Virus record (IMG/VR): IMGVR_UViG_3300032030_000005
Span: 64,001 to 128,000 of that record
Strand: one strand, 5' to 3'
DNA length: 64,000 bases
Source: a virus
Taxonomy: Duplodnaviria; Caudoviricetes
Shown here: positions 1 through 64,000 of the stretch, in pieces
Layout: the number at the start of each line of letters is the position of its first letter
Position numbering within the stretch: the first letter of the stretch is position 1
Translations under genes and position numbers: made by a program
Notes under the pieces: generated by a model
Database searches by the model: none
Told to the model about the DNA's origin: nothing
Seen by the model: the letters and a program-made list of their open reading frames with translations, nothing else

Positions 1-303
1 TATTGGTGAAGGAACTCTAATAATGGAAGGATTACTAATATTAGATCCATTATTACCAAACATAAATCCACAAATAACCGGCACATAATTTTCTTTACCT
101 TCACTAGCTACCGGAATATATCCATTTTCTGTTGCTTTTGAAATAATTTTTCTATCTTTAAATATATTATATAACATAGCTAGTCTAGCTGATAATAAAA
201 TTAAATTATCTACAGTTTTTAATAAATTACCTTTATCATCAAAGATTTCTACTCTACCTCTAATAGTTTTATCTTTAAATTCATAGAAATTTAACATACT
301 CAT
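1..303 (-). CDS. Partial virion structural protein, probably baseplate (continues beyond the window start)
   Basis: Not in the ORF track. ATG at 303 follows an RBS-like GAAGG and the frame is open to base 1: MSMLNFYEFKDKTIRGRVEIFDDKGNLFKTVDNLILLSARL... The GxVEIFD..N.I...R pattern resembles baseplate/tail-attachment proteins. A late-type promoter lies at 334-345. Confidence 0.55.
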   Translation of the reverse strand, partial: MSMLNFYEFKDKTIRGRVEIFDDKGNLLKTVDNLILLSARLAMLYNIFKDRKIISKATENGYIPVASEGKENYVPVICGFMFGNNGSNISNPSIIRVPSPI

Positions 304-370
304 TCGAAAAAACCTTCTTTCATATAGAATTTATAATATTAAGTTACTATTTATATTTAAAAGTAAAATT

Positions 371-382
371 AACATATTTGTA
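371..382 (+). promoter_or_regulatory. Late-type phage promoter AAC[A/T]-N6-TA (representative copy)
   Basis: Also at 334(-), 3984(-), 4809(-), 5476, 8113(-), 11028(-), 11074, 12861(-), 14235, 24332 (TG variant), 29714(-), 32017, 44236, 51289(-), 56910(-) and 57873. Matches the AR9 late consensus. Confidence 0.75.
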
Positions 383-409
383 TAAAATATAAATAAAGGA
401 GCAACTATC

Positions 410-1012
410 ATGGGTATAGCTGAAAATACTGTAAAAAATAAAGTTGAAAAAATTAAAAAAGCTGAACTATCAATGGAAATTAAAGAACATATAGATCATT
501 TAACCATATATATTACTATAGATCAAGCTATAGAACCTCAAATGAGACCTAGAGTTGGAAAATTCTTTAATATCTATGATCCATTGGAAAAATATAAGAA
601 AATCTTAGGTGAAAAAATTAAAACTAGTTTAAATCATCTGCAAGTAAATATTGAAATGAATGAGGATAAATATATCGAAACTGAAATAGTTCTTACAAAT
701 ATACCACCTAAAAATTTTACTAAGAAACAGTTAATAGCAGCATTTTTAGGAAATCTTAAATTTAATAAAAAGCCTGACATTGATAACTGTGTAAAAACTA
801 TATATGATAGTACAGAAGGTATAATATTCTTTAACGATAGTCAAATAGTTAAAGAAACCTTTGAGAAAAAATATAGCACTAAAGAAGAGACATTTATTAT
901 ATTTAATATATATGATCAACCTAAAATTAAAGGAAGATTAAGTAAAAAAGAATTAGACGATATCAAAGATTATACTGATATCTTAAATTATCTAAATAAT
1001 TTGGAAGGATGA
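410..1012 (+). CDS. rusA: RusA-family Holliday junction resolvase
   Basis: Motifs PQMRPR...YDP and KKPDIDNCVKTIYD...NDSQIV (RusA DxDN-x2-K-x3-D...DxQ). AAGGAG RBS. Confidence 0.85.
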   Translation: MGIAENTVKNKVEKIKKAELSMEIKEHIDHLTIYITIDQAIEPQMRPRVGKFFNIYDPLEKYKKILGEKIKTSLNHLQVNIEMNEDKYIETEIVLTNIPPKNFTKKQLIAAFLGNLKFNKKPDIDNCVKTIYDSTEGIIFFNDSQIVKETFEKKYSTKEETFIIFNIYDQPKIKGRLSKKELDDIKDYTDILNYLNNLEG

Positions 1013-1019
1013 ACACAAT

Positions 1020-1496
1020 ATGAAAAACAATATTGACAAGCTTTTTAATGAAGAAGATACTAATGAATTAGAACAAATACAGAGATTAAGAAAGAATATT
1101 CTTAAAAATATAGGTATTAAAAATTTTATAGACCTTATTAGAACTCTTATAGATGAATCAGAAGACTATGAATTTACATCAGCTAGTAAACGTAAATTCA
1201 TTAATATTAATACACCAATATTTACTATTAGAAAAAAAGGATTTGTTTATAATGAAAAAGACTATAGATCAGAGAAAGCCAAGGATGATAAGATTAATAG
1301 TATTGTTAATGAAATAAATCATGAAGTCTTAGAAAAAACAACTGAGCATATTTTAGATATTATATGTAGTGATCCAGACCTTAAAGCACTTTATGGTGAT
1401 ATGAATGAATCATTAAAAAATATTATATGGACTACTGTATTTGAAATTAGAGTTTCCTTAACTGATAATATTATCTATATGCGATATTGTATTTAA
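1020..1496 (+). CDS. Hypothetical protein
   Basis: 158-aa ORF directly after rusA, with an RBS. Confidence 0.7.
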   Translation: MKNNIDKLFNEEDTNELEQIQRLRKNILKNIGIKNFIDLIRTLIDESEDYEFTSASKRKFININTPIFTIRKKGFVYNEKDYRSEKAKDDKINSIVNEINHEVLEKTTEHILDIICSDPDLKALYGDMNESLKNIIWTTVFEIRVSLTDNIIYMRYCI

Positions 1497-1505
1497 TTTT
1501 TTATT

Positions 1506-1522
1506 TATATATTATTATAGTG
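1506..1522 (+). promoter_or_regulatory. Early-type phage promoter TATATATTAT-N4-RTG (representative copy)
   Basis: The same motif occurs at 4398-4407(-), 4853, 8149, 12884, 15916 (lacks RTG), 29758, 51737-51746(-) and 56981, always intergenic and upstream of non-structural genes. Confidence 0.75.
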
Positions 1523-1570
1523 AATATTGTAACAGATATTTAAAATAATTTTATTTAGGAGGAAATAAAA

Positions 1571-2047
1571 ATGAACCCATTAACAATTTTTGCTATATCT
1601 GCAGCTGTTGGATTTGCAGGTGCTATGGCAGTACTATCACATCTTGATAAGAAAAAGAAGAATGTTATTGAAACAACATCTACTGAAACAAAGGATGATG
1701 AATCTGAAAAAGCTAAAGTAGACAAATCTATCAGTGTATTTATATCTACGCCATTTGCTGGTTTAGATGATAATACTATTGAACAGAATATTGAAGCAGC
1801 TAAACTGGAAGCTGCCGATAGGGTAAAAACTCTTGAAAATGATGAAAATCTAAAAATAGAATTCGTTCATAATTTCAAGAAAACAACAGAAGGTAAAAAG
1901 CCTTGCCAGCTCATCGCCGAAGCAATCTCAAAAATGGCAGATTGTGATTACGTCTATTTTACTAACGGATGGGAAAATTCCGAAGGATGTAAAATAGAAC
2001 AGGAAATTGCAAATAGATATGGAATGCAGCGTATCTATTCATACTAA
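1571..2047 (+). CDS. N-terminally membrane-anchored DUF4406 / nucleoside deoxyribosyltransferase-like protein
   Basis: Hydrophobic N-terminus followed by KKKK. Motifs VFISTPFAG and ADCDYVYFTNGWENSEGCKIEQEIA. AGGAGG RBS and early promoter. Confidence 0.7.
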   Translation: MNPLTIFAISAAVGFAGAMAVLSHLDKKKKNVIETTSTETKDDESEKAKVDKSISVFISTPFAGLDDNTIEQNIEAAKLEAADRVKTLENDENLKIEFVHNFKKTTEGKKPCQLIAEAISKMADCDYVYFTNGWENSEGCKIEQEIANRYGMQRIYSY

Positions 2048-2055
2048 ATAAGTAT

Positions 2056-2088
2056 ATCCCTAAGCTTATATAAGCTTAGGGATCTTTT
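2056..2088 (+). terminator. Intrinsic terminator, perfect 28-bp palindrome
   Basis: ATCCCTAAGCTTATATAAGCTTAGGGAT followed by CTTTT. Confidence 0.7.
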
Positions 2089-2130
2089 ATCTCATGAAGA
2101 GAATAAAAATTAAAAAGTGAGGTTAATAAA

Positions 2131-3090
2131 ATGAAAATCGATTATGAAAACCATAAGATAACAGTTTTAGTTGACGGAAAAGACTTTGATTACAAAGTTC
2201 ATAACTTTTTAAATGGCTCTTGCTATTTATATAATAAAATAGTAGAAGCAACCTTAATAATCGACATCAGAGATGATTATAAGGAAAACAATGATTGTCG
2301 CTTCTTTGGATTAAAAAAAGCATTTAGTAATTGTGAAAATTTAAAAACAGTTAATATATTAATTAGAAATGTTGACGGTCTTTTTAATTTTAATCCTGAA
2401 GCTAATATAATTGAAAAAGCTAAATGTTTTCAACATGCTTTCAATGTTGAAAAAATACTAGTTGTGTTAGAAAATACTTTTAAAGAAAGTATTAATTATC
2501 ATGAATTAACACGCAACTATATAACAACAAAAAATGATCGAAAAGTAATAGGTTTATTAAATTTCTTAAAATTATTAACAGAGAGCCTTATTGTACCATA
2601 CAATATGTATGATGGACGTTTATTAATAGATGATCTATCAATAGATGAGAATAATTTTTGGATGAATGATATATATGTAACAATAAAGAGGACCATACAG
2701 GGATCATTTAATCCAAAAGCATCTGATAATACTCGTGGTGCAAAGTTATTTAAGTACATTAGTAATTTAGAAACAGACGACGACCCAGTTAGTCTTAATA
2801 TTAGAAATGTAGAGACTAATGAAGAATTTGTTTTATTTGAATACATACCAACATTAAATAAAAGATCGTTTTTAAAATGCAAAGAGTCAATTTTGGAAAA
2901 TAATTATTTTCCAAAATTAAACGATAATTATAAGCATAATAATCAAGAATATGTTTATTATGATGTTATAAATTTTATTACTAATGAACTTAACCTTAGT
3001 AAAGAAAAAGCTATTTATAAGAAAAATACGTTAACGTTACAGTTAGATGCAACAACATATGCATTACTATTACTTAACATTAATTTATAA
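2131..3090 (+). CDS. Hypothetical protein carrying the shared C-terminal tag (LQLDATTYALLLLNINL)
   Basis: 319-aa ORF, GAGGT RBS, followed by a terminator. Confidence 0.75.
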   Translation: MKIDYENHKITVLVDGKDFDYKVHNFLNGSCYLYNKIVEATLIIDIRDDYKENNDCRFFGLKKAFSNCENLKTVNILIRNVDGLFNFNPEANIIEKAKCFQHAFNVEKILVVLENTFKESINYHELTRNYITTKNDRKVIGLLNFLKLLTESLIVPYNMYDGRLLIDDLSIDENNFWMNDIYVTIKRTIQGSFNPKASDNTRGAKLFKYISNLETDDDPVSLNIRNVETNEEFVLFEYIPTLNKRSFLKCKESILENNYFPKLNDNYKHNNQEYVYYDVINFITNELNLSKEKAIYKKNTLTLQLDATTYALLLLNINL

Positions 3091-3106
3091 TCCTCTTTTA
3101 AATACA

Positions 3107-3154
3107 TAAAAATATCCCTAAAGACTATAAATGTCTTTAGGGATATTTTTTTTT
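3107..3154. terminator. Bidirectional terminator
   Basis: 19-bp stem with A and T tails, between convergent genes. Confidence 0.85.
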
Positions 3155-3949
3155 TTAATTTAAACATTCACTATTTAAATTCGGAGGATGATTTGTCTGT
3201 CTTGACATGATGTTATAGTTCTTAGAACAATACTTCTTCTTAGAAATCTTAACACTTTCTTTAATTTTTGTATGATCCAGAGCTTGTTTGAATAAAGCTT
3301 TAAATTCTGACTCACCATAGTCTCTTACTGAGATACACATGCTTATAGGGTCTAACTCGTCACAACCCGGAAGAACTACTGATCTTGTGCTTTCACTAGA
3401 TTTTCCACAAATAGCACATAACCACATATGCCATTCTTTTATACTACATACACCCATAGTGTTACCAATCTTATTTAAGCACTTTTCACAATCAGTATCT
3501 ATTTCTGTTAAATTAAAACGGTTTAAATATTCATAACTAGTTCTAAAACCAGCAATAAATCCTAATTTCTTAATTTCACTACACCATTCATTAATCATAT
3601 AAGTAAGTGTAGATTTAGCCATATTTTCTCTTAAAGAAGTTTTTATATCATCAATTACATAATAACACGGACACTTAAAATTCTTATCTTTGATAACTTC
3701 TTTAAAAGCTTCAATTTCTTTTTTTGTTTCTTCAAGACTTTTTGCACGGCAGTTCCAATAACAACCTACTAGTAAATTAGCTTCAGTAGCCTTAGTATAA
3801 AATTCTTCAAACTTTTCATCTTTAATATCAGGGCCTTCACCAGCTCTAATAATTACAAATGAACATTTGCTTTCTGCTAATTTAGTAAAGTCAATATTGG
3901 CATTATCCTGAGATATATCGATGCCATAGAATAAGTCATTTAATAACAT
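3155..3949 (-). CDS. GH25 muramidase-like protein with a degenerate second catalytic motif
   Basis: Motifs GIDISQDN, FVIIRAGEG...KDEKFEEFY, VGCYW. The DxE position reads YYVIDD. Start is more likely ATG 3949 (GGGGGT RBS, late promoter 3984-3995) than 4006. Confidence 0.75.
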   Translation of the reverse strand: MLLNDLFYGIDISQDNANIDFTKLAESKCSFVIIRAGEGPDIKDEKFEEFYTKATEANLLVGCYWNCRAKSLEETKKEIEAFKEVIKDKNFKCPCYYVIDDIKTSLRENMAKSTLTYMINEWCSEIKKLGFIAGFRTSYEYLNRFNLTEIDTDCEKCLNKIGNTMGVCSIKEWHMWLCAICGKSSESTRSVVLPGCDELDPISMCISVRDYGESEFKALFKQALDHTKIKESVKISKKKYCSKNYNIMSRQTNHPPNLNSECLN

Positions 3950-4069
3950 AAAATCAACCCCCAGTTGACAAAATATTTTAGAATAACTTATTGTTGACGG
4001 CAACAAAAAAAGAAAAAAAGTGAGATTCTAAATGGAAGAATCTCACTTTTCATTACGCATTATTTACCA

Positions 4070-4351
4070 TCAAAAGATATAAGTAAATAATGCATAAAAA
4101 CCGAATGTCGCTAAAACGATTAGCGACATTACACTGACGGTAACGAACTCAATAGCAATTAAATTTGCCATTTTGTTAATTACCTTATACAGGTCATTGG
4201 TGAACTGTGATTTACCATGATATACTACCAATATATAAATGATGTACAGTATTAGTAGTATCAGTCCCGTTATGGTCATTGCCCCAAGACCATAACTCCA
4301 TATGTTATCGGGACTTAAGATTTTGAAAAATATTTCAAACTTATTGTTCAT
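4070..4351 (-). CDS. Small two-TM membrane protein (early)
   Basis: Two hydrophobic segments, AGGAGG RBS, early promoter 4391-4407 and its own terminator 4016-4050. Confidence 0.7.
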   Translation of the reverse strand: MNNKFEIFFKILSPDNIWSYGLGAMTITGLILLILYIIYILVVYHGKSQFTNDLYKVINKMANLIAIEFVTVSVMSLIVLATFGFYALFTYIF

Positions 4352-4456
4352 AAGAAGTCCTCCTTTTTTAATTTAATATGTTTCCTATGACATCATTATA
4401 ATATATATCTAAAATTTGAGTAAAAACGGTTAAAGGGATTTCTCCCTTTAACCTAA

Positions 4457-4783
4457 TTATTTATAGTTTTCATCTATATTGTTATTTATACTATTCATAT
4501 AATCTAATTTCTTTTCATTTATTCTAGTCTTTTCTTCTTCTTTAGTTTCAAAGAATGACTTACATAAATAACCAAGAATTGTTAATAATAAAGTTCTAAT
4601 AACTTCTATGCTTACGTCTGTAAGTGGATTTGGATCTGCATTTTTAATAAGAGCAATCGTTGCTAAAATGTAAGACCATGTTACCCATACAATAGAAATA
4701 TATAGAATGAATACTACTAATCTTTTAGTAAATGTTGCTTTCTTAGTATTAAGCTTTTTACTAGTGTTTATTGGTTTACACAT
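4457..4783 (-). CDS. Holin-like two-TM membrane protein
   Basis: Basic N-terminus, two TM segments, GYLCKSFFETKEE tail. Late promoter; lies near the GH25 gene. Confidence 0.55.
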   Translation of the reverse strand: MCKPINTSKKLNTKKATFTKRLVVFILYISIVWVTWSYILATIALIKNADPNPLTDVSIEVIRTLLLTILGYLCKSFFETKEEEKTRINEKKLDYMNSINNNIDENYK

Positions 4784-4943
4784 AACAACACTTCCCTTCT
4801 ATATAATATAATTAAATGTTGATATAAAACTGTAATAAATGTATGATCCGAATATATATTATAATTGTGTAAGAATGAAACATATAATGAAATCACCTAA
4901 ACAAGTGATGTAAATAAACTGTTGCCATAAAGGAGGTTATACT

Positions 4944-5408
4944 ATGGCAGATAAAGACAAAGAAATGATAAAGATCATTTTCTCAAAAAATGAAGAGCGT
5001 GGAATGATCCGTGCTTCTCTGTATAATAATGAGAAAAATGAAAAAGAAAACATTTCCATTTTTATTAAAAACGGAAATATCTTCGATAATGATGAAAATG
5101 AACCATTTGTTATTGAAGAAGTGGTACCTATACCATTTAAAAATAGGAATACAAATTCAGAATGTCGTCATTTTATAATTATTGGCGACAATGGAGTTAT
5201 AACTGCCAATGAAGCATATTGCAATGAAACATTGGAACAGATGGCTGCAAGAATGTTTGTTGAAAACCATCGTTCGGTAAAAGGATCGTCACATTTAATA
5301 ATGATCCAGATAAAAGATTCATACTATCATATACCGGAAATTCGCTTTGATAGCACGGATTATCATTCTGGCTATCCAGCGATTCTTTCAATGACTGTTA
5401 AAGACTAA
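4944..5408 (+). CDS. Hypothetical early protein
   Basis: AAGGAGG RBS, early promoter 4853-4869, terminator 5431-5467. Confidence 0.75.
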   Translation: MADKDKEMIKIIFSKNEERGMIRASLYNNEKNEKENISIFIKNGNIFDNDENEPFVIEEVVPIPFKNRNTNSECRHFIIIGDNGVITANEAYCNETLEQMAARMFVENHRSVKGSSHLIMIQIKDSYYHIPEIRFDSTDYHSGYPAILSMTVKD

Positions 5409-5509
5409 TAATCTTTAACAGTTACTCTAGAAAAACAGTTCCTTACCATCGGAGCTGTTTTTTTTTTCGATTAAAAACTATAAATTATTAACATAAAAGG
5501 AGTGATAAT

Positions 5510-6217
5510 ATGTTAAGTGCTACTAGAATTATACAACGTCTTGAAAAGAAACTCGGTTATAAATTTATGGATCTAGAAATATCACATGAAGAAATAATTG
5601 ATAATCTTAAAGATGAAACTCTTAGAACCTTCTCTAAGTATTTTCCATATCAGGAATTATGTGTAGTAGATCCGGAAAATAAAGTAGATGGTATAGATAA
5701 TAGATTCTATATTGGAAGTCAAAATGAATGTGTTGGTATTAATAGACTTATTGGTGGTAGTTTACTTGGTGCTAACTATGTAACTAATATGTTACATCCG
5801 GTTAGTATGAGTATGTTACTTGGTGATCCTATTAGTAGACAATGTAACATTGATTTATTATCATTTACATCAAACCCTATAACTTTTAAATATTTTGAGC
5901 CGGGTATGATTGAAATTTATCCTTATTATCATAATATAAAATCTTATATAATAGTAGCTAATGTAGTTCACCCTGATCATTTTGGTACTATACCGATTAA
6001 TCTTGAAGATGAATTTATGGATTATGCATTAGCTGATACAAAAGATGCACTCTACACAATGAGATCTAGATTTGCTAATATACAATTACCATATGGCAAC
6101 ATAGAAATGTTCTTAGATCAATTACAAGGTGCTGAAGATAAGAAAGAACAGATTAAAGAAAAATGGAGAACTAATTCTCATAAGAGTTCTCATAGAAAGA
6201 AAATATTCATAGCATAA
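5510..6217 (+). CDS. Virion neck/head-completion protein (T4 gp13-like)
   Basis: N-terminal I..RLEKKLG...LE......I.....TLRTFSKYFP and C-terminal YALAD.K......RSRF patterns. Late promoter. Confidence 0.5.
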   Translation: MLSATRIIQRLEKKLGYKFMDLEISHEEIIDNLKDETLRTFSKYFPYQELCVVDPENKVDGIDNRFYIGSQNECVGINRLIGGSLLGANYVTNMLHPVSMSMLLGDPISRQCNIDLLSFTSNPITFKYFEPGMIEIYPYYHNIKSYIIVANVVHPDHFGTIPINLEDEFMDYALADTKDALYTMRSRFANIQLPYGNIEMFLDQLQGAEDKKEQIKEKWRTNSHKSSHRKKIFIA

Positions 6218-6228
6218 GAGGTGTTATT

Positions 6229-7263
6229 ATGATAAGTAGAGAAGAATATTTAAAGAAAGTAAGACAATCAAGTTTCTATCAAAATGCTAGTCTTATAGAA
6301 CGTAAAAGAATATTAGAAGATGCTAATAAACAGTATGATAGAAGATTAGAACGTGAAAAAGAAGAAAAAACCTTAAAAGAAGAAGTTTATGACTCTATTA
6401 ATAATTTAGAAATCACTGATGTATTTCAAAATTTTGAAGATAAATATGGTAAGGATAATACTACTGAACTAACTACATTTAAAGACTTACATCAGAAAGA
6501 TGCTTTTCCACCTCATGGAAAAGATAGAGCTAATTTATTTAAAGCTGTTCATGAAAGAGATAAAAATATTGGTGTAGAACATCAAGTATTTAAAAATGCT
6601 AATAAACAAAAAAGGATGTGCGAAGAAATGACATATGAAGATTTATTTTTAGAAGGTTATTATGATGCTTTAAATGAAACTAAAAAGGAAAAAGAGGAAG
6701 AAGAAAATTTTTTTAAAAAGCATAAAAAGAAGATTATTGCTGGTGCTATTGGGGCCGGAGCTATTGCTGGTGCTGCTGGTGCTATTCATCATGATAATAA
6801 AAAGAGTTTAGCAGTAGCTAATAAAGCAATTACAAATGCTAAAAAAGAAGGAACTATTGGTGTAGGATATTATGACACAGCACGTCATAAATCACATTTA
6901 ATAAATGATGACTCATCTAGAAAAGAAAAAATTAAAGTTGGTAGATTTATGCGTGCTAAAGATTATATAGAAAGAAAAAAATATGAAAGAACACCAAAAG
7001 ATCAATTTAGACAATCATACATTGATGAAATGGAAAAACGAGCTCATAATAAAGAATTAAACGATAAAATTATGAATAGATTAGGCGTAAAACATGAAGA
7101 TTATGATGAACTTGATGAGATATTCATGGAAGGTTATTATGATGCCATTAATGAAATGACTGAAATTGATAACTATGGTGATGAATATGATTATGATGAA
7201 TACAATGAATATGATGAATTATCTGATATAGATGAAGATGATATCAAACATTCATATAATTAA
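6229..7263 (+). CDS. Putative internal head (cargo) protein with two EGYYDA(L/I)NE tags
   Basis: Acidic tags flank a basic core that contains a Gly/Ala-rich hydrophobic segment. Acidic C-terminal tail. Confidence 0.6.
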   Translation: MISREEYLKKVRQSSFYQNASLIERKRILEDANKQYDRRLEREKEEKTLKEEVYDSINNLEITDVFQNFEDKYGKDNTTELTTFKDLHQKDAFPPHGKDRANLFKAVHERDKNIGVEHQVFKNANKQKRMCEEMTYEDLFLEGYYDALNETKKEKEEEENFFKKHKKKIIAGAIGAGAIAGAAGAIHHDNKKSLAVANKAITNAKKEGTIGVGYYDTARHKSHLINDDSSRKEKIKVGRFMRAKDYIERKKYERTPKDQFRQSYIDEMEKRAHNKELNDKIMNRLGVKHEDYDELDEIFMEGYYDAINEMTEIDNYGDEYDYDEYNEYDELSDIDEDDIKHSYN

Positions 7264-7276
7264 TAAATATAAATTT

Positions 7277-7311
7277 TCCCTAAAGGCTATATAGCCTTTA
7301 GGGATATTTTT
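7277..7311. terminator. Bidirectional terminator
   Basis: TCCCTAAAGGCTATATAGCCTTTAGGGA between convergent genes. Confidence 0.8.
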
Positions 7312-8081
7312 TAATTTATACAATACTTTTTAATAACAAGATTCTGTACTTTATAAACCTTATTAGAATTAAATGCTAATTTAATCATATTATCCTTAAA
7401 ATTATCTCCATATGCAACATCTGTAAATAGATTATCTATAAATACTTTAGTACACCAGAAATTACATTCTTTCATAGGATCATTTTCAATCATTAATTCT
7501 AATATATCTTCTGCTAATAAATTATATGTCTTAATACTTTCTATATTATCTGTAAAGAAATAAATTTGATTTAAATAGTCATTTGGAATAACTCCTTTAA
7601 GATTAATGTAAGCCTGATTCTTAGTATCTACATCGGCTACAATAGGGAATTCCTTAATATTATTAATAAAATAATTATATAATAAACTTTCCATATTATC
7701 TTCAATATTATTTACTAAGAAATTATAAATCATATGAATATAATGAATTTTAGTATCAAATAATAAAGCTTCACTAAAAGTTATTTTAAAATCAAAATGT
7801 TGTTCTATTGATGTTAAAATATTAGTAGCCATTTCATCCATAATCTGTTCAAGTTCTGGGATAAAGTCTTCATTATCTTTATACTTCTCATGTAAAAAGT
7901 TATATTTCTGAATTATATTTTCAAAGCAATCCATACTATTCTTTGGTATTTCTGTTTCATCGAATAATTGAATTATTTGCTGTTCTATATTATCTAAAGA
8001 TAATTCTGAAGAAAGATTACTTAATATATCTCTCTGATCATAATTACTTAAACTAATATCTTCATTTCTTTCTAACATCAT
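7311..8081 (-). CDS. Hypothetical acidic late protein
   Basis: 256-aa ORF, AAGGTGG RBS, late promoter 8113-8124. Confidence 0.75.
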   Translation of the reverse strand: MMLERNEDISLSNYDQRDILSNLSSELSLDNIEQQIIQLFDETEIPKNSMDCFENIIQKYNFLHEKYKDNEDFIPELEQIMDEMATNILTSIEQHFDFKITFSEALLFDTKIHYIHMIYNFLVNNIEDNMESLLYNYFINNIKEFPIVADVDTKNQAYINLKGVIPNDYLNQIYFFTDNIESIKTYNLLAEDILELMIENDPMKECNFWCTKVFIDNLFTDVAYGDNFKDNMIKLAFNSNKVYKVQNLVIKKYCIN

Positions 8082-8214
8082 AATAGTGTTCCACCTTTCA
8101 AAGAATTAAATTTATTAAAATGTTGTTTTTAATATATTAAAAAATAAATATATATTATAGTTGTGTTAAATTTTAAATATTTAAAATTAACGAATAATTT
8201 TAAAGGGGTAAGAA

Positions 8215-8505
8215 ATGATGGAAAAAGAAACAGCATTAAAAGTTAAAAGAATCATGTGTGACATGGAGGAGTTACGCAAGTTTACGGATATGGTATATTA
8301 TATTAACGATAATTCACCATATGAAGTAACGATGACTCTTAAGACAAAACTTACTGAAGAAGCAAATTCTGAAGTAAAAGAGGAAACAATCAGTATGATT
8401 TATCCTCACTTTACAAACAATGAAACATATGAGATGCTAAAGAGTCTCAAAGATCATTGTAACGCTAGAATTAAGGAATTGGAGGAAATCTTAGAGAAAA
8501 TTTAG
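8215..8505 (+). CDS. Hypothetical early protein
   Basis: Early promoter 8149-8165 and an RBS. Confidence 0.7.
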   Translation: MMEKETALKVKRIMCDMEELRKFTDMVYYINDNSPYEVTMTLKTKLTEEANSEVKEETISMIYPHFTNNETYEMLKSLKDHCNARIKELEEILEKI

Positions 8506-8519
8506 AAAGGAAGGTAAAA

Positions 8520-8972
8520 ATGGTAATTATGATAATAGATCATAATAACATTAAAGATCTTCAAAATGGTTATGATTTTGAAGATCTTTTCATTGATGAT
8601 GAGGAAGATTATCAGTTACAGATAAATTTCTCTGAATTTGAAAAGAACGGTGTATCTAATAAACCATTAGCAATATTAGTTAAAAGATGCTATAACAGGC
8701 ATTTTACTATTAATGTAAAAATCGATGCAGAAACTACCTTGTATGTATTAAGAAAATACATGGACAAAACTGCATCAAGATTGATGTTCACTTTAAATTT
8801 AAATGACAAAAATTATAAATATACGATAGGAGATGAAACAGTGTATAATAAGTCTCATTTAAATTTAAATGAAGGATCTGAACTTATCTTAGATCCAAGG
8901 AAACATGTAATTAAAGTTCTTAATTTAAGTGAAGCTAACGAAGCTTTATTTAAATTAAATAGAACACTTTAA
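8520..8972 (+). CDS. Hypothetical protein carrying the shared C-terminal tag (LNLSEANEALFKLNRTL)
   Basis: GGAAGG RBS, terminator 8980-9011. Confidence 0.7.
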   Translation: MVIMIIDHNNIKDLQNGYDFEDLFIDDEEDYQLQINFSEFEKNGVSNKPLAILVKRCYNRHFTINVKIDAETTLYVLRKYMDKTASRLMFTLNLNDKNYKYTIGDETVYNKSHLNLNEGSELILDPRKHVIKVLNLSEANEALFKLNRTL

Positions 8973-9059
8973 TTAAATTAAAACTAAGAGATTATATAGT
9001 CTCTTAGTTTTTTTTTTGTAAATTTTTAATATAAAAATATAATTATATTAAAAAGGAGA

Positions 9060-9647
9060 GTGATTAAAATGGATGAAATCACATCAGTTGCATTACTACC
9101 TGATATAAAAGTTATTAAAGAAAAATTAAAAAATTTAGATAAAAAAGATATATATGATGTAGATAATTTATTATGGGATATTACAAAAGATCAATTATTA
9201 ACTTTTAAGAATATAGCTAAAGATGAAGAACAATATAATCAATTTATGAATGATAATATTGATTTAAAAGCTATGTTTACAGTTGATGCTTTGGCTGCAA
9301 TAACAAATGAAAAATTAGAAGAATATAGTCAATGTGAAGAATTTAAAGATACAGATTTAAGATTAAAGACAACTATATATATTGATAAAGATTTGAATAG
9401 ACATATAGATTTTACTACAGAAACTATAGAAGAAGTAGATTTAGATGATGACGATGGATATCCACCATTTAATGATATGATAGAAAAATGTATAACAAAT
9501 TTTTGTAGAGAAGCTTTATCTGAAGAATTAAGTGAAGAAGAACTTGAAGAATTTATAAATGATAGACTTGAAGATTATAAAGAAGAACCTTATTCACCAG
9601 AATGGTTAGAAGGTTTTATAGCCGGTTATTTTGAAAAAGAAGATTAA
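9060..9647 (+). CDS. Acidic hypothetical protein ending in EWLEGFIAGYFEKED
   Basis: AAGGAG RBS. The C-terminus loosely resembles the EGYYDA tag. Confidence 0.7.
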   Translation: MIKMDEITSVALLPDIKVIKEKLKNLDKKDIYDVDNLLWDITKDQLLTFKNIAKDEEQYNQFMNDNIDLKAMFTVDALAAITNEKLEEYSQCEEFKDTDLRLKTTIYIDKDLNRHIDFTTETIEEVDLDDDDGYPPFNDMIEKCITNFCREALSEELSEEELEEFINDRLEDYKEEPYSPEWLEGFIAGYFEKED

Positions 9648-9653
9648 AAAAGG

Positions 9654-9686
9654 TCCGTAAAGAGTTAAGACTCTTTACGGATTTTT
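9654..9686. terminator. Bidirectional terminator overlapping the end of 9665-11002
   Basis: TCCGTAAAGAGT-TAAG-ACTCTTTACGGA. Confidence 0.8.
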
Positions 9687-11002
9687 AAATCTTGCATGAA
9701 TTTATCAAGTTCTTTTTCAGATAAACTATCTTCACCCATTAAATCATTAATCTTATTAACTATTCCCATATCAGCATAACATACAACTGTATATGTGGTA
9801 TTACTCATAGGATCTTTAGTTTTAAGAATGAATTCTTTTTCGTCAAAAGAATATACTTCAGGATCAACAAGCTTACCATTTATATATAAATCTATATCAA
9901 ATACTTTAGACATTTTAATCTTATATTTATTTAATAAATCACAAACTTTATGAACATTTGTTGGTAATACGGACTTAAGATCTAATTCATCATATTCAAC
10001 ATTAACTTCTGGTAGGAAGTTCCTTCTAAATAAAAGATTCCTTCTATTCTTGGTGTATGGAATATAATCTTCATTCATTATTAATGAGAATCTATACATA
10101 CCATCATCATAATCTTCTGGTTGTTGTAATTTAATATTCTTAAATCTTTCCATATTATCTAATTCCATAATAAATGTAGCCGGTGTCCATAATTCAGCAG
10201 TAATACTATATTCAATTTGTGAATTTTGAATAACGTTCTGTCTAAGATTTCTGTTATTATTAGACATATCAGGATAATTAACTAAAATATTAGCTGGATA
10301 CTTAAACATAAAACGATCATTACCAGTTGACAAATCTTTAGTTAAATAAATACCATTATATGAATACTGCATCATAAAATCTTCCATACGTTCCTTATCA
10401 GCTGGATCTGACAAGTCATAATTTAATCTATTTGCAATATTACTAATAATAAATGGAGGAACTTGTGTCTGTAAGAATATCTTATTTAAAAAGAAATATC
10501 CATTAGTCTGAAAGTTCTGATCTATATATGATAAACAATTCCAACCCTGTAATTCAGAATTAACTCTAATACCAATTCTAAACTGTATTTTAGTTCTCTT
10601 AAATGAATTAAATATTCTTATACCAGTAGATTCATCTTCAAATATTAGATTATAATTCTTTTTAAGTTTCTTTAAATATATCCATGAAGTATCTGTAAAT
10701 AATAGTGGTAATTGACCCATATAACCTTCTGATAAATCAAATTGAGGTTGCACAAATAAATATGGTCTCTTTTTAGGTTCAAAATAATCTTTTTGAATAG
10801 CACTTGCTGCCATTGTAGTAGATATATATGTTTCTTTAAAATATTTATCTGGAAATTTAGATTTAAAATATTCAGTCATATAACTTGTTACAGAACCTAT
10901 AATAGATGATAAGGCATTAGAAGAACTACAAACAGAAATAGTACTATATGTTTGATTTACTATTTGCTCTTCTCTACCCGGATCTCCAAATGTAATATTC
11001 AC
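9665..11002 (-). CDS. Virion structural protein, possibly tail completion/terminator
   Basis: 445 aa, GTG start, late promoter 11028-11039. Function inferred from context only. Confidence 0.5.
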   Translation of the reverse strand: MNITFGDPGREEQIVNQTYSTISVCSSSNALSSIIGSVTSYMTEYFKSKFPDKYFKETYISTTMAASAIQKDYFEPKKRPYLFVQPQFDLSEGYMGQLPLLFTDTSWIYLKKLKKNYNLIFEDESTGIRIFNSFKRTKIQFRIGIRVNSELQGWNCLSYIDQNFQTNGYFFLNKIFLQTQVPPFIISNIANRLNYDLSDPADKERMEDFMMQYSYNGIYLTKDLSTGNDRFMFKYPANILVNYPDMSNNNRNLRQNVIQNSQIEYSITAELWTPATFIMELDNMERFKNIKLQQPEDYDDGMYRFSLIMNEDYIPYTKNRRNLLFRRNFLPEVNVEYDELDLKSVLPTNVHKVCDLLNKYKIKMSKVFDIDLYINGKLVDPEVYSFDEKEFILKTKDPMSNTTYTVVCYADMGIVNKINDLMGEDSLSEKELDKFMQDLKIRKES

Positions 11003-11113
11003 AATAACACTTCCTTTCTTTAAATAATAAATGGATGTTAAATTTATATAATTTATTATTAAATATTTAATTTAACAAATAAATAATTAATACTTTAATA
11101 AGTAGGTGATATT

Positions 11114-11578
11114 ATGGAAAATGAAGAAAATAAAACAGAAGTATTAGATGTAACATTAGTTGATCCATATGAACATGTAGATGTAATAAGTGATACATTC
11201 TATGAAGGTAAAGAAAAAGCAACTGTATCAGATATAGAATATATGTGTAATTTTATAGCTAATAATATTGGATGTGAATATTGTCCATTAAAAGTTAGTA
11301 ATAAAATTTGTCCATTTGCTTTATTACTTAAAAAGTATGGTACATATACAGAAATCAATAAAGAAATTTTAAAATGGTTATCTGAAAATCCACCAACAAG
11401 TTATTTAATGGATATTAGAGAGAAAATGCCAAATGTTGTAATTGATTCAAATTATAATATTCCTAATTTCTGTGTTAAAGATATCTATGGTAATGATTGC
11501 TGCGAATGCTGTAAATCAGATAATGTATTTGATAAAGCAGATATGTACTGTAGGAAATGCTGGAGACAACCAATGTAA
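11114..11578 (+). CDS. Cys-rich hypothetical protein
   Basis: CEYCPL...CPF and FC...CCECC...CRKCWRQPM. Late-type promoter 11074-11085. Confidence 0.7.
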   Translation: MENEENKTEVLDVTLVDPYEHVDVISDTFYEGKEKATVSDIEYMCNFIANNIGCEYCPLKVSNKICPFALLLKKYGTYTEINKEILKWLSENPPTSYLMDIREKMPNVVIDSNYNIPNFCVKDIYGNDCCECCKSDNVFDKADMYCRKCWRQPM

Positions 11579-11582
11579 AAAT

Positions 11583-11622
11583 AATAAACCCTTAAGAGAT
11601 ATACTCTTAAGGGTTTATTTTT
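11583..11622. terminator. Bidirectional terminator
   Basis: 16-bp stem between convergent genes. Confidence 0.8.
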
Positions 11623-12304
11623 AAATATTCGTTCTTCCAGTATGTGTATGATTGATATATCCATTAATAATATCATTAGCAGATTCTTTTACAATAGCAT
11701 CTATATATTCTTTTAATGAAACATAATTAGACACTAATTCATCATTATTACCATTAATAAATGAATTGATATTATCAATATCTTCATGTATGCTTTCAAG
11801 TTCTGAATCTATATTATCAATTGTACTAATCTTTTTATCTTTAAACTTATAAATTGGATTATTTACATTTGTTGTTTTTTCTTCATCTAATTCAATGATA
11901 TTATTTAATATAGTATTATTTTGTTTAACTATTGAAGAAGTTTCATTGACATTTAAATTTTTATTTAAATTCATCAATACAAGATAATCTACTGGATCCA
12001 TAAGACCATAGTCACTATTAGATACTTTTTCATCAGCAGAAACAGCTCTTGATCTTAAGAAAGTATCTGAACTATTAAAGAATACTTGAGTTTCTCCACC
12101 TTGAATTCTTAATAATATAGCTCTATTAGCACCTTCAGCGTCATTATTATTATCTACAACAAATGCTATATAGTTCTCGTATTGAGATTCTAAACTAATA
12201 ATTTGATCTTCAAGATACTCTTTAAATTCTTCAGCTGTTTTAGTTCTAGTAGCTGTACTATCAGTAATTATTTTAAAGTTAATAGTTGTATCTGTTGTTG
12301 CCAT
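11621..12304 (-). CDS. Putative spike tip/shaft protein with a C-terminal HxH metal-binding motif
   Basis: Ends YINHTHTGRTNI, like the apex of P2 gpV-type spikes. Directly follows the OB-fold gene. Confidence 0.5.
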   Translation of the reverse strand: MATTDTTINFKIITDSTATRTKTAEEFKEYLEDQIISLESQYENYIAFVVDNNNDAEGANRAILLRIQGGETQVFFNSSDTFLRSRAVSADEKVSNSDYGLMDPVDYLVLMNLNKNLNVNETSSIVKQNNTILNNIIELDEEKTTNVNNPIYKFKDKKISTIDNIDSELESIHEDIDNINSFINGNNDELVSNYVSLKEYIDAIVKESANDIINGYINHTHTGRTNI

Positions 12305-12320
12305 TTATATCATCCTCTCG

Positions 12321-12842
12321 TCAAGTAATAAATTCCCATGTAATTTTATCTGTAGTATTTGAGTCATCTCTAGCATTAGATGTTCTAATAATATCTATAG
12401 ACTCACCATCACTAAATTTAACTGCCTCACCATCAGATAGAAATACAGTATTAGTATATACACAGTTATTAGGATTATTATTAAAGAAAGATACTATTAC
12501 TTTCTGTCCTACTCCAGGTTTAGTACTTTTAATAAAATCCGTTTTAGATTCATTTAAAAAATGTCGTTCAATTAATATTCTTGCATATAAATATTCTTGC
12601 TTATTTATTCTTGTAGTAATATTAAGATCTTCATTATTAAGAATATGACTTTTAGATAATTCTACTGTATTATCTATATTTTTAATAGATGGAGTATAGT
12701 TATATCCAAATAATTCAGGTATAAATACTTTTATCATTAAAGTATCTTCATATTCAGAATTATCTAATACATATCCGATATATTCTCCACTAAAATCAAA
12801 TTGATGTATAACTTTATTATCAAATAAACCAAAGTGTTCCAT
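12321..12842 (-). CDS. Baseplate spike OB-fold protein (gp5/gpV N-terminal-like)
   Basis: YIGYVLDN....MIKVFIPEL...KPGVGQKVIVSFFNNNPN matches the G.V......R.KV..P...P..G..V.V.F..GDP pattern. Confidence 0.65.
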   Translation of the reverse strand: MEHFGLFDNKVIHQFDFSGEYIGYVLDNSEYEDTLMIKVFIPELFGYNYTPSIKNIDNTVELSKSHILNNEDLNITTRINKQEYLYARILIERHFLNESKTDFIKSTKPGVGQKVIVSFFNNNPNNCVYTNTVFLSDGEAVKFSDGESIDIIRTSNARDDSNTTDKITWEFIT

Positions 12843-12938
12843 AATATTTTCACCACCGTATAATTTTAAGTTATTTATATATTTATATATTATATATATG
12901 TTAAATTTAAATATTATATTTAAAGGAGGTTAATATCA

Positions 12939-14216
12939 ATGATAAATTTAACAGAAGAACAAGCAAAAGCAGTAGATGCAATAGCTAAATGGTATTATTT
13001 TAAAAATAATGAACCGTTAGTTGTAGTGGGTGCTGGAGGAACTGGTAAGAGTTCTATTATATCAACATTTATTGAGATTCTGGGGCTATCTAGTTTTACT
13101 ACAGCATTTGTTACATTTACTGGTAAAGCTGCATCAGTATTAATTAAAAAAGGTAATAAAAGAGCTAAGACAATTCATCAGTTAATCTATGATCCGGAAT
13201 TAGATAAAGATGGAAACATCATAGGATTTAAGAAAAAACAACGATTAACTGAAGCATTAAATTTAATAGTTGTTGATGAATATTATATGGTTGATGATGC
13301 TATAATGACTGACATTTTATCATATGGTGTTCCAGTAATATGTTTAGGAGATAAATATCAATTACCTCCACCAAGTGGTAAAATTAATTCATTAGCTAAA
13401 AGAAAACCTGATATTGAATTAACACAGATATTAAGACAAGCAAAAGATAGTCCTATAATCTATTTAGCCACAAAAGCCAGAAATCATGAAAGAATACGAG
13501 TTGGAAATTATGGTGATAATGTAAGAGTTATCAGCAAAGATTCTTTAACATCTGAAGATTTAAAATTTATGATGACTGCAGATCAGATTATTTGTGGAAA
13601 GAATGATACTGTCAAGAAGTTAAATAACTTTTATAGAAGAAAATTCTTGAAGATAGATCCTGAATTAACATTACCTCAGTTAGGAGAAAAATTAATCTGT
13701 TTAAGAAATAACTGGAATATCAAATTTAACGTAAATAATTTTGATATAAATTTGGTTAATGGTTTAGGATTAAAATATATAAAACATTCAGCTTTTGATG
13801 GACCAGATTATAATAAATTTGATGAGTGTGGTTCATTTTATGCTGTACCTGATTTTGCAGAACCATCAGATATAACTATATCAAATATTAGTCTTATTCA
13901 TTATGATGGTTTAGCTTTTAAATATGGATTATTTAGTGATGCAGAAATTAAAGATGAAAAGAATATAGCTGAATATGGATATGCTGAAGTATTAAAGAAA
14001 AGAAAATATTTTGGTAGTATGAATAAGTCTGCTTATAATAATTATAATTTATTAAATTATGGTTATGCAATCACTACTCATAAATCTCAGGGTTCTTCAT
14101 GGAATAAGGTATTTTTATTATTTGAACCATTTTCTTCACCAAGTAAAGATCTTTACTGGCAGCAATTATATACGGGTATATCTCGTGCAGAAACCGAATT
14201 AGTCTTAGCGATTTAA
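12939..14216 (+). CDS. SF1B helicase, Dda/RecD2-like
   Basis: Motifs GAGGTGKS, TIHQLIY, VVDE, GDKYQLPP, LTQILRQ, YGYAITTHKSQGS, LYTGISRA. Confidence 0.92.
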   Translation: MINLTEEQAKAVDAIAKWYYFKNNEPLVVVGAGGTGKSSIISTFIEILGLSSFTTAFVTFTGKAASVLIKKGNKRAKTIHQLIYDPELDKDGNIIGFKKKQRLTEALNLIVVDEYYMVDDAIMTDILSYGVPVICLGDKYQLPPPSGKINSLAKRKPDIELTQILRQAKDSPIIYLATKARNHERIRVGNYGDNVRVISKDSLTSEDLKFMMTADQIICGKNDTVKKLNNFYRRKFLKIDPELTLPQLGEKLICLRNNWNIKFNVNNFDINLVNGLGLKYIKHSAFDGPDYNKFDECGSFYAVPDFAEPSDITISNISLIHYDGLAFKYGLFSDAEIKDEKNIAEYGYAEVLKKRKYFGSMNKSAYNNYNLLNYGYAITTHKSQGSSWNKVFLLFEPFSSPSKDLYWQQLYTGISRAETELVLAI

Positions 14217-14266
14217 AATTTAAATTTTGGTGAAAACATAAAATTACAAGGAGGGAAAAGAAAATT

Positions 14267-15523
14267 ATGGGTATTATTAATGAAGATTTAATTAAAATGA
14301 AAGAATTAAAATATATTGAAGAAGAAAAAATAAATAAAATAAAAGAATTCTTTGATATAATGTATAACAAAACAAAAAATATACCAATCTATAAAGCTAC
14401 ATTAAAAAATATAGATTGGAATAATTTAGATACTCCAGATGTTAAAAATTTAATACATTTCTTTGAAGATTGGATGGTAGTATCTAAAGAATCAGATGGT
14501 ATTATACCATTATCATTTATTACAACTAAAAATAAAAAATATAAATGTGAAATATGTGGAAAAGAAAATGAAGATATTATAAAGGTATCTAATATACAAG
14601 TACCAAGATGTAAAACATATATAAATCTCTGCCCTAAATGTACAGAAATATTAAAACCAGATGGATTACATGGTAGTAACACGATTTTATATAAACATTC
14701 TTTGGATTATTTAAAAGAATACAAAGAACGTATACCAGAGTTAAAGAAAAATCCTATTTATAAAATAATTAAAACTCTGATTGATGATAATTTCAAGTTA
14801 CTTAAAGATACAGAATATCTTGATGAATATAGATCAATATTAATTAATTATAGTAGTGCTATATTTAATTATCTTATATTAGAAGAAGATTTAGACAAGA
14901 TTTCAGATGAGGATTTCTTAGTTATTAAAGAATTCATGAATACTTACAATTTTATGTCTAAATTAAATGATAATCTAGATTTACCTATATTTATGATTCA
15001 GGCAGCTAATTTAGCTACAAGTTCAGAAACTTATTTAGGTAAATTTAAAATGATAGATCTACATATACTCGCCAATGAAGAAAATGATTTATATACAACT
15101 TTAAAAGAAGCAAACGATCTTACTAAAATATTTAATAGCTTTTATAAAGAAAAATCTATTGGTGGACGATATTCAATAGGTAGATTTATTAGAAATAGAT
15201 GTGGTAGAGATGAGAATAATTATCTTGTACCAAACGAGAAAGACATGTATGCATTAATACTGACTATAGGTGTTGATAGTTCATTAATTGAATATATCAA
15301 ATATGATATCAATCCAAGAAGTGGACCTTACCTTATAGAACATTATAAAAATTATGTAGAAAAACTTTATGAACTTAAATATGAAAAACAAGACGATAGT
15401 GAGTTTGGAAAATTAATAGAAAATATATATAAGAACTCATTATCGATTGAAATACCAGAAAGAGCTGAAAAGAGTGCTAAGAGAAAGAAACATAAACAAC
15501 GTTCAGCTTTTCAGCCATCGTAA
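14267..15523 (+). CDS. Hypothetical protein with a Zn-finger (CEIC...CPKC)
   Basis: 418-aa ORF, AGGAGG RBS, late-type promoter 14235-14246. Confidence 0.7.
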   Translation: MGIINEDLIKMKELKYIEEEKINKIKEFFDIMYNKTKNIPIYKATLKNIDWNNLDTPDVKNLIHFFEDWMVVSKESDGIIPLSFITTKNKKYKCEICGKENEDIIKVSNIQVPRCKTYINLCPKCTEILKPDGLHGSNTILYKHSLDYLKEYKERIPELKKNPIYKIIKTLIDDNFKLLKDTEYLDEYRSILINYSSAIFNYLILEEDLDKISDEDFLVIKEFMNTYNFMSKLNDNLDLPIFMIQAANLATSSETYLGKFKMIDLHILANEENDLYTTLKEANDLTKIFNSFYKEKSIGGRYSIGRFIRNRCGRDENNYLVPNEKDMYALILTIGVDSSLIEYIKYDINPRSGPYLIEHYKNYVEKLYELKYEKQDDSEFGKLIENIYKNSLSIEIPERAEKSAKRKKHKQRSAFQPS

Positions 15524-15587
15524 ATTAATAATAAAGACTCTTATATCTTAGTATATAAGAGTCTTTAATTTTTTAGGAGGAAGTTTT

Positions 15588-15914
15588 ATGTTTTTTAAAA
15601 AGAAAGAAAAGATTAAGTATTATTATTTAACTAAAGCTTGGTATGATAATAGTAGTGGTGGATTTTGTGCTACAAGCCTCTTTATAGATTCTAACAAAGC
15701 TGTTGAATGGAAGAATAATAGCTTTAGAAAAGGAGCTAAGGCTGTATGTATTGAATTCTATGAATTATATTCAGATAAGAAATCACAGGATTTAAAATAT
15801 CAGGGTTCTGAGACTATGGATCTTACTGAATGGACAGAAATGATGGAAAGAACTGAAATAGAATTAACCGCAGCTCAGAAGGCTGGCTTGAATCATTTTA
15901 AGCCTTTAAAATAA
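15588..15914 (+). CDS. Hypothetical protein
   Basis: AGGAGG RBS, 108 aa. Confidence 0.7.
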   Translation: MFFKKKEKIKYYYLTKAWYDNSSGGFCATSLFIDSNKAVEWKNNSFRKGAKAVCIEFYELYSDKKSQDLKYQGSETMDLTEWTEMMERTEIELTAAQKAGLNHFKPLK

Positions 15915-15966
15915 TTATATATTATAATATAGTCTATAAGACAATATTTATATTAGGAGGAATAAC

Positions 15967-18342
15967 ATGTCTAAGAAAATTAATGATGATTATAATGAGG
16001 AATCCATAACACAATTGGATTATCCAATTAATATTCAGAAAAAACCAACTATGTATATTGGTGATATAAGAACTATTGGATGCACTCATTTAGTTAGAGA
16101 GGTTTTAGACAATAGCGTTGATGAATGTCTCAATGGATATGGTAATTGTATTACAATTAATATATCTAATAAAAATGGCTCTTGCTCAGTAGAAGATGAA
16201 GGTCGTGGAATACCACCTAAAGCAATTGAGAAAGCTTTCTGTAACTTACACGCATCAGGTAAGTTTAATAACAAAGAGTATTCTGCCTCTGCAGGTACTA
16301 ATGGTGTTGGCACAACAGCCGTTAACGCTCTGTCAAAGTCATTTATAGTTGAATCTGTAAGAGAACATACTGCGTATGTACAGAAGTTCTCAGATGGTTT
16401 AGCGATAACTAAATTAACAAAGACAGGTACTAAAAAGAAAGAATCGGGTACAATAGTATACTTTGAACCAAATAAGAAGTTTATGAAGGAAGTAAACTTT
16501 GATATTGATGTTCTTAAGGATGAATTATCTTCTAAAGTATATGTACTTAAAGGTATTAAATTAGTGCTTAATAATGAAGATACTAAAGAAAAATTTGAGT
16601 ATCTTTCAAAAAATGGCTTAAGTGATTATATTAAGGCATGTAACAAAGAGCCTATATCATCTTCTATTAAACTTAATAAAAATATTCCATTTAAATATAT
16701 TGATGAAGATGATAATGAAATTGATTTAACATATAATGTCGATATGGAATTTTCTTATGATAAGAAATCTCATACAGATATTATATCATTTTGTAACTCT
16801 TTATGTATGAAAGATGGTGGTATTCAGGAAGTAGCATTTAGAACCACTTTAACAAAATTCTTCAAGAAGTATATTAAAGAAAATAATTTATTAACAAAGA
16901 AAGATGAAAAGCTTCTTGATAAGATAAGTGGTGAACATGTTTGTGATGGTTTAGTAGCTATCATTTCTATTAAGCATCCTATGCCGGAATTCCAAAATCA
17001 GACAAAACAGCAGCTTCGTAACGCTGAACTTAATAAAATATCTACATATGTAAACGAAGCTCTCGAAGAATTTGCAGCAGAAAATCCTAAAGAAGTTAAG
17101 AATATCTGCAATAAGATAATTTTAAGTGTAAAAGCCTTTGAAGCTGCGAAGAATGCCAGAGAAAGTGTTCAGAAGAAGGGTGAAAATCAGTTCTCTATAG
17201 TAAGTGATTTAAGTAAGTTAGCTAACTGTATATCTAAGGATATTTCTGTAAATGAAATATTTATTACTGAAGGACGTTCAGCATCTGGAACCGCTAAAGA
17301 CGCTAGAGATAAATATACTCAGGCTATATATGGATTAAGAGGTAAAATGCTTAATACTATAAATACTGAAGCCCCTGCAGTATTAGCAAACAAGGAATGT
17401 GCAGATTTAGCATATATACTAACTGGCCAGAAAAATGCCATAGACGATAAATTTGATATATCATTATTAAAATATGGTAAGATAATTATGTTATGTGATG
17501 CCGACTTTGATGGTCTTCATATTGTAATATTAGGTACTACTTATATATTTGAACATATGAAGCCTATTATTGAAGAAGGACATTTTTATGTGGCAATTCC
17601 ACCACTATATTCAATTATAGAGAAAGGAAAAAAGAGATATTTTGTAGATCAGGAAGAATATGATAATTATATCTATAAGAAAATTCTTGAATCATATTCA
17701 TTCGTTGATGAAAATGAAAAGTCATTAAATAAGAAAATAAAAGTAATCTTTAATAAATATGATATGTTATCATCACATATAAATCTTTACTCATTAACAA
17801 ATATTGGTCTAAGTAAACAGTTCTTACTCGATTTATTAGACTATTGTGTTGATGAAGGAGATATAGACGAAAAGACTATTAAGACATTTATTAAAGATTG
17901 TGATAATATAAAATTTAATAAAGATAAAAAGATATATAATGGCTTCTATGGAGACGATTATGTATCTTTTGAATTTGATAAGTTAATTAAATTCACTGAA
18001 GAAACTGTAGAATATATCGAAAATAATAAAATACCTATTGGCGATATATACTATGGTGACAAAAACAGCAATGAATATTCAGCATTTACAATTAGTGAAT
18101 ACATAGAATTAATCTATAATGTAACACCAAAGAGCCGTACAAGGTTAAAGGGTCTTGGAGAAATGGATGCTGATGAATTAAAAGAAACAACTCTTGATGT
18201 TGAGAAGCGTAATCTCTATCGAGTAACAATTGAAGATGTTGAGAGAGCTAAGGAAGCTATGAATAATTTCATGGATAGCAATTCTAAGTATGTAGCATTC
18301 AGAAAAGCTATACTTTTAAATAGTAAGAGAGTGGAGGATTAA
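15967..18342 (+). CDS. gyrB: Type IIA topoisomerase (gyrase) B subunit
   Basis: Motifs KKPTMYIG, EVLDNSVDE, DEGRGIP, LHASGKF, GTNGVG, EGRSASG, LRGKMLN, DADFDG, KGLGEM. Confidence 0.95.
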   Translation: MSKKINDDYNEESITQLDYPINIQKKPTMYIGDIRTIGCTHLVREVLDNSVDECLNGYGNCITINISNKNGSCSVEDEGRGIPPKAIEKAFCNLHASGKFNNKEYSASAGTNGVGTTAVNALSKSFIVESVREHTAYVQKFSDGLAITKLTKTGTKKKESGTIVYFEPNKKFMKEVNFDIDVLKDELSSKVYVLKGIKLVLNNEDTKEKFEYLSKNGLSDYIKACNKEPISSSIKLNKNIPFKYIDEDDNEIDLTYNVDMEFSYDKKSHTDIISFCNSLCMKDGGIQEVAFRTTLTKFFKKYIKENNLLTKKDEKLLDKISGEHVCDGLVAIISIKHPMPEFQNQTKQQLRNAELNKISTYVNEALEEFAAENPKEVKNICNKIILSVKAFEAAKNARESVQKKGENQFSIVSDLSKLANCISKDISVNEIFITEGRSASGTAKDARDKYTQAIYGLRGKMLNTINTEAPAVLANKECADLAYILTGQKNAIDDKFDISLLKYGKIIMLCDADFDGLHIVILGTTYIFEHMKPIIEEGHFYVAIPPLYSIIEKGKKRYFVDQEEYDNYIYKKILESYSFVDENEKSLNKKIKVIFNKYDMLSSHINLYSLTNIGLSKQFLLDLLDYCVDEGDIDEKTIKTFIKDCDNIKFNKDKKIYNGFYGDDYVSFEFDKLIKFTEETVEYIENNKIPIGDIYYGDKNSNEYSAFTISEYIELIYNVTPKSRTRLKGLGEMDADELKETTLDVEKRNLYRVTIEDVERAKEAMNNFMDSNSKYVAFRKAILLNSKRVED

Positions 18343-18346
18343 TATA

Positions 18347-18652
18347 ATGTCAGTAATAGATATAAATATAACAGATCTTCAAGAAGACTATATGGTAAAA
18401 TACATGCGTAGTGTTCTTGAAGAGCGTTCTATACCAGATCTTAGAGATGGTCTTAAACCTATACAGCGTTATTGTATTTGGGATGCCTTTAATGAAGGAC
18501 ATACATATGATAAGCCACATGTTAAGTGTGCATTAGGTGTAGGATCTATTATTGGTAAATATAGTCCTCATGGCGATCAGTCAGCGTATATGGCAATGAT
18601 GAGATTAGCTCAGAATTTCTCATTAAATATACCATTAATTAATCCACATGGT
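18347..18652 (+). CDS. gyrA: Gyrase A subunit, exon 1 (102 codons)
   Basis: RSIPDLRDGLKPIQR, GKYSPHGDQS, ...INPHG. Similarity stops at GGT (18652). Confidence 0.92.
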
Positions 18653-19802
18653 AAAATATAAATTAAAAGAGTTATAATTAATAATAAAGAAGTGATTAAA
18701 ATAAGAAGTTATGAAGAAGAAATGAATTATTATTTAAATAATTTTGTAAGCATAAAAGATGTTTGCAAAAAATTTCATATAGATAATAAATCATTTTCAA
18801 AATATTTAAAATTAAATAATATCGAAATTAGAGAAACTAGACGAAAATATATAGTAAACGAAGAATATTTTGATATAATAGACACTGAAGATAAAGCTTA
18901 TTGGTTGGGATTTCTAATGGGCGATGGTTGCATAAAATCAAATAATAATCAAATACAATTAGCATTAAGCAATAAAGACGAAGATCATGTGATTAAATTT
19001 AAAAATTGTCTTAATTCAAACTATCCAATAATATATGAAGAAACTAAATTTAATAGTAAATCATCTATATTTAGAATATATAGCAAAAAAATGTATAATA
19101 GACTTAATGAGTTAAATTTCACAACACACAAATCGATGAATGAGAAATTTATACATTCAAATTTTGATTATGCATTTATTAGAGGTATATTTGATGCTGA
19201 TGGTTGGATTACTAAAAGCAAAAATCACCTTAAAGAATTTGGAATTTGTAGTTCTTTAAATTTATGTAATGAAATAAAAGATTATCTGATTTCTAAAGGT
19301 ATTAATAAAGATAAAATAAGTATTTCTAAAAACAATACTAAAAAAGATAATCAATTATATAGAATAAGAATTTTTAATTCCAAAGATTTAAAAACTGTAT
19401 ATGATTTATTATATCAAAATAAAAATTGTATTAATTTAGAACGTAAAAAAATAAAATTTGAAGATATTTTAAAATAACTCTTTTAATTTTTGCCGTCTTA
19501 AATGAAACCAACAAGTATATTTAAGATTATGAGTGCTGAATTAAGCTGGGAGGGTGTAAAATCCTAGTCAGAGATCGAAGGCTTTATTTAAAAGTAAAGT
19601 CAGACGCAACGCATAGTAATTGAAACTATAATTGAGATATTATAGAATATAATATTACCAAGAGGCAGCACTAACGGTTGGTACATTATGCAGAATAATG
19701 TGTTAAAAAGATATGCTATACTGGATTAGAATTGACTAATCGATGAAAATGAACGAAAGTTCCAGAGTATGAGATAAAAAACTCATAGATAATAACAATT
19801 AG
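18653..19802 (+). ncRNA. Group I intron in gyrA (1150 nt)
   Basis: Removal restores HG|NCGNIGGDSPAAMRY (compare GNFGSIDGDSAAAMRY). The 5' exon ends in U and the intron ends in G. P1: GGU|AAAA pairs with UUUUGCC (19488-19494). P3: AGUGCUG (19532) / CAGCACU (19666). P7: GCAUA (19611) / UAUGC (19712) after AAGA. Confidence 0.9.
18692..19477 (+). CDS. Intron-encoded double-motif LAGLIDADG homing endonuclease
   Basis: Motifs WLGFLMGDGCI and FIRGIFDADGWI. Lies inside the gyrA intron. Confidence 0.9.
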   Translation: MIKIRSYEEEMNYYLNNFVSIKDVCKKFHIDNKSFSKYLKLNNIEIRETRRKYIVNEEYFDIIDTEDKAYWLGFLMGDGCIKSNNNQIQLALSNKDEDHVIKFKNCLNSNYPIIYEETKFNSKSSIFRIYSKKMYNRLNELNFTTHKSMNEKFIHSNFDYAFIRGIFDADGWITKSKNHLKEFGICSSLNLCNEIKDYLISKGINKDKISISKNNTKKDNQLYRIRIFNSKDLKTVYDLLYQNKNCINLERKKIKFEDILK

Positions 19803-21989
19803 AATTGTGGAAACATAGGTGGTGATTCACCTGCTGCCATGAGGTATGTTGAATACAGACTTTCAAAGTTTGGTCAATCTTTATGTACTGATATAAATAA
19901 AAATGCTGTGGATTTCACAGATAATTATACAGTAACATTAAAAGAACCTACTGTATTACCAGCTAAAGTTTGTAATTTATTAATCAATGGTTCACTTGGT
20001 ATTGCTTGTGGATTTATAACCAGTATTCCACCCCATAATATTAATGATGTATGCAATGCTACTATAAAATTGGTTAAAGATCCTAATACACATTTAGATT
20101 ATTTCGCAAAGCATCTTAGGCCAGACTTTCCTACCGGTGGTATTATATGTAATACTAGTGAATTAACTAATGCATATAAAACTGGAACAGGAAATATAAA
20201 GATAAGATCTAAGGTAGAAATTGTAACTAAGAAAAATGGTTCATCAATTATTAAGGTAAAACAGATACCATATTTAGTTACAATAGGTCCTAGAATTGTA
20301 CCTGGAGCAACTACAACTGATGGCGGTCTTGTAAACAGTATTGTCGATAAAATTAAAGCAAATGTAATTGAAGGAATTAGTGATATTCAGGATCATTCAG
20401 ATAAAAATGATATCGAAATTGATATTCATGTAAAGAAAGACTATGATCCGAATGTCATTTTAGCTCAGTTATATAAATATACTAAGCTTGAAAGTTCATA
20501 TAAGATTCAGCTTGTATGTTTAAATAATGGTTCTTTTGATGTTTATAACATTAAGAGAATTCTTGAAGAGTTCTTAGATTTTAGACGAGATACTATTAGA
20601 AGAACAATAATCTTTGATATTAATAAATTTCAGCGTAGAATTCATATTCTTGAAGGCTTAATTCTTGCTTTATCAAATATCGATGATGTTGTTAAAATTA
20701 TTAGAGCATCCGCTGATACTAAGATAGCTGCTTCTAAGTTAAAGAAGAAACTTCCTTCATTAACAACAGTTCAAGTAGATTATATACTTGACATGAAATT
20801 ATCTACATTAACTGGCTTAGAAATCGATAAGCTTAAAAATGAAAGAGATGATAAGCTTAACAAGGTTAATGAATTCATTGAAGACCTTAAGCCAGAAAAT
20901 ATTGATAAGAGAATTATTGAAGAACAGGAAGAGTATAAGAAGACATATGGTACTCCTATTAAAACAGAGTATATGGATATAGATACTAACATCACAATTG
21001 AAGATACTATTGAAAAAGAAGATTGTGTTGTCATTCTATCTAAGGACAGTTATGTAAAAAGACTGTCACCTAATACGTTCAAGACACAGAACAGAAATAC
21101 ACAAGGTAATAATTTGTCTATATCTGTTAAAGATATCTTTACAACAAACACTAAAGACCATTTAATGTGTTTTACTAATACTGGAAGAGTCTTTGATATA
21201 AAGGTTTATCAGATACCAGAAAGTAATTTAAAATCAAAAGGAACTAAATTACCTATTAATCTTAAGAAGGATGAAAAAGTAGTTAAGATTCTTTGTTTAA
21301 GTGATGAACAACTTAACAAAGAAGATTCTTATCTGATATTTGTTACTAAGAATGGTATTTGTAAGAAAACTAATATTGAAGACTTTAATAATATTAATAG
21401 TGCCGGATTAATAGCTATTAAGCTTAATGAAGGTGATAAGTTAGTATTTACAGGTCTTATAGATACAGAGAAAGATATTCAGGATATTATCATAGCTTCA
21501 AATACTGGTAATACAGTACGATATAATCATGAAGAATTCAAGCCTATGGGCAGAGTTACAATGGGCCTTACAGCTATGTATTTACCAGAGGACGAATATA
21601 TAGCAAGTGCTTGTATTATAGATAGTCTTAATGATAAAGTATTCTTTGTTACCAGTCAAGGATTAGGTAAGACAACTCTTATAACCGATATGGTTAAAAA
21701 GAAGAATAACGGTAAAATAGCAACAATCAATGATGGTTTCCCACGTCTTAAGAGAACATCAAATATTAAAGGACGTATAGGAATAGAACTTAAAGATAAT
21801 GATAGCTTATTAGATATTTTACCAATCCATGAAGATGATGAGATAAAAGACTTAATAATTACTACATGTAATAAAGTCTTGACAATAAGTACAAGTGAAT
21901 TCTTAAAGCCTTTAAAGCGAACAACATGTGGAAAGAAGCTTATTAATTTAGCTGAAGAAGACCATATCGTTAATGTAGCTTTAAGATAA
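19803..21989 (+). CDS. gyrA: Gyrase A subunit, exon 2 (spliced product about 830 aa)
   Basis: Catalytic AAMRY, EPTVLPA, LLINGSLGIACG, PDFPTGG, C-terminal pinwheel repeats. In frame from 19803. Confidence 0.92.
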   Translation, partial: NCGNIGGDSPAAMRYVEYRLSKFGQSLCTDINKNAVDFTDNYTVTLKEPTVLPAKVCNLLINGSLGIACGFITSIPPHNINDVCNATIKLVKDPNTHLDYFAKHLRPDFPTGGIICNTSELTNAYKTGTGNIKIRSKVEIVTKKNGSSIIKVKQIPYLVTIGPRIVPGATTTDGGLVNSIVDKIKANVIEGISDIQDHSDKNDIEIDIHVKKDYDPNVILAQLYKYTKLESSYKIQLVCLNNGSFDVYNIKRILEEFLDFRRDTIRRTIIFDINKFQRRIHILEGLILALSNIDDVVKIIRASADTKIAASKLKKKLPSLTTVQVDYILDMKLSTLTGLEIDKLKNERDDKLNKVNEFIEDLKPENIDKRIIEEQEEYKKTYGTPIKTEYMDIDTNITIEDTIEKEDCVVILSKDSYVKRLSPNTFKTQNRNTQGNNLSISVKDIFTTNTKDHLMCFTNTGRVFDIKVYQIPESNLKSKGTKLPINLKKDEKVVKILCLSDEQLNKEDSYLIFVTKNGICKKTNIEDFNNINSAGLIAIKLNEGDKLVFTGLIDTEKDIQDIIIASNTGNTVRYNHEEFKPMGRVTMGLTAMYLPEDEYIASACIIDSLNDKVFFVTSQGLGKTTLITDMVKKKNNGKIATINDGFPRLKRTSNIKGRIGIELKDNDSLLDILPIHEDDEIKDLIITTCNKVLTISTSEFLKPLKRTTCGKKLINLAEEDHIVNVALR

Positions 21990-21996
21990 AAATATT

Positions 21997-22032
21997 TACC
22001 CTAAAGAGATAATTCTCTTTAGGGTATTTTTA
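21997..22032 (+). terminator. Terminator after gyrA
   Basis: TACCCTAAAGAGA-TAAT-TCTCTTTAGGGTA plus a T run. Confidence 0.8.
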
Positions 22033-22047
22033 TAAGGAGCTTTTATT

Positions 22048-22653
22048 ATGAAAAAGTGTTATGATAAAAAAGTATTAAAAGAATTATTAAAAAATTTTAA
22101 AAACTCTAAAAATTTTAATACAATAGGTATTACTCCAGATGGAGTTTATAATCATTGCTATAAGTTTAATATTAAAGACGATTATTTATATTTATCATAT
22201 GATAAATGTGCATCATATAATAAGCGTGGTAATGAACATCTTTCTGTAATAGATAACTTTGAAAATGTAAAGTTTCTATATAAAGATAATAAAATATATG
22301 CAACTAATATTCTGACTTTTATGGATTTAATAAATTTCATAGGTAGATATAGACGATGTATTGTAAAAAATAGTTATGAAATTATTAATGATTTTATGAA
22401 ATCGAATGATTATAAGTCTTTATTATATATAAATAATAAGAAAACTAAGTGTACAAAACCGAACTATAGAACTGATTTTTCATTAATATTACATTCTGCT
22501 GAATTTAATAATATATTTAATATATTAAATGCAAATAATACAATTGATAATAATGAAGATGAATTTTACTATGATATTTATAAAAATGAATTTCATATTA
22601 ATATTAATAATGAACAGAATAGAGCTTTATTAGAAGTTTATAATAATTTATAA
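22048..22653 (+). CDS. Hypothetical protein carrying the shared C-terminal tag (ININNEQNRALLEVYNNL)
   Basis: AAGGAG RBS, 201 aa. Confidence 0.7.
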   Translation: MKKCYDKKVLKELLKNFKNSKNFNTIGITPDGVYNHCYKFNIKDDYLYLSYDKCASYNKRGNEHLSVIDNFENVKFLYKDNKIYATNILTFMDLINFIGRYRRCIVKNSYEIINDFMKSNDYKSLLYINNKKTKCTKPNYRTDFSLILHSAEFNNIFNILNANNTIDNNEDEFYYDIYKNEFHININNEQNRALLEVYNNL

Positions 22654-22722
22654 ATACATATTATATTTAGGAGATATATTATTTGTATCTCCTAATTTTT
22701 TATTAATAAAGGAGTAAAGAAA

Positions 22723-23421
22723 ATGGAAAATATAAATAACCATACAAGTATAATTAAAAGTATTAAATTTTTTAAATATGAAAGACCCCTTAAAGTGAGC
22801 TTTCTTGATTTAATAAATAATAATGATGAACATTATACTTTAACCGTCAATTGTAATAAAGCAAACGACTATATTACAAACGATAGTTATCAGTTTGAAA
22901 GTGGTAGTTTTCATGATGCTATTAAATATGATAAAGATACAAAAACTGTATACATAAAAAATAGTCCATCGTCTATGAGACATATTTTCTATGAAATTTT
23001 TGTTAATATTATTAAAGTGACCGCTTATAAAGACTTTAAACCTAATAGATTTTATAACGGTAGAAAATATAAAAATAATCAGACATCTGAAGAATTATTA
23101 AAAGAGTCATTATATAAAGATTATTTAAACTTTTTAGATAATATGTATATTAATATAAAAATACAAAATGTTAAAAATAATGAAATTATTGATAATATAA
23201 AAATGACTTATTATGATTCTTATTATTTGGCTAAACGACAGGCTACAACAAACTATAATACTTTATTATTTAGAAACTTAATAAAGTATTATGATCTAAA
23301 ATCATCTAAGAATGATGTAAGATTGAATTGGATAAAATTAGATTTAACTTATTTTAGTATAACATTGCCAGTAAATGATGTTGCTTATGCTAAAGTTAAA
23401 TTAAATACTTCAACAACATAA
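22723..23421 (+). CDS. Hypothetical protein carrying the shared C-terminal tag (TLPVNDVAYAKVKLNTSTT)
   Basis: AAGGAG RBS, 232 aa. Confidence 0.7.
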   Translation: MENINNHTSIIKSIKFFKYERPLKVSFLDLINNNDEHYTLTVNCNKANDYITNDSYQFESGSFHDAIKYDKDTKTVYIKNSPSSMRHIFYEIFVNIIKVTAYKDFKPNRFYNGRKYKNNQTSEELLKESLYKDYLNFLDNMYINIKIQNVKNNEIIDNIKMTYYDSYYLAKRQATTNYNTLLFRNLIKYYDLKSSKNDVRLNWIKLDLTYFSITLPVNDVAYAKVKLNTSTT

Positions 23422-23431
23422 GGAGGTTTTA

Positions 23432-23788
23432 TTGTTGGATGGACATATTCAGCTATATAAGAATAATGATTTAACTTATGAGGAAAAGCATAAGTTAATT
23501 ATGAGAATTTATTCTCAAACACATAACGACATTTATTTATTAAATGAAGCTAATCCAGCTAATCAGCTTCAAGGAGGGATTCTTCATAACTATCTTTACA
23601 CATTACCAAAAAATTTAGAACATTTATCTGGTGCAACATTAAATGTTATATCTCAGAATGAGCTGCTTGATAATATGGTGGCTGTAGAGATATATTACAA
23701 CACGGTTGCAAATAATTCTATCTACTTGATAACACTTACCGAAAAAATGTATGCATTATTAAGTATAGATAATACATTGGAGGCATAA
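23432..23788 (+). CDS. Hypothetical protein carrying the shared C-terminal tag (LITLTEKMYALLSIDNTL)
   Basis: AAGGAGG RBS with a TTG start. Confidence 0.7.
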   Translation: MLDGHIQLYKNNDLTYEEKHKLIMRIYSQTHNDIYLLNEANPANQLQGGILHNYLYTLPKNLEHLSGATLNVISQNELLDNMVAVEIYYNTVANNSIYLITLTEKMYALLSIDNTLEA

Positions 23789-23794
23789 TATAAT

Positions 23795-24151
23795 ATGGTT
23801 AACGTCAAAGAAACTTTGCACCTGTGGGTTGATTGCCCTTTAGGTTTATACAAAGCATACTTTAGGCATGGAAAAACAAAGCAAGAAATACCATTTTCAA
23901 ATCAAATATGGGATGAAATATCTTGCATTATACATGAATTAGATAAATTAAATAAAACAATACCTGGTATTTATGATAAAATGACAGGACTTAAATTAGA
24001 TAATTACAATGGTAAATTGATTATTTATTGTAATGATGAGTTATATGCTTATCTGTCAATAAATAATCTTTTTGATAATGATTCAATGGAGGTACGTTAT
24101 GATAGAAATAATCTTTTATATCCTATTAGGAGTATTATTGATATGGATTGA
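23795..24151 (+). CDS. Hypothetical protein with a sub-terminal copy of the tag (IIYCNDELYAYLSINNLF)
   Basis: GGAGG RBS, 118 aa. Confidence 0.7.
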   Translation: MVNVKETLHLWVDCPLGLYKAYFRHGKTKQEIPFSNQIWDEISCIIHELDKLNKTIPGIYDKMTGLKLDNYNGKLIIYCNDELYAYLSINNLFDNDSMEVRYDRNNLLYPIRSIIDMD

Positions 24152-24355
24152 AGATATATACAGTCCTATAATAATTACCGAGGATGATATCTATGGATGC
24201 TTAGTATACGCCAAGATTGTGACAACAGGCTTCTTTAAAGAAGTTGTTGTCAAAAAAATTAAATCACTCTTTAAGAAGTGATAATAAGATTAAATACTCC
24301 AGAGACTAAAAATTCTCTGGAGTATTTTTTTAACAATTTAGTGAGGAAATATTTT

Positions 24356-25468
24356 ATGAAAAAAACAACTGAAGACTTTAAAATAGAAGTAAGTAATTTA
24401 ACTAATAATGAATATACATTGATATCAGAATATATCAATAATAAAACAAGAGTTACAATTCAACATAATAAATGTAATAATATATATGAAGTTAGACCAG
24501 ATAGATTTATTCAAGGTGATAGATGTCCTTATTGTGCTGGGAAAATTGTTACCACTGATGAATATAAGAATAAAGTATATAATTTAACAAATGGTGAATA
24601 TGAGCTAATATCAGAATATATCAATAATAAAACTAAAATAAAAATACTGCATCATAAATGTAATAATATTTTTGAAATAACACCTATTAATTTTAATAAT
24701 AATCATAGATGTCCATATTGTTCACACCCAAGTAAGAAGAATTCTATAGAAGATATTAAAACTAAAATATTCAATCAAGTTAATAATGAATATACTTTAT
24801 TAAGTGATACATATATAAATAATAAATCTAAATTATTATTTAGACATAATAAATGTGGTAATGAATTTGAATCTAGTGCTGATAACTTTCTTAATAAAAA
24901 GAGACGTTGTCCTAAATGTTCTTTAGAATTAAGAAGTAAAAAACATAAACTAACTCATGAAGAATTCTTAGCTAAAATACCTAAAGATGTTTTTAATGAT
25001 TATGATATATTAACTAAATATACAGCTAGAAAAAATAATATTAAAGTCTTATGTAAAAAATGTAATAATACTTTTATATTAACAGCTGATGAATTTCTAG
25101 CTGGCAATAGATGTCCTCACTGTAGAGTATCTATTGGTGAAGATTTTATAGATAAATGGTTAACTAAAAATGGTTATGAACATATATGGCATTTTAAAGA
25201 CTTTAAAGATTGTAAATATAAAAAGACTTTAGAATTTGATTTTAAATTAGAAGATTCTAATGGTAAAATATTTATAATTGAATATGATGGTGAATTTCAT
25301 TTTTTACCTATATATGGCAAAAAACAATTAGAGCTACAAATTAAAAGAGATAACATTAAAAATGATTATTGTAAAAAACATGGAATAGATATTTATCGAA
25401 TACCATATACAAAGTTTAATGAATTAAATTCTATATTGGAAAGTATTGTTAGTAAATATAATTATTAA
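24356..25468 (+). CDS. Free-standing homing-endonuclease-like protein: repeated Zn-ribbons plus a Vsr/EDxHD-like nuclease domain
   Basis: Four repeats of Y.L.S.Y.NNK......H.KC.N.F......F....RCP.C, then SIGE...FDF...IIEYDGEFHF...RD..K. Start ATG 24356 (GAGG RBS) is preferred because 24278 lies upstream of a terminator. Confidence 0.8.
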   Translation: MKKTTEDFKIEVSNLTNNEYTLISEYINNKTRVTIQHNKCNNIYEVRPDRFIQGDRCPYCAGKIVTTDEYKNKVYNLTNGEYELISEYINNKTKIKILHHKCNNIFEITPINFNNNHRCPYCSHPSKKNSIEDIKTKIFNQVNNEYTLLSDTYINNKSKLLFRHNKCGNEFESSADNFLNKKRRCPKCSLELRSKKHKLTHEEFLAKIPKDVFNDYDILTKYTARKNNIKVLCKKCNNTFILTADEFLAGNRCPHCRVSIGEDFIDKWLTKNGYEHIWHFKDFKDCKYKKTLEFDFKLEDSNGKIFIIEYDGEFHFLPIYGKKQLELQIKRDNIKNDYCKKHGIDIYRIPYTKFNELNSILESIVSKYNY

Positions 25469-25474
25469 AATATA

Positions 25475-25512
25475 TACCCTAAAGATCAAACGATCTTTAG
25501 GGTAAATTTTTT
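25475..25512. terminator. Bidirectional terminator
   Basis: TACCCTAAAGATC-AAAC-GATCTTTAGGGTA. Confidence 0.8.
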
Positions 25513-28500
25513 TAGTACATTTCTTTGATTTGTCGTTTAAGTTCTATAAGTGCTTTAGACGCATATCCCATGATAAAAATATCCAATGTCATACGTGAAT
25601 TTATACTAAGAGGGCTTAATATACCTTCAATTATTTCATCTTGTCTATAATCTGAATATGGTTCTTCACCTTTTTCAAGAACTCTAGAAACGATGGTTTT
25701 AAGCGCAGTACCGTAGATTATTTTATCACCAACACCTAATTCCTGATAGTATTCGATAAAGAATTCAAACATTACACCATCTACAAGATCTTCACCTTTA
25801 ATTTTATCTTCTTTCTGAATATCTATAATAGGTGCATTAAGACTATCAAAACCACTACCTTTATATTTTTCGATAAGGTTCTTTCTAGTCTTCTTACTAT
25901 TAATATAAGACTTAATAATATTCTGTAAACTTTCAGAATATTCGTTAATCTCATTTGTATAATATATATTAATCTTTGTTACTACACCTGTGTATTTACA
26001 CTTTAATTCATTTTTAGCCATTTCAGCAATGTTTTCTACAAATTCATCACCGATTTTACCAAGAATATCATTAATAGATTCATCATTAAACGCATTTTCA
26101 AATACTAATAATGGTTCATTAGTCTTGATATGCTGACCTTCTTTAGCTATATAACTTACTGTAGCATTTTTATCTAATATTTTAGTCTTTCTCATTGTTA
26201 CTTTAGTTGCCATAGCTTCGGATAATGTTTCTGTAATCATAGAAGAGTCTTCAAGTGTAAAGTCTCCTGATGTTATGGCTATTTTACTTAATCTACCAAG
26301 ACAATATGTAATATCGTCCTTTTTACCGTCTCCCTTAAAGAAGTTAGGGTTTTTAGCTAAAATAGCACCTTTAACGAATTTATCTCCTTCATTATATAAC
26401 ATTTCGAATTCCTGTCCAATAAAGAAACCACCATTAGAGTTATTACATTCAACTATATCTAAATCTATTAAATCCTGTTTACCAGATTTATATTTTATAA
26501 TAGCTACTTTATTCTTAGTATCTATTTTTTCAACTACACCGTCTTCTTTAGCTTTAAATGCAAATTCATCAGAGATCATATATGGAACAGTCTTTTCAAT
26601 ACCACTACCAATAATAGGAGGTCTTTGATCTAATACTGATACGATGTGTTTCTGTTGTACAGACTGCATTGAAATACGTGGAGAGTCAGCGTGAGTAGTT
26701 GTAGCCGGGTTAAGTAATTCGGATACATCATACTGTGTTGTATTACCGTTACCAGATTTATTACTTGGGTCCACAAAGCCATAGATGTTTGTAATTTTAG
26801 GGTCATATGTCAGTTGTCGAACAATGCCTACCTGATTACCTTCAGGTGTATTTAATGATATTAATCCCTTCATGTTCTCATTGTAACCACGTACTCGTTT
26901 AGTATATGCTTCACTTACATTAATACCTGCTAATCCCTTCATAGAAGCATTACCAGTTTTCTCCAATTCAAGAGAAGGATTTAAACTTGAATAGTTTTCA
27001 ATAGTTTTAAGTTCCATCAATTTTTTAGTAAGAATATCTGGATCAACTGTAATCTTTACAGGGTTTTTAGCATGTTTAGAGTCTTTATAATGTTTAAATG
27101 CATCTGCTAATACTTTATACATCATAGCAGGAACTTGTTCAGCACCACGAATTCTAAAATTATTAACATCTGTAGGTTCTGTAAATGAAATATCTTCAAG
27201 TAATGTATTAGCATATAATAATACATCATATACATTTGTAGGAAGATTTAATTCTTCTAAGATATCTCTTGTAATAGGATCTATTAATAATGAAATAGAG
27301 TTATGGAAACCTTTAGCAGCATTTCGTGAATTAAATGCATCACCAAAGTAATCTATATATGGATCTTTAGTATTCATATCTGCAAAGACTATTTCTTCAC
27401 AATCCATTTCTAATAATCCTGATAATAACATACTATTTCTAATCTTAGAAGTATCATAATAAAGATAACCATCTTTAAATTTAATTTTACCAATATCATC
27501 TTGGATATTAATAGATTTATTCTTTTCTTCAAATGTATATTCAATATTATATCTTTCTAAAAGATTTAATAATCCTAATTCATATCCTAATAAAACTGCT
27601 ATAGGAAGTGTTTTATTATTGATTTCCATTCTTGAATATGTTAATTTATTATTTGTTTTAATCTTAGTAGATGATAAATCCTTTACCTTATCAGTTGTTA
27701 CTTCATTGATTAAAGTAATAATCCACGATGATAATGTAGTATCTAAATTCTCATAATTCTTTCCATCATAAAGATATATCTTTTTATCAACAATATTAGA
27801 AAGTATTAATTTTTTCTTATCACTTGTATGACCTAACATGAAGTATTCTTTTTTATCAAAGGTTGCTTTAACAGAAAGCTTTTCATCATATTTAGGCTTA
27901 TTTATATCAAGCATATTTTGTACCGTCTGTTGGTCGAAGATTAATTTATAATTTTCAACATCTAAGCTATAAAGATAAGTAGATATATCACAATATTCTG
28001 ATGATACAGTATACTTACCATTATTCTTAATTGAGTTACCTAATTTATAATCAAAGGTAACTCCTTGTTTTTTATATTTTAATAAATTATGCTTAGTAAA
28101 TAAAGTTTTAAGATATGTTAACTTTTCACTAAACTTTTGACCAAATCTAGTAATAAAGTGCTTATTATAGTTAGTTGTAATCTGTACTCTGTCTGGTTCT
28201 AATTTAACGATAGGCATAAATACAATCTGTTTCATAATAATCTTTTTATTACCATTTACATACATGAATTTACCATCTTTGATTTCTGGTATATTTACTT
28301 TGAATTTATGTGCTACACCTGTATCATCTTTAAATTCAATTTCAAGTAATTGCTGTTTATTCATATCTGTATTATTTGGTTTAAGATCTATCTTATTAAC
28401 ATATACACCAATATCATTATCATTATTAAATGCTTTAAATACTTTAATCATATCCTGATTAAATTTCTTATTCATATAAGAATTATCATAATCTGTTAAA

Positions 28501-29690
28501 GTACTGGTAAGAATTTCTTTATTTAATACTTCTTTAATATTACCATCAGAAATTTCTTTATGATCAATTTTCTTTTCGTCATAATTCTTCTTGATATCTT
28601 TTAATGAGAAGTCATTGAACATCAGCTTGTCCTGTTGAATCAATAACTGTTCAGCAGTTTTCTTACGTTCCCCATCAAGTTTATCTTGTTGAGATTTGAT
28701 TAAAGAATCCTTGAAGTTTTTATCATTTAACATAACCTCTAACATCTGCTCTTCAGTCATATCTTCTGATGTATCAATCTTTTCTTCTACAACTTCTTCA
28801 ATCTTATTATCTAATTCAGACATATTGTCATCGTCTTCATTAACACCAAGATCATCTACAATCTTTTCCTTAAGGTTACTCTTAGCAACTTCTTTTTCAG
28901 TTTCTGTAGTATCTTCTTTAGCACTAACTTTTGATGCAAAACCACTTGAAGGTGCATTCTTATTTTCAGAAGATTCTTCATCTGCAATAATCTTACTTAC
29001 TTCTTCCGTACTAAGTAAAAGATGATTTACACGAATAATAAACTTCTGCTTATTAGTATAGAAATCTTCATCTACTGTAAGTTTAAAGTATGTTTTATTT
29101 TTAGCTGATACAAAAATAAAATTAATACCCATAAACTTTTCAAGAAACCAATCAGGTCTCTTTTTCATCATTGTCTGAAAATAATATAAAAAGCTTTCTT
29201 TATTTTCCGGATCCATACCATCAACATTAAATACAATAACTTTATGGCTGTATTTAAATTCATTATATTTTTTATACATTCCATCAAAGAAATCTTGCAT
29301 TTTTAATAGCTGAGATTTCTTGGAAGATTCCTGATTAATGAGTAAGTATGGGGTCATATCATAAAGTAAATTAGCATTTTTATATGATGTTATATTCTGT
29401 CTACATGTAAAATGATAATTAACCTTTTCCGAAAAATCTTTATAATGATTAGACTGATTTATTAAGTTTCTAATCTTTTTATTATCAGATACTAATAATT
29501 TTTCTCTATAATAATTTTTAAAATATGTAGGCATAAATATATTAGCATTAATAAATTCTATAAAATTTTCAGGAGAATTACCAACATGTAAAATAAGTTG
29601 ATTTTTATTTAGTTCTTTATTATTAGAATCTAAGCCTTTAATTTGTCTATTAAATAATCTATAATCAACTATTTTATCTAGTACTATCAT
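25512..29690 (-). CDS. rpoB: Phage multisubunit RNA polymerase beta-like subunit, N-terminal part (probably virion RNAP)
   Basis: Motifs TPEGNQVGIVRQL, RISMQSVQQKH, FTLEDS, GVGDKI, ILSPLSINSRMT, after which the protein ends (phiKZ/AR9-type split). About 400 aa of N-terminal extension with an acidic linker. Late promoter. Confidence 0.9.
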   Translation of the reverse strand: MIVLDKIVDYRLFNRQIKGLDSNNKELNKNQLILHVGNSPENFIEFINANIFMPTYFKNYYREKLLVSDNKKIRNLINQSNHYKDFSEKVNYHFTCRQNITSYKNANLLYDMTPYLLINQESSKKSQLLKMQDFFDGMYKKYNEFKYSHKVIVFNVDGMDPENKESFLYYFQTMMKKRPDWFLEKFMGINFIFVSAKNKTYFKLTVDEDFYTNKQKFIIRVNHLLLSTEEVSKIIADEESSENKNAPSSGFASKVSAKEDTTETEKEVAKSNLKEKIVDDLGVNEDDDNMSELDNKIEEVVEEKIDTSEDMTEEQMLEVMLNDKNFKDSLIKSQQDKLDGERKKTAEQLLIQQDKLMFNDFSLKDIKKNYDEKKIDHKEISDGNIKEVLNKEILTSTLTDYDNSYMNKKFNQDMIKVFKAFNNDNDIGVYVNKIDLKPNNTDMNKQQLLEIEFKDDTGVAHKFKVNIPEIKDGKFMYVNGNKKIIMKQIVFMPIVKLEPDRVQITTNYNKHFITRFGQKFSEKLTYLKTLFTKHNLLKYKKQGVTFDYKLGNSIKNNGKYTVSSEYCDISTYLYSLDVENYKLIFDQQTVQNMLDINKPKYDEKLSVKATFDKKEYFMLGHTSDKKKLILSNIVDKKIYLYDGKNYENLDTTLSSWIITLINEVTTDKVKDLSSTKIKTNNKLTYSRMEINNKTLPIAVLLGYELGLLNLLERYNIEYTFEEKNKSINIQDDIGKIKFKDGYLYYDTSKIRNSMLLSGLLEMDCEEIVFADMNTKDPYIDYFGDAFNSRNAAKGFHNSISLLIDPITRDILEELNLPTNVYDVLLYANTLLEDISFTEPTDVNNFRIRGAEQVPAMMYKVLADAFKHYKDSKHAKNPVKITVDPDILTKKLMELKTIENYSSLNPSLELEKTGNASMKGLAGINVSEAYTKRVRGYNENMKGLISLNTPEGNQVGIVRQLTYDPKITNIYGFVDPSNKSGNGNTTQYDVSELLNPATTTHADSPRISMQSVQQKHIVSVLDQRPPIIGSGIEKTVPYMISDEFAFKAKEDGVVEKIDTKNKVAIIKYKSGKQDLIDLDIVECNNSNGGFFIGQEFEMLYNEGDKFVKGAILAKNPNFFKGDGKKDDITYCLGRLSKIAITSGDFTLEDSSMITETLSEAMATKVTMRKTKILDKNATVSYIAKEGQHIKTNEPLLVFENAFNDESINDILGKIGDEFVENIAEMAKNELKCKYTGVVTKINIYYTNEINEYSESLQNIIKSYINSKKTRKNLIEKYKGSGFDSLNAPIIDIQKEDKIKGEDLVDGVMFEFFIEYYQELGVGDKIIYGTALKTIVSRVLEKGEEPYSDYRQDEIIEGILSPLSINSRMTLDIFIMGYASKALIELKRQIKEMY

Positions 29691-29840
29691 CGAATCACCG
29701 CCTTAATAAAGTATAATTAAAAGTTTCAGATATACAAATTTATATTTAATTTTTAAATATATATTATTTATGTGTTGAAGTAATAAATTGCTTCACATAG
29801 TATACTATTTAATAATAAAAATAAGGAGGAAAATTAAATT

Positions 29841-30110
29841 ATGAATAGTTTACTAAAAACTTTTGCAGAAAAGCAAAAGATAGAAGTTCATGACAACGAA
29901 GAGTGTTATGAATTATTTGTAGGTGAAGACATAGACAATATTGAATTATTAAGTGAAAATTTAAAAAGTGTCTTTGCTTATGCAGTTACTTCTTCAGATG
30001 ACTCAAAATCGATAATGTTAATAGAGAATTCTGAAGATTCAGAGGACTTCTGTTATTGCATTATAAATAATGCAACAGGAGAAAAAAATTATTTTAATAA
30101 AAATATTTAA
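29841..30110 (+). CDS. Small acidic early protein
   Basis: AAGGAGG RBS, early promoter 29758-29774. Confidence 0.7.
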   Translation: MNSLLKTFAEKQKIEVHDNEECYELFVGEDIDNIELLSENLKSVFAYAVTSSDDSKSIMLIENSEDSEDFCYCIINNATGEKNYFNKNI

Positions 30111-31093
30111 TGGAGGAAAATGTGATGATAATCAAGAAGAACAAAAATGGAACAGTGAAGGCAGTTAAGAAGGTTGAAGAAACTGAAGAGGAAGAAGAAC
30201 TTCAGCAGACAACAGAAGATGTAACTGAAGAAGAATATGATTCTGAAGACAGTGTAGATATCACTGAAGATGAAACTTCAGATGAAGATGCTGAAGATAC
30301 AGAAACTGAAGAGGAAGAAGAAGCTTCAGAACCAGATGATGTAGAAGAGGAGGAACCTGAAGAGGAGGAAAAGCCTATAAAGAAGCCATCTAAGAAGTCA
30401 TCTAAGAAGGAAGATTCTTCAGATGAAGACGAGTATGAATTAGCAGAACCTGAAGAAGAACCTGAAGAGGAGGAGGAAGAAGACGAAAAAGCAACTTCTA
30501 CTCCATCAGAAAAGAAACACAAGTTCGAGATGGAAATGATTAAACCAGTTAAAGGTAAAAGAATGCACAAGGATTCTTATGCTACATCAAAGACTGGTTC
30601 AACTTCTCGTTTTAATAGAGAAGTAAATCTTCAGTGTTTGGTAAACTCTCTTAAAAAGCATGGATTTGAAGAAATTATCGAAAATTATTTCGGTAATCTT
30701 CCAGAAACTAAATGGCGAGTACTTGCCTCACAGATTCTCGATTCTGTAGAAGAGGCTATTCTCGATAGCCTGTTTAATGAAAGTACAGGATTTGGATTCA
30801 TGAACGGATCAATTCAGGCAACACTGGTAAAGGCTAAACTTTATCCAGCTATAAAAGAAGATATAAAATACGATACTCTTAAGAGAGAACACCATATCCT
30901 TACTCTCAAGGATGTTGAGTTTAACAAGAGATTCGGCCTTCTTTATAATAACGAAGGTTCAGGATCATCTGAGATGTCAGTAAAGGTTGAAAAGACTTCT
31001 AAGGGCTATAAAGCCATGTCAGACGCTCTCAACATTAAGAAGGGAGACCTCCTTAATGAAAAGGGTCAGAAGCTTGTTAAGAAGAGCAAGTAA
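30110..31093 (+). CDS. Protein with a long Glu/Asp tract and a possible HU/IHF-like C-terminal domain
   Basis: About 110 strongly acidic residues, then LASQILDSVEEAILDSLFNESTGFGFMNGSIQATLVKAK, which resembles the HU helix-2/strand pattern. True start may be GTG/ATG at 30122-30125. Confidence 0.55.
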   Translation: MEENVMIIKKNKNGTVKAVKKVEETEEEEELQQTTEDVTEEEYDSEDSVDITEDETSDEDAEDTETEEEEEASEPDDVEEEEPEEEEKPIKKPSKKSSKKEDSSDEDEYELAEPEEEPEEEEEEDEKATSTPSEKKHKFEMEMIKPVKGKRMHKDSYATSKTGSTSRFNREVNLQCLVNSLKKHGFEEIIENYFGNLPETKWRVLASQILDSVEEAILDSLFNESTGFGFMNGSIQATLVKAKLYPAIKEDIKYDTLKREHHILTLKDVEFNKRFGLLYNNEGSGSSEMSVKVEKTSKGYKAMSDALNIKKGDLLNEKGQKLVKKSK

Positions 31094-31195
31094 TTCTCCT
31101 ATTGCTCTTTTATATAAATAGTATACTTTAAAAGGTGGAATCTCTGAATGTAACAGTTTAGAGATTCCATTTTTTTACGAAAGGATGTAGAGAAA

Positions 31196-31942
31196 ATGAT
31201 ATTTAATTACGAATCACCAGAACTCATAACAATTAACATTTTAGAATTAGTAAAAAGACAAAAAATAATTAATGACAAATTCCCTAATCCTAATAGGAAA
31301 TCAAAATACATAAATGTGTATGATAATATGGTGGGTCAAATATCTGAAGAGGTATTTGAGACAAAAGAAAGTATTACTAAAAATAAAGAAATGGCCCTTC
31401 CAGTTAAAGTACAAACAAATGATTCACTTGAAGAGTTTATTGATGTATTAATGTTCACAGGTAGTCTGTTAGTAGAAACAGCTACATATTTTGAAATTGA
31501 TATTATTGATTTCTTAAAGCATAATGATGATTATGCTTATATTCTTATTTATGATACTTATAAGGACAATGATTTTAAAGAGGAAAACAGAAATATACCA
31601 ACCTGTGAAAATCTGGTATATACAAGAAGACAGATTATTGATAGAAAGTATCATAAGCCAGCAAAAGAAAGACCGGAAAATTATGAGATAAATCTAATAA
31701 AATCTATAATTGTAGGAACATTCTTACCAAGAAAAAATGATAAAGACAATAATGAAGATATTTATGAAGAATTTAAGATTCCTGAATTTATTACAAACAT
31801 GAATCCATACATTCAGGATGTTTTATTCTGTTATGATGATGAGTTAAATTTCTCATTAGCACGTAAATATCTTATTGAAGATAGAATTAATTTATTAAAT
31901 GAATTATTCGAAAATAAAAATAAGAAAATAGCAAATCTTTAA
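31196..31942 (+). CDS. All-alpha NTP pyrophosphohydrolase (MazG / dimeric dUTPase-like)
   Basis: ISEEVFETKE...SLEEFIDVLMF gives the ExxE...ExxD metal-binding motif. Confidence 0.65.
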   Translation: MIFNYESPELITINILELVKRQKIINDKFPNPNRKSKYINVYDNMVGQISEEVFETKESITKNKEMALPVKVQTNDSLEEFIDVLMFTGSLLVETATYFEIDIIDFLKHNDDYAYILIYDTYKDNDFKEENRNIPTCENLVYTRRQIIDRKYHKPAKERPENYEINLIKSIIVGTFLPRKNDKDNNEDIYEEFKIPEFITNMNPYIQDVLFCYDDELNFSLARKYLIEDRINLLNELFENKNKKIANL

Positions 31943-31951
31943 TTTTATATG

Positions 31952-31990
31952 TACCGTAAGACTAATATAGTCTTACGGTATTTTTTTTTT
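31952..31990 (+). terminator. Terminator
   Basis: TACCGTAAGACTA-ATA-TAGTCTTACGGTA plus T10. Confidence 0.85.
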
Positions 31991-32073
31991 ATAAATTATG
32001 AAAAAATCCATAGCTTAACAATCGTTTATACTATTTTAGTAAAGATTTTTTATAGAAAGGAAGGTGAAAATAT

Positions 32074-35000
32074 ATGGCAAATAACTATAAATCTAGTAGA
32101 GATATTTTTGCTAGGAGTCAAAATAACTTAAATAAATTAACTTCTAATACTAAAAATATAACAGAAACTGCCGCTAGTATAAATGCAGATAACACTGGAT
32201 CTAGCTTACAAATGAAAGTAACACAAGAAACTACGGTATTAAATTCATCTTTACAAAATATGAATAATGTATTAAGTGAATTAAATAATAGTGTAGTTGG
32301 CTTACAATCTGCTTTAAAAAATATAGCTGAAAATCATACAACGATTAATAGTTTATTAGCAACTCAGTTAGTTAGTTTAACTCAGATAAATAGTTTAGTT
32401 ACAGCGTTTAGATCAGATTATATATTATCTAAAAATGGTAATAAAAATAAAGGTATTAGTTATTATGATAGAAATCTTATATTAAGAGATATATCTAATA
32501 TAAAAACGTCTGATAAAACTGTTGATTCTATTTTAAGTAGTTTAAGAAATGCTGCAAATTACGCTAATAGATCTACAAATGCTATTAGATCAAAATTAGG
32601 TTCAAGACAAGATTTAGATGATAATAGTATCTTTAATAAAATATTAGGATTAGCGGATCAAGGAAAACAGTTTGCTGGTTTAGGTACATTATTGCCAATG
32701 TATAGAAATGGTGGTAAATATTCTAAATTTATTGAAAATGCAATGTCTGCAGATACATCTACAATTGGTAGTTTAATAGAATCATTCTTAGGAGCTAATG
32801 GTAAAAGAAAATTTAAAGATATAAAAGGATTAGGTTCTAAATTTTTAGATTCAAATAATCCATTAAAACAAATGTTGGGTGGATTAATGGAAAAAGCTGG
32901 TATGACTAATCTTAAAAAGGAAAGAGAAAAAGATCCTGACTTAGTTTATACAGCATTAGCACCTTTTGCAGATGATATTAAAGATATCGTTGAATTAAAA
33001 GTAAAAGGTATACATAGTAGACCAACTAAAGAAGTTATTCCAGAATATGCAACTCCAGTTTGGATAGTAAATAGTCCAGACCAGAAGAACTATATAACTA
33101 GTAATAAAACATTATCAAGATCTCTTAGAGAACAAAGAATTCATGATATAACAAGAGGTATTGCTAATAATTATAAAGATATATATGGTAATGATTTATT
33201 AGAAAAAGATATTGATGAAAAATGGATAGGCTCCGCAACTGAAGGTTTTTCAGAAAACGAAATTAAAAAGATGATAAATAGAGCTAATAGACTTGAAAGA
33301 AGATCACAATATCATGGTGCAACTAAAATAGAAGAATTTTTAGGTAAAAATAAAATATTAAATAAATTATTAGATGATAATAATACTGGTGTGCAAATGA
33401 TTGGTGGTATGGCTGGAAACGCTTTAACTCAAATATTAGGAAGCCATGCTGGTGGTAAAAGAAATAAAGGCTCTAGTGGTGCTTATTTAGCAGGTTTACA
33501 TAATGGTGAAAAAGTATTAGGACCAAATGCATTAGATGAACATGAAAAGATAAATGATATTTCTAAGATAATTGGTTTAACAATTTCTACATTAACTTCA
33601 GCTATTAAATTAGAAAAATATAAAGCTGGATTATTAGTTGCTTATACTAATAAAGATCCTAAAATGGCAGCAAAAGTAAAAGTAGATACTACAATATTAG
33701 CACAGGATGAAATGACTGAATTAGGTGCTGAAAAAGAAAATAAAATAGGTACTAATATAATAAAAATAATTGGTAGTAAATTATTTAAAGCAAATACTAA
33801 AGAAACAACTAAAGAATATTTTGGTTTAAAAGGTAATTCTGAAGCTGATGTAGCACAACAAGCAGAAGCTCAGGCACAACAAGGACAAGAAACAATAGAT
33901 CAATTAGTTAAAGAAAAACAGAGAATGGATGAAGAATTATTCATCAGAAAAATGATAATTGATAGAACTAATAAAGCTAGAATATGGGCAGCTCAAAAAG
34001 CTAATAATGTTAAATTAAGAGCTAAAAAAATGGCTAACAAAGTAAGATTATTTGCTAGAGAAAAAGCAGGTAATTTAAAAAATATAGCTATAAATGCTAA
34101 AAACCATGTAGCATTATTAGGTACAAAAGTTTCTGGTACTGTAAAACGTCTTGGTAAAAAATTAGCTGCTAAAACAGCAAGTATTCTTGATAGAGTAAAG
34201 AATTCTGTGTTAATTCAAAAAGCTAAAATGGTTAAAACAGCTTTATTTGAAAAAATAAAAAGTTTAATATCTACTACAGGTGATATATTAGGAACAGCTG
34301 GTAGTGTTATTGGTAAAATATTAGACACTATACGAATAGCTATTCCAGTAGTGGGTCAAGCTATTACTGCAGTAGCCGGTCCTGCATCTATACTTTTATT
34401 AGGTGGTATAGGATTAGCTGCTTTATTAAAAGCTAAAAAAGGACAGAATTCTAATATTAAATTAGAAAGTGTTATAAAAAAGGTATCTGGTAAAATAAGT
34501 GATGTTAAAAATAAAATACTTAAAAAAGAAGAAAAAGAAGAAAAAGAAGCATCTAAAGCAGAAGTTGCTAAACAAGAAAATGAAAAGAAAGCAGAAGAAA
34601 AAGATACTAATAGAACTATAGCTGAAAATAAATCATTTACATCTCAGGTTAAATATACAGAGAGTAATGTATCTACCGAAAATAAAAATACAAGGCAAAT
34701 AAAAATTGATGAGGAAGAACAATTAGAAGGTCCTGTTAAATATTTAAATAAAATGCAAAGGAAAATGTTACTTAATAATACTACTAAAATGGCTGATTTA
34801 TTTAGTAAAAAGCCTAAACAAGCAGCTAGTATGGCTTGGTTATTAAATGGTGGTTATACTGTATTAGGATTACAAAGTGCATCAACTGATGAATTAGAAT
34901 CATTGAATGAATTAACATCTACATCTAATTCAACATCAGTAACTCCTAAAAAAGAATCTTTATGGACAAGATTAACTAAAAAGTTAACTAAGAAAAAATT

Positions 35001-36867
35001 ATTAGCAGATGATGTTGGTAGTGAAGGATATAGTGAAGATGCAGCTGTTGCTTTAGCACAAAATAAGAATAACTCTATGGCCGCAAAACTCATTAATGCT
35101 TTTGCAAAAGTATATGGACATTTTGCATTTACTGATAGTAATGGAGATCCATTGTATACAACTAATTTAAGAAAACAAGCTCAAGAAGAAAACTTAAGAG
35201 GTGGTCTTACTGGAACATCTTCTAATGGTTCAGCAATCACTGCAGCTCAACGATTATTTGATGGCAGTAGCTATATAGGCTATGACGAAGATGGTACTTG
35301 GGGAAATAGCTCAACAAAAGATGATATTTTTAAAAGTAAATATTTTGCTTCAAACGGTAATGGATCGGCTGAATGTAATTTAGTAACTAATATTATTAAC
35401 AATAACTGGAAAAAATATAAAACTGATAATAATATATCTGATGAAGATGCAGGTACAACAATTAGCAATGGTTCATTAACCTATTTAAATGGATTCTTTA
35501 ATAAAGAATATAAAAAAATGTATGATTCTTTTGTAAAAAGAGTTGCTTTTGCAGATGATACAGCTAAAAATTTTATGCATGAAAGTATTGCTAAATCAAT
35601 TAAAAATTCTACTCCTTGGATTGATATGAAGGATCTATCAAATTCTAGTGACATTAAAAACAGAATAAAGCAAAATATTAATGCACGTTCTCAAATTGAT
35701 TATGGTAATTATGGTTTAGGTCATAGACACAATAGATTTGGTGGAGCTAATACTAAAGATTCTGATTTTATTAATGCTTCTAAATATGCATTAGTTAAAG
35801 GTTATAAAGAACAAAATGGTGGTACTTATCCTCAGTTCTTTAAAGATTATTTAAATAAAAATGGTATCAATGTTAACTATAATTCTAGTGCAAATAATAT
35901 TAAGAGAAGCTTATTACGTGGTAATCCAGTTATTTTAATGGGACAAGATAATGCTGATTCTGGTTTAACGCCATATGGAGATACACCTCACTATATAGTT
36001 GCTACTAATTATGATGGTAAAAATATTAGAGTTATTGACTCTGAAAGTAGAAATGATTATGATATTTATAATGCAGATAATGTATTAAGACATTCTACTA
36101 TTAAAATAAGTACAAATTCTGGTAAAAGTGGTTATGGACGAATTACTGTAAATAGTGGTTCACATAACATATATAATGGAAGGTCTTCAAAAAATCATAC
36201 ACATAAACATATACAATACAATAGAGGTAAATCTTTTAAAACTTCTAATAACTATTTAAAATCTTATAAATCTCATTATGGTAAAGGTGATGAAGTAATA
36301 ACTAATAGTAATGGTAGCAATATTAAATCCAATAGTAATACTGTAACTACACCTACACCTACAATGTCAAGTCAGGCTATTGGTAATATGTATGTAACAT
36401 TACAAGGTTATGTAAATGGTTATGATTTATTATCTAAATATAAAACTGGTCATGATATTTGGGATAAAGTTAATGAAGCTTTAAAAGCAGAACCTAAAGA
36501 GACTGGTGTTACACCAGCTGCTTCATCTACTACAAAACAAGAAACGTCTATTACTCCTACTAAAGAAAAAGAAATTAATGAAGAAGTTAAGACTCAAACA
36601 TCATCCGTTGTTCAACCGGAAGTTAAAAGTGATATATATCAAAAGAATGGAACAATGTATGTTGTTAATAATATTGAATACGGCGTTAAAACTAATATAG
36701 AGAGTATTATAGAAGAATTTAAAGAATTAAATAACGTTCAAGATGATAGTTTAGAAGTATTAAATACTATTTATAGTAAGCTATTAAAACGTAATGGTAA
36801 AAATCCAAATAATATTAAAATAAAAGATTATGATTATTCATTAAAAAATAGAAGATATACTTTTTGA
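32074..36867 (+). CDS. Tape-measure-like tail giant A, carrying the His/Asp half of a C39-like peptidase
   Basis: Helical N-terminus, TMP-type HAGG...LHNGEKVL motif, Ala/Gly hydrophobic segments. C-terminal region has LLRGNPVILMG...PHYIVATNYD...VIDSE. Confidence 0.75.
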   Translation: MANNYKSSRDIFARSQNNLNKLTSNTKNITETAASINADNTGSSLQMKVTQETTVLNSSLQNMNNVLSELNNSVVGLQSALKNIAENHTTINSLLATQLVSLTQINSLVTAFRSDYILSKNGNKNKGISYYDRNLILRDISNIKTSDKTVDSILSSLRNAANYANRSTNAIRSKLGSRQDLDDNSIFNKILGLADQGKQFAGLGTLLPMYRNGGKYSKFIENAMSADTSTIGSLIESFLGANGKRKFKDIKGLGSKFLDSNNPLKQMLGGLMEKAGMTNLKKEREKDPDLVYTALAPFADDIKDIVELKVKGIHSRPTKEVIPEYATPVWIVNSPDQKNYITSNKTLSRSLREQRIHDITRGIANNYKDIYGNDLLEKDIDEKWIGSATEGFSENEIKKMINRANRLERRSQYHGATKIEEFLGKNKILNKLLDDNNTGVQMIGGMAGNALTQILGSHAGGKRNKGSSGAYLAGLHNGEKVLGPNALDEHEKINDISKIIGLTISTLTSAIKLEKYKAGLLVAYTNKDPKMAAKVKVDTTILAQDEMTELGAEKENKIGTNIIKIIGSKLFKANTKETTKEYFGLKGNSEADVAQQAEAQAQQGQETIDQLVKEKQRMDEELFIRKMIIDRTNKARIWAAQKANNVKLRAKKMANKVRLFAREKAGNLKNIAINAKNHVALLGTKVSGTVKRLGKKLAAKTASILDRVKNSVLIQKAKMVKTALFEKIKSLISTTGDILGTAGSVIGKILDTIRIAIPVVGQAITAVAGPASILLLGGIGLAALLKAKKGQNSNIKLESVIKKVSGKISDVKNKILKKEEKEEKEASKAEVAKQENEKKAEEKDTNRTIAENKSFTSQVKYTESNVSTENKNTRQIKIDEEEQLEGPVKYLNKMQRKMLLNNTTKMADLFSKKPKQAASMAWLLNGGYTVLGLQSASTDELESLNELTSTSNSTSVTPKKESLWTRLTKKLTKKKLLADDVGSEGYSEDAAVALAQNKNNSMAAKLINAFAKVYGHFAFTDSNGDPLYTTNLRKQAQEENLRGGLTGTSSNGSAITAAQRLFDGSSYIGYDEDGTWGNSSTKDDIFKSKYFASNGNGSAECNLVTNIINNNWKKYKTDNNISDEDAGTTISNGSLTYLNGFFNKEYKKMYDSFVKRVAFADDTAKNFMHESIAKSIKNSTPWIDMKDLSNSSDIKNRIKQNINARSQIDYGNYGLGHRHNRFGGANTKDSDFINASKYALVKGYKEQNGGTYPQFFKDYLNKNGINVNYNSSANNIKRSLLRGNPVILMGQDNADSGLTPYGDTPHYIVATNYDGKNIRVIDSESRNDYDIYNADNVLRHSTIKISTNSGKSGYGRITVNSGSHNIYNGRSSKNHTHKHIQYNRGKSFKTSNNYLKSYKSHYGKGDEVITNSNGSNIKSNSNTVTTPTPTMSSQAIGNMYVTLQGYVNGYDLLSKYKTGHDIWDKVNEALKAEPKETGVTPAASSTTKQETSITPTKEKEINEEVKTQTSSVVQPEVKSDIYQKNGTMYVVNNIEYGVKTNIESIIEEFKELNNVQDDSLEVLNTIYSKLLKRNGKNPNNIKIKDYDYSLKNRRYTF

Positions 36868-36885
36868 GATAAGGATGTGATATAA

Positions 36886-39800
36886 ATGGCAGATATGAAA
36901 TCTTCTAAAGATAAACTTAGTCAAGCAGTTAATAATATGGATCCAAATCTTCAAAAAATAGCAGCTAATACTGATGCAATTGTATCTACCTTATCTCAAC
37001 AAAGTAGTGCAATTCAACAATTAAAGGATGCTATTGCTAGAAAAGAACAAACTGAAAATGAAGGAAATAAACAGATCACTTCATCATTAAAACAAACAAA
37101 TTCTACAATATCATTAATAAATAAAAATATATTAAATCTTAATAAAAATGTAACATCATTAACTAAAACAGTATCTAGTTTAAATGAAAGTAGAGGAACT
37201 ACAGTATCCTTATTATGCGGAATTCAAACTAGTTTAATTCAAATTACTAGTGTTCTTGCATCTTTTAGATCAGATTATTTATTATCAACTAACGGTCAAA
37301 GAATTAATGGTAATTCTTTTTATGATATGACTAGTTTAAATAATCTAGTTAATTCATTATCATCACTTAAAGACCCAACAGTTAAACAAAATATTCAAGC
37401 ATTGCATAAAGCTTTAAAATATGCTAATAGCTCTTCAAAGAGTGTCAGAAGCCATTTAGGACAAAATGTAACTAATGAAGATAGTATATTTGAAAAGATA
37501 TTAGGTATTGCAGATACAGGAAAACAATATGCTGGTTTAGGTGCATTATTTAGTCCTTATATTAAAGGTGGCAAATTTAACAGTGTTATTGATAGATACA
37601 TGAATGCAGATACATCATCAATAGCTAATTTATTCTATTCAATGTTAGGCTCTAATGGTAAGAAAACTATTAAAGATATAAAAGGATTAGGTTCTAAATT
37701 TTCTGATTCAAATAATCCTCTTAAGCGTTTAATAGGCAATATGATGGGTCAAGCAGGATTTAAAAATGAAAAGAAAGAACGTGAAAAAGATCCTACTTTA
37801 GTATTAAGTTCATTAGCACCTTTTGCAGATGATATCAAAGATATGGTTAATTTATCATATCAAGGTGTAAAATCAAGACCTAAATCAATACCAATATATG
37901 CAAAGCCAGTTTGGATTGTAAATAGTCCAGATCAAAAAAATTATGTTGGTAATGTAAAAGCTAAAGATACGCATGGTGCAGATTTAAAACGTAAAAGACT
38001 TGAAGATTTATTTGGTGGTAGAGCCAATAATCTTAAAGATATTTATGGTAATGAATTATTATATCAAGATGAAGATGGTCATTGGAAAGGTTCTGCAACT
38101 GAAGGTTTCAATAATAAACAAATAAGAAATATTAGACAAAAACAAGAAAGCCGTAATAGAAAATTAATGTATGGCGAAAATTATAAAGAATTAGAAAATA
38201 AAATATATGGTAGTAAAATATTAAATACTGGAATAGGAATTGGTAATTTTAAATTATCATTAAATGATTTATTATCTGAAGATCCTAATAATGTAATGGG
38301 TAATATGATTAGTAATTTAGCAGCTAATGGATTACAACAAATACCTGGATTATTAGGAAGCCATGCCGGTGGTAAAAAAGGTAAAAAGAGAAGAAAAGGT
38401 CTTGATCCAAATCGTGAAATAAATACTAATGATCATGATGTTAGTTTAATAGATGGTGAAACAACTGTACTTAATGCTTCTCAAACAGATAATCTTAAAG
38501 ATATGGGAGATATTAAATCTGGTATTACCACAATGTCAGGTGCTATTGCATCTCTTGCTAGTATTATATCTCAATCAACTATATTATTTAGCCAAGCGGC
38601 ATCTAGTAAGAAACAAAAGATAGATAGTAAAGTATTAAATAAACTTAGTCCTGATGAATCAGTATTTGATTATTTATTAAAAACTTCGGGTTCTGATGAA
38701 GGTTCTAAGAAAGCTTTAACACAATTTAAGAAATTCTCTAATCTTAAGAAAACCTTAAAAATAACTAGTAAAAGAGAAACAACTTCAGAATACTTTGGAT
38801 TAAATCCAAATGAAGGTAATGGTAAAAAAGGTGTATTAAGCGGTGCTATTGATTCATTAACTACCAAACTTGGTGTAAATAAAGATCTCGTTAAAGACCC
38901 TAAGCGTTTTATTAAAAATAGTATTATAAGAAAAGTTAACAACACGTTTTCATTAAAGGGTACTTCATCGAACGGAACAGCTGATAAAATAGCTGAAGGA
39001 GTATCTGATGATAAGAATAAAAAGAAAATTAAGGGTTTATTTAAGAGCTTTAAGAAGCAACAAGACTTAGAAATTAAAGATAAGATTAAAGAAGGAACAA
39101 CTGGCTTAAAAGATGTGGCTAAAGTATCTGCAACTAATGAAACAGTTACTAATAGTATTAATACTGCAGAAACTGCTGCAGTAGAAGCTAATATTAAAGC
39201 AGATGCTGCAACTAATGCTTCTATTAATAAAATGAAAATGGCAAATGCTAAACAAGAAGAAGCTACAAAAGCAGCAGCTGATAAAACAGAAGTAGCTCAA
39301 CAAATAGCAACTGATAAGTTTGTTAATGCTACAGAAGTTAAAACAGCGGCTCAAGAAGCTATGGTTCAGGAAGCATCTGTAGGAGCTGAAGCAGGAGCAT
39401 CTACAACAAGCTTTTTAGGAAAAATAACGGCTACAATGTGTGGTCTTCCATTACCAGTTAAAATAGGCCTTGGAGCTGCCGGTGTTGCTGCTACAGTTGC
39501 TATTGGTAAGAAAATGTATGATAAAGTTAAACAAGCTGCCAATGGTAAAAAACCGAATTTTGAAGATAGTCAGTCTTCATTAAAAGGTGCAAGTGGAAAA
39601 ACCGAAAAGGAAGCTCAGAAAGAAAAAGAAAAAGCAGAAAAAGCTCAAAAGAGACAAGAAAGATTAGAGAATTTTAAGAAAAGAGCCAAGAGAAGTTTAA
39701 AATCTAGCTTTAATGCTTTAACATTAGGATTATTTGCACAAAAAGTTTATGTTGCTGATAATGGTGATGTATTATATTCTAAAGATAATTCTCCAGTAAA

Positions 39801-42627
39801 GAAATTAGATAAACATGGTAATGAAACTGAAGAAACATTAAATGTTAAAGATACATCAGGAAAGGTACAGTTAGCTAATAGATTAGCTGCTCGTGAATTT
39901 AAATTAGATAAAGTAAAAACTGCTAAATTTATAGCTTCTAAAGTTAAAGATGGTGTATCTAAATTAAAAGATAAGATAAAAGAAAAAGCAGAACAAGTTA
40001 AAAGTTGGGCTGGTAAACATAAAGGTGAAATAGCTGCTTTTGCAGTAGGTGGTATTGCTGGAGTAGGAGCTTATGAAGTTGCTAAAGGTGCTTATAAAGG
40101 TGTAAAAACTCTTAAAGAAAATAAATATGAAAAGATAAATCAGATGTTAACAGTAGCATCTACACCATTCTTATTTATGGATAATAAAATGAAGAAATCT
40201 ATTGAAAAATTACAAAATAGCAAGATTGGTAAACAGATGTTAAATCAGCCAATGAAAGCAGCTAAAACATTATTCCAGACTGCTACGTATAGTATATTCG
40301 GTAGTAGTGAAACTGCCGCTGAAAAATCTGGTCTTAAATCTTTATTAACGAATATTACTAAGAAATTAACAGGCGAAGATGATCATAAAGATAAATTTAC
40401 ATCTAACTTAGAAGATATTGGTGAAGAAAGTGCAACAGTAGCATATTCAAAGTTAAATGAAAATAATCTTAGAAATAGAATATTAAATGCTTTTGCTAAA
40501 GCTACTGGTATTGCTACTGCTAAAAAAGGTGATAATGGTCATGTAATGACAACTTCTCAAATCGTTGATGAAGAAAGAACGAAAAATGCTTCATTACAAA
40601 TTGCAGCAAATGGTACAGCTGGTAATGCTAGTGGTGCTAATATGTCAGGTACTTGGAATTCTGCTGCACAAATGATCAATGGACCAACAAAAGGTCAAAC
40701 TGTTCAAGATTATGTACTTAAAACATTACAAAATAGTAGTATTTCTAGAGGCGTATCAGATGGACATAGAGGTGTTGACTTCGCCGCAGCAATGAACACA
40801 CCAATTTATTCTCCATTTGAAGGTAAAGTTGTAGCCAGTGCATACGATCCAGATAGAATCATATGTACTAATAATGCAGGTGGAAATGATGAAAATGGAT
40901 CAATGGGTAACTTCGTATTAATGCAATTACCAAATGGTAATTATGCAACATTTATGCACATGGTAGAAGGTCCTGCAGTTAGAACTGGCGAACTTGTTAA
41001 AGCTGGACAGTTACTAGGTAAAGTAGGTAATACTGGTGGTAGTTACGGTGCTCACTTACATTTAGAAATAAAAAGTGGTATGTGGGGTGGTACAGTACTT
41101 GATCCGGCATCATATGGTTTAGGAAGAAAAGGTAAAAAATTAGATGGTTTTGATAAAAATAAAAAGACAACCGGATACGGTGCTCATGTATATCAAAGAG
41201 ATTATTCTAATATTATCTTTAATAAAAATGGTGATGAAACATTACAAACATTAGGTGATTCTGGTTGCGGTCCAGCAGCTGCAACTGTTGTTAAAAGATT
41301 ATATACGAATGGTAAAAGTAGATTTGGTAGAGCTGATAATAAAAATAAAGATAATAAAGATAAAAGTACAGCTAAAGCATCTACAGTTCAAAATCCATTA
41401 GGAAAAACAGCTTCATTCTCAGACGATTATGGTAATACATTTGATATTACTATTGAGCAAGAACATATTGATGTATTTAATGCTTGTAAAGAATGTGGAT
41501 GTTCTGATGCGGCTGCTTGTGGTGTATTAGGTAATTTACATCAGGAAACAGGTGGTACTGGTGAAAGATTAAGACATTGGGCTGAAAACCATGGTGAATA
41601 TGGTGGAGGTATCATGCAATGGACTCCTTGGACTAAACATGTTGATTGGGCCAACAGTCATGGTATGAACCCTTGGACTTGGGAAGCAAGTTTAGCACAT
41701 ATGCAAGACGAATTGCTTAATGGTGGTAACTGGTCTAACCCTCAAGATGCTAGTCCTTCTTTAGCAAGTGAAGGTTATCATGCTTGTTCTAATACTCCAG
41801 AATTTATGGCATTAAATGATCCAGCTGATGCAGCAGTAAACTTTGAAAGAGCATTTGAAGTTTCAGGTGACTGGAATGGTAGAAACTCAGAAGGTATTGT
41901 ATATAGTGAAAATCAGCTTAGAGACAGAAAGAGAGTTGGTCCTGCTATTGCATATTATGAATGCTTAGTAGGTACATATAATGGTTCTGTAAGACTTAGA
42001 TCGTCAGTAAATGGAGTTTCTGGAAGTACAGGATTTATTAATATTATTACTGATAGTGTTGTAAGTGGATCTCAGTTAGCTAATTATATGAATGCTAACA
42101 AATCTACTAATAATAGTACTACAGATATAACAGCTAGTAATGGAAGCACTGCTACTACAGGTAATGGTCGTTTTGGTAGGGGTGTAAGTTTTGGTAATAT
42201 TCATTTTGAATCTACTAGTTCACCAAATAATAATAACAATAGTATACAAAGTAATATAACTAAAACTGCAGCTGTTGCTCCTTCAGTAGGTTCTTATATA
42301 AAGAATAATATGTCTATAACAGATACCGATGATAAAGGAAATTCAAAAACAACAACAAGCGTATATACTACTGATAATAAAACAACTTTAACAACAAACG
42401 GTAAATCAACAATTGTTATTTGTAATAACTTTACGGAAAAGACTAAGACGGATTTAAGTGAGATACTTTCTAACTTTAAAAAGTTAAACGGTACTCAAGC
42501 TAATGCTTTAAAAGTATTAAAAGCTATATCTGATTTAATTAAAGAAGAAAATTCAGAAGCATTAGAAAGTCTTTCAAATCTTAAACTTTCTAATGATGGT
42601 CTTGATTATATCCTTAAAGGATTATAA
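36886..42627 (+). CDS. Tape-measure-like tail giant B: M23 peptidase, Cys half of a C39-like peptidase and phage tail lysozyme
   Basis: N-terminal ~480 aa paralogous to giant A. M23 motifs HRGVD...HM...GAHLHLE. C39-like YQRDY...DSGCGPAAA. Lysozyme motifs GVLGNLHQE...GIMQWT...FERAFE. Confidence 0.85.
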   Translation: MADMKSSKDKLSQAVNNMDPNLQKIAANTDAIVSTLSQQSSAIQQLKDAIARKEQTENEGNKQITSSLKQTNSTISLINKNILNLNKNVTSLTKTVSSLNESRGTTVSLLCGIQTSLIQITSVLASFRSDYLLSTNGQRINGNSFYDMTSLNNLVNSLSSLKDPTVKQNIQALHKALKYANSSSKSVRSHLGQNVTNEDSIFEKILGIADTGKQYAGLGALFSPYIKGGKFNSVIDRYMNADTSSIANLFYSMLGSNGKKTIKDIKGLGSKFSDSNNPLKRLIGNMMGQAGFKNEKKEREKDPTLVLSSLAPFADDIKDMVNLSYQGVKSRPKSIPIYAKPVWIVNSPDQKNYVGNVKAKDTHGADLKRKRLEDLFGGRANNLKDIYGNELLYQDEDGHWKGSATEGFNNKQIRNIRQKQESRNRKLMYGENYKELENKIYGSKILNTGIGIGNFKLSLNDLLSEDPNNVMGNMISNLAANGLQQIPGLLGSHAGGKKGKKRRKGLDPNREINTNDHDVSLIDGETTVLNASQTDNLKDMGDIKSGITTMSGAIASLASIISQSTILFSQAASSKKQKIDSKVLNKLSPDESVFDYLLKTSGSDEGSKKALTQFKKFSNLKKTLKITSKRETTSEYFGLNPNEGNGKKGVLSGAIDSLTTKLGVNKDLVKDPKRFIKNSIIRKVNNTFSLKGTSSNGTADKIAEGVSDDKNKKKIKGLFKSFKKQQDLEIKDKIKEGTTGLKDVAKVSATNETVTNSINTAETAAVEANIKADAATNASINKMKMANAKQEEATKAAADKTEVAQQIATDKFVNATEVKTAAQEAMVQEASVGAEAGASTTSFLGKITATMCGLPLPVKIGLGAAGVAATVAIGKKMYDKVKQAANGKKPNFEDSQSSLKGASGKTEKEAQKEKEKAEKAQKRQERLENFKKRAKRSLKSSFNALTLGLFAQKVYVADNGDVLYSKDNSPVKKLDKHGNETEETLNVKDTSGKVQLANRLAAREFKLDKVKTAKFIASKVKDGVSKLKDKIKEKAEQVKSWAGKHKGEIAAFAVGGIAGVGAYEVAKGAYKGVKTLKENKYEKINQMLTVASTPFLFMDNKMKKSIEKLQNSKIGKQMLNQPMKAAKTLFQTATYSIFGSSETAAEKSGLKSLLTNITKKLTGEDDHKDKFTSNLEDIGEESATVAYSKLNENNLRNRILNAFAKATGIATAKKGDNGHVMTTSQIVDEERTKNASLQIAANGTAGNASGANMSGTWNSAAQMINGPTKGQTVQDYVLKTLQNSSISRGVSDGHRGVDFAAAMNTPIYSPFEGKVVASAYDPDRIICTNNAGGNDENGSMGNFVLMQLPNGNYATFMHMVEGPAVRTGELVKAGQLLGKVGNTGGSYGAHLHLEIKSGMWGGTVLDPASYGLGRKGKKLDGFDKNKKTTGYGAHVYQRDYSNIIFNKNGDETLQTLGDSGCGPAAATVVKRLYTNGKSRFGRADNKNKDNKDKSTAKASTVQNPLGKTASFSDDYGNTFDITIEQEHIDVFNACKECGCSDAAACGVLGNLHQETGGTGERLRHWAENHGEYGGGIMQWTPWTKHVDWANSHGMNPWTWEASLAHMQDELLNGGNWSNPQDASPSLASEGYHACSNTPEFMALNDPADAAVNFERAFEVSGDWNGRNSEGIVYSENQLRDRKRVGPAIAYYECLVGTYNGSVRLRSSVNGVSGSTGFINIITDSVVSGSQLANYMNANKSTNNSTTDITASNGSTATTGNGRFGRGVSFGNIHFESTSSPNNNNNSIQSNITKTAAVAPSVGSYIKNNMSITDTDDKGNSKTTTSVYTTDNKTTLTTNGKSTIVICNNFTEKTKTDLSEILSNFKKLNGTQANALKVLKAISDLIKEENSEALESLSNLKLSNDGLDYILKGL

Positions 42628-42682
42628 AAAATTAGTGTTAAGGAAATTATATTCCTTAACACTAAAATTTATTATATAAGAG

Positions 42683-44236
42683 GTGAAATATATGCCTGAT
42701 AATTTTTTAGAAAGTGCTTCATTAGACTCTGTGGGTTATGAAAACTTCTATACCGAAGGAGAAAATGGTGAAAGTTTAGGAAAAAATTCAGCATTCTTTA
42801 ATTCTAATGAGGTTCAACCATCTGAAGGTGTTACTGTAACTGGTAAACCTATGAGTAGTCACGTTGCTATGGCTATTACCGGTAAAGATGTTAAAAATGG
42901 AATATTCTTTGGTAAAGAAAATAAAGTATTTGGATTACCTTTTAAGTATGGTCCTTTAGCTGATCCTATGGGTAGAGTATTTCAAAGCACATTTGAAACA
43001 GATAGTTCATGTGTAGCTTTTATTAAATTTGGCGTACCAAAAATTAATAGAGCTTTATTTGGTAAAATGTCTGCTGATGCTAGTGATACACCATCATTTG
43101 GTTTAAATATTTATTATGGTTTTAGATCAGCTATTGATCCAACAACTAATACACAAGACCAAAGATTAATTACATTTGAACCTAAAATGAATCAATTTAT
43201 GAAATACGCAAATGCTTCAATTAATGAAGTATATACATTATTAGACTTACCGGGTTTATTTTCTACAGATGGTTATACAGATGAAGAATTTGAAAACGGT
43301 TTTGCATTTTTCTGTACTAAAACAAGCACAATTACTGAAAGCGTAGATAATAATTATACAGAACCAGACATTATTACTAAAATGAACTCAGATGCAGCTT
43401 TACGTAGACAAAATTATCAGATGTATGGTACTTATGGTAGTATTGCTAACGATTCAGGTGGTACTGATGCTATAAGCTGGTTAGAGTCAATAGCTAATAC
43501 TCAATTACAAAAAGTTGCTGAAAATATTGCCGATAGTCCTATTATTGGTTCTGTTGCTTCAGCATTTATGAAATCAAATAAAGGCACTATGGGTTATTAT
43601 GGAGAATTATGGGCTGACTCTAAGACTTCTGATAGCTTTTCATTACAATTTAAATTTAGATCACCATATGGTTCTAAATATGAAATATTCAGAAATTGTT
43701 TCTTCCCATTCTTATTATTACATACAGCCGCTATTCCAAAACAAGATGGTAGATTTAGTTATCAAGAACCATTTATGATAATGATTGATTTTCCGGGTTG
43801 GTTTAGAGTTAATTGTGGAGTTATTCAATCTTTAAGCTGGGTTAAAGGTGGTAGTAATGCATTATTTAATGTAGATGGCTTACCATTAGAAATAGAAGTT
43901 ACTATGAATGTTAAAGATCTCTATCCAGTTCAATTATCTTCAGAAAATGTTACAGTTATGGAATATAACTGGGGTCTTTTAAGTTTCTTAGAAAATATGG
44001 CTGGATTAACAACGGCTCAAGCGGCTTATATAAGTAATGTACAAAGTTTCCAAAATGCAATAAGAACTACAATGGCTCAAAGTGATGGTTCTATTATGGG
44101 CAATACTAAAGCTTATTTTAATGCACATTATCGTGTAGCCGCTAATAAATGGAATGCTGCTGGTGGAACAGTGGGCGGATTGATTACAAATGGAGCAAAA
44201 AGAGAAATACGTTCAAGAAGTTATTTAGGTCGTTAA
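42683..44236 (+). CDS. Conserved jumbo-phage virion protein (baseplate hub / tube-initiator-like)
   Basis: ELWADS...FRSPYGSK...P.Q...YQEPF...G.I.S....KG......GLPLEIEV....DLY. Follows the tape-measure genes. Confidence 0.55.
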   Translation: MKYMPDNFLESASLDSVGYENFYTEGENGESLGKNSAFFNSNEVQPSEGVTVTGKPMSSHVAMAITGKDVKNGIFFGKENKVFGLPFKYGPLADPMGRVFQSTFETDSSCVAFIKFGVPKINRALFGKMSADASDTPSFGLNIYYGFRSAIDPTTNTQDQRLITFEPKMNQFMKYANASINEVYTLLDLPGLFSTDGYTDEEFENGFAFFCTKTSTITESVDNNYTEPDIITKMNSDAALRRQNYQMYGTYGSIANDSGGTDAISWLESIANTQLQKVAENIADSPIIGSVASAFMKSNKGTMGYYGELWADSKTSDSFSLQFKFRSPYGSKYEIFRNCFFPFLLLHTAAIPKQDGRFSYQEPFMIMIDFPGWFRVNCGVIQSLSWVKGGSNALFNVDGLPLEIEVTMNVKDLYPVQLSSENVTVMEYNWGLLSFLENMAGLTTAQAAYISNVQSFQNAIRTTMAQSDGSIMGNTKAYFNAHYRVAANKWNAAGGTVGGLITNGAKREIRSRSYLGR

Positions 44237-44264
44237 ACTTTATATTATTAATATACTGAAAGGT

Positions 44265-44891
44265 GTGAAAATTATGTTTAGAATTCCAGAAAGTGCTTTA
44301 CGCTATGAAAAATATAAAAGATTATTAGAAGCTGCTGAAGAACAAGATCCTAATGCAGTTCCACAGGAAGATCCTAATGCTGCTCAAGATCCAAATGCTA
44401 TGCAGCAAGGAGATCCTAATGCTCAAGATCCTAACGCAGAAATGGATCCAAACGCTCAGGAAGATCCTAATGCTATGCAAGGTGGCCAAGATTCAGGAAT
44501 ATCTCAAGCTCAGACACCAGAAGAAGCTTATGAAGCTGGATTAAAAGAAATTCAGAATACTATTGCAATGACTGGTAGAAAGCGTTATGCTAGATATAAG
44601 ATGAATGGTGGTAAGGATAGTTGGGAAATCTTTAGAAAAAATCTTGAAGATTCATTAAAGCAAGAACTTGAAGAAGATTGCAAAGAGATGTTCGGTTATA
44701 ATCCGGGTAAAACTACTGAAAAAGATTTACTCGTTATGATTAAAAATGGTATTGAACAACTCAATCAGGCTATGCAGCAAGGAATGGCTCAAGAAGCGGC
44801 TCAAGATCCTAACGCACAACAGGCAATGCAAGAAGCTTATGATTTTATCGCAGAAAGAAATTATAGAAGATTAATGGAAAGAAATTTTTAA
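44265..44891 (+). CDS. Late protein with DPNA repeats (possible head/scaffold component)
   Basis: Eight DPNA units, late promoter 44236-44247. Confidence 0.65.
   Translation: MKIMFRIPESALRYEKYKRLLEAAEEQDPNAVPQEDPNAAQDPNAMQQGDPNAQDPNAEMDPNAQEDPNAMQGGQDSGISQAQTPEEAYEAGLKEIQNTIAMTGRKRYARYKMNGGKDSWEIFRKNLEDSLKQELEEDCKEMFGYNPGKTTEKDLLVMIKNGIEQLNQAMQQGMAQEAAQDPNAQQAMQEAYDFIAERNYRRLMERNF
44343..44476 (+). repeat. Tandem coding repeat (GATCCTAATGCT-like, encoding DPNA)
   Basis: Seven imperfect units here, and an eighth near 44802. Confidence 0.85.
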
Positions 44892-44909
44892 GTAAGGAGG
44901 TAAACTAGT

Positions 44910-46130
44910 ATGGTTTATACTACTTACTTAAATGAAGAAATTGCAAATGATGAAATTTATCCAATTTTTATAGCTTTATCTGAAGGCAAATCTTATATTT
45001 CTAAAAAAATAAAAGATGTTACAAAATGTCCATATTCACATTGTATGATAGGATTAGATCCAGAATTAAAGTATTTTTATAGTTTTAATATAATTGATAA
45101 TTTTAATAATGGATTTGTAATTGAAACCCTAGAAAATTTAGCAAAGAAAGCTAATAGTATAAATATATATGTATTTTTTGTAAATAGATCTATATACAAA
45201 AATATAGTTAAATCTATTAAGAGGTACAATGATTTAAAAGATAAAACTAAGTATAGTATTAAAAGATTATTTGAAGCTGCTTTTAATAAAGGTAAAGAAA
45301 CTAATCCTATGCAACAGGTATGTTCATCATTTGTTTATAGTATTTTATCGCATTCAGGAGTACATTTAGCTCCAGATAATATATTATGTGTAAAACCTTC
45401 AGATTTTTACACTACTATAAATAATAATAAAAAATATATCTATCAGATATATGAAGGAAGTCCTCTTGATATAAATATGGATGATATTACTATTGAATTG
45501 AATAAATTAAAAGATAAGAAAAGTACTAAAGAATTTAATCAAGAAAAAATAATACTTACAGAAAGTGAACGTATATATCCAGAAACTGTCGATAGGTCAG
45601 CATATGATAATTTTGTATTATTTAATTTATTTCATGTTTACACAACAGATATGACTTTGAGAAATGATCCACAATTTATATCTAAAATGAAATGGGTTAA
45701 AGATAGAATAACTGAAATATGTGATATGGCTGGATGGACAGTATTTCCTTATGAATTAACTTTATGTGCATCATTTGAAGACCTAGATGAATTTTATAAT
45801 CATCAAGCTCCTAAATGGGTAACTGGTTTTACATATGGTGATAAAGTTTATATGAAAGGACCTGCTATATATCCTGGAGAACTTTATTATAATGTAGTAT
45901 TACATGAATGTATTCATGTTCAAATATATCTTAATGAAAAAGTACAAGGAAAAACTATATCACGAGAAGATGAAGAAGGTATGGCCGTTTTCTTTAGTAC
46001 TCCACTTGATAAATGGCTTAAGGAATTAAATCATGGTCCTAACTGGTATTATTATGAGAGTGCAATAAGAGTTCAAGAAGACTTTTTAAATTATGGAATG
46101 AAAAAAGTAATTCAGAAAAGATTTAAATAA
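44910..46130 (+). CDS. Permuted papain-like (YaeF/YiiX-type) domain fused to a HExxH zincin-like domain
   Basis: PYSHCMIGLD...VCSSFVYSIL...VKPSDF (His before Cys), then VVLHECIHV...EEGMA. Confidence 0.75.
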   Translation: MVYTTYLNEEIANDEIYPIFIALSEGKSYISKKIKDVTKCPYSHCMIGLDPELKYFYSFNIIDNFNNGFVIETLENLAKKANSINIYVFFVNRSIYKNIVKSIKRYNDLKDKTKYSIKRLFEAAFNKGKETNPMQQVCSSFVYSILSHSGVHLAPDNILCVKPSDFYTTINNNKKYIYQIYEGSPLDINMDDITIELNKLKDKKSTKEFNQEKIILTESERIYPETVDRSAYDNFVLFNLFHVYTTDMTLRNDPQFISKMKWVKDRITEICDMAGWTVFPYELTLCASFEDLDEFYNHQAPKWVTGFTYGDKVYMKGPAIYPGELYYNVVLHECIHVQIYLNEKVQGKTISREDEEGMAVFFSTPLDKWLKELNHGPNWYYYESAIRVQEDFLNYGMKKVIQKRFK

Positions 46131-46173
46131 ATTCAGATACTATTAGACATGATTTATTATAAATTTATATGAG

Positions 46174-46785
46174 GTGATTTTAATGCGTTTTTATAACGAA
46201 GGTAACAAATGTAATTGTGGCAAGAGATCTTGTCCTGAATGCAATCCAAAGATTAGCAAGATTAGTAAGCCAGATGCAAATGGTTTAGTTAATAAGAAAA
46301 CAATTGGTAATCATTATATGAAGTTTGATGAAGCATTTATGCAGGGTTATTATGATGCTTTAAATGAAATGGAAGAATATGATGAATATGAGGAAGAAGA
46401 TGCTTATGAATCTTACAATGAAGAAGATTTAGAAAATGCATATCTTGAAGGTTATTATGCTGCTTTAAATGAAACATCAGCAGCTACTAAAGCTAAACAA
46501 AGATCACTTGGTATGAAAGGCGTTAAAGGTGGAACACATACTCATAATAATGACGATTTTTGGCCTTTATGTAATTCTGGAGCTTTTAAAAAAGATGAAG
46601 CTGTTAGAGATTATAGAAATAAACACAGGTCTGACTATTTAACAGTTAAAAGACAGAGAATGCTTGGTGGTAAGACTGTGGAAATTGCAGATGCTCCAAA
46701 TGGTAAAAGATATAGTATTTGGACTAAAGGACATCAGTATCCAACTTCAGAAAGAATTATTCCTAATAGGAAGCCTAATAAGTGA
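46174..46785 (+). CDS. Putative internal head protein with two GYYxALNE tags
   Basis: CNC...CPEC N-terminus, AFMQGYYDALNE and AYLEGYYAALNE tags, basic C-terminal part. Confidence 0.65.
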   Translation: MILMRFYNEGNKCNCGKRSCPECNPKISKISKPDANGLVNKKTIGNHYMKFDEAFMQGYYDALNEMEEYDEYEEEDAYESYNEEDLENAYLEGYYAALNETSAATKAKQRSLGMKGVKGGTHTHNNDDFWPLCNSGAFKKDEAVRDYRNKHRSDYLTVKRQRMLGGKTVEIADAPNGKRYSIWTKGHQYPTSERIIPNRKPNK

Positions 46786-46786
46786 T

Positions 46787-46828
46787 AAAATATTCCCTTA
46801 AGACTAATAAGTCTTAAGGGAATATTTT
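46787..46828. terminator. Bidirectional terminator
   Basis: 19-bp stem between convergent genes. Confidence 0.85.
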
Positions 46829-47364
46829 TAATAAAGTTCTGCTAATGCATCATAATATCCTTCTAAAAATGCTTCAGTAAGATAATCTTCTTTAAATCCT
46901 TTAGTATATTTAACAGCTGCGTCATATGTGTTTTTATCCATTTCAGAATAATCACAAGTTTTATGTTTAAAACCTTTTCTGATAATTTCATGATTTTTTA
47001 TTTTTTTACTACCTTTAATAGCACCAACAGTTCCAACAGTAGCAAACATACCACTAGCAACAAGAACTCTTCTTAATCTTTTCATAGTTTGAATATCTTC
47101 TGGTGTTTTATTTTTTTTCGCTTTTAACGCTTTATATTTCTTTAATGCTGCTGCACCATTAGCAACATTTCCTATAGCCATAGCACCATGGATAGCTGTA
47201 TTAGCAATTTCTTTATTTCTATGTTTCTTTGCAACATCAGATAAATATTTATTTTGTACATAATGTGCATCTATTTTTCCATTACTGTCTATATGTTTTA
47301 CAGCTGCAGGATGATTAGTTCCTTTAGTTGACTTGCTATCAACTCTAACCCATTCTTCTGTCAT
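46828..47364 (-). CDS. Basic putative head-cargo protein with a C-terminal FLEGYYDALAE tag
   Basis: K/H-rich with two Gly/Ala hydrophobic stretches. Directly downstream of RNAP beta-C exon 2. Confidence 0.65.
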   Translation of the reverse strand: MTEEWVRVDSKSTKGTNHPAAVKHIDSNGKIDAHYVQNKYLSDVAKKHRNKEIANTAIHGAMAIGNVANGAAALKKYKALKAKKNKTPEDIQTMKRLRRVLVASGMFATVGTVGAIKGSKKIKNHEIIRKGFKHKTCDYSEMDKNTYDAAVKYTKGFKEDYLTEAFLEGYYDALAELY

Positions 47365-47389
47365 AATAATAGCCTTCTTTCTAATAATA

Positions 47390-47587
47390 TTATTTATTCA
47401 ATTTTTTAAGAGCTTCTAATGTAGAATCTGGAATAGCCAAGTCTGATTCAATACCTGCACCAAGTAATAATGTATATACAGTATTTAATGATTGTTTCTT
47501 AGAAATATCATTTGGAAGATCTTTTAGATATACATATCCTTGTTTAGAGATCTCTTTATACATAGCAGCCTTAGAATCCATACTATC
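47390..47587 (-). CDS. RNAP beta-like C-terminal subunit, exon 2
   Basis: DSMDSKAAMYKEISKQG continues KEFLGPRA and matches the beta region (Q)EMLTVKSDD...KMYKNI. Confidence 0.88.
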   Translation of the reverse strand, partial: DSMDSKAAMYKEISKQGYVYLKDLPNDISKKQSLNTVYTLLLGAGIESDLAIPDSTLEALKKLNK

Positions 47588-47747
47588 CAATAATCTTCAC
47601 ATAGAATCGCTAATTCTATGCAGTTCTCTTATGAACTTCTTCATATTTCTATGAATGTTGAGACTATATCTTCATTTTTATATAAAAATAAAAATGCTTT
47701 TTGTTTCCATTTAAGGGATTTTCACCCACCGCTTGGCCGTACTCTAC

Positions 47748-48782
47748 TTAAATATATAAATTTTCATAATCTCCTTTTTTAATAATAATTTTTCCATTTT
47801 TGATATAAAGGATATTATCAAAATCATTTATTTTTTCGATAGTCGTTGAACTATTTATAAAAAATTCAGCTAAAATTTTATCTAAAATTTTTCTATTTTT
47901 ATAGCTAATTCTAATTAATGAATATTTATTATTATTTATAAAAAAATCAAATTTCTCTTTATCCCTTGCAAGTTGTTCATTAAAGGTTTGTGGAGTATTA
48001 CTAAAAGATAATTCAAAATGTTGTTTTCCATCAAATTCTAGAAATATATTTGATTGTATAACAAAATCAAAAGATTTTGATGTTGAAAATTCATTACAAT
48101 GTTCTTCATCTTCAAAAGAAATATTATTTTTTATTAAAAACTTTTCTATTTCTTTACAATATATTGAATTTTTTATTTTTCTTCCACAATAAGGACATCT
48201 TGCTTTATTACATAAAAATTCTTTTGGAGCTACTTTATATATTTTATTACATTTATTATGTTTAATTTTAAGTGGTTTATCTGTATTTATATATTCTTCT
48301 AAAAAAGTATATTCATCTCCAACGTGATCTTTTACTTCTTTTAAAAATTCATCGTTTGTCCTTTTTGTATTTCTTTTACAGCAAAAAGGACATCTTCTTT
48401 TTGCTCTTACAAAATTATTAGGTGTTACAAAATACACATTACCACACAAATTATGTTTTACTTTTAATTTAGTTTTATCATTTATATATTCTTCTAAAAA
48501 AGTATATTCATCTCCAACTTGATTTTTTATTTCTTTTAAAAATTCATCATTAGATTTTCTTCTATTTTTAGCATTAAATTCCGTGATACATTTCCTACAT
48601 CTACATTTTTTATTTAAAAATGTGTTAGGAGTTACATTATAAATATTACCACACAAATTATGTTTTACTTTTAAAGGTGTATTAGTATTTATATATTCTT
48701 CTAAAAAAGTATATTCATCTCCAACTTGATTTTTTACTTCTTTTAAAAATTCATCGTTAGATTTTTTAATATTTTTTGGCAT
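47748..48782 (-). CDS. Intron-encoded endonuclease: three Zn-ribbon repeats plus a Vsr/EDxHD-like domain
   Basis: NDEFLKE(V/I)K..VGDEYTFLEEYIN occurs three times, then SFDF...FLEFDGKQHF...RDKEK. Same family as 24356-25468. Confidence 0.85.
   Translation of the reverse strand: MPKNIKKSNDEFLKEVKNQVGDEYTFLEEYINTNTPLKVKHNLCGNIYNVTPNTFLNKKCRCRKCITEFNAKNRRKSNDEFLKEIKNQVGDEYTFLEEYINDKTKLKVKHNLCGNVYFVTPNNFVRAKRRCPFCCKRNTKRTNDEFLKEVKDHVGDEYTFLEEYINTDKPLKIKHNKCNKIYKVAPKEFLCNKARCPYCGRKIKNSIYCKEIEKFLIKNNISFEDEEHCNEFSTSKSFDFVIQSNIFLEFDGKQHFELSFSNTPQTFNEQLARDKEKFDFFINNNKYSLIRISYKNRKILDKILAEFFINSSTTIEKINDFDNILYIKNGKIIIKKGDYENLYI
48190..48770 (-). repeat. Three near-identical ~200-bp coding repeats within the intron ORF
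   Basis: TATATTCTTCTAAAAAAGTATATTCATCTCCAAC recurs near 48290, 48486 and 48692. Confidence 0.85.
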
Positions 48783-48970
48783 AACAAATTCTCCTTTTTA
48801 TTAATAAAAAATTTGTTTTGCAATTCACGGAATCTTTTATTTATAAATAGCTGCTGATTGTCCAATCCTTTTGATTTTCAAACATTCACGCTTAGAATTA
48901 CTTCTTACGTTGTAGTTCAAAAGGCTCTAAGGAGTTTCCAGCAATTAAAAAAGTTAAGAACCAATATTTT

Positions 48971-51262
48971 AGCTCTTGGACCTAAGAATTCCTTTAATGC
49001 CACATTATCATCTTTATATGTTAATAATGAGAACGTTTCCATATCTGAAATTCTAGCGATTTTATCATCTGCGGTAACTTGACCTGTTTTCATATTACGT
49101 TTACTTATATCAAGTGAATATGTATTCTTTTTACTAAGCATCTGTTGTAATCTTCGGATATCTACATAGAGAACTGGAACTTTATATCTAGTTCTAATAG
49201 GATCATCTTTATGACCATCTTGCTTATAATATACATACTCTTCCGTAGGAACTTTTAAGAAGTCTAACGCATCTTTACAATCTTTAATTCTAGGGCAATT
49301 CTTATTAGGAAGTATTTCTAAATAGAAGTTCTTCTTATCATCTTTTAAGAATTCTTTCATATATTTATCGAATTTGTCATCATTCATAGAACTAAAAAGC
49401 TTCTTATATTTCTGAGTGTTTGCTCCTGTTTTATCAAGTAAGCTTAATGTTTTATAAATCTTTTCTTCAATTTGTTTTCTTTTAGCTGAATTAATAGACT
49501 CATTTAAAATTATATTAGAACTTTCATTAATAGTTTCAAATAATGTAAAAGAAGGATTTGCAATTATCTTAAAGTTATTTAATGCTTTAAGTTGATCTGT
49601 TAATTCAAAGTTTCTACTTTCAATTCTATAATCCTTTAAATCGAACTTCTTTACATAATAATCTAACATTTCTTTCATTAAATTATCAGCTTTGTATTCA
49701 GATGAAGCTTCTATAGCTATAAATGTAGGAATTGTTCTCTTATTAGAATCATCATCCATATTATATATCTTATCTTTGACTATTACATAACCAGCAACAT
49801 TATTATTCTTATCTATAAATAATAAACCATGTTCATCTCCGGCTAATTTCTGATAATTTCTTAATCGATAATGTGTTTTACCATATTTAAATAAATTCTG
49901 TGGAGTCATTTCTAATATAGTAAACTGAGCTAATACACTATTCTTAAAGTCTTCTTCATCTTGTACTGTATTAGTATAACGATAACCATTATCTTTATTA
50001 GTATTTAAATTAATAAGACTTGTTAAGAAATCTTTATTAGTCTTTGAATTATTTAAGATAAATGTTAATACATCTGAAGTTAATCCTTCTACTGTATAGA
50101 ATAAATTATCTTCATTGTATTCATTATAAACTTCATTTAAGATATCTCTCATATCATCAATAGATTCAAATTCATTTATACCCATCATAATATTATTATT
50201 ACATTCTAAGTAATAAGTCTTATTATCTTTTTCAAATGTAGGACATAATGAAGTTTTCTCTCCTAATGAATAGACTTGCATCTTAGGATTATAACCTAAA
50301 TCATAAAGTTTATTAAATACTGCAGAAGATCTTTGAGCTGCAGAACTTAAACCTACTGCATTAGGAGCTACTGCACCTTCTAAGCAAGTACTAAAATAAT
50401 CAAAGATATCTTCATAATTAGTAAGTTCTACACTTTCCATTAAAGGCTTATTATTATTTACATACTTCTCTAAAAATTCTTTAGGAGTCATTCTATTATT
50501 AGCTGATTCTACTGGATTAATAAAGTTCATATCAGTAGCTATCATATTAAATGATAATAATCTAGTCTCATAATCATATACATCTATATTAGGAACTTTT
50601 ATCAATTCAAACAGATGTAATAAATAGTTTACTGAAGCATATTCATAATATGTCTTCTGTTCATTTTGATCATCTAATAAATCCCAATTAATAGTATGAT
50701 ATAATGTAAATAAATCTGAAATATTAAATAATGAATTTATTTCTTCAAAATCTCTTAAGAATTTTTCATAACATTCATCCGGTACTAATTTGTTATAAAT
50801 ATGAATATATTTATTTTCTGATTCATATAACATATTATCAAATGATGCAATATCTATTTTATAATTAGTTATATCTGTAACATCCTGATAAATACCATAT
50901 GCTTTATTCTTAAAATTATTATCCCAAACAATGCATAATTTAATAAGTGTATTTTTATTATTAAAAAATTTAAAGATAGGTACTACACTTAATATATGAT
51001 ATTTCTTAGTTAAATCTCTTGTAAGATAATTTTCTGTATTATTTTTAAGAAATCTAACTGAATTAAACCAACTAGAAGATGGTCTTGTAAAATCTTTAGG
51101 GTCGTTTAATTTAGGAAGACCACTATTAAAATAATTACTAACATTAGCTATTTCTTTATGGCTTAATGTATCTCCACAAAATGGACAAGGCGTTTCTAAC
51201 AATGCTTGTTCAAATACAGAGTTACATGTATTACATTTACAATATGTATTATTTTCACTCAT
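48971..51262 (-). CDS. RNAP beta-like C-terminal subunit, exon 1, with a ~590-aa N-terminal extension (spliced product about 829 aa)
   Basis: VPVLYVDIRRLQQML...RNMKTGQV..DDKIARISDMETFSL matches the beta motif TQQP.GG.....GQRFGEME. Late promoter 51289-51300. Confidence 0.88.
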
Positions 51263-51328
51263 AGGATATTCACCTCTTTCTTAAAGTATAACAAGATGTT
51301 GGGATCATATAAAATATTTAAAATGTAA

Positions 51329-51360
51329 AAAAAAAATACTCCCGAAGGAGTATTTTTTTT
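51329..51360 (-). terminator. Terminator of the 51359-51658 cassette
   Basis: On the minus strand ACTCC-TTCG-GGAGT (UUCG loop) plus a T run. Confidence 0.85.
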
Positions 51361-51658
51361 AATAATCATATCCTTTTTTAAAATGGTAATCGGCTATCTG
51401 GTAATATAGCCGATATGTGGCTATTATATCTTCGATTGAACCACATCCAAATTCGCCGTCTCGGAGAACAGCTTTTATCAGTTCAATCGTTTTTTGGCAG
51501 ATCGTCCACTGCCAGCCATCATCGGCATCGAAGAGGGTTTGCATGGTGTCTCCATTTACATTACCTCCTTTTTGGGCGAAAGCCCATTCATTAAAACTTT
51601 TAATATTCCCACCTTCTAATTTAGTGAGAATTTCTTCATTAATAATAATTTCCGTCAT
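51359..51658 (-). CDS. Small early protein in a stand-alone cassette
   Basis: AAGGAGG RBS, early promoter 51730-51746, terminator 51329-51360. Visibly higher GC than its flanks. Confidence 0.75.
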   Translation of the reverse strand: MTEIIINEEILTKLEGGNIKSFNEWAFAQKGGNVNGDTMQTLFDADDGWQWTICQKTIELIKAVLRDGEFGCGSIEDIIATYRLYYQIADYHFKKGYDY

Positions 51659-51779
51659 ACTAATTCCTCCTTACATAGATAGTTTATTTATAAGACGTAT
51701 CTAGGTCTTGTTTAATATTTCATATTTTCCATAATTATAATATATATTTGAGTGTATTTTTTATTACAGTTAATAAATA

Positions 51780-51809
51780 TCCCTTAAGACTAATTATAGT
51801 CTTAAGGGA
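51780..51809 (-). terminator. Terminator after the large wedge-like gene
   Basis: TCCCTTAAGACTA-ATTA-TAGTCTTAAGGGA. Confidence 0.75.
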
Positions 51810-51815
51810 AATAAA

Positions 51816-54800
51816 TTAAACAGTTTTATCTAATACTATATCAAGTTCCATAGCATTATTGTTTATAGTTGCTGGTGTATAGAATTTAAAATAACTATCT
51901 CTAAGATCCATTGATGATTGAATTATAAATAATTTATTTACACTAATATTATCAACTGGTTTTAAAGTCATTGTTATTGTACTAGAAGGATTATTTTTAT
52001 AATGGAATAAATAATCATTATTATTGTCTGTACCATCATATATAATAGATGAAAAATAATCTTTAAATGAACGACCATCAACAATATTAGTTTCAGATCT
52101 ATTATTTAAAATAGATCTATTTTCACTATCAATCACTGAACTGTCACTATATATAGGTTTATAAAGTATATCACAATTTTCAGTATCTCTATAATTACCA
52201 ATAACATCATATTTACTATTATTTTTAATATATTTATAAAATTTTTTATTTGTTAATGATACAAATATCATTTTATATTTATATATTTCATCTATTAAAT
52301 CTTCTAATGTTGTAAATGGATTTCCACTTGAATATCCTTTAGAACCACTAATTGGACAACCAACAGTTTCAAATAAATCAAAGACCATATTTAATAAAGC
52401 AGCTTCTGAATAGGTCTGACCATCTTGAGTTTCTCGTAATTCAAGATAGTAATTAGTTTTATTTGTATTATCACCAACTATTTTATAAGTAGTTCCTGTT
52501 GATGTAATATCTTCTGTTAAATTAATACAACTTTGAATTTGCTGTCTTTCATTATCTGTCATTTCATGACCTAAATTAACATACAATATTAATTCTTTAT
52601 TGACAATTCTATTTGCAGGATTTGCAATAGTATCTTTTTCAATATATTTAGCTACATTAAAGAAAGACTCATATGTATACTGAGCGTACATCGAATATGC
52701 TTCATTTAATTCTAATTCTATATTTTCAAGTGAATTACCTTCTAATATATACTTTAAATCATCTATATTATTAGTTGTTTTGTCATTAGTTAAAATATAA
52801 GTTTCTGTAATATCATCATATGTAGGAATATAATATTTATAAGAATTATCTTCATTTATTAAATAATAAATATATTCTTTATTTACTAAATTATTGTCAT
52901 TTAAATAAGTCATATAATCTTCAGAAACTAATGGTACAAGCATAGGATGAATTCGTTTATTATAAGGAATTCTATTGACAATTACACTATTATAACTTCT
53001 TGATGGTCTAATATAGAAGCCTGTAGTTCTTGAAGTATCTTTATTAATACGGTGAGTATTATTATAATACTTAACAAAGAAATCTTTATTTTTTGTCAAT
53101 ACATTAAAATTACCATAATCATATAAGTTATTATAATTTACATCGTATTTATTAAACGAACTTGGATAATTATCAAAAATATTATCTAATGGATCAACAA
53201 TGTAACCATTTACAACACTGCTATATCCACCAAATACATTTGGATCATAGTAAATTTTTACTTCTGTATCCGTTTCCTTATCCATATCATGTGTCATAAC
53301 ATATGGTCTAATATCTCCAATAAACTGATATATTGTTGGTATTGTAAAGACATCTTCAAATGTTCCTGCAGAATAATTATAAATATGTGAATGAGATATA
53401 CCAGTATCATCTACTGTCATATATCCAATATATCTATGTAATACACCTGATATAGTTTGATCATAGTCCTGAGATGTATAATCTAAATAATATAAACCAG
53501 TACGACTATCTCTAGTGTTTTCCCAATAATTTTTAAATTCATTATCATTATCTTTACAATATACTTTATGTAAAGTAGTGTCTATAAAATACATATTATT
53601 TTGGTTCAAATATTGTTTAAGTTTATAAATTTCTGGTTGTGTATCTGGATCTGGATCTGTTGTTAATGCTGTATAAATATCATCTTCTGTTGTTAAATAC
53701 TGTAAATGATAATAGACATCATCATTATCTATTGTTGATTTAAAATAGCAAAATGATAACATTTTAGAGTCTACTGTCTTAATACTTACTTTATCATTAT
53801 TATGATAGAAATCGTAAGACTCCTTAACATATTTAAACTTCTTTTGAGAAAGTCCTAATTTGCTTGGAATAGTTTGATTTTCATATATAGCATTAAACTG
53901 ATCTGGTGTTAAACTTGTAGTACCATAAGGAAGATTATCTTCTTTTTTAAATAACTTAAATTCTACATTACAATATTTTAAATATTTTTCATCCACACCC
54001 GGATCTAAAAAACCATCAACTTTATTGTATACTGATAAACTATAAGCTACATCTAAATCTGCATTTTCTTTTCTTATATCATCTTGGAAATCTATATATT
54101 CATTTTTAGTATGAAATTCTAGATTTTCTATTAATGTTGGATCATCATCAGGACCTATTTCAATTATATCATCAGGTTCTAACTCAGGTTTTCTTCCTGA
54201 TTTATCTCTATTATAACCATCGAATATTTTAATATAGTCATTTGTAGAATCATTAAATTCAATAATATTTTTAGCATATAAAGTATCTAATGTATAAGCT
54301 TTAAATACTTCAATTAATAATCTTGCATAATCTTTAATATCAGAGAATATTATATTGAATGTACTATTATAAACTATATTATCAGTACTATTAATATAAC
54401 TTTCAATAGAAGATGATAATTCTAATAATCTATTTTCTATTTCAGTTCTACGATCGTTATCATTATTAAATTCACCAAAACTTGTTACATATGTATATAA
54501 CTCTTCATCATTAGCAACTAAATATTCTTTAAAACTATCGAATCCTTTATAAGTCTCATAATTAAAATTAGATTTAAACTTATGATTCCATAATTCTCTA
54601 AGACTATTATAAATATCTCTATTAGTAGCTTCTTTGATAAATGTCTCTAATTGTAATCTTATACTTTCATTTTTAGTGTATATATCCATAAATTCAGATA
54701 TTGTAATATCTGACTTTTTATTTTCTATATCTGTTAAACCAGTAATAGACTGACTATCATTTAAATTCTTACTAAATATTTCTTTCTTTAAAGAAGCAAA

Positions 54801-56894
54801 TAATTCTAAGAATACATATGCATTAGGATATTTTAATAAAGAGTCATTCGTAAAGAAAGTACTTTGATGTGTTCTTATAAATTTAATAAAATTCTTAAAG
54901 CCTTCTTCATTTTCATAATTAGAAATAAATTTCTTTAAATTATAATCATCATATCCATATACTTCAAATATATAGTTTACTAAATCTGTATATATTGGAT
55001 TAGCATCTGGATGATCTGTAGTTCTGTTACCTATTATAAAGTTATAGAATATATCATAATCATTATTATAATAAGTAACAAATCTAGGATTTATTACAGT
55101 ACTAGATGTTAATTCTCCATTAATAATTAAATAAGCTAAATATTTCTTGAATAATAATTTGAAATTAGGATATATATTTAAAGCTGCAATAGGCATACTA
55201 TATGAGAAGATTAAATCTAATAAATATTCAAGAGATTCTTTAAGATTATCATGTAATACATTACTATATAGATCAAAAGTTTCTTTAGCTCTCTTATATG
55301 AAATAAACTTATTATGATTATAATATTCTACAGCATTGATATATCTTGCTAAATTTAAGAATTCTTCTTTAATAATATTACCATTTAATTTAACTATTTG
55401 ATAACTATTATTATCATATGTTATATAACTTGGATTCTTATAATAATATGCAATAGTTTCAAAGGTATAGTTATCACTATAATAAAAATCTTTTAAATTA
55501 AAGTCATTATTTAAAAAATTCTTTAATTTATTATTCCATTCTAATGTACTTTCTGTTGTATCAAATCTACTATTTTCTTCATCTATTTCATTGAATATGT
55601 CATTGATAATTCTTTTTGTTTCGTCATCATTTTTATAATTACTATACCCATGAATATTATTAATGTATCCATCTCCATCTCCTTCCGGATCTATCTTATC
55701 AGCAGGTTCTCCTGTAAAATCATCATTCTTAATATATGTATAATATAAAGAGAATATTGCTAACATTGCATCATATAAGTCTATAGCTTTAGATGTAATG
55801 TTTTTATTAAAGAATCTTAATGATGTTTTTAAATTATTATTGGCATCATCTAAGATAGCTTCATTTAACAGATACATAAAGTAAGATAATGATTTACTAT
55901 TTTTAATAATATTTACAATATATTCAATTGAAATATATTTAGTGTCTAAAGAATTAAATCTCTGACATAATATTTCATTTTTAGAAGCTCTCCAGTATGG
56001 ATCATCTTCAGTAATTTCTTCAAAAGTAAAATTAGGGTTTATATCAGTATTAAGCTCTTCATTATATGGAGTCTTATAAAAATATAAATCTCCTTCAGGT
56101 TTATCTTTTGTAGGATTATATTTAACTAAACTATATTTATAAAGATTAATATTGTTAGTCATTAATACTTGTTTAATATAATCAAATACTTTGTCATCAC
56201 CTTTATCTCTTTGAAGATCATTTAGTAATTTAATTAATCTTCGTTGATAATTTAAAGGTAACATATCAAAGTAGTCTACACCATTAGAAATAAAATAGTT
56301 TTTACACTGATATTTACTAAATGTATCTACATTAAACTGGTCTTTCATTCTATTAGTAATATATCTACTAATAGCCATAAATATAAGATATACTTCAGAA
56401 AATTCTCTAAACATATCTTCTGCTTTAAATGACTTAGTTCTAGTTACATTATTCCAATAAAATAAAGCTTCTTTATAACATTTAATAAATAAATCTAACT
56501 GCTGTTCTGTTAATAAACTTTTACCATTATCATCTGTTGTATTAACAGACATTAATATATCAAAATCTTCTGCCAATCTTGATTTTAATGGATCAATATT
56601 ATAAGTCTTTAATAACCAATTATAATACTTATTACTTTCTATATATTTTACTTTAAGATTTTCTCTTTGTGTTTCATTATATTCATCTTGTTTAAGACAA
56701 GCTTTTATGTATATATTACTATTTCTAGCAGATGTTGAAGTCTCATTCTTAGTTGCAAGATCATCGTTTTTAAGTATTAAACCAGAACAATAATCAAATA
56801 AATTCTGTAATTCATCTATATCATTAGTATTTACTAAACCATACGAATATTTTTTAAATAATTCTCTACGACTTAATGTATCCATAAAAAACAC
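51816..56894 (-). CDS. Large virion structural protein, probably baseplate wedge
   Basis: 1692 aa. LPLNYQRRLIKLLNDLQRDKGDDKVF resembles the wedge L..KGT motif; also EDDPYW and TKYISI. Late promoter. Start may be ATG 56885. Confidence 0.6.
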   Translation of the reverse strand: MFFMDTLSRRELFKKYSYGLVNTNDIDELQNLFDYCSGLILKNDDLATKNETSTSARNSNIYIKACLKQDEYNETQRENLKVKYIESNKYYNWLLKTYNIDPLKSRLAEDFDILMSVNTTDDNGKSLLTEQQLDLFIKCYKEALFYWNNVTRTKSFKAEDMFREFSEVYLIFMAISRYITNRMKDQFNVDTFSKYQCKNYFISNGVDYFDMLPLNYQRRLIKLLNDLQRDKGDDKVFDYIKQVLMTNNINLYKYSLVKYNPTKDKPEGDLYFYKTPYNEELNTDINPNFTFEEITEDDPYWRASKNEILCQRFNSLDTKYISIEYIVNIIKNSKSLSYFMYLLNEAILDDANNNLKTSLRFFNKNITSKAIDLYDAMLAIFSLYYTYIKNDDFTGEPADKIDPEGDGDGYINNIHGYSNYKNDDETKRIINDIFNEIDEENSRFDTTESTLEWNNKLKNFLNNDFNLKDFYYSDNYTFETIAYYYKNPSYITYDNNSYQIVKLNGNIIKEEFLNLARYINAVEYYNHNKFISYKRAKETFDLYSNVLHDNLKESLEYLLDLIFSYSMPIAALNIYPNFKLLFKKYLAYLIINGELTSSTVINPRFVTYYNNDYDIFYNFIIGNRTTDHPDANPIYTDLVNYIFEVYGYDDYNLKKFISNYENEEGFKNFIKFIRTHQSTFFTNDSLLKYPNAYVFLELFASLKKEIFSKNLNDSQSITGLTDIENKKSDITISEFMDIYTKNESIRLQLETFIKEATNRDIYNSLRELWNHKFKSNFNYETYKGFDSFKEYLVANDEELYTYVTSFGEFNNDNDRRTEIENRLLELSSSIESYINSTDNIVYNSTFNIIFSDIKDYARLLIEVFKAYTLDTLYAKNIIEFNDSTNDYIKIFDGYNRDKSGRKPELEPDDIIEIGPDDDPTLIENLEFHTKNEYIDFQDDIRKENADLDVAYSLSVYNKVDGFLDPGVDEKYLKYCNVEFKLFKKEDNLPYGTTSLTPDQFNAIYENQTIPSKLGLSQKKFKYVKESYDFYHNNDKVSIKTVDSKMLSFCYFKSTIDNDDVYYHLQYLTTEDDIYTALTTDPDPDTQPEIYKLKQYLNQNNMYFIDTTLHKVYCKDNDNEFKNYWENTRDSRTGLYYLDYTSQDYDQTISGVLHRYIGYMTVDDTGISHSHIYNYSAGTFEDVFTIPTIYQFIGDIRPYVMTHDMDKETDTEVKIYYDPNVFGGYSSVVNGYIVDPLDNIFDNYPSSFNKYDVNYNNLYDYGNFNVLTKNKDFFVKYYNNTHRINKDTSRTTGFYIRPSRSYNSVIVNRIPYNKRIHPMLVPLVSEDYMTYLNDNNLVNKEYIYYLINEDNSYKYYIPTYDDITETYILTNDKTTNNIDDLKYILEGNSLENIELELNEAYSMYAQYTYESFFNVAKYIEKDTIANPANRIVNKELILYVNLGHEMTDNERQQIQSCINLTEDITSTGTTYKIVGDNTNKTNYYLELRETQDGQTYSEAALLNMVFDLFETVGCPISGSKGYSSGNPFTTLEDLIDEIYKYKMIFVSLTNKKFYKYIKNNSKYDVIGNYRDTENCDILYKPIYSDSSVIDSENRSILNNRSETNIVDGRSFKDYFSSIIYDGTDNNNDYLFHYKNNPSSTITMTLKPVDNISVNKLFIIQSSMDLRDSYFKFYTPATINNNAMELDIVLDKTV

Positions 56895-57054
56895 CTCACT
56901 TTTATAATTTAAGTTATTGTTAAAATTAAAATTTTTCTTTTATTATATAGAAATTTTCAAATTTTATTTTTAATTTAAATTATATATTATATTTATGTAA
57001 ATTAAAAAATAAATTTCTAAAATAATATATAATTATATAGGGGGTTAAAAATGA

Positions 57055-57825
57055 ATGTCTAATTTATATATTAAACATAATTATTTAAACAAAAATATAA
57101 AATATATAAAAAATGCAATAATAAAAGAGTATGATATGAAAAATGGTGGACTATCAATACTCTATAATAAAAATTTTATAACCAAGAAAAAGTATGAATA
57201 TTATTTAAGTTTAGATAAAAATAAAAGAAATATAGAGATTGGTTTATGGCTTAAGAAAAATAAAGAAGCTAATAAAGGATTAATGGAAGGCTTCAAAGAA
57301 GCTAGACAATTATTCTTTGAAGTTAATGAAATAACTGATAAAGATGTATTATCAATTAAAAAAGATGCTATATTTCTAATAGATAAAGAAATTAAAGTAG
57401 AACAGGTTAATGATAATTATCTATTCAGAAATAAAAATGATTATTCTAGTTATATAAATTTAAATGGTAAAGAATTCTATTATTCAATAATGGATGATAT
57501 ATTAGACGTTAAAGGATTTCAAGAAGAAGTTGTTAATATACAAAAAGATTATCTATTTAAATTTATAAAGGAATGTCTAAAATTAGATGCAGATGGTAAT
57601 CAGGAAAAATTATTAATTAAGCTTCTTGAATTTAAAGATGATTTTCTGTCTAAATCTCTAGATTATCATTATTATTATGATATTAATTATAATGGTTATA
57701 TATTTAATATGGATAATAGTTTTTTATCAATGAAAGATATTAATGAAGATATCTTGAAGAATGATTATTTAATTATGAATAATAATTTAAATATCATAAT
57801 AGAACTTATATCAAATATTTATTAA
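57055..57825 (+). CDS. Small divergent family-B DNA polymerase-like (palm) protein
   Basis: IKEYDMKNGGLSIL (motif A-like), IEIGLW, LSIKKDAIF (motif C-like), LDVKG. Early promoter. Confidence 0.55.
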   Translation: MSNLYIKHNYLNKNIKYIKNAIIKEYDMKNGGLSILYNKNFITKKKYEYYLSLDKNKRNIEIGLWLKKNKEANKGLMEGFKEARQLFFEVNEITDKDVLSIKKDAIFLIDKEIKVEQVNDNYLFRNKNDYSSYINLNGKEFYYSIMDDILDVKGFQEEVVNIQKDYLFKFIKECLKLDADGNQEKLLIKLLEFKDDFLSKSLDYHYYYDINYNGYIFNMDNSFLSMKDINEDILKNDYLIMNNNLNIIIELISNIY

Positions 57826-57919
57826 GGGATACAATGTATCCCTTTATTTTTTTGGCAAAAATGGCTTATAACAACAAAGAATTATAGCTAAACAAATTAT
57901 AAATTTTTAAATTTAATGT

Positions 57920-58450
57920 ATGTCAAAAAAAGAATTTTATTTGGTTGGGAGGAGAGTGTCTTTACTTATGTCTTTGTCATTACATTTACCACTTCCTCTA
58001 CTTTCGGCTACTACCAATCTAAGTGCATCTGAAATTATTATAAAAATTACGGAATTTATATTATCAGCTGGATTTTTTACATTTTTAGGTGTTATAGTTA
58101 GTAGTAAAAAAGAAAAAGAAATTAATACTCAATTGATAAAAAGCGAAATAGAGAAGAATTATACAAACCACTCTAAAGAATTGATGGATAGCTATCATAA
58201 TTTTACAGAATCTACAATAAAAAGATTAGAAGAAAAAGAAAGTGAAATCGAACATAAAAACGAGTTAATTGAAGAATTGCGTAATAAGGCTGAGAATTTA
58301 ACAGTTGAATTGTCTAAACTTATGTCTCAGAATGAGGTTTTAATACAACAAAATGCAGAACTTAGTTCTATTAATAATCAGTTACGAGAACAGAATAAGG
58401 AATTATTAAATAGATTAAACGAACTTACGAATAATAATGAATTAGATTAA
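57920..58450 (+). CDS. Single-TM coiled-coil protein
   Basis: TM segment FILSAGFFTFLGVIV followed by a long heptad coil. The real start is probably GTG 57956 or ATG 57968, after GGAGGAG. Confidence 0.65.
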   Translation: MSKKEFYLVGRRVSLLMSLSLHLPLPLLSATTNLSASEIIIKITEFILSAGFFTFLGVIVSSKKEKEINTQLIKSEIEKNYTNHSKELMDSYHNFTESTIKRLEEKESEIEHKNELIEELRNKAENLTVELSKLMSQNEVLIQQNAELSSINNQLREQNKELLNRLNELTNNNELD

Positions 58451-58518
58451 ACATATTATGATGGAAAAACATTTTTTAATGTTTTTCCATCTATTTATTA
58501 AATTGTGAGGTGAATACC

Positions 58519-61500
58519 GTGTCAATTCAATTTGAAAATATTCAAATATTATCATCACCATTAGTATTTGATGATGTATCATCATTTGTTATCAATTGTG
58601 ATAGCTTAGATAATTTTAAACCAGGAGATGTAACATCATTACAATATTATTCAAGTGATAATATTTATATCTATAAATATATAGATAATAGTTACTATAT
58701 ATTATTAAATCGTGAAAAAGATAATTATTTCTATAAAAACTTACAAGAATATATTACTATGGGTCAAGCAACTAATATTAGAGGTATACCTATTAAAAGT
58801 TTTTCATTATCTAATAAAAATATTAGAGTATTTTATACAGATGATAATTTTATAGATGATACTGAAGAACATACCAATCTTTCATCACTTAAAACTAATA
58901 TTGTTGGAGATCCATCAACAGAAATATTTGATAAATCAATTATTTTTGATTATGTACCTCTTAATGACAGTATTTTAGATGATAATTTAATATATAATAA
59001 CAAATCAAATGATAATTATATTTTTTTATATGCACCATTAAATGTTAATTATAAAAATCAATTTGATGTAGATGATTATATATATGAATTAAGAATTAAT
59101 ACAATACCAACTGCATTTTTTGAAGTAACTAAGACAAGTATATTAGTAAGTTATACAAATATTCTTACAGTATTACAAGTTAAAATTAATAAAGCTGAAT
59201 TTTGTAGAGTTAATGATATTTCAGATTTAAATAATTTTGTATTAACTATTAAGAATAAGACTATTACGGATATCAAAACATTATCATACTCATATTATTC
59301 ATATTTTATGAAACCATATATATCTTATGATCCTATGACAGAGACTGTTGATGATATCACTATTAATTGTAGATATGACCTTTCTATTAAGACTATTGAT
59401 CGAACAAAGGATATTACATATAATATGAATGATCCTACATTATATAGTCATAGTACGGCCCATGCAGTTAATAAGACTGCCCTTATTGATAATGACATAA
59501 CTATTACAGTAAACGATAGAGATATATGTCTAAGAGCTTTAACTTCAACATATATAGACATTAATTTAATAAATCAGTCAGGTGAATATGTATACTTACT
59601 TAGTAATAATGAAGTTAATAAAACTAATGAGTATTATAAAATGTCTGCTAAAGAAAATAATAAATCTGTATATATTTTAGACATTGATAATCCTAATTTA
59701 AGAATCAATGTAGAAAGTATAAAAGATGTTGATGAAAAAACTACATTTACATTTTCAATTAGTTTTTTAAAAGTAGAAAGTGATAAATTACCAGCTATAA
59801 ATAATAATACATTAAATAGAAATGATATAGTATCTGTTATTACAGTAAACTTTAATTTAATTATCAATGGTGCTGATAAATATGCTTTCAGTAAAGATGA
59901 ATTAGATATACTTCAAAATATATCTTCATTTAATACAAATACATTAAATACAACATTTGGCAATAGTACATTATTTACTATAGCAGCTAATGATAATATT
60001 GTATTAAATGACTCTGAATTAAACTCAGAGGAATTAAAAACTTATATTGAAAATGGTAATAAAGATTTAACATATATCAATAGTTATTTTGAATCTTTTG
60101 ATATTATATGTTATGGTGTATATATCGACCATATGATATTAAAAGATAATAATATTGGTGGTATATTCTTTAATAGGTTAAATAGTATATTAGATAATGA
60201 TGGTGTATTAGAAGATAGAATTAAAGTATGTAATGTGATTGAAAGAAATAATGTTGGTGATTTATGTAATGATGGTTTTAATGAAAAAGCATTAACATAT
60301 CGTATTGATGATGACGAAAAACGTATAGTCATTGTACCGGATGAAATGTTTAAATTATTTAATTTCTTAAATAGTACATCATATTCAGGAAGTTATTACA
60401 TAAATGATGTTACAGATGATATTATTAATGATGATAATACAACAACTGGTAAGATATATAATAGCTCATTAGCATTATATCCTTCTGCAGATTTTTCATT
60501 TGTAGCTGAAGATCAAGGACTCGATACATTTTTAACTTCAGATGCATATATAGACTATTATCCTATTAAATATAGAATAACTAAAAAGAATAATAGCGAA
60601 TTCGTATGGTCTCTTTATATTGGAGAAACATTAAGAGATCTTCAAGTTGAGAAAATTATTCATATAACTGTTAAAGAAGATGAAAATGCTAATACACAGG
60701 AAACTTCTGAAACATCTGATACTACAAATTATATTTATGATACTGATAGTGAAGTAACATTCCCTACTAATGTAATTATTAAAATATTAATGCAAACAGA
60801 TAATGGAGAAGCTATCAGTGTTGATGCAGCTAAATATATTGGTACAATTCATAATGATTCAAATTATCCAGTATTAATTAAAGATATCAGTATTGTTAAT
60901 TTTGCATCAGATGATAAATTATTTAAAGTAAACGGTACTACTTTAGCAGATGATAGCTTCATGAAATATTCTATTGAAGGAGAAACAGATTTTATTCAAT
61001 GTGATTCTCTTAATATTGGTAAATATTTAGATCATAGTGATATAACTACTTTAACTGGTAATATGTTTATATTAAAGCCTAATGGTAAAATTAATGTAAA
61101 TATTTATAATTCAACAGATCCAGAAAATTTACCAGATAATTTTGGTAAAGAAGATTCTATTATTGATTACTCATCGAGTTTAAATTATGAGTTATATTAT
61201 ATTTTAAAAAATGATGATGTTGACAATATTAATGTTCCATATACATTTAGAGAGACCGGAAATACAAATGCTACTAATATGGAAACAACATTAGCTGTAT
61301 TCCCTAAGATACCTAAAAATAATACTGATGATGCATTTTATAGATATGATAATACTGTATTAAATGTATTAAATAAAATAATCATTAAACGTTCTGCAAT
61401 ATTTAGATTAATTTTAAATAAAATGGATATAGCTACATTTTCAGAAGCAGTAAACTATAAAGCTTTTGCAGATAAAGCAATTGATTTACTTGAAAGTGAT

Positions 61501-64000
61501 AATGTAAATAAACATCCATTAGATTTAGATATGTATTGTGGTTATCCGAATATTTCATTCATGGAAATGGAAAATATCAATTACTTAGAAAGTGGTAAAA
61601 ACTTCTTATATACTAAGATATTTGATGAAATAAAGAGAACATATACTAAAAATTTATCAGGTAATGATAAAATTACTAAAGAACAACAGATAAACCAAGC
61701 TATAGGTATTCAAGTTATCGCCAAAACTAAATATAATGGTTCAGATGAATACAATATGGCAATTATTACTAATTATGTAGATTTACAAAATAATCAAAAT
61801 AATTATATGCCTAAATTAAATAGATTAAATGGCAGTTTATATCATATCTTAAAGATAGAAAATAAGCATGAAGATTTATATGATTATAGAATTGAAGTTG
61901 ATGGTAAAGTATATAATGAAGGCGATTTAATATATAATAAATATGCTAATGAAAAAGCTTTACATAAATTCAGATTATATTATAAACCTAAGTATGAAGT
62001 TATTGATAATATGGATAACTTTTATGGAATAGGAACAGCGGTAAATGTTTCATTTACTGATGAATTAGGACATTTACAAAAAGATGTACAATGTTATAGA
62101 GGTAATTTCTTCTTATATTTCAATCAAAATGGTGAAGAAGTAGCATATACAACATCAAATCCAATGTTCAATGGTAGGGATTTTTATGCTAAATCAACTG
62201 CTATATTAACAGATGATAATGCTTTTGATATCGATAAGAAAACATTCGTTGAAATTAATATACAAGAAACAGGCTCTTTAGGTTCTAATCCTGATTATAC
62301 AATGACTAATGTTGGATTTTCAGATGGATTATGCTTAAAAGAATATATTGATTATTTAGTTACACATCCTGGAGTTCAACCAAGTGAAACAGCATTAAAA
62401 TTAGCAGATTTTAACGAAGATGGTAAAATAACATATGAAGATTTAAATATTTTATATTCTGTAATGTGGGAATATGGTTGTTTAATAGGCGATGTTGACA
62501 ATCCTAATCTTGGAGTTATTAATTTAAGTTCATATGGAGTACATGATGTATATATACTGCAAAGATATATAGATGAAGTTTGTAATAATCAAAAAACTTT
62601 TGAAAAATTTATATCTGATTACAACTGTTCTCAATATAGAAAGAATTATAAAGTTTATAAAACACCTACTATGCCAAATCCAACATTACCAAATATGTAT
62701 GACGTGACAAGTCTATATGCAGCTATTCGATATATATTCATGGAAAGAATGATTAAATACAACAATAGTGTTGAAAATATGTCTGCTCATATAGATGGTG
62801 ATAGTGCTTTTTATCCAGTATTCGGTAGAAATACATTAGCTGGTAAGATAGTATTAGAAACACCATTAAATCTTAAGAATATTAATTTAATACAAAATAA
62901 AGACAATTGGATATTAGCTGATAGATTTGAAGGTTGTATTGATGGTACAAAGCCAATAGTTCCTAATTTATTAATTGATAGTGATAATAATAAAGGTCTC
63001 TTACATAAATATTCAACTTTAACAAGAGATCAATTAAAATCAATACTTAATTCTAAGAATATATTGTCAGAAATCTCATATTATGGCAATACGAATATTA
63101 TTGAATATATCTCTGATGATTTAAAATATGAAGTTAAAGGTAATTCTGGAATATCTACATTAAAAGTTCCTCGAATAGAAGAAAATAATAATAAAAACGA
63201 ATATATTGTAACTGCTTCTTCTACAGTAGAAGGTATATTCCAGATAGTTAATAATACTACTGAAAAATTAAATATTGAAATCAATCAGCGTAGACGTAAT
63301 AATACTGATTTAAACGAACCATATACTATAAGAGTTAATGAAACTCAGGTTGACAAATTAATAGTTGATAATTATCAGCCTATATATGTATTACAACCAG
63401 AATCTACATTAGAAGTATATGTACAGTTTAAAGATAATTCCATTATTGGTTCAGACTATTTTACTTTCTTAGATGTTAGAGTTCAGAATAATTATCACAA
63501 GAAATATATAGATAATAATATTAAATGGGACAGCTATTTAATTAAATTAAGAAATATTCAAAATTATGATATTAACTTTAATATTGTTAAAGATTTATTA
63601 CCATATAAATTCTACGAAGAATATGATAATGAAGAAAATAAACATCATATTTCTGAATATTATAACTTAGATACTACTAACTTCTTTAATACAGTAGATA
63701 TTAATAACTTTAATAAGAAATCTTTATATTCAACGTATATGTATTTAGATAAGTTCCTTATTTTTAATTCAGACACTGTTAAAGATAATAATGATTATCA
63801 GTTATTAATACCTGAAAAGATATTAGATAGGAAATTATATATTGGAGATCATACATTAACAATAGTAACTACTAAATTTAATGGTTTAATAAATTATCAG
63901 ACATATTATATTACATTAATAGATCAAAATGTATATGATAAAAATAATAAGATAAATTATTTTAATGATCGTTCGGAATATTATAATAGATACTTTATTA
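58519..64000 (+). CDS. Partial giant protein (>1820 aa), probably tail fibre/baseplate, with dockerin-like repeats
   Basis: Absent from the ORF track, consistent with having no stop. GAGGTG RBS and GTG at 58519; every stretch of frame +1 that I translated was open, including the last line. N/D/I/Y-rich. Contains LADFNEDGKITYEDL at 62401. Confidence 0.8.
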   Translation, partial: MSIQFENIQILSSPLVFDDVSSFVINCDSLDNFKPGDVTSLQYYSSDNIYIYKYIDNSYYILLNREKDNYFYKNLQEYITMGQATNIRGIPIKSFSLSNKNIRVFYTDDNFIDDTEEHTNLSSLKTNIVGDPSTEIFDKSIIFDYVPLNDSILDDNLIYNNKSNDNYIFLYAPLNVNYKNQFDVDDYIYELRINTIPTAFFEVTKTSILVSYTNILTVLQVKINKAEFCRVNDISDLNNFVLTIKNKTITDIKTLSYSYYSYFMKPYISYDPMTETVDDITINCRYDLSIKTIDRTKDITYNMNDPTLYSHSTAHAVNKTALIDNDITITVNDRDICLRALTSTYIDINLINQSGEYVYLLSNNEVNKTNEYYKMSAKENNKSVYILDIDNPNLRINVESIKDVDEKTTFTFSISFLKVESDKLPAINNNTLNRNDIVSVITVNFNLIINGADKYAFSKDELDILQNISSFNTNTLNTTFGNSTLFTIAANDNIVLNDSELNSEELKTYIENGNKDLTYINSYFESFDIICYGVYIDHMILKDNNIGGIFFNRLNSILDNDGVLEDRIKVCNVIERNNVGDLCNDGFNEKALTYRIDDDEKRIVIVPDEMFKLFNFLNSTSYSGSYYINDVTDDIINDDNTTTGKIYNSSLALYPSADFSFVAEDQGLDTFLTSDAYIDYYPIKYRITKKNNSEFVWSLYIGETLRDLQVEKIIHITVKEDENANTQETSETSDTTNYIYDTDSEVTFPTNVIIKILMQTDNGEAISVDAAKYIGTIHNDSNYPVLIKDISIVNFASDDKLFKVNGTTLADDSFMKYSIEGETDFIQCDSLNIGKYLDHSDITTLTGNMFILKPNGKINVNIYNSTDPENLPDNFGKEDSIIDYSSSLNYELYYILKNDDVDNINVPYTFRETGNTNATNMETTLAVFPKIPKNNTDDAFYRYDNTVLNVLNKIIIKRSAIFRLILNKMDIATFSEAVNYKAFADKAIDLLESDNVNKHPLDLDMYCGYPNISFMEMENINYLESGKNFLYTKIFDEIKRTYTKNLSGNDKITKEQQINQAIGIQVIAKTKYNGSDEYNMAIITNYVDLQNNQNNYMPKLNRLNGSLYHILKIENKHEDLYDYRIEVDGKVYNEGDLIYNKYANEKALHKFRLYYKPKYEVIDNMDNFYGIGTAVNVSFTDELGHLQKDVQCYRGNFFLYFNQNGEEVAYTTSNPMFNGRDFYAKSTAILTDDNAFDIDKKTFVEINIQETGSLGSNPDYTMTNVGFSDGLCLKEYIDYLVTHPGVQPSETALKLADFNEDGKITYEDLNILYSVMWEYGCLIGDVDNPNLGVINLSSYGVHDVYILQRYIDEVCNNQKTFEKFISDYNCSQYRKNYKVYKTPTMPNPTLPNMYDVTSLYAAIRYIFMERMIKYNNSVENMSAHIDGDSAFYPVFGRNTLAGKIVLETPLNLKNINLIQNKDNWILADRFEGCIDGTKPIVPNLLIDSDNNKGLLHKYSTLTRDQLKSILNSKNILSEISYYGNTNIIEYISDDLKYEVKGNSGISTLKVPRIEENNNKNEYIVTASSTVEGIFQIVNNTTEKLNIEINQRRRNNTDLNEPYTIRVNETQVDKLIVDNYQPIYVLQPESTLEVYVQFKDNSIIGSDYFTFLDVRVQNNYHKKYIDNNIKWDSYLIKLRNIQNYDINFNIVKDLLPYKFYEEYDNEENKHHISEYYNLDTTNFFNTVDINNFNKKSLYSTYMYLDKFLIFNSDTVKDNNDYQLLIPEKILDRKLYIGDHTLTIVTTKFNGLINYQTYYITLIDQNVYDKNNKINYFNDRSEYYNRYFI

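Follow-up and report, generated by a model that had tools for sequence, protein, structure and literature searches.

A predicted hairpin-helix module at the carboxy-terminus of dissimilar proteins of an uncultured jumbo phage

The source genome belongs to an uncultured jumbo phage (305,865 bp, about 286 proteins, 27% G+C; probable host a Ruminococcus), the proteins of which are rich in Leu, Asn, Ile, Lys and Tyr. The window, i.e. the whole stretch of 64,000 nucleotides that was analysed, contains six plus-strand ORFan genes, which the original prediction had grouped by the ends of their products. Proteins from the window are named here by the window position at which their gene starts, other proteins by genome position. 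The first gene (2131..3090) codes for 319 amino acids, the last 34 codons of which (2986–3087) form the module described below, and the second (8520..8972) codes for 150 amino acids, with the module at 8868–8969. The other four genes are located in tandem downstream of the second exon of gyrA (19839..21989, plus strand), which they adjoin, as had been claimed; on the sister contig (306,119 bp), the gene table lists the Pfam families DNA_topoisoIV and DNA_gyraseA_C for gyrA. The gene immediately 3' of gyrA exon 2 (22048..22653, 201 amino acids) has its module at 22549–22650. It is followed by 22723..23421 (232 amino acids), with a possible weak module at 23317–23418 and a tail that matches the pattern by eye, by 23432..23788 (118 amino acids, module at 23684–23785) and by 23795..24151 (also 118 amino acids), in which a possible sub-terminal module (23975–24076) is succeeded by 24 further residues. 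Translation of these open reading frames yields all six tails originally quoted, five of them terminal and that of 23795 sub-terminal. The six proteins gave nothing meaningful in the Pfam, PHROGs and NCBIfam libraries, and the 2131 protein had no match in any of the three. The window holds four to six module-ended proteins, of at least 18 in the genome; tandem arrays containing members are found at genome positions 169593–171576 and 209562–210207, in addition to the four genes after gyrA.

The shared unit comprises about 32–34 residues, in the order strand, turn, strand, N/S/T/D cap, four residues, Ala and helix, the helix terminating in L-x-x-[N/T/S]-L at or close to the stop codon. It is longer than the tag of some 17 residues first proposed: in an alignment of 19 tails, two strands and a helix, i.e. 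a hairpin followed by a helix, can be recognised, and there are no gaps from the cap to the end. The cap is N, S, T or D in 18 of the 19 tails, the Ala is present in 17 and a Leu, Ile or Val in 18; the N/T/S position is filled in 17 of 18 tails and the final Leu is conserved in 17 of 19. Between this last Leu and the end of the protein there are usually 0–4 residues of any kind, with 8, 14 and 24 in three members. Most of the conserved positions are hydrophobic or have a structural role, which is to be expected of any small fold and points to no particular binding surface. Codons at the gene ends and the DNA downstream are unlike between members; the similarity is therefore at the protein level, and a DNA-level motif (a promoter, terminator or ribosome-binding site within the gene ends) was ruled out on the same grounds.

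Enrichment at carboxy-termini was measured with an 18-column matrix built from the six tails and scored on the remaining 280 genes of the genome, a carboxy-terminal window passing if it scored within the top 0.1% of internal windows. Eleven passed, where 1.12 were expected. All eleven lie outside the window, among 235 genes for which 0.94 are expected (Poisson probability 5e-9); when they are collapsed to about five independent paralog groups, the probability is about 0.003. Controls remained at chance level, with no amino-termini, 0–2 reversed sequences and four non-gene open reading frames (2.1 expected) passing, while 1.7 tails passed when the last 30 residues were shuffled. The excess over background on which the original prediction depended is thus present. 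A crude end pattern occurs 20 times in genes (6.0 expected) and 42 times in non-gene open reading frames (34 expected), and among terminal dipeptides NL is the most frequent (12 of 286 proteins, about two expected).

An iterated profile run over the full genome converges at 18 proteins, with every match at most 24 residues from the protein end; the next best match is a neighbour of a member. For cross-validation, whole paralog groups were left out of a 34-column profile, with about 267 non-members as background. Six members ranked first when left out, each at most two residues from the carboxy-terminus: genome 39619 (19.2 bits, E 1.7e-5), genome 169593 (16.9 bits), window 8520 (15.1 bits, E 3e-4, at the exact carboxy-terminus), window 23432 (13.6 bits, E 1e-3, two residues from the end), genome 299894 (12.8 bits) and genome 209562 (8.5 bits). 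Recovery within the window is strong for 8520 and 23432 and moderate for two others: 22048 scores 7.0 bits at its carboxy-terminus and is outscored by two non-members (32 bits with the full profile), and 2131 scores 4.0 bits at its exact carboxy-terminus, outscored by three of the approximately 267 non-members. The best match of 22723 is at an internal site instead of the carboxy-terminus, and 23795 obtains 1.4 bits, being outscored by 15 non-members. The list of six sharers therefore holds for four and fails, for these last two taken alone, in cross-validation, where genome 257022, 209884, 170092 and 40693 are likewise not recovered (six of 19 members in all). Leave-one-out on the six tails by themselves recovered just 23432 and 23795, each by the other. 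When the profiles of two subfamilies were compared with hhalign, there was no match, tail included, so homology of the module, as opposed to convergence, rests on the short-profile statistics.

Upstream of the module, the members, which range from 100 to 385 amino acids in length, differ. The six bodies were claimed to show no visible similarity, and BLAST and phmmer were indeed blank for every pair. Cross-validated profiles of the 48 residues from −80 to −33 recovered no member. BspA-type leucine-rich repeats of the DUF285 family (PF03382), a classic variable binding scaffold, fill the bodies of four proteins outside the window, genome 39619 (88.5 bits), 40693 (98 bits), 41795 (50.1 bits) and 7133, the last scoring 22.8 bits, just under the Pfam cut-off of 25 bits. 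Leucine-rich repeats normally bind proteins. The carboxy-terminal module of these four lies outside the DUF285 model, and none of the six window proteins matches DUF285 in Pfam. Genome 209562 and 209884 encode stand-alone proteins of about 100 residues, which were matched to the last 95 or so residues of 39619 only; in-genome iteration from these two and the carboxy-terminal domain of 39619 added no members. A larger shared domain was ruled against by the signal-free 48 residues upstream, the null hhalign comparison and this iteration.

In the AlphaFold2 model of the 8520 protein, the module is predicted as two strands (residues 121–125 and 130–134) and a helix (138–149) with pLDDT values of 72–83, the remainder being below 60. 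Both full-length models are of poor quality (mean pLDDT 52.9 and 49.3), and by these models the module may be either an autonomous unit or simply the terminal part of a larger domain; the alignments and both low-confidence models hint at another hairpin, some 20 residues upstream. The 19-tail profile had no matches among PDB sequences at E up to 10. A fold search with a low-confidence model gave a best Z-score of 5.3, confined to the unreliable amino-terminal part, and in the ESM Atlas a ubiquitin-like lead below the threshold (0.88) was all that emerged.

The module is specific to this lineage. The closest relative found (G001, 265 kb, with a gyrA that is 69% identical) lacks the four genes downstream of gyrA, DUF285, the 2131 protein and the 169593 family, and the module profile had no match on it. 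On AR9, which is equally AT-rich, the profile had one weak internal match and none at a carboxy-terminus, and on PAU none at all. DUF285 proteins occur in multiple copies in other jumbo phages, and none of those examined carries the module end. One subfamily had no relatives among 1.84 billion proteins, and a HMMER search with a 105-column profile of the carboxy-terminal domain returned itself and one spurious eukaryotic zinc-finger repeat protein. Phage records gave no match to the proteins described here in megablast and tblastn, nor did IMG/VR in a pattern search for the 22723 protein, and literature searches gave no description of such a module. In a collection of 5.8 billion proteins, the 8520 protein found itself only and the 22723 protein itself and the sister contig, while the 2131 protein had one ortholog, 78% identical and located on a contig of the Logan set. 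The last 10 residues of this ortholog are all identical and 26 of the last 31 are; in this sole ortholog pair the module (84%) is no better conserved than the body (78% overall).

Most members apparently belong to early transcription units of the AR9 type, as judged from upstream sequence. The annotated early promoters of AR9 have the common core TATATTAT, followed by TG about five bases on. The pattern TATATTAT-N4-6-TG heads the units of 14 of the 19 members, against a background of 110 of 286 genes (p 0.0014, uncorrected for clustering), and the AR9-like early core pattern heads arrays at genome positions 5093, 39619, 65571, 171576 and 209562. On its own, TATATTAT is about as frequent in this genome as chance would predict.

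The module is thus real, confined to the carboxy-terminus, active at the protein level, carried by dissimilar bodies and limited to this lineage. The reading we favour, at a probability of roughly 0.45, is that of a lineage-specific mini-domain, spread by duplication and fusion, that serves as a common protein-protein interaction end. Each tail would be the end of a mini-domain of about 32–34 residues, a beta-hairpin and then a helix that starts from the N/S/T/D cap, contains the near-invariant Ala and closes with L-x-x-[N/T/S]-L at 0–3 residues from the stop codon. Tandem duplication and fusion to different bodies would have spread it inside this phage, until it came to end at least 18 of the approximately 286 proteins, among them BspA/DUF285 leucine-rich repeat proteins, the stand-alone versions of about 100 amino acids and several ORFans. 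The module may dock variable bodies on one phage or host partner or join members to each other, and the bodies would provide target specificity early in infection. A stricter version, an early-infection adaptor system in which some twenty bodies plug via the 32-residue end into a single hub, is unlikely; candidates for such a hub would be a host protease, a chaperone or a replication or transcription machine.

Another reading, possible though on the improbable side, is that the members form one very divergent paralog superfamily, of which the hairpin-helix is simply the slowest-evolving end, with neither a common partner nor a role as a tag. The common ancestor would have been one small protein or domain, and the larger members would have gained amino-terminal additions. 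The tandem arrays, including the four genes after gyrA, are typical of duplication, the similarity of 209562 and 209884 to 39619 extends over the whole last 95 or so residues, beyond the last 32, a further hairpin may exist upstream, and the conserved positions are core-like; with both structure models of low confidence, the small members without leucine-rich repeats might also have one full-length fold. However, no member is recovered by the upstream 48-residue profiles, hhalign is blank between subfamilies, and the range of lengths is wide, some bodies being DUF285 solenoids of a type found elsewhere without the module end.

A carboxy-terminal turnover or sorting signal, i.e. a localisation signal or a degron read by a protease of host or phage and timing the clearance of early proteins, appears very unlikely. 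It would suit a tail at or near the carboxy-terminus, a hydrophobic NL end and proteins in early-type units, but recognition of a free carboxyl end is hard to reconcile with the variable distance from the final Leu to the end, and the conserved unit is a predicted folded hairpin-helix of 32 residues rather than a short disordered peptide. That generic capped amphipathic helices simply look alike at protein ends in an AT-rich genome can hardly be credited: the six-tail leave-one-out, the six failures in cross-validation and the blank hhalign comparison would fit such an effect of composition, but the ten-fold excess outside the window with flat shuffled, non-gene, amino-terminal and reversed controls, the cross-validated E-values down to 1.7e-5 for matches at most two residues from the end, and the absence of carboxy-terminal matches in the equally AT-rich AR9 and in the closest relative all speak against it.

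About 6% of the genes of one jumbo phage, apparently early ones, end alike, some of them with leucine-rich repeats. If the single partner is true, it would name the host process that is attacked first and provide a function for a group of ORFans in one step; if there is none, the family shows the limits of divergence of tandem paralogs with one 32-residue element kept. For the present, the value of the finding is restricted by the lack of a cultured phage and by the single lineage from which the module is known. Multi-gene families in which the bodies evolve freely and a single docking end stays fixed are characteristic of the way in which large eukaryotic viruses manipulate their hosts, and we know of no clear phage counterpart. 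Poxvirus ankyrin-repeat proteins carry a carboxy-terminal PRANC domain, a truncated F-box that is entirely helical and binds Skp1 of the host; to our knowledge, bacteria have no SCF ligase. Both cases involve a large DNA virus and a multi-gene family in which bodies, repeat-type or other, diverge freely and one short module at the very carboxy-terminus is kept, whereas the phage module is predicted to be strand-strand-helix, and no F-box or PRANC model was among the Pfam matches of the six proteins at E up to 1. By analogy, an adaptor system would be the bacterial-virus counterpart of the ankyrin-PRANC proteins, made from an unrelated module.

As to what kind of end this may be, the original interpretation is partly supported: the recurrent unit on dissimilar bodies stood, and outside the window this unit is also carried by DUF285 bodies. 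The suggestion of half a ribbon-helix-helix does not fit. In both folds a short strand precedes a helix and could pair between chains, but a ribbon-helix-helix has one strand and two helices, where the module has, by prediction, two strands and a single helix at the carboxy-terminus; none of the six proteins matched a ribbon-helix-helix model in Pfam at E up to 1. The SspB adaptor also combines a substrate-binding body with a carboxy-terminal element for docking, by which it is tethered to a machine; this element, a ClpX-binding peptide, is short and disordered and comes after a flexible linker. SspB is a single protein rather than a family of 18, and has no sequence likeness to the module. 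T4 gp43, gp33 and gp55 have carboxy-terminal clamp-binding tails, and the bacterial beta-clamp motif is QL[SD]LF; such tails consist of 5–10 disordered residues with aromatic pairs, in contrast to the module of about 32 residues, which is predicted to be folded and follows another pattern. A beta-clamp-binding tail was rejected, the columns of the 19 tails (A-x3-L-x2-[N/T/S]-L) containing no QL[SD]LF-like motif and, at the end, neither Gln nor paired aromatics. What the two have in common is a short hydrophobic carboxy-terminal end on unrelated proteins of one phage, which in T4 serves docking to a hub, and four of the module members described here adjoin replication genes.

The C-terminal module, a hairpin-plus-helix end of about 32–34 residues, is a real, protein-level feature limited to this lineage. 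The window (bases 64,001–128,000) belongs to a single virus contig of 305,865 bp with 27% G+C; gene coordinates refer either to the window or to the whole contig ("genome"). Translation yields each of the tails quoted in the original prediction for the genes at window 2131, 8520, 22048, 22723, 23432 and 23795 (all plus strand). The tail is the protein end in five of the six, the 23795 tail being followed by 24 further residues. As claimed, the bodies lack visible similarity, no pair among the six being alike in BLASTP or phmmer, and the four genes at 22048–24151 do come in tandem after gyrA exon 2. Searches of Pfam, PHROGs and NCBIfam with the six proteins gave no meaningful match. The gyrA gene (window 18347–21989) is interrupted by an insertion with a LAGLIDADG_3 open reading frame (18692–19477); gyrA of phage AR9 is likewise annotated as joined from three pieces.

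The shared end had been described as a strand-helix of about 17 residues. The strand-helix stands, the extent does not: when 19 candidates are aligned over their last 34 residues, an additional first strand and turn become visible. From its N-terminal side, the module runs through a strand bearing an aromatic residue, a polar turn, another strand and a cap residue; after four further residues come an alanine and a helix terminating in L-x-x-[N/T/S]-L. The cap is N, S, T or D in 18 of the 19, the alanine and the final leucine are each present in 17, and the stretch from cap to end is gap-free. With the family alignment as input, AF2 gave a model of the 8520 protein that is of low overall quality (mean pLDDT 52.9), but in which the last 30 residues are predicted to form strands 121–125 and 130–134 and helix 138–149, at pLDDT 72–83. 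The model of the genome 169593 protein is worse (mean pLDDT 49.3), and nothing usable came from the ESM Atlas, a fold search or a sequence-profile search of the PDB.

Membership was cross-validated using a 34-column profile, with whole paralog groups left out and about 267 non-members as background. Six proteins ranked first, with the match at most two residues from the C-terminus: genome 39619 (19.2 bits, E 1.7e-5), genome 169593 (16.9 bits), window 8520 (15.1 bits), window 23432 (13.6 bits), genome 299894 (12.8 bits) and genome 209562 (8.5 bits). Window 2131 and 22048 and genome 150986, 170554 and 171085 came close, each outscored by one to three non-members; genome 41795 and 7133 were recovered less clearly (five to six non-members), and window 22723 and 23795 and genome 257022, 209884, 170092 and 40693 were not recovered. 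Iterated search from the alignment converged at 18 proteins, each with its match no more than 24 residues from the end; the best match below them is the neighbour of a member. N-L-like helical ends occur in three more window genes (410–1012, 31196–31942 and, on the minus strand, 47390–47590), which the profile did not reach and which were left out of the member count. Further candidates, in which the helix is longer (genome array 210204–211948, plus 169011, 6040 and 299089), look as if they may be related. The array (L005, 704–2448) consists of four tandem small genes ending in a strand, P-K/R-S/T, about 20 helical residues and then E-N-L, and could form a second branch within the family.

The module is carried by dissimilar bodies, including a protein-binding repeat scaffold. 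Four members outside the window (genome 39619, 40693, 41795 and 7133) have BspA-type DUF285 leucine-rich-repeat bodies, and the homology of 209562 and 209884 (about 100 residues) is restricted to the last 95 or so residues of 39619; the module, sometimes with about 60 preceding residues, is thus joined to two or more body types that clearly differ. The most likely reading, with a probability of 0.45, is a putative portable interaction end, which would dock to a common partner or associate family members with each other. Poxvirus ankyrin-PRANC proteins and T4 clamp-binding tails follow the same logic, but the module is not a member of either by sequence or fold. That the carriers are a plain divergent paralog superfamily is rather unlikely: no left-out member was recovered by profiles covering the 48 residues ahead of the module, and hhalign found no match between the 169593 and 209562 families. 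For the small ORFan members, common descent of the whole protein is possible. The DUF285 paralogs number six, in two triplets (genome 5093–7981 and 39619–42766; L001 and L002), with an AR9-like early promoter core directly ahead of each; the module ends four of them, the ends of 5093 and 6040 being deviant. In other jumbo phages DUF285 proteins are multi-copy and without the module end.

A degron or sorting signal is improbable; what weakens it is that the true C-terminus lies at a varying distance. Most members have the final leucine 0–4 residues before the stop, whereas three have it 8, 14 and 24 residues before. Chance or composition is the least probable explanation of all. On leave-one-out the six tails alone looked weak, as their profile recovered only two of them, the neighbours 23432 and 23795. 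The remaining genome (235 genes) served as an independent test set for a log-odds matrix of 18 columns derived from these tails, with the threshold set at the highest-scoring 0.1% of internal windows. Enrichment at C-termini was confirmed, 11 C-terminal windows exceeding the threshold against 0.94 expected (Poisson 5e-9; P about 0.003 once paralogs are collapsed to about five groups). All four control sets were at expectation: N-termini (0), non-gene open reading frames of the same composition (4 against 2.1 expected), reversed proteins (0–2) and real proteins after shuffling of their last 30 residues (1.7). A crude end pattern occurs 20 times against 6.0 expected in genes and 42 against 34 in non-gene frames, and among terminal dipeptides NL is the most frequent (12 of 286, about 2 expected). 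A DNA element behind the shared ends was ruled out: the gene-end codons and downstream DNA (terminators, ribosome-binding sites, overlaps) vary between members, so the feature is one of the protein.

The closest relative identified is an IMG/VR contig of 265 kb (G001) with a 69% identical gyrA. It lacks the four post-gyrA genes, DUF285, the 2131 protein and the 169593 family, and the module profile has no match in it. Its post-gyrA space (L008, 12120–18233) is occupied not by the four module genes but by a 71-residue open reading frame and several genes on the minus strand that are Cys-rich, repeat-containing and endonuclease-like; the site is a hot spot of turnover among accessory genes. The profile gave one weak internal match in AR9 and none in phage PAU. 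A search of 5.8 billion clusters gave no relatives for the 22723 or the 8520 protein, and a 105-column profile of the C-terminal domain had no true relative in 1.84 billion representatives. For the 2131 protein there is one syntenic ortholog, 78% identical, with the final ten residues and 26 of the last 31 module residues identical; the module is no better conserved than the body in this pair. The ortholog lies on a 2212-bp Logan contig (public run SRR30832625; L021) of a sister lineage (about 78% protein identity) with the same surrounding gene order, an ortholog source for rate analysis.

Arrays in this genome are headed by a TATATTAT-N5-TG core that Bacillus phage AR9 also has in its annotated early promoters. 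A total of 14 of the 19 members fall within co-directional units with TATATTAT-N4-6-TG at their head, against 110 of 286 genes overall (p = 0.0014, a value that ignores the clustering of members in arrays). Since bare TATATTAT occurs at about chance frequency, the early-promoter link is suggestive only. Between genes 22048 and 22723, a hairpin of 8 bp with a T-run behind it (window 22669–22700) resembles a terminator; an early-promoter-like TATATTAT (22675–22682) spans its stem and loop, so that terminator and promoter signals overlap.

Follow-up and report, generated by a model that had tools for sequence, protein, structure and literature searches.

An uncultured jumbo phage of an anaerobic community carries, on a set of small and otherwise dissimilar mosaic proteins, a recurring acidic peptide of about 17 residues that is predicted to be helical. 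We suggest, weighing the case as about evenly balanced, that this tag is a portable head-addressing helix, a functional counterpart of the capsid targeting sequence (CTS) of phage T4. As judged from sequence, the relation of the two is one of analogy, homology not being demonstrable for so short a peptide. The phage genome is 306 kb long and AR9-like (Bacillus phage AR9; Takahashivirus-related); the window is a 64,000-nucleotide stretch of it.

The tag and its distribution

The tag occurs in the window as five copies in three genes (Table 1), with the consensus (F/Y)(L/M)(E/Q)GYY(D/A)A(L/I)xE. The sequence-only reading took all five to be nearly identical even as DNA, which is so for four of them (6652-6678, 7129-7155, 46342-46368 and 46447-46473), all matching one 27-mer with 0–3 mismatches where shuffled sequences are expected to give 0, but less so for the fifth (46837-46863, minus strand), which differs from it at 5 positions and encodes EGYYDALAE, without the ALNE ending. 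Translation bears out the positions of the tags, which are internal in P0001 and P0002, C-proximal in P0001 and C-terminal in P0003, and the three carrier proteins are indeed otherwise unrelated, since no similarity at E<0.01 is left between them when the tags are masked. The P0001 protein has a third copy, KEEVYDSINNLE, that is detectable only through alignment with relatives, where it lies opposite EGYYDAINDxE. Two weaker relatives that had been proposed, in the 9060 ORF and the 44265 ORF (EEAYEAGLKE), were both missed by the tag HMM, and from the C terminus of the former phmmer reaches tagged proteins only at E ~0.13; we rejected the two.

Over the whole genome, scanned as had been proposed, the tag is present in about 15 copies in 12 proteins, and its full pattern is (Y/F)(E/D)(E/D)x(F/Y)(L/M)(E/Q)GYY(D/A)A(L/I)xE, with a GxxxA face of small residues. 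A profile search of 1.84 billion proteins returned only 35 relatives, every one a small mosaic protein encoded by a related AT-rich phage. The resulting family has 83 tags in 42 proteins, 32 of which open with the tag, and nine of the tags are C-terminal; the tag stands alone or, often, doubled across a D/E/Y-rich linker, is followed by basic or glycine-zipper sequence, and occurs from one to 3–4 times per protein at N termini, C termini and module joints. The EGYYDAL core is near-invariant while linkers vary freely, and copy number differs between orthologues. Among all tagged proteins nothing reached the Pfam-A cut-off (DUF6761 only at E 0.14–0.26) or matched PHROGs at E<0.01, and the ESM Atlas held no usable look-alike. 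Three tagged proteins gave no tblastn match in 50,697 phage records, megablast of the tag locus none either, and a full-text literature search found no paper with GYYDAL. The tag was likewise not found by tblastn in the phage records of the cultured relatives AR9 and PBS1, which makes their virion proteomes uninformative about the tagged proteins.

Codons of the tag core agree in 93% of comparisons, where genome codon usage would predict 67%. The near-identity of the copies as DNA is thus partly, indeed mostly, due to codon bias, and a function of the repeat at the DNA level was judged unlikely on that account. The same excess, together with modules that are clearly shuffled between relatives, could mean that the repeats are the mere footprint of recent duplication or mosaic recombination among paralogues, the tag being a recombination joint with no function as a peptide. 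We hold this to be highly improbable: the peptide is kept across phages that differ in flanks, linkers and upstream regions and whose capsid proteins are only 76–90% identical, and its conservation follows the needs of a helix and its residues (G, YY, A, L, E) and not identity of the DNA.

Table 1. Tagged genes of the window, their tags and adjoining features
Feature	Position	Strand	Description or basis
AR9-type late-promoter-like motif, AACTATAAATTATTAA	5476..5491	+	19 nt upstream of the gp111-like gene
Virion structural protein gene, AR9 gp111 homologue	5510..6217	+	46.6% identity
P0001	6229..7263	+	344 aa mosaic: ITDVF-type module, tag, basic glycine-zipper module, tag, acidic tail
Degenerate first tag of P0001, KEEVYDSINNLE	6376..6411	+	alignment with relatives
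Internal tag of P0001, MTYEDLFLEGYYDALNE	6628..6678	+	residues 134-150; translation, tag HMM
Gly/Ala-rich hydrophobic segment of P0001, KKIIAGAIGAGAIAGAAGAIH	6727..6789	+	like segments in 9/14 tagged or neighbouring proteins
C-proximal tag of P0001, LDEIFMEGYYDAINE	7111..7155	+	residues 295-309; translation
Virion structural protein (phrog_20401)	42683..44236	+	context of the P0002/P0003 cluster
Neighbouring 406-aa protein	44910..46130	+	starts MVYTTYLNE (short T4-CTS-like leader)
P0002	46174..46785	+	~200 aa: Cys4 knuckle, double tag with acidic linker, basic tail
First tag of P0002, MKFDEAFMQGYYDALNE	46318..46368	+	residues 49-65; translation
Second tag of P0002, DLENAYLEGYYAALNE	46426..46473	+	residues 85-100; translation
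P0003	46828..47364	-	178 aa, basic, hydrophobic Gly-rich segments, C-terminal tag
C-terminal tag of P0003, LTEAFLEGYYDALAELY	46831..46881	-	residues 162-178, stop codon next; translation

Genomic context of the tagged genes

P0001 follows the AR9 gp111-like virion gene at a distance of 12 nt, and the two probably form one operon. The AR9 late promoter consensus is AACA-N6-TA/G (PMC5312081), and the AAC(A/T)-N6-T(A/G) motif peaks genome-wide 35–45 nt upstream of gene starts; as here, a AACTATATATTAT motif lies upstream of the late virion gene g057 in AR9. Late-type motifs precede 4 of the 11 clearly tagged genes, plus the P0001 operon, an enrichment that is not significant (4/11 vs 55/249, p=0.22). 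The 406-aa neighbour of P0002 has a HECIH zincin motif and weak similarity to 'cysteine peptidase'. Short leaders like the one that opens it, M-x-Y…(L/I)-x-E, begin 4 of 260 genes where about 2 are expected, and with a pattern drawn up post hoc we treat them as a lead only.

Elsewhere in the genome three tagged or leader-bearing genes directly follow the prohead protease gene, the L009 gene adjoins a virion gene of phrog_2926, and one neighbour of tagged genes matches a phage 'membrane protein' family. In five of seven close relatives tagged genes lie less than 3 kb from the protease; the gene neighbourhoods of two distant family members held no structural genes. The first gene after the protease, placed where T4 has gene 22, encodes a 337-aa protein with a long stretch of acidic residues and three elements that resemble the tag, and the capsid gene is adjoined by a gene for a protein that starts with a degenerate tag. 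Both would suit tagged proteins that are themselves the prohead core or scaffold, in which the self-associating GxxxA tag, in one to four copies, would cross-link the core until the protease dismantled it at L-x-E, most fragments then leaving the head and not being delivered to the host. The spread of tags over both termini and module joints suits such multivalent cross-linking, and the core proteins of T4, too, are cleaved at L/I-x-E (PMC9026906). We regard a scaffold role as possible but doubtful, given a complete RibD_C enzyme (below) that with its one N-terminal tag resembles cargo, and basic glycine-zipper modules that are closer to internal or ejection proteins than to acidic helical scaffolds.

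Head machinery and the candidate cleavage motif

Among the genes of the phage is one for a T4 gp21-type prohead protease (PF03420, 36 bits, above cut-off; PHROG 'head maturation protease', E 7e-20) that is 44–57% identical to its counterparts in AR9, PBS1 and Listeria and Staphylococcus jumbo phages; a group I intron lies inside its gene, and the AR9 gene is also split. The portal and the capsid protein are likewise of T4 type. In the latter the motif D16-x-F-S-x-x-L22-x-E24 is near-invariant among 65–98 homologues, and its L-x-E (residues 22-24) is RLNE|T in this phage and TLKE|S in AR9.

The tag itself ends in the L/I-x-E pattern of the T4 protease, which makes it, on sequence grounds, a candidate recognition motif for the phage's own enzyme. 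The L-x-E ending given by the sequence-only reading holds at its hydrophobic position, which is L or I in 95% of tags (P3), but less well at the glutamate, which is last in only 77% (P1); the pattern is complete in about 75%. The built-in cleavage site that it proposed does not hold for the tag as a whole, because nine tags are C-terminal and 23% have no E. A cut after the L-x-E of a C-terminal tag would take off just 2–3 residues, and an upstream L-x-E was seen, by eye, in only about three of those nine proteins. In the ITDVF cargo family the tag always ends in I-N-D in place of L/I-x-E. T4 offers parallels for such tags. Its IPII and IPIII start MKTYQEFIAE|A. Ten CTS residues are enough for targeting in T4, Asp at position 10 stops cutting and leaves targeting unaffected, and Alt undergoes processing at its two ends (PMC9026906).

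As a head-addressing helix the tag would dock to some part of the prohead core during assembly, perhaps to core proteins that are themselves tagged, for instance the 337-aa protein, so that the basic, glycine-zipper or enzyme module fused to it would be shut inside the head. N-terminal tags with L/I-x-E would then be cut after Glu by the gp21-type protease, freeing the cargo within the head, and Asp-ended or C-terminal tags would target without removal at their own site. The acidic leader may also balance the charge of a basic cargo, and some cargo may be injected. A further-reaching form of the idea, which we find rather unlikely, makes the tag a position-independent, multivalent address-and-joint code: homotypic GxxxA pairing would build the prohead core and recruit any tagged protein, L/I-x-E would make the mosaics small polyproteins that are cut into modules in the head, and the Asp variants would stay uncut.

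Cargo, charge and predicted structure

An instance of portability is a RibD_C enzyme with a single tag, in which a 26-residue N-terminal addition, MLNKAFLEGYFDAYMYEILNE|QQNPSN, precedes the normal start. More than 1,100 RibD_C homologues start M(R/K/N)RP(I/V)TTLF, and the tagged extension is seen in this phage's copy alone. AF2 predicts both tags of a double tag to be helical (block pLDDT 76–84) and the linker to be floppy. The model of P0033 (N-terminal tag, ITDVF module, C-terminal tag), with a mean pLDDT of 51.5, is too poor to judge tag packing, and prediction of a complex between the capsid protein (alignment of 65 rows) and the double tag (8 rows) scored 0.00, which is uninformative on binding either way.

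The sequence-only reading placed acidic tags beside basic cargo, and this is confirmed: double-tag leaders carry charges of -13 to -20 and the rest of the protein +12 to +25. Leader and cargo nearly cancel in several pairs (-18/+18, -15/+17 and -14/+15), as would be expected if tag and linker were mainly an intramolecular chaperone that shields very basic tails, which bind nucleic acids, until these arrive where they act, with no addressing. This seems to us very unlikely, as it leaves unexplained both a near-invariant EGYYDAL core beside freely varying linkers and the tags on the near-neutral RibD_C enzyme (rest charge -4) and ITDVF module.

Gly/Ala-rich hydrophobic segments, 18–22 residues long and flanked by Lys/Arg, occur once or twice per protein in nine of 14 proteins that are tagged or encoded next to tagged ones; P0002, the double-tag proteins at genome positions 141985 and 142502 and the RibD_C enzyme have none. 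We note that glycine-zipper segments, present on most cargos, also fit membrane proteins unrelated to the head. The tagged proteins might then be late membrane proteins with single-pass glycine-zipper anchors, the tag being a cytoplasmic oligomerisation or docking helix for lysis control, superinfection exclusion or membrane-bound assembly. Such a role, which would need no cleavage of C-terminal and internal tags and would agree with the neighbour of the 'membrane protein' family, is unlikely in our view: it does not account for the tagged proteins that have no hydrophobic segment, for the strong N-terminal bias and L/I-x-E ending of the tag, or for the linkage of tagged genes to the protease, capsid and virion genes.

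Loading into the head, as the sequence-only reading had it, is retained only in part. Genomic context fits T4-type targeting, but no tag was found in the large late virion and RNA polymerase proteins of the genome; the tag is hence not a universal loading signal, and other routes into the head must exist.

Comparison with known systems

The concept of a capsid-targeting peptide is already well known from T4, whose capsid targeting sequence is reportedly the subject of work by Mullaney and Black in 1996. The tag resembles that sequence in being a short terminal peptide common to unrelated, mostly small basic proteins, in its L/I-x-E ending in a phage with a gp21-family protease and T4-type portal and capsid proteins, and in being attachable to a foreign enzyme, here in the natural case of RibD_C; there is also a loose likeness to MKTYQEFIAE in the opening M-x-Y-x-(D/E)-hydrophobic…E. 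The T4 CTS is carried by IPI, IPII, IPIII and Alt and is taken off by the prohead protease gp21 (PMC9026906). Unlike it, the tag is 17 and not 10 residues long, has a conserved EGYYDAL core to which nothing in T4 corresponds, is often doubled over a long D/E/Y linker and also stands at C termini and between modules; its carrier is an AR9-like jumbo phage in which packaging and cleavage of the tagged proteins are putative.

In phiKZ, 201phi2-1 and SPN3US, long N-terminal propeptides of inner-body and ejection proteins are cut by gp175/gp245 (PMC7411985, PMC9026906). Like the present phage, those are jumbo phages that have a gp21-like protease and two multisubunit RNA polymerases; many of their head proteins are processed after Glu, and their propeptides, including a C-terminal one on the protease, have been proposed to target the prohead. 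The propeptides differ from the tag in being 60–130 residues long and family-specific, with no shared portable motif, and the logo of their cleavage sites shows (S/A/G)-x-E where the tag has L/I-x-E. The C-terminal helix-turn-helix coat-binding domain of P22 scaffolding protein illustrates how a small helix-loop-helix could dock an internal protein, and the double tag is predicted to be helix-linker-helix; that domain, however, is basic, scaffold-only and not portable, whereas the tag is acidic and its capsid binding is unsupported by modelling. Encapsulin cargo-loading peptides are likewise short terminal peptides that send diverse enzymes into an HK97-fold shell, but they are usually C-terminal and extended, bind the shell directly, involve no protease and have no sequence relation to the tag. 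The AR9 virion protein gp114 (acidic N-terminal helix, hydrophobic segment, basic tail) is similar to tagged proteins in architecture, with no detectable sequence similarity. The paper on the vB_BpuM_BpSp virion proteome gives no processing data (PMC4870245).

Implications

The AR9/PBS1 lineage packages a virion RNA polymerase, and the AR9 papers cited do not address the loading of internal proteins. If the tag is a head-addressing signal, the T4 capsid-targeting principle extends to this jumbo phage lineage, and there would be a sequence rule for listing the head-packed proteins of an uncultured jumbo phage clade of anaerobic communities, a list on which membrane-active glycine-zipper proteins and a captured reductase would stand. 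Such a signal would also provide a natural tag, longer and position-tolerant, for loading foreign proteins into large capsids. Should the address-and-joint code prove true, the packaged, and possibly injected, protein set of the AR9-like clade would be readable from sequence, and recombination at the tag would be all that is needed to bring in new cargo, for example the RibD_C enzyme.

Relationship of the phage and its head genes

Sequence comparison places the phage among the relatives of Bacillus phage AR9/PBS1. Bases 64001-128000 of its 305,865 bp IMG/VR record form the window. The genome codes for pieces of multisubunit RNA polymerase; its capsid protein shares 43% identity with AR9 gp116, and its prohead protease shares 44% with the AR9 enzyme and 54-57% with those of Listeria and Staphylococcus jumbo phages. 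One window ORF matches AR9 gp111, a virion protein, at 46.6% identity. A T4-type head module is present, with matches to Portal_T4, Peptidase_S77 and Gp23. The T4-type protease gene contains a group I intron (Rfam RF00028, 75 bits, E 9e-19), so that its 172-aa ORF represents exon 1 and read-through only; exon 2 probably sits in the downstream 97-aa ORF. The AR9 protease gene is split too. Two HNH endonuclease genes of phrog_559, both probably homing endonucleases, lie within the late and replication regions, one of them with the tagged cluster on one side and an RNA polymerase piece on the other. A 1913-aa protein carries an M23-type metallopeptidase/endolysin-like domain (residues about 1290-1410); it is probably either a cell-wall hydrolase borne on the virion or a giant protein of the tape-measure kind.

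Coordinates of tagged genes and associated features (L-numbered loci lie outside the window)
Feature	Coordinates	Strand	Remarks
gp111-like ORF	window 5510-6217
P0001, tagged protein	window 6229-7263	+	344 aa; tags at residues 134-150 and 295-309
P0001, third tag	window 6376-6411		degenerate
Acidic 192-aa protein	window 9060-9647	+
HNH endonuclease, phrog_559	window 24278-25468	+
1913-aa protein	window 36886-42627	+
406-aa protein	window 44910-46130	+	between P0005 and P0002
P0002, tagged protein	window 46174-46785	+	tags at residues 49-65 and 85-100
P0003, tagged protein	window 46828-47364	-	tag at residues 162-178, extreme C terminus
HNH endonuclease, phrog_559	window 47748-48782	-
Promoter-like examples	window 5476-5491, 44236-44251
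Tagged 160-aa protein	genome 38195-38677
Double-tag gene	genome 141985-142452	+	convergent with next; near-identical 48-residue leader
Double-tag gene	genome 142502-143062	-
RibD_C gene	genome 143719-144471
Tagged 330-aa protein	genome 196307
Group I intron	L015:9481-9849, genome 235481-235849
337-aa protein, short leader	genome 236351-237364		first gene 3' of protease
Short-leader protein	genome 237447-238406
Short-leader protein	L029:6870-7493	-
Short-leader protein	L030:2732-4002	+
Capsid gene	L016:958-2757, genome 289966-291765	-
AR9 gp114 gene	L024:6435-6893	-

Occurrence of the tag

The tag, an acidic helix of about 17 residues ending in FLEGYYDALNE, conforms to the extended motif (Y/F)(E/D)(E/D)x(F/Y)(L/M)(E/Q)GYY(D/A)A(L/I)xE. 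The sequence-only reading had described five nearly identical copies of a 27-mer in three otherwise unrelated window genes. Four are present at 6652, 7129, 46342 and 46447 with 0-3 mismatches each (none in 100 shuffles); the fifth, at 46837-46863 (-), exists but has five mismatches and encodes EGYYDALAE rather than EGYYDALNE. P0001, P0002 and P0003 indeed lack mutual similarity once their tags are masked. Tag copies share the same codon more often than expected in this 27% G+C genome (93% versus 67%), but as 67% is already expected the near-identity of their DNA is less striking than it appears. P0001 is a mosaic: in one relative its N-terminal ITDVF module stands alone as a protein that has the tag at the C terminus, and its middle part and the 160-aa protein are paralogues. 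The ORFs at 9060 and 44265, once proposed as weaker relatives of the tag, received no support from the tag profile or phmmer; the C-terminal end of the 9060-9647 protein, EPYSPEWLEGFIAGYFEKED, has the tag-like pattern xLEG-aromatic-x-A-G but is non-significant by both.

A degenerate DNA pattern located 11 copies in the whole genome, and the motif scan proposed earlier, carried out with peptide and profile searches, located about 15 in 12 proteins, including those of the three genes immediately 3' of the protease gene. The leaders of the two convergent double-tag genes are 92% identical over their first 60 aa and are followed by unrelated basic tails, and the 5' ends of this pair, about 1 kb from each other, make up an inverted repeat. 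When 1.84 billion representative proteins were searched with the double-tag profile only 35 matched, all small (39-371 aa) except one repeat protein that is an apparent false hit. The IMG/VR contigs that hold the tag are few and have 23-30% G+C, one other being 265 kb long; tblastn of three tagged proteins against 50,697 phage records found it in no cultured phage, and neither Pfam nor PHROGs has a family for the tag or the tagged proteins. The tag is a real, portable, clade-restricted module, predicted to be helical.

Architecture of the tagged proteins

The family comprises 83 tags in 42 proteins. In 32 of the 42 a tag is N-terminal, typically as M-(N/T)-Y-E-(E/D)-L-F-L-E-G-Y-Y-D-A-L-N-E; nine tags are C-terminal, each with 2-3 further residues after it, and the remainder are second copies or lie between modules. 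Leaders carry a charge of -13 to -20, and the sequence downstream +12 to +25. The cargo modules are few and shuffled among proteins: basic tails, a CxCGxxxCPxC knuckle, ITDVFxNFEDKYG, NPFPIIGG, a Pox_D5-like piece and a Gly/Ala-rich hydrophobic segment flanked by Lys, which 9 of the 14 proteins examined contain. These glycine-zipper segments are as compatible with ordinary membrane proteins as with membrane-entering ejection proteins; a membrane-protein role for the tagged proteins seems improbable to us.

In double leaders the D/E/Y-rich linker of 8-25 residues varies freely between constant tags. AF2 predicts each tag of a double tag as helical (block pLDDT 76-84) with a low-confidence linker; the predicted fold of a doubly tagged module was too poor for use, and a single complex prediction of the capsid protein with the double tag gave no verdict. 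The main rival to head targeting, that tagged proteins are the prohead core itself, joined through tag-tag contacts, is in our judgement unlikely, if less so than a membrane role.

One tag stands on an enzyme. The RibD_C gene encodes a complete domain (Pfam E 1.5e-17, residues 32-233), and more than 1,100 homologues, those 66-73% identical included, begin directly at M(R/K/N)RP(I/V)TTLF; only this phage's copy has MLNKAFLEGYFDAYMYEILNE-QQNPSN before RPVTTLF, and the tag was therefore added onto a ready-made enzyme. From the sequence, cleavage after LNE would nearly restore the native start.

Neighbourhood of the tagged genes

Tagged genes lie beside head and virion genes. P0001 begins 12 nt after the gp111-like gene, P0002 and P0003 adjoin a virion protein of phrog_20401 and the 406-aa protein, and the 160-aa gene adjoins a virion protein of phrog_2926. 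Of the three genes 3' of the protease, one encodes the 337-aa protein, whose N-terminal tag is degenerate and which also has a long acidic stretch, AYLEGYYYALESL, a glycine zipper and a C terminus resembling the tag; the others encode a basic protein of 319 aa starting MTYNEYLNE/S (slashes follow L/I-x-E) and a tagged protein of 185 aa. The protein encoded next to the capsid gene starts MYDFYNEDYLLEGS. In five of seven relatives (proteases 80-87% identical) tagged genes lie at most 3 kb from the protease gene, and some of these genes start MNYLDMILAE/A, like the T4 CTS (capsid-targeting sequence) in length and pattern.

Leaders of 9-11 residues occur beside the protease gene in this phage and relatives (MNYLDMILAE/A, MNYLELYNLNE/S, MTYNEYLNE/S, MNYRDLILE/S); they resemble T4 MKTYQEFIAE/A in length and pattern and may be a second, short leader class. 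The 406-aa protein also has a short leader ending in LNE (MVYTTYLNE/E). Its N-terminal 148 residues are 29% identical (E about 1e-5) to a "cysteine peptidase" of Fusobacterium phages and its C-terminal part has a HECIH zincin motif; it may be a packaged peptidase. The gene for AR9 "virion protein" gp114 adjoins the AR9 protease gene. Like several tagged proteins, gp114 combines an acidic helix at its N terminus, in which L-V-E and L-K-E occur, with a single hydrophobic segment and a basic tail; its sequence has no detectable similarity to theirs.

Promoter-like motifs

The AR9 early and late promoter consensus sequences are AAATATATATTAT-N6-G and AACA-N6-TA/G (PMC5312081), and two promoter-like classes likewise occur genome-wide here. 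The early-type TATATATTAT is over-represented in front of about 46 genes, and the late-type AAC(A/T)-N6-T(A/G), frequently with TTATA after it, has a sharp peak 35-45 nt ahead of about 55 start codons. The latter precedes the protease gene, the gene for P0005 (the protein upstream of the 406-aa protein), the capsid gene's neighbour, the tagged genes at 38195, 141985, 142502 and 196307, and the gp111-like gene, and hence probably governs P0001 too. The late-type variant of this genome, AACTATA[A/T]ATTATTAA, resembles an early site, yet in AR9 the same AACTATATATTAT precedes the late gene g057 (virion structural protein). Tagged genes are not significantly enriched for the late-type motif (p=0.22), so their timing is only consistent with late expression.

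Possible head targeting and cleavage

The T4 CTS is removed from internal proteins by the prohead protease at L/I-x-E; IPII and IPIII both start MKTYQEFIAE/A. Ten residues suffice for core targeting, residues 4 and 7 being important for targeting and 8 and 10 for cutting, and Asp at position 10 stops cutting while targeting is kept; Alt is processed at both ends, and T4 relatives have further basic proteins with CTS-like starts (PMC9026906). The capsid protein here starts MSVIYQKKMTTSSPTDAFSRRLNE/TQDYF, and its D-x-F-S-x-x-L-x-E (residues 16-24) is conserved in 65-98 homologues with identities as low as 33% (D16, F18 and E24 in at least 90%, L22 in most), AR9 having TLKE/S at the equivalent place. 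This conservation is as a maturation cleavage site would show; the motif is a candidate for one throughout the AR9-like group.

The tag sequences fit only in part the cleavage site that the sequence-only reading proposed within them. Of the tags, 95% have L/I third from the end, 77% have E at the last position and 13% have D there, but C-terminal tags are not removable by their own L-x-E, and only about a third, judged by eye, have one just upstream. The tag preceding the ITDVF module invariably ends I-N-D, which by T4 precedent would permit targeting without cutting. No tag was found on the large late virion and RNA polymerase proteins of this genome. Targeting of the CTS type is already an established concept, and our best reading, held with about even confidence, is that the tag is a T4-CTS-like head-addressing helix, cut off where it is N-terminal.

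Follow-up and report, generated by a model that had tools for sequence, protein, structure and literature searches.

The window analysed here, a 64,000-nucleotide stretch of DNA, belongs to the record of an uncultivated jumbo phage (305,865 bp, completeness estimate 100%) that is a distant relative of the AR9/PBS1 group, and it carries two giant genes in tandem, A and B, whose features are collected in Table 1. The two products are paralogs, as the preliminary description of the locus had proposed: they share 43% identity across ~497 N-terminal residues (E 3e-96), and the likeness extends to the C-terminal ~100 aa. Giant A consists of this N-terminal chassis, a hydrophobic middle segment and ~80 conserved residues at the C-terminus, and its sole recognisable enzyme-like module is the C-terminal half of a C39-like domain (C-half), which carries a putative catalytic His and Asp. 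In giant B, the chassis and a hydrophobic segment are followed by an M23 peptidase, whose HxxxD (HRGVD) and HxH (HLH) zinc motifs are present in the translation, the N-terminal half of a C39-like domain (N-half) with a putative catalytic Gln and Cys, a lysozyme2 module and the conserved C-terminus. PHROG tail matches to the shared chassis are weak (~E 4e-4); the gene at 42683-44236, next to the giants, is a 'virion structural protein', a tail-tube gene lies near the giants in relatives, and tape-measure-like traits are visible, namely length, hydrophobic segments and hydrolase modules. A and B look like tandem virion proteins of the tape-measure or ejection type, and it is from domain content and neighbours that we infer the label 'tail giants'.

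Table 1. Features of the two giant genes (coordinates in the window; residue numbers refer to the encoded protein)
Feature	Coordinates	Strand	Details
Giant A	32074..36867	+	1597 aa; ORF confirmed
RFGG linker motif	35734..35745	+	directly upstream of A's C-half
C39-like C-half (His/Asp part)	35749..36141	+	A residues ~1226-1356; conservation peak 0.57-0.72 among A-types
His1306 codon	35989..35991	+	invariant in all A-types, all cis-headless modules, 109 C-half sequences
Asp1322 codon	36037..36039	+	16 residues past His1306; invariant in A-types
Giant B	36886..42627	+	1913 aa; ORF confirmed
Peptidase_M23 of B	40762..41076	+	residues 1293-1397; 69.6 bits vs cut-off 28.7
C39-like N-half (Gln/Cys helix part)	41176..41304	+	B residues ~1431-1473; N-half HMM 88 bits
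Gln1454 codon, putative oxyanion-hole Gln	41245..41247	+	7 residues ahead of Cys; invariant in 105 sequences
Cys1461 codon, putative nucleophile	41266..41268	+	invariant in 105 sequences
RFGR linker motif	41320..41331	+	after N-half; low-complexity spacer, then lysozyme2
Phage_lysozyme2 (phage tail lysozyme) of B	41470..41874	+	residues 1529-1663; 64 bits vs cut-off 28.2

Profile searches and translation bear out the earlier observation that B holds only the front and A only the back of a C39-like domain, and the His, Asp and Cys codons translate as first described. Residues 1241-1322 of A match the Pfam family Peptidase_C39_2 (PF13529), which belongs to the papain-like clan CA, at 33 bits (cut-off 24) and over profile positions 55-141 of 143 only, and a six-frame search of the whole genome returned this same single PF13529 match. 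The B fragment by itself has no Pfam match at E<10, so that of the two halves first assigned to this family only that of A is matched directly; the probable membership of the B half rests on its intact relatives, which cover PF13529 positions 12-142 at 48.5 bits and which it matches at E 5.6e-12. An HMM built from eight intact domains of relatives only aligns to A at positions 51-182 (E 1.7e-34; ~50-182 in A-type proteins generally) and to B at positions 6-67 in the window's protein and 6-52 in the other B-types (E 5.6e-12). From these ranges the halves are complementary, as had been supposed, with an overlap of at most ~2 positions, and the break falls in the same loop in both, just past the Cys helix; the intact domains of relatives are colinear with the B half followed by the A half. 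Profile searches found no C-half in B and no N-half in A, and the 305,865-bp genome as a whole contains exactly one N-half, one C-half and no further detectable member of the C39-like family.

The four residues expected of such a peptidase, Gln, Cys, His and Asp, are consequently found together only in A plus B, and neither polypeptide completes its own triad: B lacks the C-half, and the only Cys in the whole of A is unconserved. No Cys was found upstream of the His half in A-type orthologs, and Cys1101 of A was rejected as an alternative nucleophile, the corresponding ortholog residues being K, E, E, gap, gap and A. On the B side, the Gln of the YQRD motif quoted in the preliminary description is also conserved in B-types, but is distinct from the putative oxyanion Gln1454, which lies in the context LQTLGDSGC. 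Across nine B-types, 22 of the ~40 N-half positions are invariant, Gln and Cys included, and the conservation of the N-half (0.74) equals that of the adjacent lysozyme2.

Relatives with the whole domain in one open reading frame, which the first description had suggested looking for, do exist. Among the best 150 of 1446 library matches, nearly all are giants of 3000-6000 aa with the domain intact in one chain, and ~11, of 1500-2100 aa, contain the C-half only. Intact single giants (e.g. P0010, P0034, P0040 and the L010 giant) are 47-52% identical to the half in A and 44-60% identical to that in B, and their module surroundings are as here, with the C39-like domain followed by lysozyme2 and sometimes accompanied by M23, glucosaminidase or SGNH; unlike in A and B, their Peptidase_C39_2 domain is whole in one chain. 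A BLAST search found no counterpart of the A/B N-terminal chassis in these single giants. The family is known from metagenomes only; tblastn with the A half and an intact domain returned no match in 50,697 isolate phage records. PDB chains, queried by sequence both singly and with a profile, likewise gave no match.

The split itself is conserved. The C-halves of A-type proteins group in a single clade (support 99/99), and in all seven distinct contexts with readable neighbours (the window, L002, L006-8, L009, L076, L077 and L078) a C-half-only gene is directly followed by an N-half-only gene. Contig P0009 is uninformative for co-occurrence, as it ends before the expected N-half position of the neighbour, and P0019 was rejected as a B-type protein without an N-half, its gene being cut by the contig start.

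The halves are thus homologous to parts of one domain, share a break point, are conserved, travel together and have no other partner in the genome. The best reading of this pattern, and one that we consider probable, is that A and B reconstitute a C39-like peptidase in trans, together encoding a two-chain, papain-fold cysteine peptidase. In such an enzyme, B would give the N-terminal element, in which Gln1454 would serve the oxyanion hole and Cys1461, the nucleophile, would begin the central helix, and A the β-sheet part with His1306 and Asp1322; the B helix would dock in a groove of A's half-domain, rebuilding the ordinary single-chain fold. Because the catalytic residues would be shared between both chains, a competent active site would arise only where A meets B, and the two are assumed to co-assemble, most plausibly via the shared N- and C-terminal chassis. 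For the stronger version of this proposal, an obligate two-gene cysteine peptidase whose active site exists only in the A-B hetero-assembly and which would constitute a natural, evolutionarily stable split papain-fold enzyme, we see an even balance of chances.

Structure modelling is consistent with the trans arrangement. The two fragments gave a complex-model score of 0.90, against 0.02 for the best of three controls; 58 of 80 solved complexes attain this mark, compared with 2 of 110 mismatched pairs, a calibration that holds only roughly here because our own alignments were used. At least 87% of contacts are common to the runs, the partner has a pLDDT of at least 79, and the modelled interface joins chain-1 residues 85-88 (the His1306 strand) to chain-2 residues 32-47 (the Cys helix), so that the Cys helix is predicted to pack on the His strand. 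Solved single-chain structures exist for the fold whose halves were modelled, and two parts of a known fold may score well simply by resembling it, for which reason we take the model as support rather than proof. Together with homology, the conserved split and the co-travelling genes, it favours the trans reading first put forward for this locus, from which we infer A-B physical association, catalytic activity and a substrate.

The two halves could instead be independent leftovers or serve separate roles without ever meeting, the C-half as a wall- or linker-binding module and the N-half as a structured lysozyme spacer. The lack of a Pfam match for the B fragment alone is compatible with this, as are single giants in which headless C-halves retaining His and Asp occur in cis (P0048, P0053, P0054 and P0058), each of which contains one complete copy and lacks an N-half-only partner; since such headless C-halves exist, the C-half may act without a dedicated Cys partner. 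A single origin for all headless C-halves was ruled out, as the P0048/P0053 and P0054/P0058 copies fall outside the A-type clade; such copies arose at least two more times at the loop after the Cys helix, apart from the A-type, which marks this loop as a module boundary. However, a 45-residue fragment conserved like a catalytic lysozyme, with invariant Gln and Cys, is hard to reconcile with a spacer, and modelled in cis with lysozyme2 (pLDDT 80-91) the N-half is disordered (pLDDT 31-51). The identical break point in both halves and their co-occurrence in every one of the seven contexts also speak against separate roles, which we regard as unlikely.

Somewhat less likely still, the halves may dock to rebuild a domain that is not an enzyme, functioning as a heterodimerisation clasp that pairs A with B during assembly. 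Docking is favoured by the complex model, strict co-occurrence and synteny would fit any obligate A-B contact, and the paralogous chassis suggests co-assembly; yet a clasp needs no invariant Gln, Cys, His and Asp, and all four are kept even though the linkers flanking the halves are conserved at only ~20-35% identity. Finally, the record comes from metagenome assembly and the two genes are paralogous, but a mis-assembly or recombination artefact is effectively refuted, since the split recurs in the seven independent contexts, in assemblies that differ in sample and source (ENA, Logan, JGI and IMG/VR) whose split-type sequences have diverged to 38-70% identity with the break point unchanged.

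Returning to the two-chain peptidase, its route of origin may have been duplication followed by retention of one half per paralog, which is plausible, or module shuffling, which is equally open because the single intact giants have no detectable A/B N-terminal chassis. If the two-gene peptidase is real, a wall-degrading or self-processing activity would be tied to correct A/B co-assembly; to extend this to a switch, gated by assembly, for tail maturation or lysis is speculative. Reconstitution of the halves would provide a natural example of enzyme control via protein co-assembly in a virion, a small (~45 + 130 residues), ready-made, self-assembling split-protease pair, and a handle on the organisation of the uncharacterised multi-hydrolase giants of jumbo phages.

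Among known systems, the closest structural matches are bacteriocin ABC exporter C39 domains, the double-glycine leader peptidases ComA PEP and PCAT1. An intact relative, modelled with AF2 (pLDDT 62 overall, the N part poor at 30-57), matches them with a TM of 0.69-0.74 by target (E 1e-5), at a sequence identity of only ~17-23%. The order of residues is common to both, with Gln, Cys at the helix start, His and Asp; the spacings in the phage halves are Gln-7-Cys and His-16-Asp, and the ComA residues are Gln11/Cys17 and His96/Asp112, the His/Asp spacing being as in A. The exporter domains, however, are single-chain, joined to a transporter, and cleave leader peptides C-terminal to Gly-Gly, whereas the phage domain sits in virion giants among wall hydrolases, with its catalytic residues on two gene products in the split clade. 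The pseudomurein endoisopeptidases PeiR and PeiW, of C39-like fold, also match the model of the intact relative (ranks 19 and 23) and indicate that the fold can serve as a virus-borne cell-wall peptidase; unlike A/B, they are archaeal-virus lysins, single-chain and with a different substrate.

Peptidases with a papain fold are regarded as single-chain enzymes. Adenain, the virion cysteine protease of adenovirus, becomes active only once pVIc, a peptide from a second virion protein, has bound it, and so offers an assembly-linked switch, but its whole triad lies in one chain, pVIc contributes no catalytic residue, and the enzyme belongs to clan CE and to another virus world. The presenilin NTF/CTF pair and retroviral protease dimers do build one active site from catalytic residues of two polypeptides; both are aspartic proteases, however, the presenilin fragments being cleaved from one gene product and the retroviral enzyme being a homodimer, and neither is a gene-level split of the papain fold. 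To our knowledge, no papain-fold domain has been described with its Cys and His on two genes and kept so through long divergence, and a literature search for split C39 or papain-like peptidases in phages returned nothing relevant.

The RFG[R/G] motif at which both halves had been proposed to break does not hold up as a break signature: RFG[G/R] is the window-specific form of a general aromatic-Gly-basic linker that occurs at most of the domain borders in these giants. Some intact-class giants are far richer in such motifs ([YFW]G[RK] and GxG[RK]) than expected, as in P0010 with 9 observed against 1.2 expected, and over all groups [YFW]G[RKG] is enriched 1.6-2.7-fold, similarly in M23-only giants that have no C39-like domain; a role of the linker motifs as cleavage sites of the C39-like peptidase is supported neither way. 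A 'YG' is present at the break point in 64 of 105 sequences, but the Cys helix of C39 peptidases usually ends in YG, which is therefore not counted as a processing site, so that internal processing there is weakly indicated at best. Because the domain always occurs among wall-hydrolase modules, we would guess first at a peptide bond in the host cell wall as the substrate, with the aromatic-Gly linkers, cut in self-processing, as the alternative.

The C39-like catalytic domain of this phage is split at the gene level between two tandem paralogous virion giants, and the division is both real and conserved. Giants A and B are 43% identical across ~497 N-terminal residues (E 3e-96), with further likeness in the stretch ahead of the enzymatic region and in the C-terminal ~100 residues; by sequence comparison the two are paralogs. 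Whole-protein giant A has no match in Pfam or PHROG, while excised A:1241–1322 matches Pfam Peptidase_C39_2 at positions 55–141 of 143 only (33 bits versus a curated cut-off of 24); the B fragment alone, too short, gives no Pfam match. An intact-domain HMM built from eight intact domains only aligns A-type proteins (relatives of giant A carrying just the His/Asp C-half) at positions ~50–182 and B-type proteins (relatives of giant B carrying just the Gln/Cys N-half) at positions 6–52. The halves thus complement each other and have essentially no overlap, in agreement with the preliminary description, whose Cys, His and Asp codon positions also translate as claimed.

Coordinates of the two giants, the Pfam domains of giant B and the single giants with a headless C-half
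Feature	Position	Strand	Remark
Giant A	32074-36867	+	1597-aa ORF, tandem with B
Giant B	36886-42627	+	1913-aa ORF, tandem with A
Peptidase_M23	B residues 1293-1397	+	Pfam match
Phage_lysozyme2	B residues 1529-1663	+	Pfam match
Headless-C-half giant P0058	L074:9917-21424
Headless-C-half giant P0054	L075:10001-22066
Headless-C-half giant P0048
Headless-C-half giant P0053

Relatives with the whole domain in one ORF, a possibility raised at the outset, were found by protein search: in P0010 a single chain runs from a stretch 45–60% identical to the B fragment into one ~50% identical to the A fragment, and this domain matches PF13529 positions 12–142. No C-half is found in B, and the whole genome (305,865-bp record, completeness estimate 100%) contains a single N-half, a single C-half and no other member of the family. 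The C-half is the sole recognizable enzyme-like module of the window's A, which has one Cys in its 1597 residues, and in A-type orthologs the sequence ahead of the half-domain is free of Cys. That single residue, Cys1101, is not conserved, the ortholog residues aligned there being K, E, E, gap, gap and A. After the C-half, window 36142–36867 (A residues 1357–1597) contains low-complexity sequence and a conserved C-terminus only; A orthologs P0003–P0007 carry 3′ of the C-half a glucosaminidase domain and a module that looks like SGNH on sequence reading, without a profile test, both missing from the window's A.

An AF2 model built for an intact relative has modest quality (pLDDT 62, N part poor); structurally it matches best the C39 peptidase domains from ComA and PCAT1 (TM 0.69–0.74 by target), with PeiR and staphopain ranking lower. 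Modeled as a complex, the A-half (chain 1) and B-half (partner) score 0.90 against 0.02 for the best control, on a roughly calibrated scale using our own alignments; 58 of 80 solved complexes attain this mark, as do 2 of 110 mismatched pairs. Because single-chain structures have been solved for the fold of which the two chains are halves, likeness may explain the pass. Contacts agree by at least 87% between runs, partner pLDDT is at least 79, and the modeled interface places the His1306 strand (chain-1 residues 85–88) against the helix starting at Cys1461 (chain-2 residues 32–47). Modeled in cis with the lysozyme domain (pLDDT 80–91), the N-half reaches only 31–51, a value that would fit a piece needing a partner, although the different predictor and shallow alignment make the comparison with the complex a loose one. 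That the halves reconstitute in trans to give an active peptidase, which the preliminary description had cast as an assembly-gated switch, is in our judgment more likely than not.

It is unlikely that the halves have unrelated roles, yet this reading stays alive because C-halves without a Cys partner occur elsewhere: P0048, P0053, P0054 and P0058 are single giants with one complete copy and a second, headless C-half. The headless copy retains His and Asp, and its start lies at the loop of the split, immediately behind a GKYGRG-type linker. No N-half-only gene lies within the contig stretch examined around these giants, one per phage. A C-half can thus be retained where no Cys partner is dedicated to it, either borrowing an N-half or having a Cys-independent role, and module boundaries have repeatedly fallen in the loop that follows the Cys helix. 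In the tree, the C-halves of A-type proteins group in a single clade (support 99/99); therefore, the split arose once and persisted, through divergence to 48–62% identity in the C-half and 44–71% over the B region from N-half to lysozyme2. The headless copies lie outside this clade and, on phylogenetic placement, are of independent origin.

That the rebuilt domain is a non-catalytic clasp we regard as quite improbable. The putative oxyanion Gln1454, seven residues ahead of Cys1461, is invariant together with that Cys in 105 aligned N-halves; His1306 is invariant in 109 C-halves and Asp1322, 16 residues further along A, nearly so. The 45-residue N-half is the conservation peak of B-type proteins (0.74), as high as the most conserved part of the lysozyme domain and far above the linkers, with 22 positions invariant in nine sequences, and the A-type peak likewise falls in the C-half (0.57–0.72; His and Asp invariant).

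Searching 1.84 billion representative proteins with a profile yielded 1446 matches; the top 150 consist almost entirely of 3000–6000-aa giants with the intact domain at residue ~3000–3700, and include about eleven C-half-only proteins of 1500–2100 aa. Among 68 loci recovered from IMG/VR, L006–L009 have a C-half-only gene followed directly by an N-half-only gene, and by far most of the others are single ORFs in which the two parts adjoin; in about a dozen of the most distant loci, only the C part passed threshold. The same pairing occurs in L002, L076, L077 and L078. An artefactual split, including the mis-assembly considered earlier, can be dismissed, because the pairing is present in seven of seven distinct contexts from different samples and assemblers.

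Several of these loci have peculiarities of their own. An intact-class giant (L004:1–11083, L003:3–7744) is called as three genes of 1127, 1115 and 1459 aa overlapping by 22 and 7 bases, which may reflect frameshifting, sequencing error or true fission, and the 2307-aa gene called in L005 (P0013) sits within a 5043-aa open frame. The B ortholog P0032 (L002:16274–23125) has a complete, divergent C39_2-like domain at residues ~1458–1575, where the window's B has M23 (profile positions 14–142; 21 bits, under cut-off; GGCSLTS...HYVAID...MDPG); therefore, besides the split peptidase, the L002 genome has a papain-like one that is whole. Intact-class giants P0010, P0013, P0054 and P0058 share a recurrent amphipathic helix motif (LLSKL..Y....KGV[FY]GDFYDALYG or GLI.LL......GKALSAF) ahead of several enzyme modules, e.g., at P0010 residues ~700–740 and ~1000–1040.

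The proposed origin by duplication and reciprocal loss fits the A/B paralogy and the order of modules in close relatives with the intact domain; the L010 giant has the order C39-like domain, lysozyme2, M23, and B looks like this arrangement minus the C-half. However, no counterpart of the A/B chassis was detected in giants with the intact domain, and the partial modules may instead have been acquired by recombination.

As for function, a predicted cell-wall peptidase is favored because the domain always has wall hydrolases as neighbors (M23, lysozyme2, glucosaminidase and further hydrolase-like modules) and the known viral wall peptidase PeiR shares its fold, a likeness drawn from the structural match of the intact relative. 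The alternative is self-processing at aromatic-Gly-basic linkers: linkers of this kind border most modules, the two halves in A and B among them (RFGG, GYGR, GYGA, RFGR), and a papain-type enzyme with hydrophobic P2 and small P1 would suit cutting there, but their enrichment is modest and not specific to giants with the domain. Three genes downstream of B, a 406-aa protein (window 44910–46130, + strand) has a weak crotonase/ClpP-fold match (phrog_1128, E 1.5e-6); instead of a metabolic enzyme it may be a maturation protease of the ClpP/S49 type, which would make it a further candidate for linker cutting.

The window, which spans bases 64001–128000 of the record and has ~25% GC, also codes for topoisomerase II and a multisubunit RNA polymerase beta subunit ~40% identical to those of Bacillus phages AR9 and PBS1. 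An HNH homing-endonuclease gene (24278–25468, + strand; phrog_559, E 1e-114) adjoins the beta gene (25512–29690, − strand), and an HNH endonuclease is also annotated in or beside the beta-subunit genes of the AR9 and PBS1 records.
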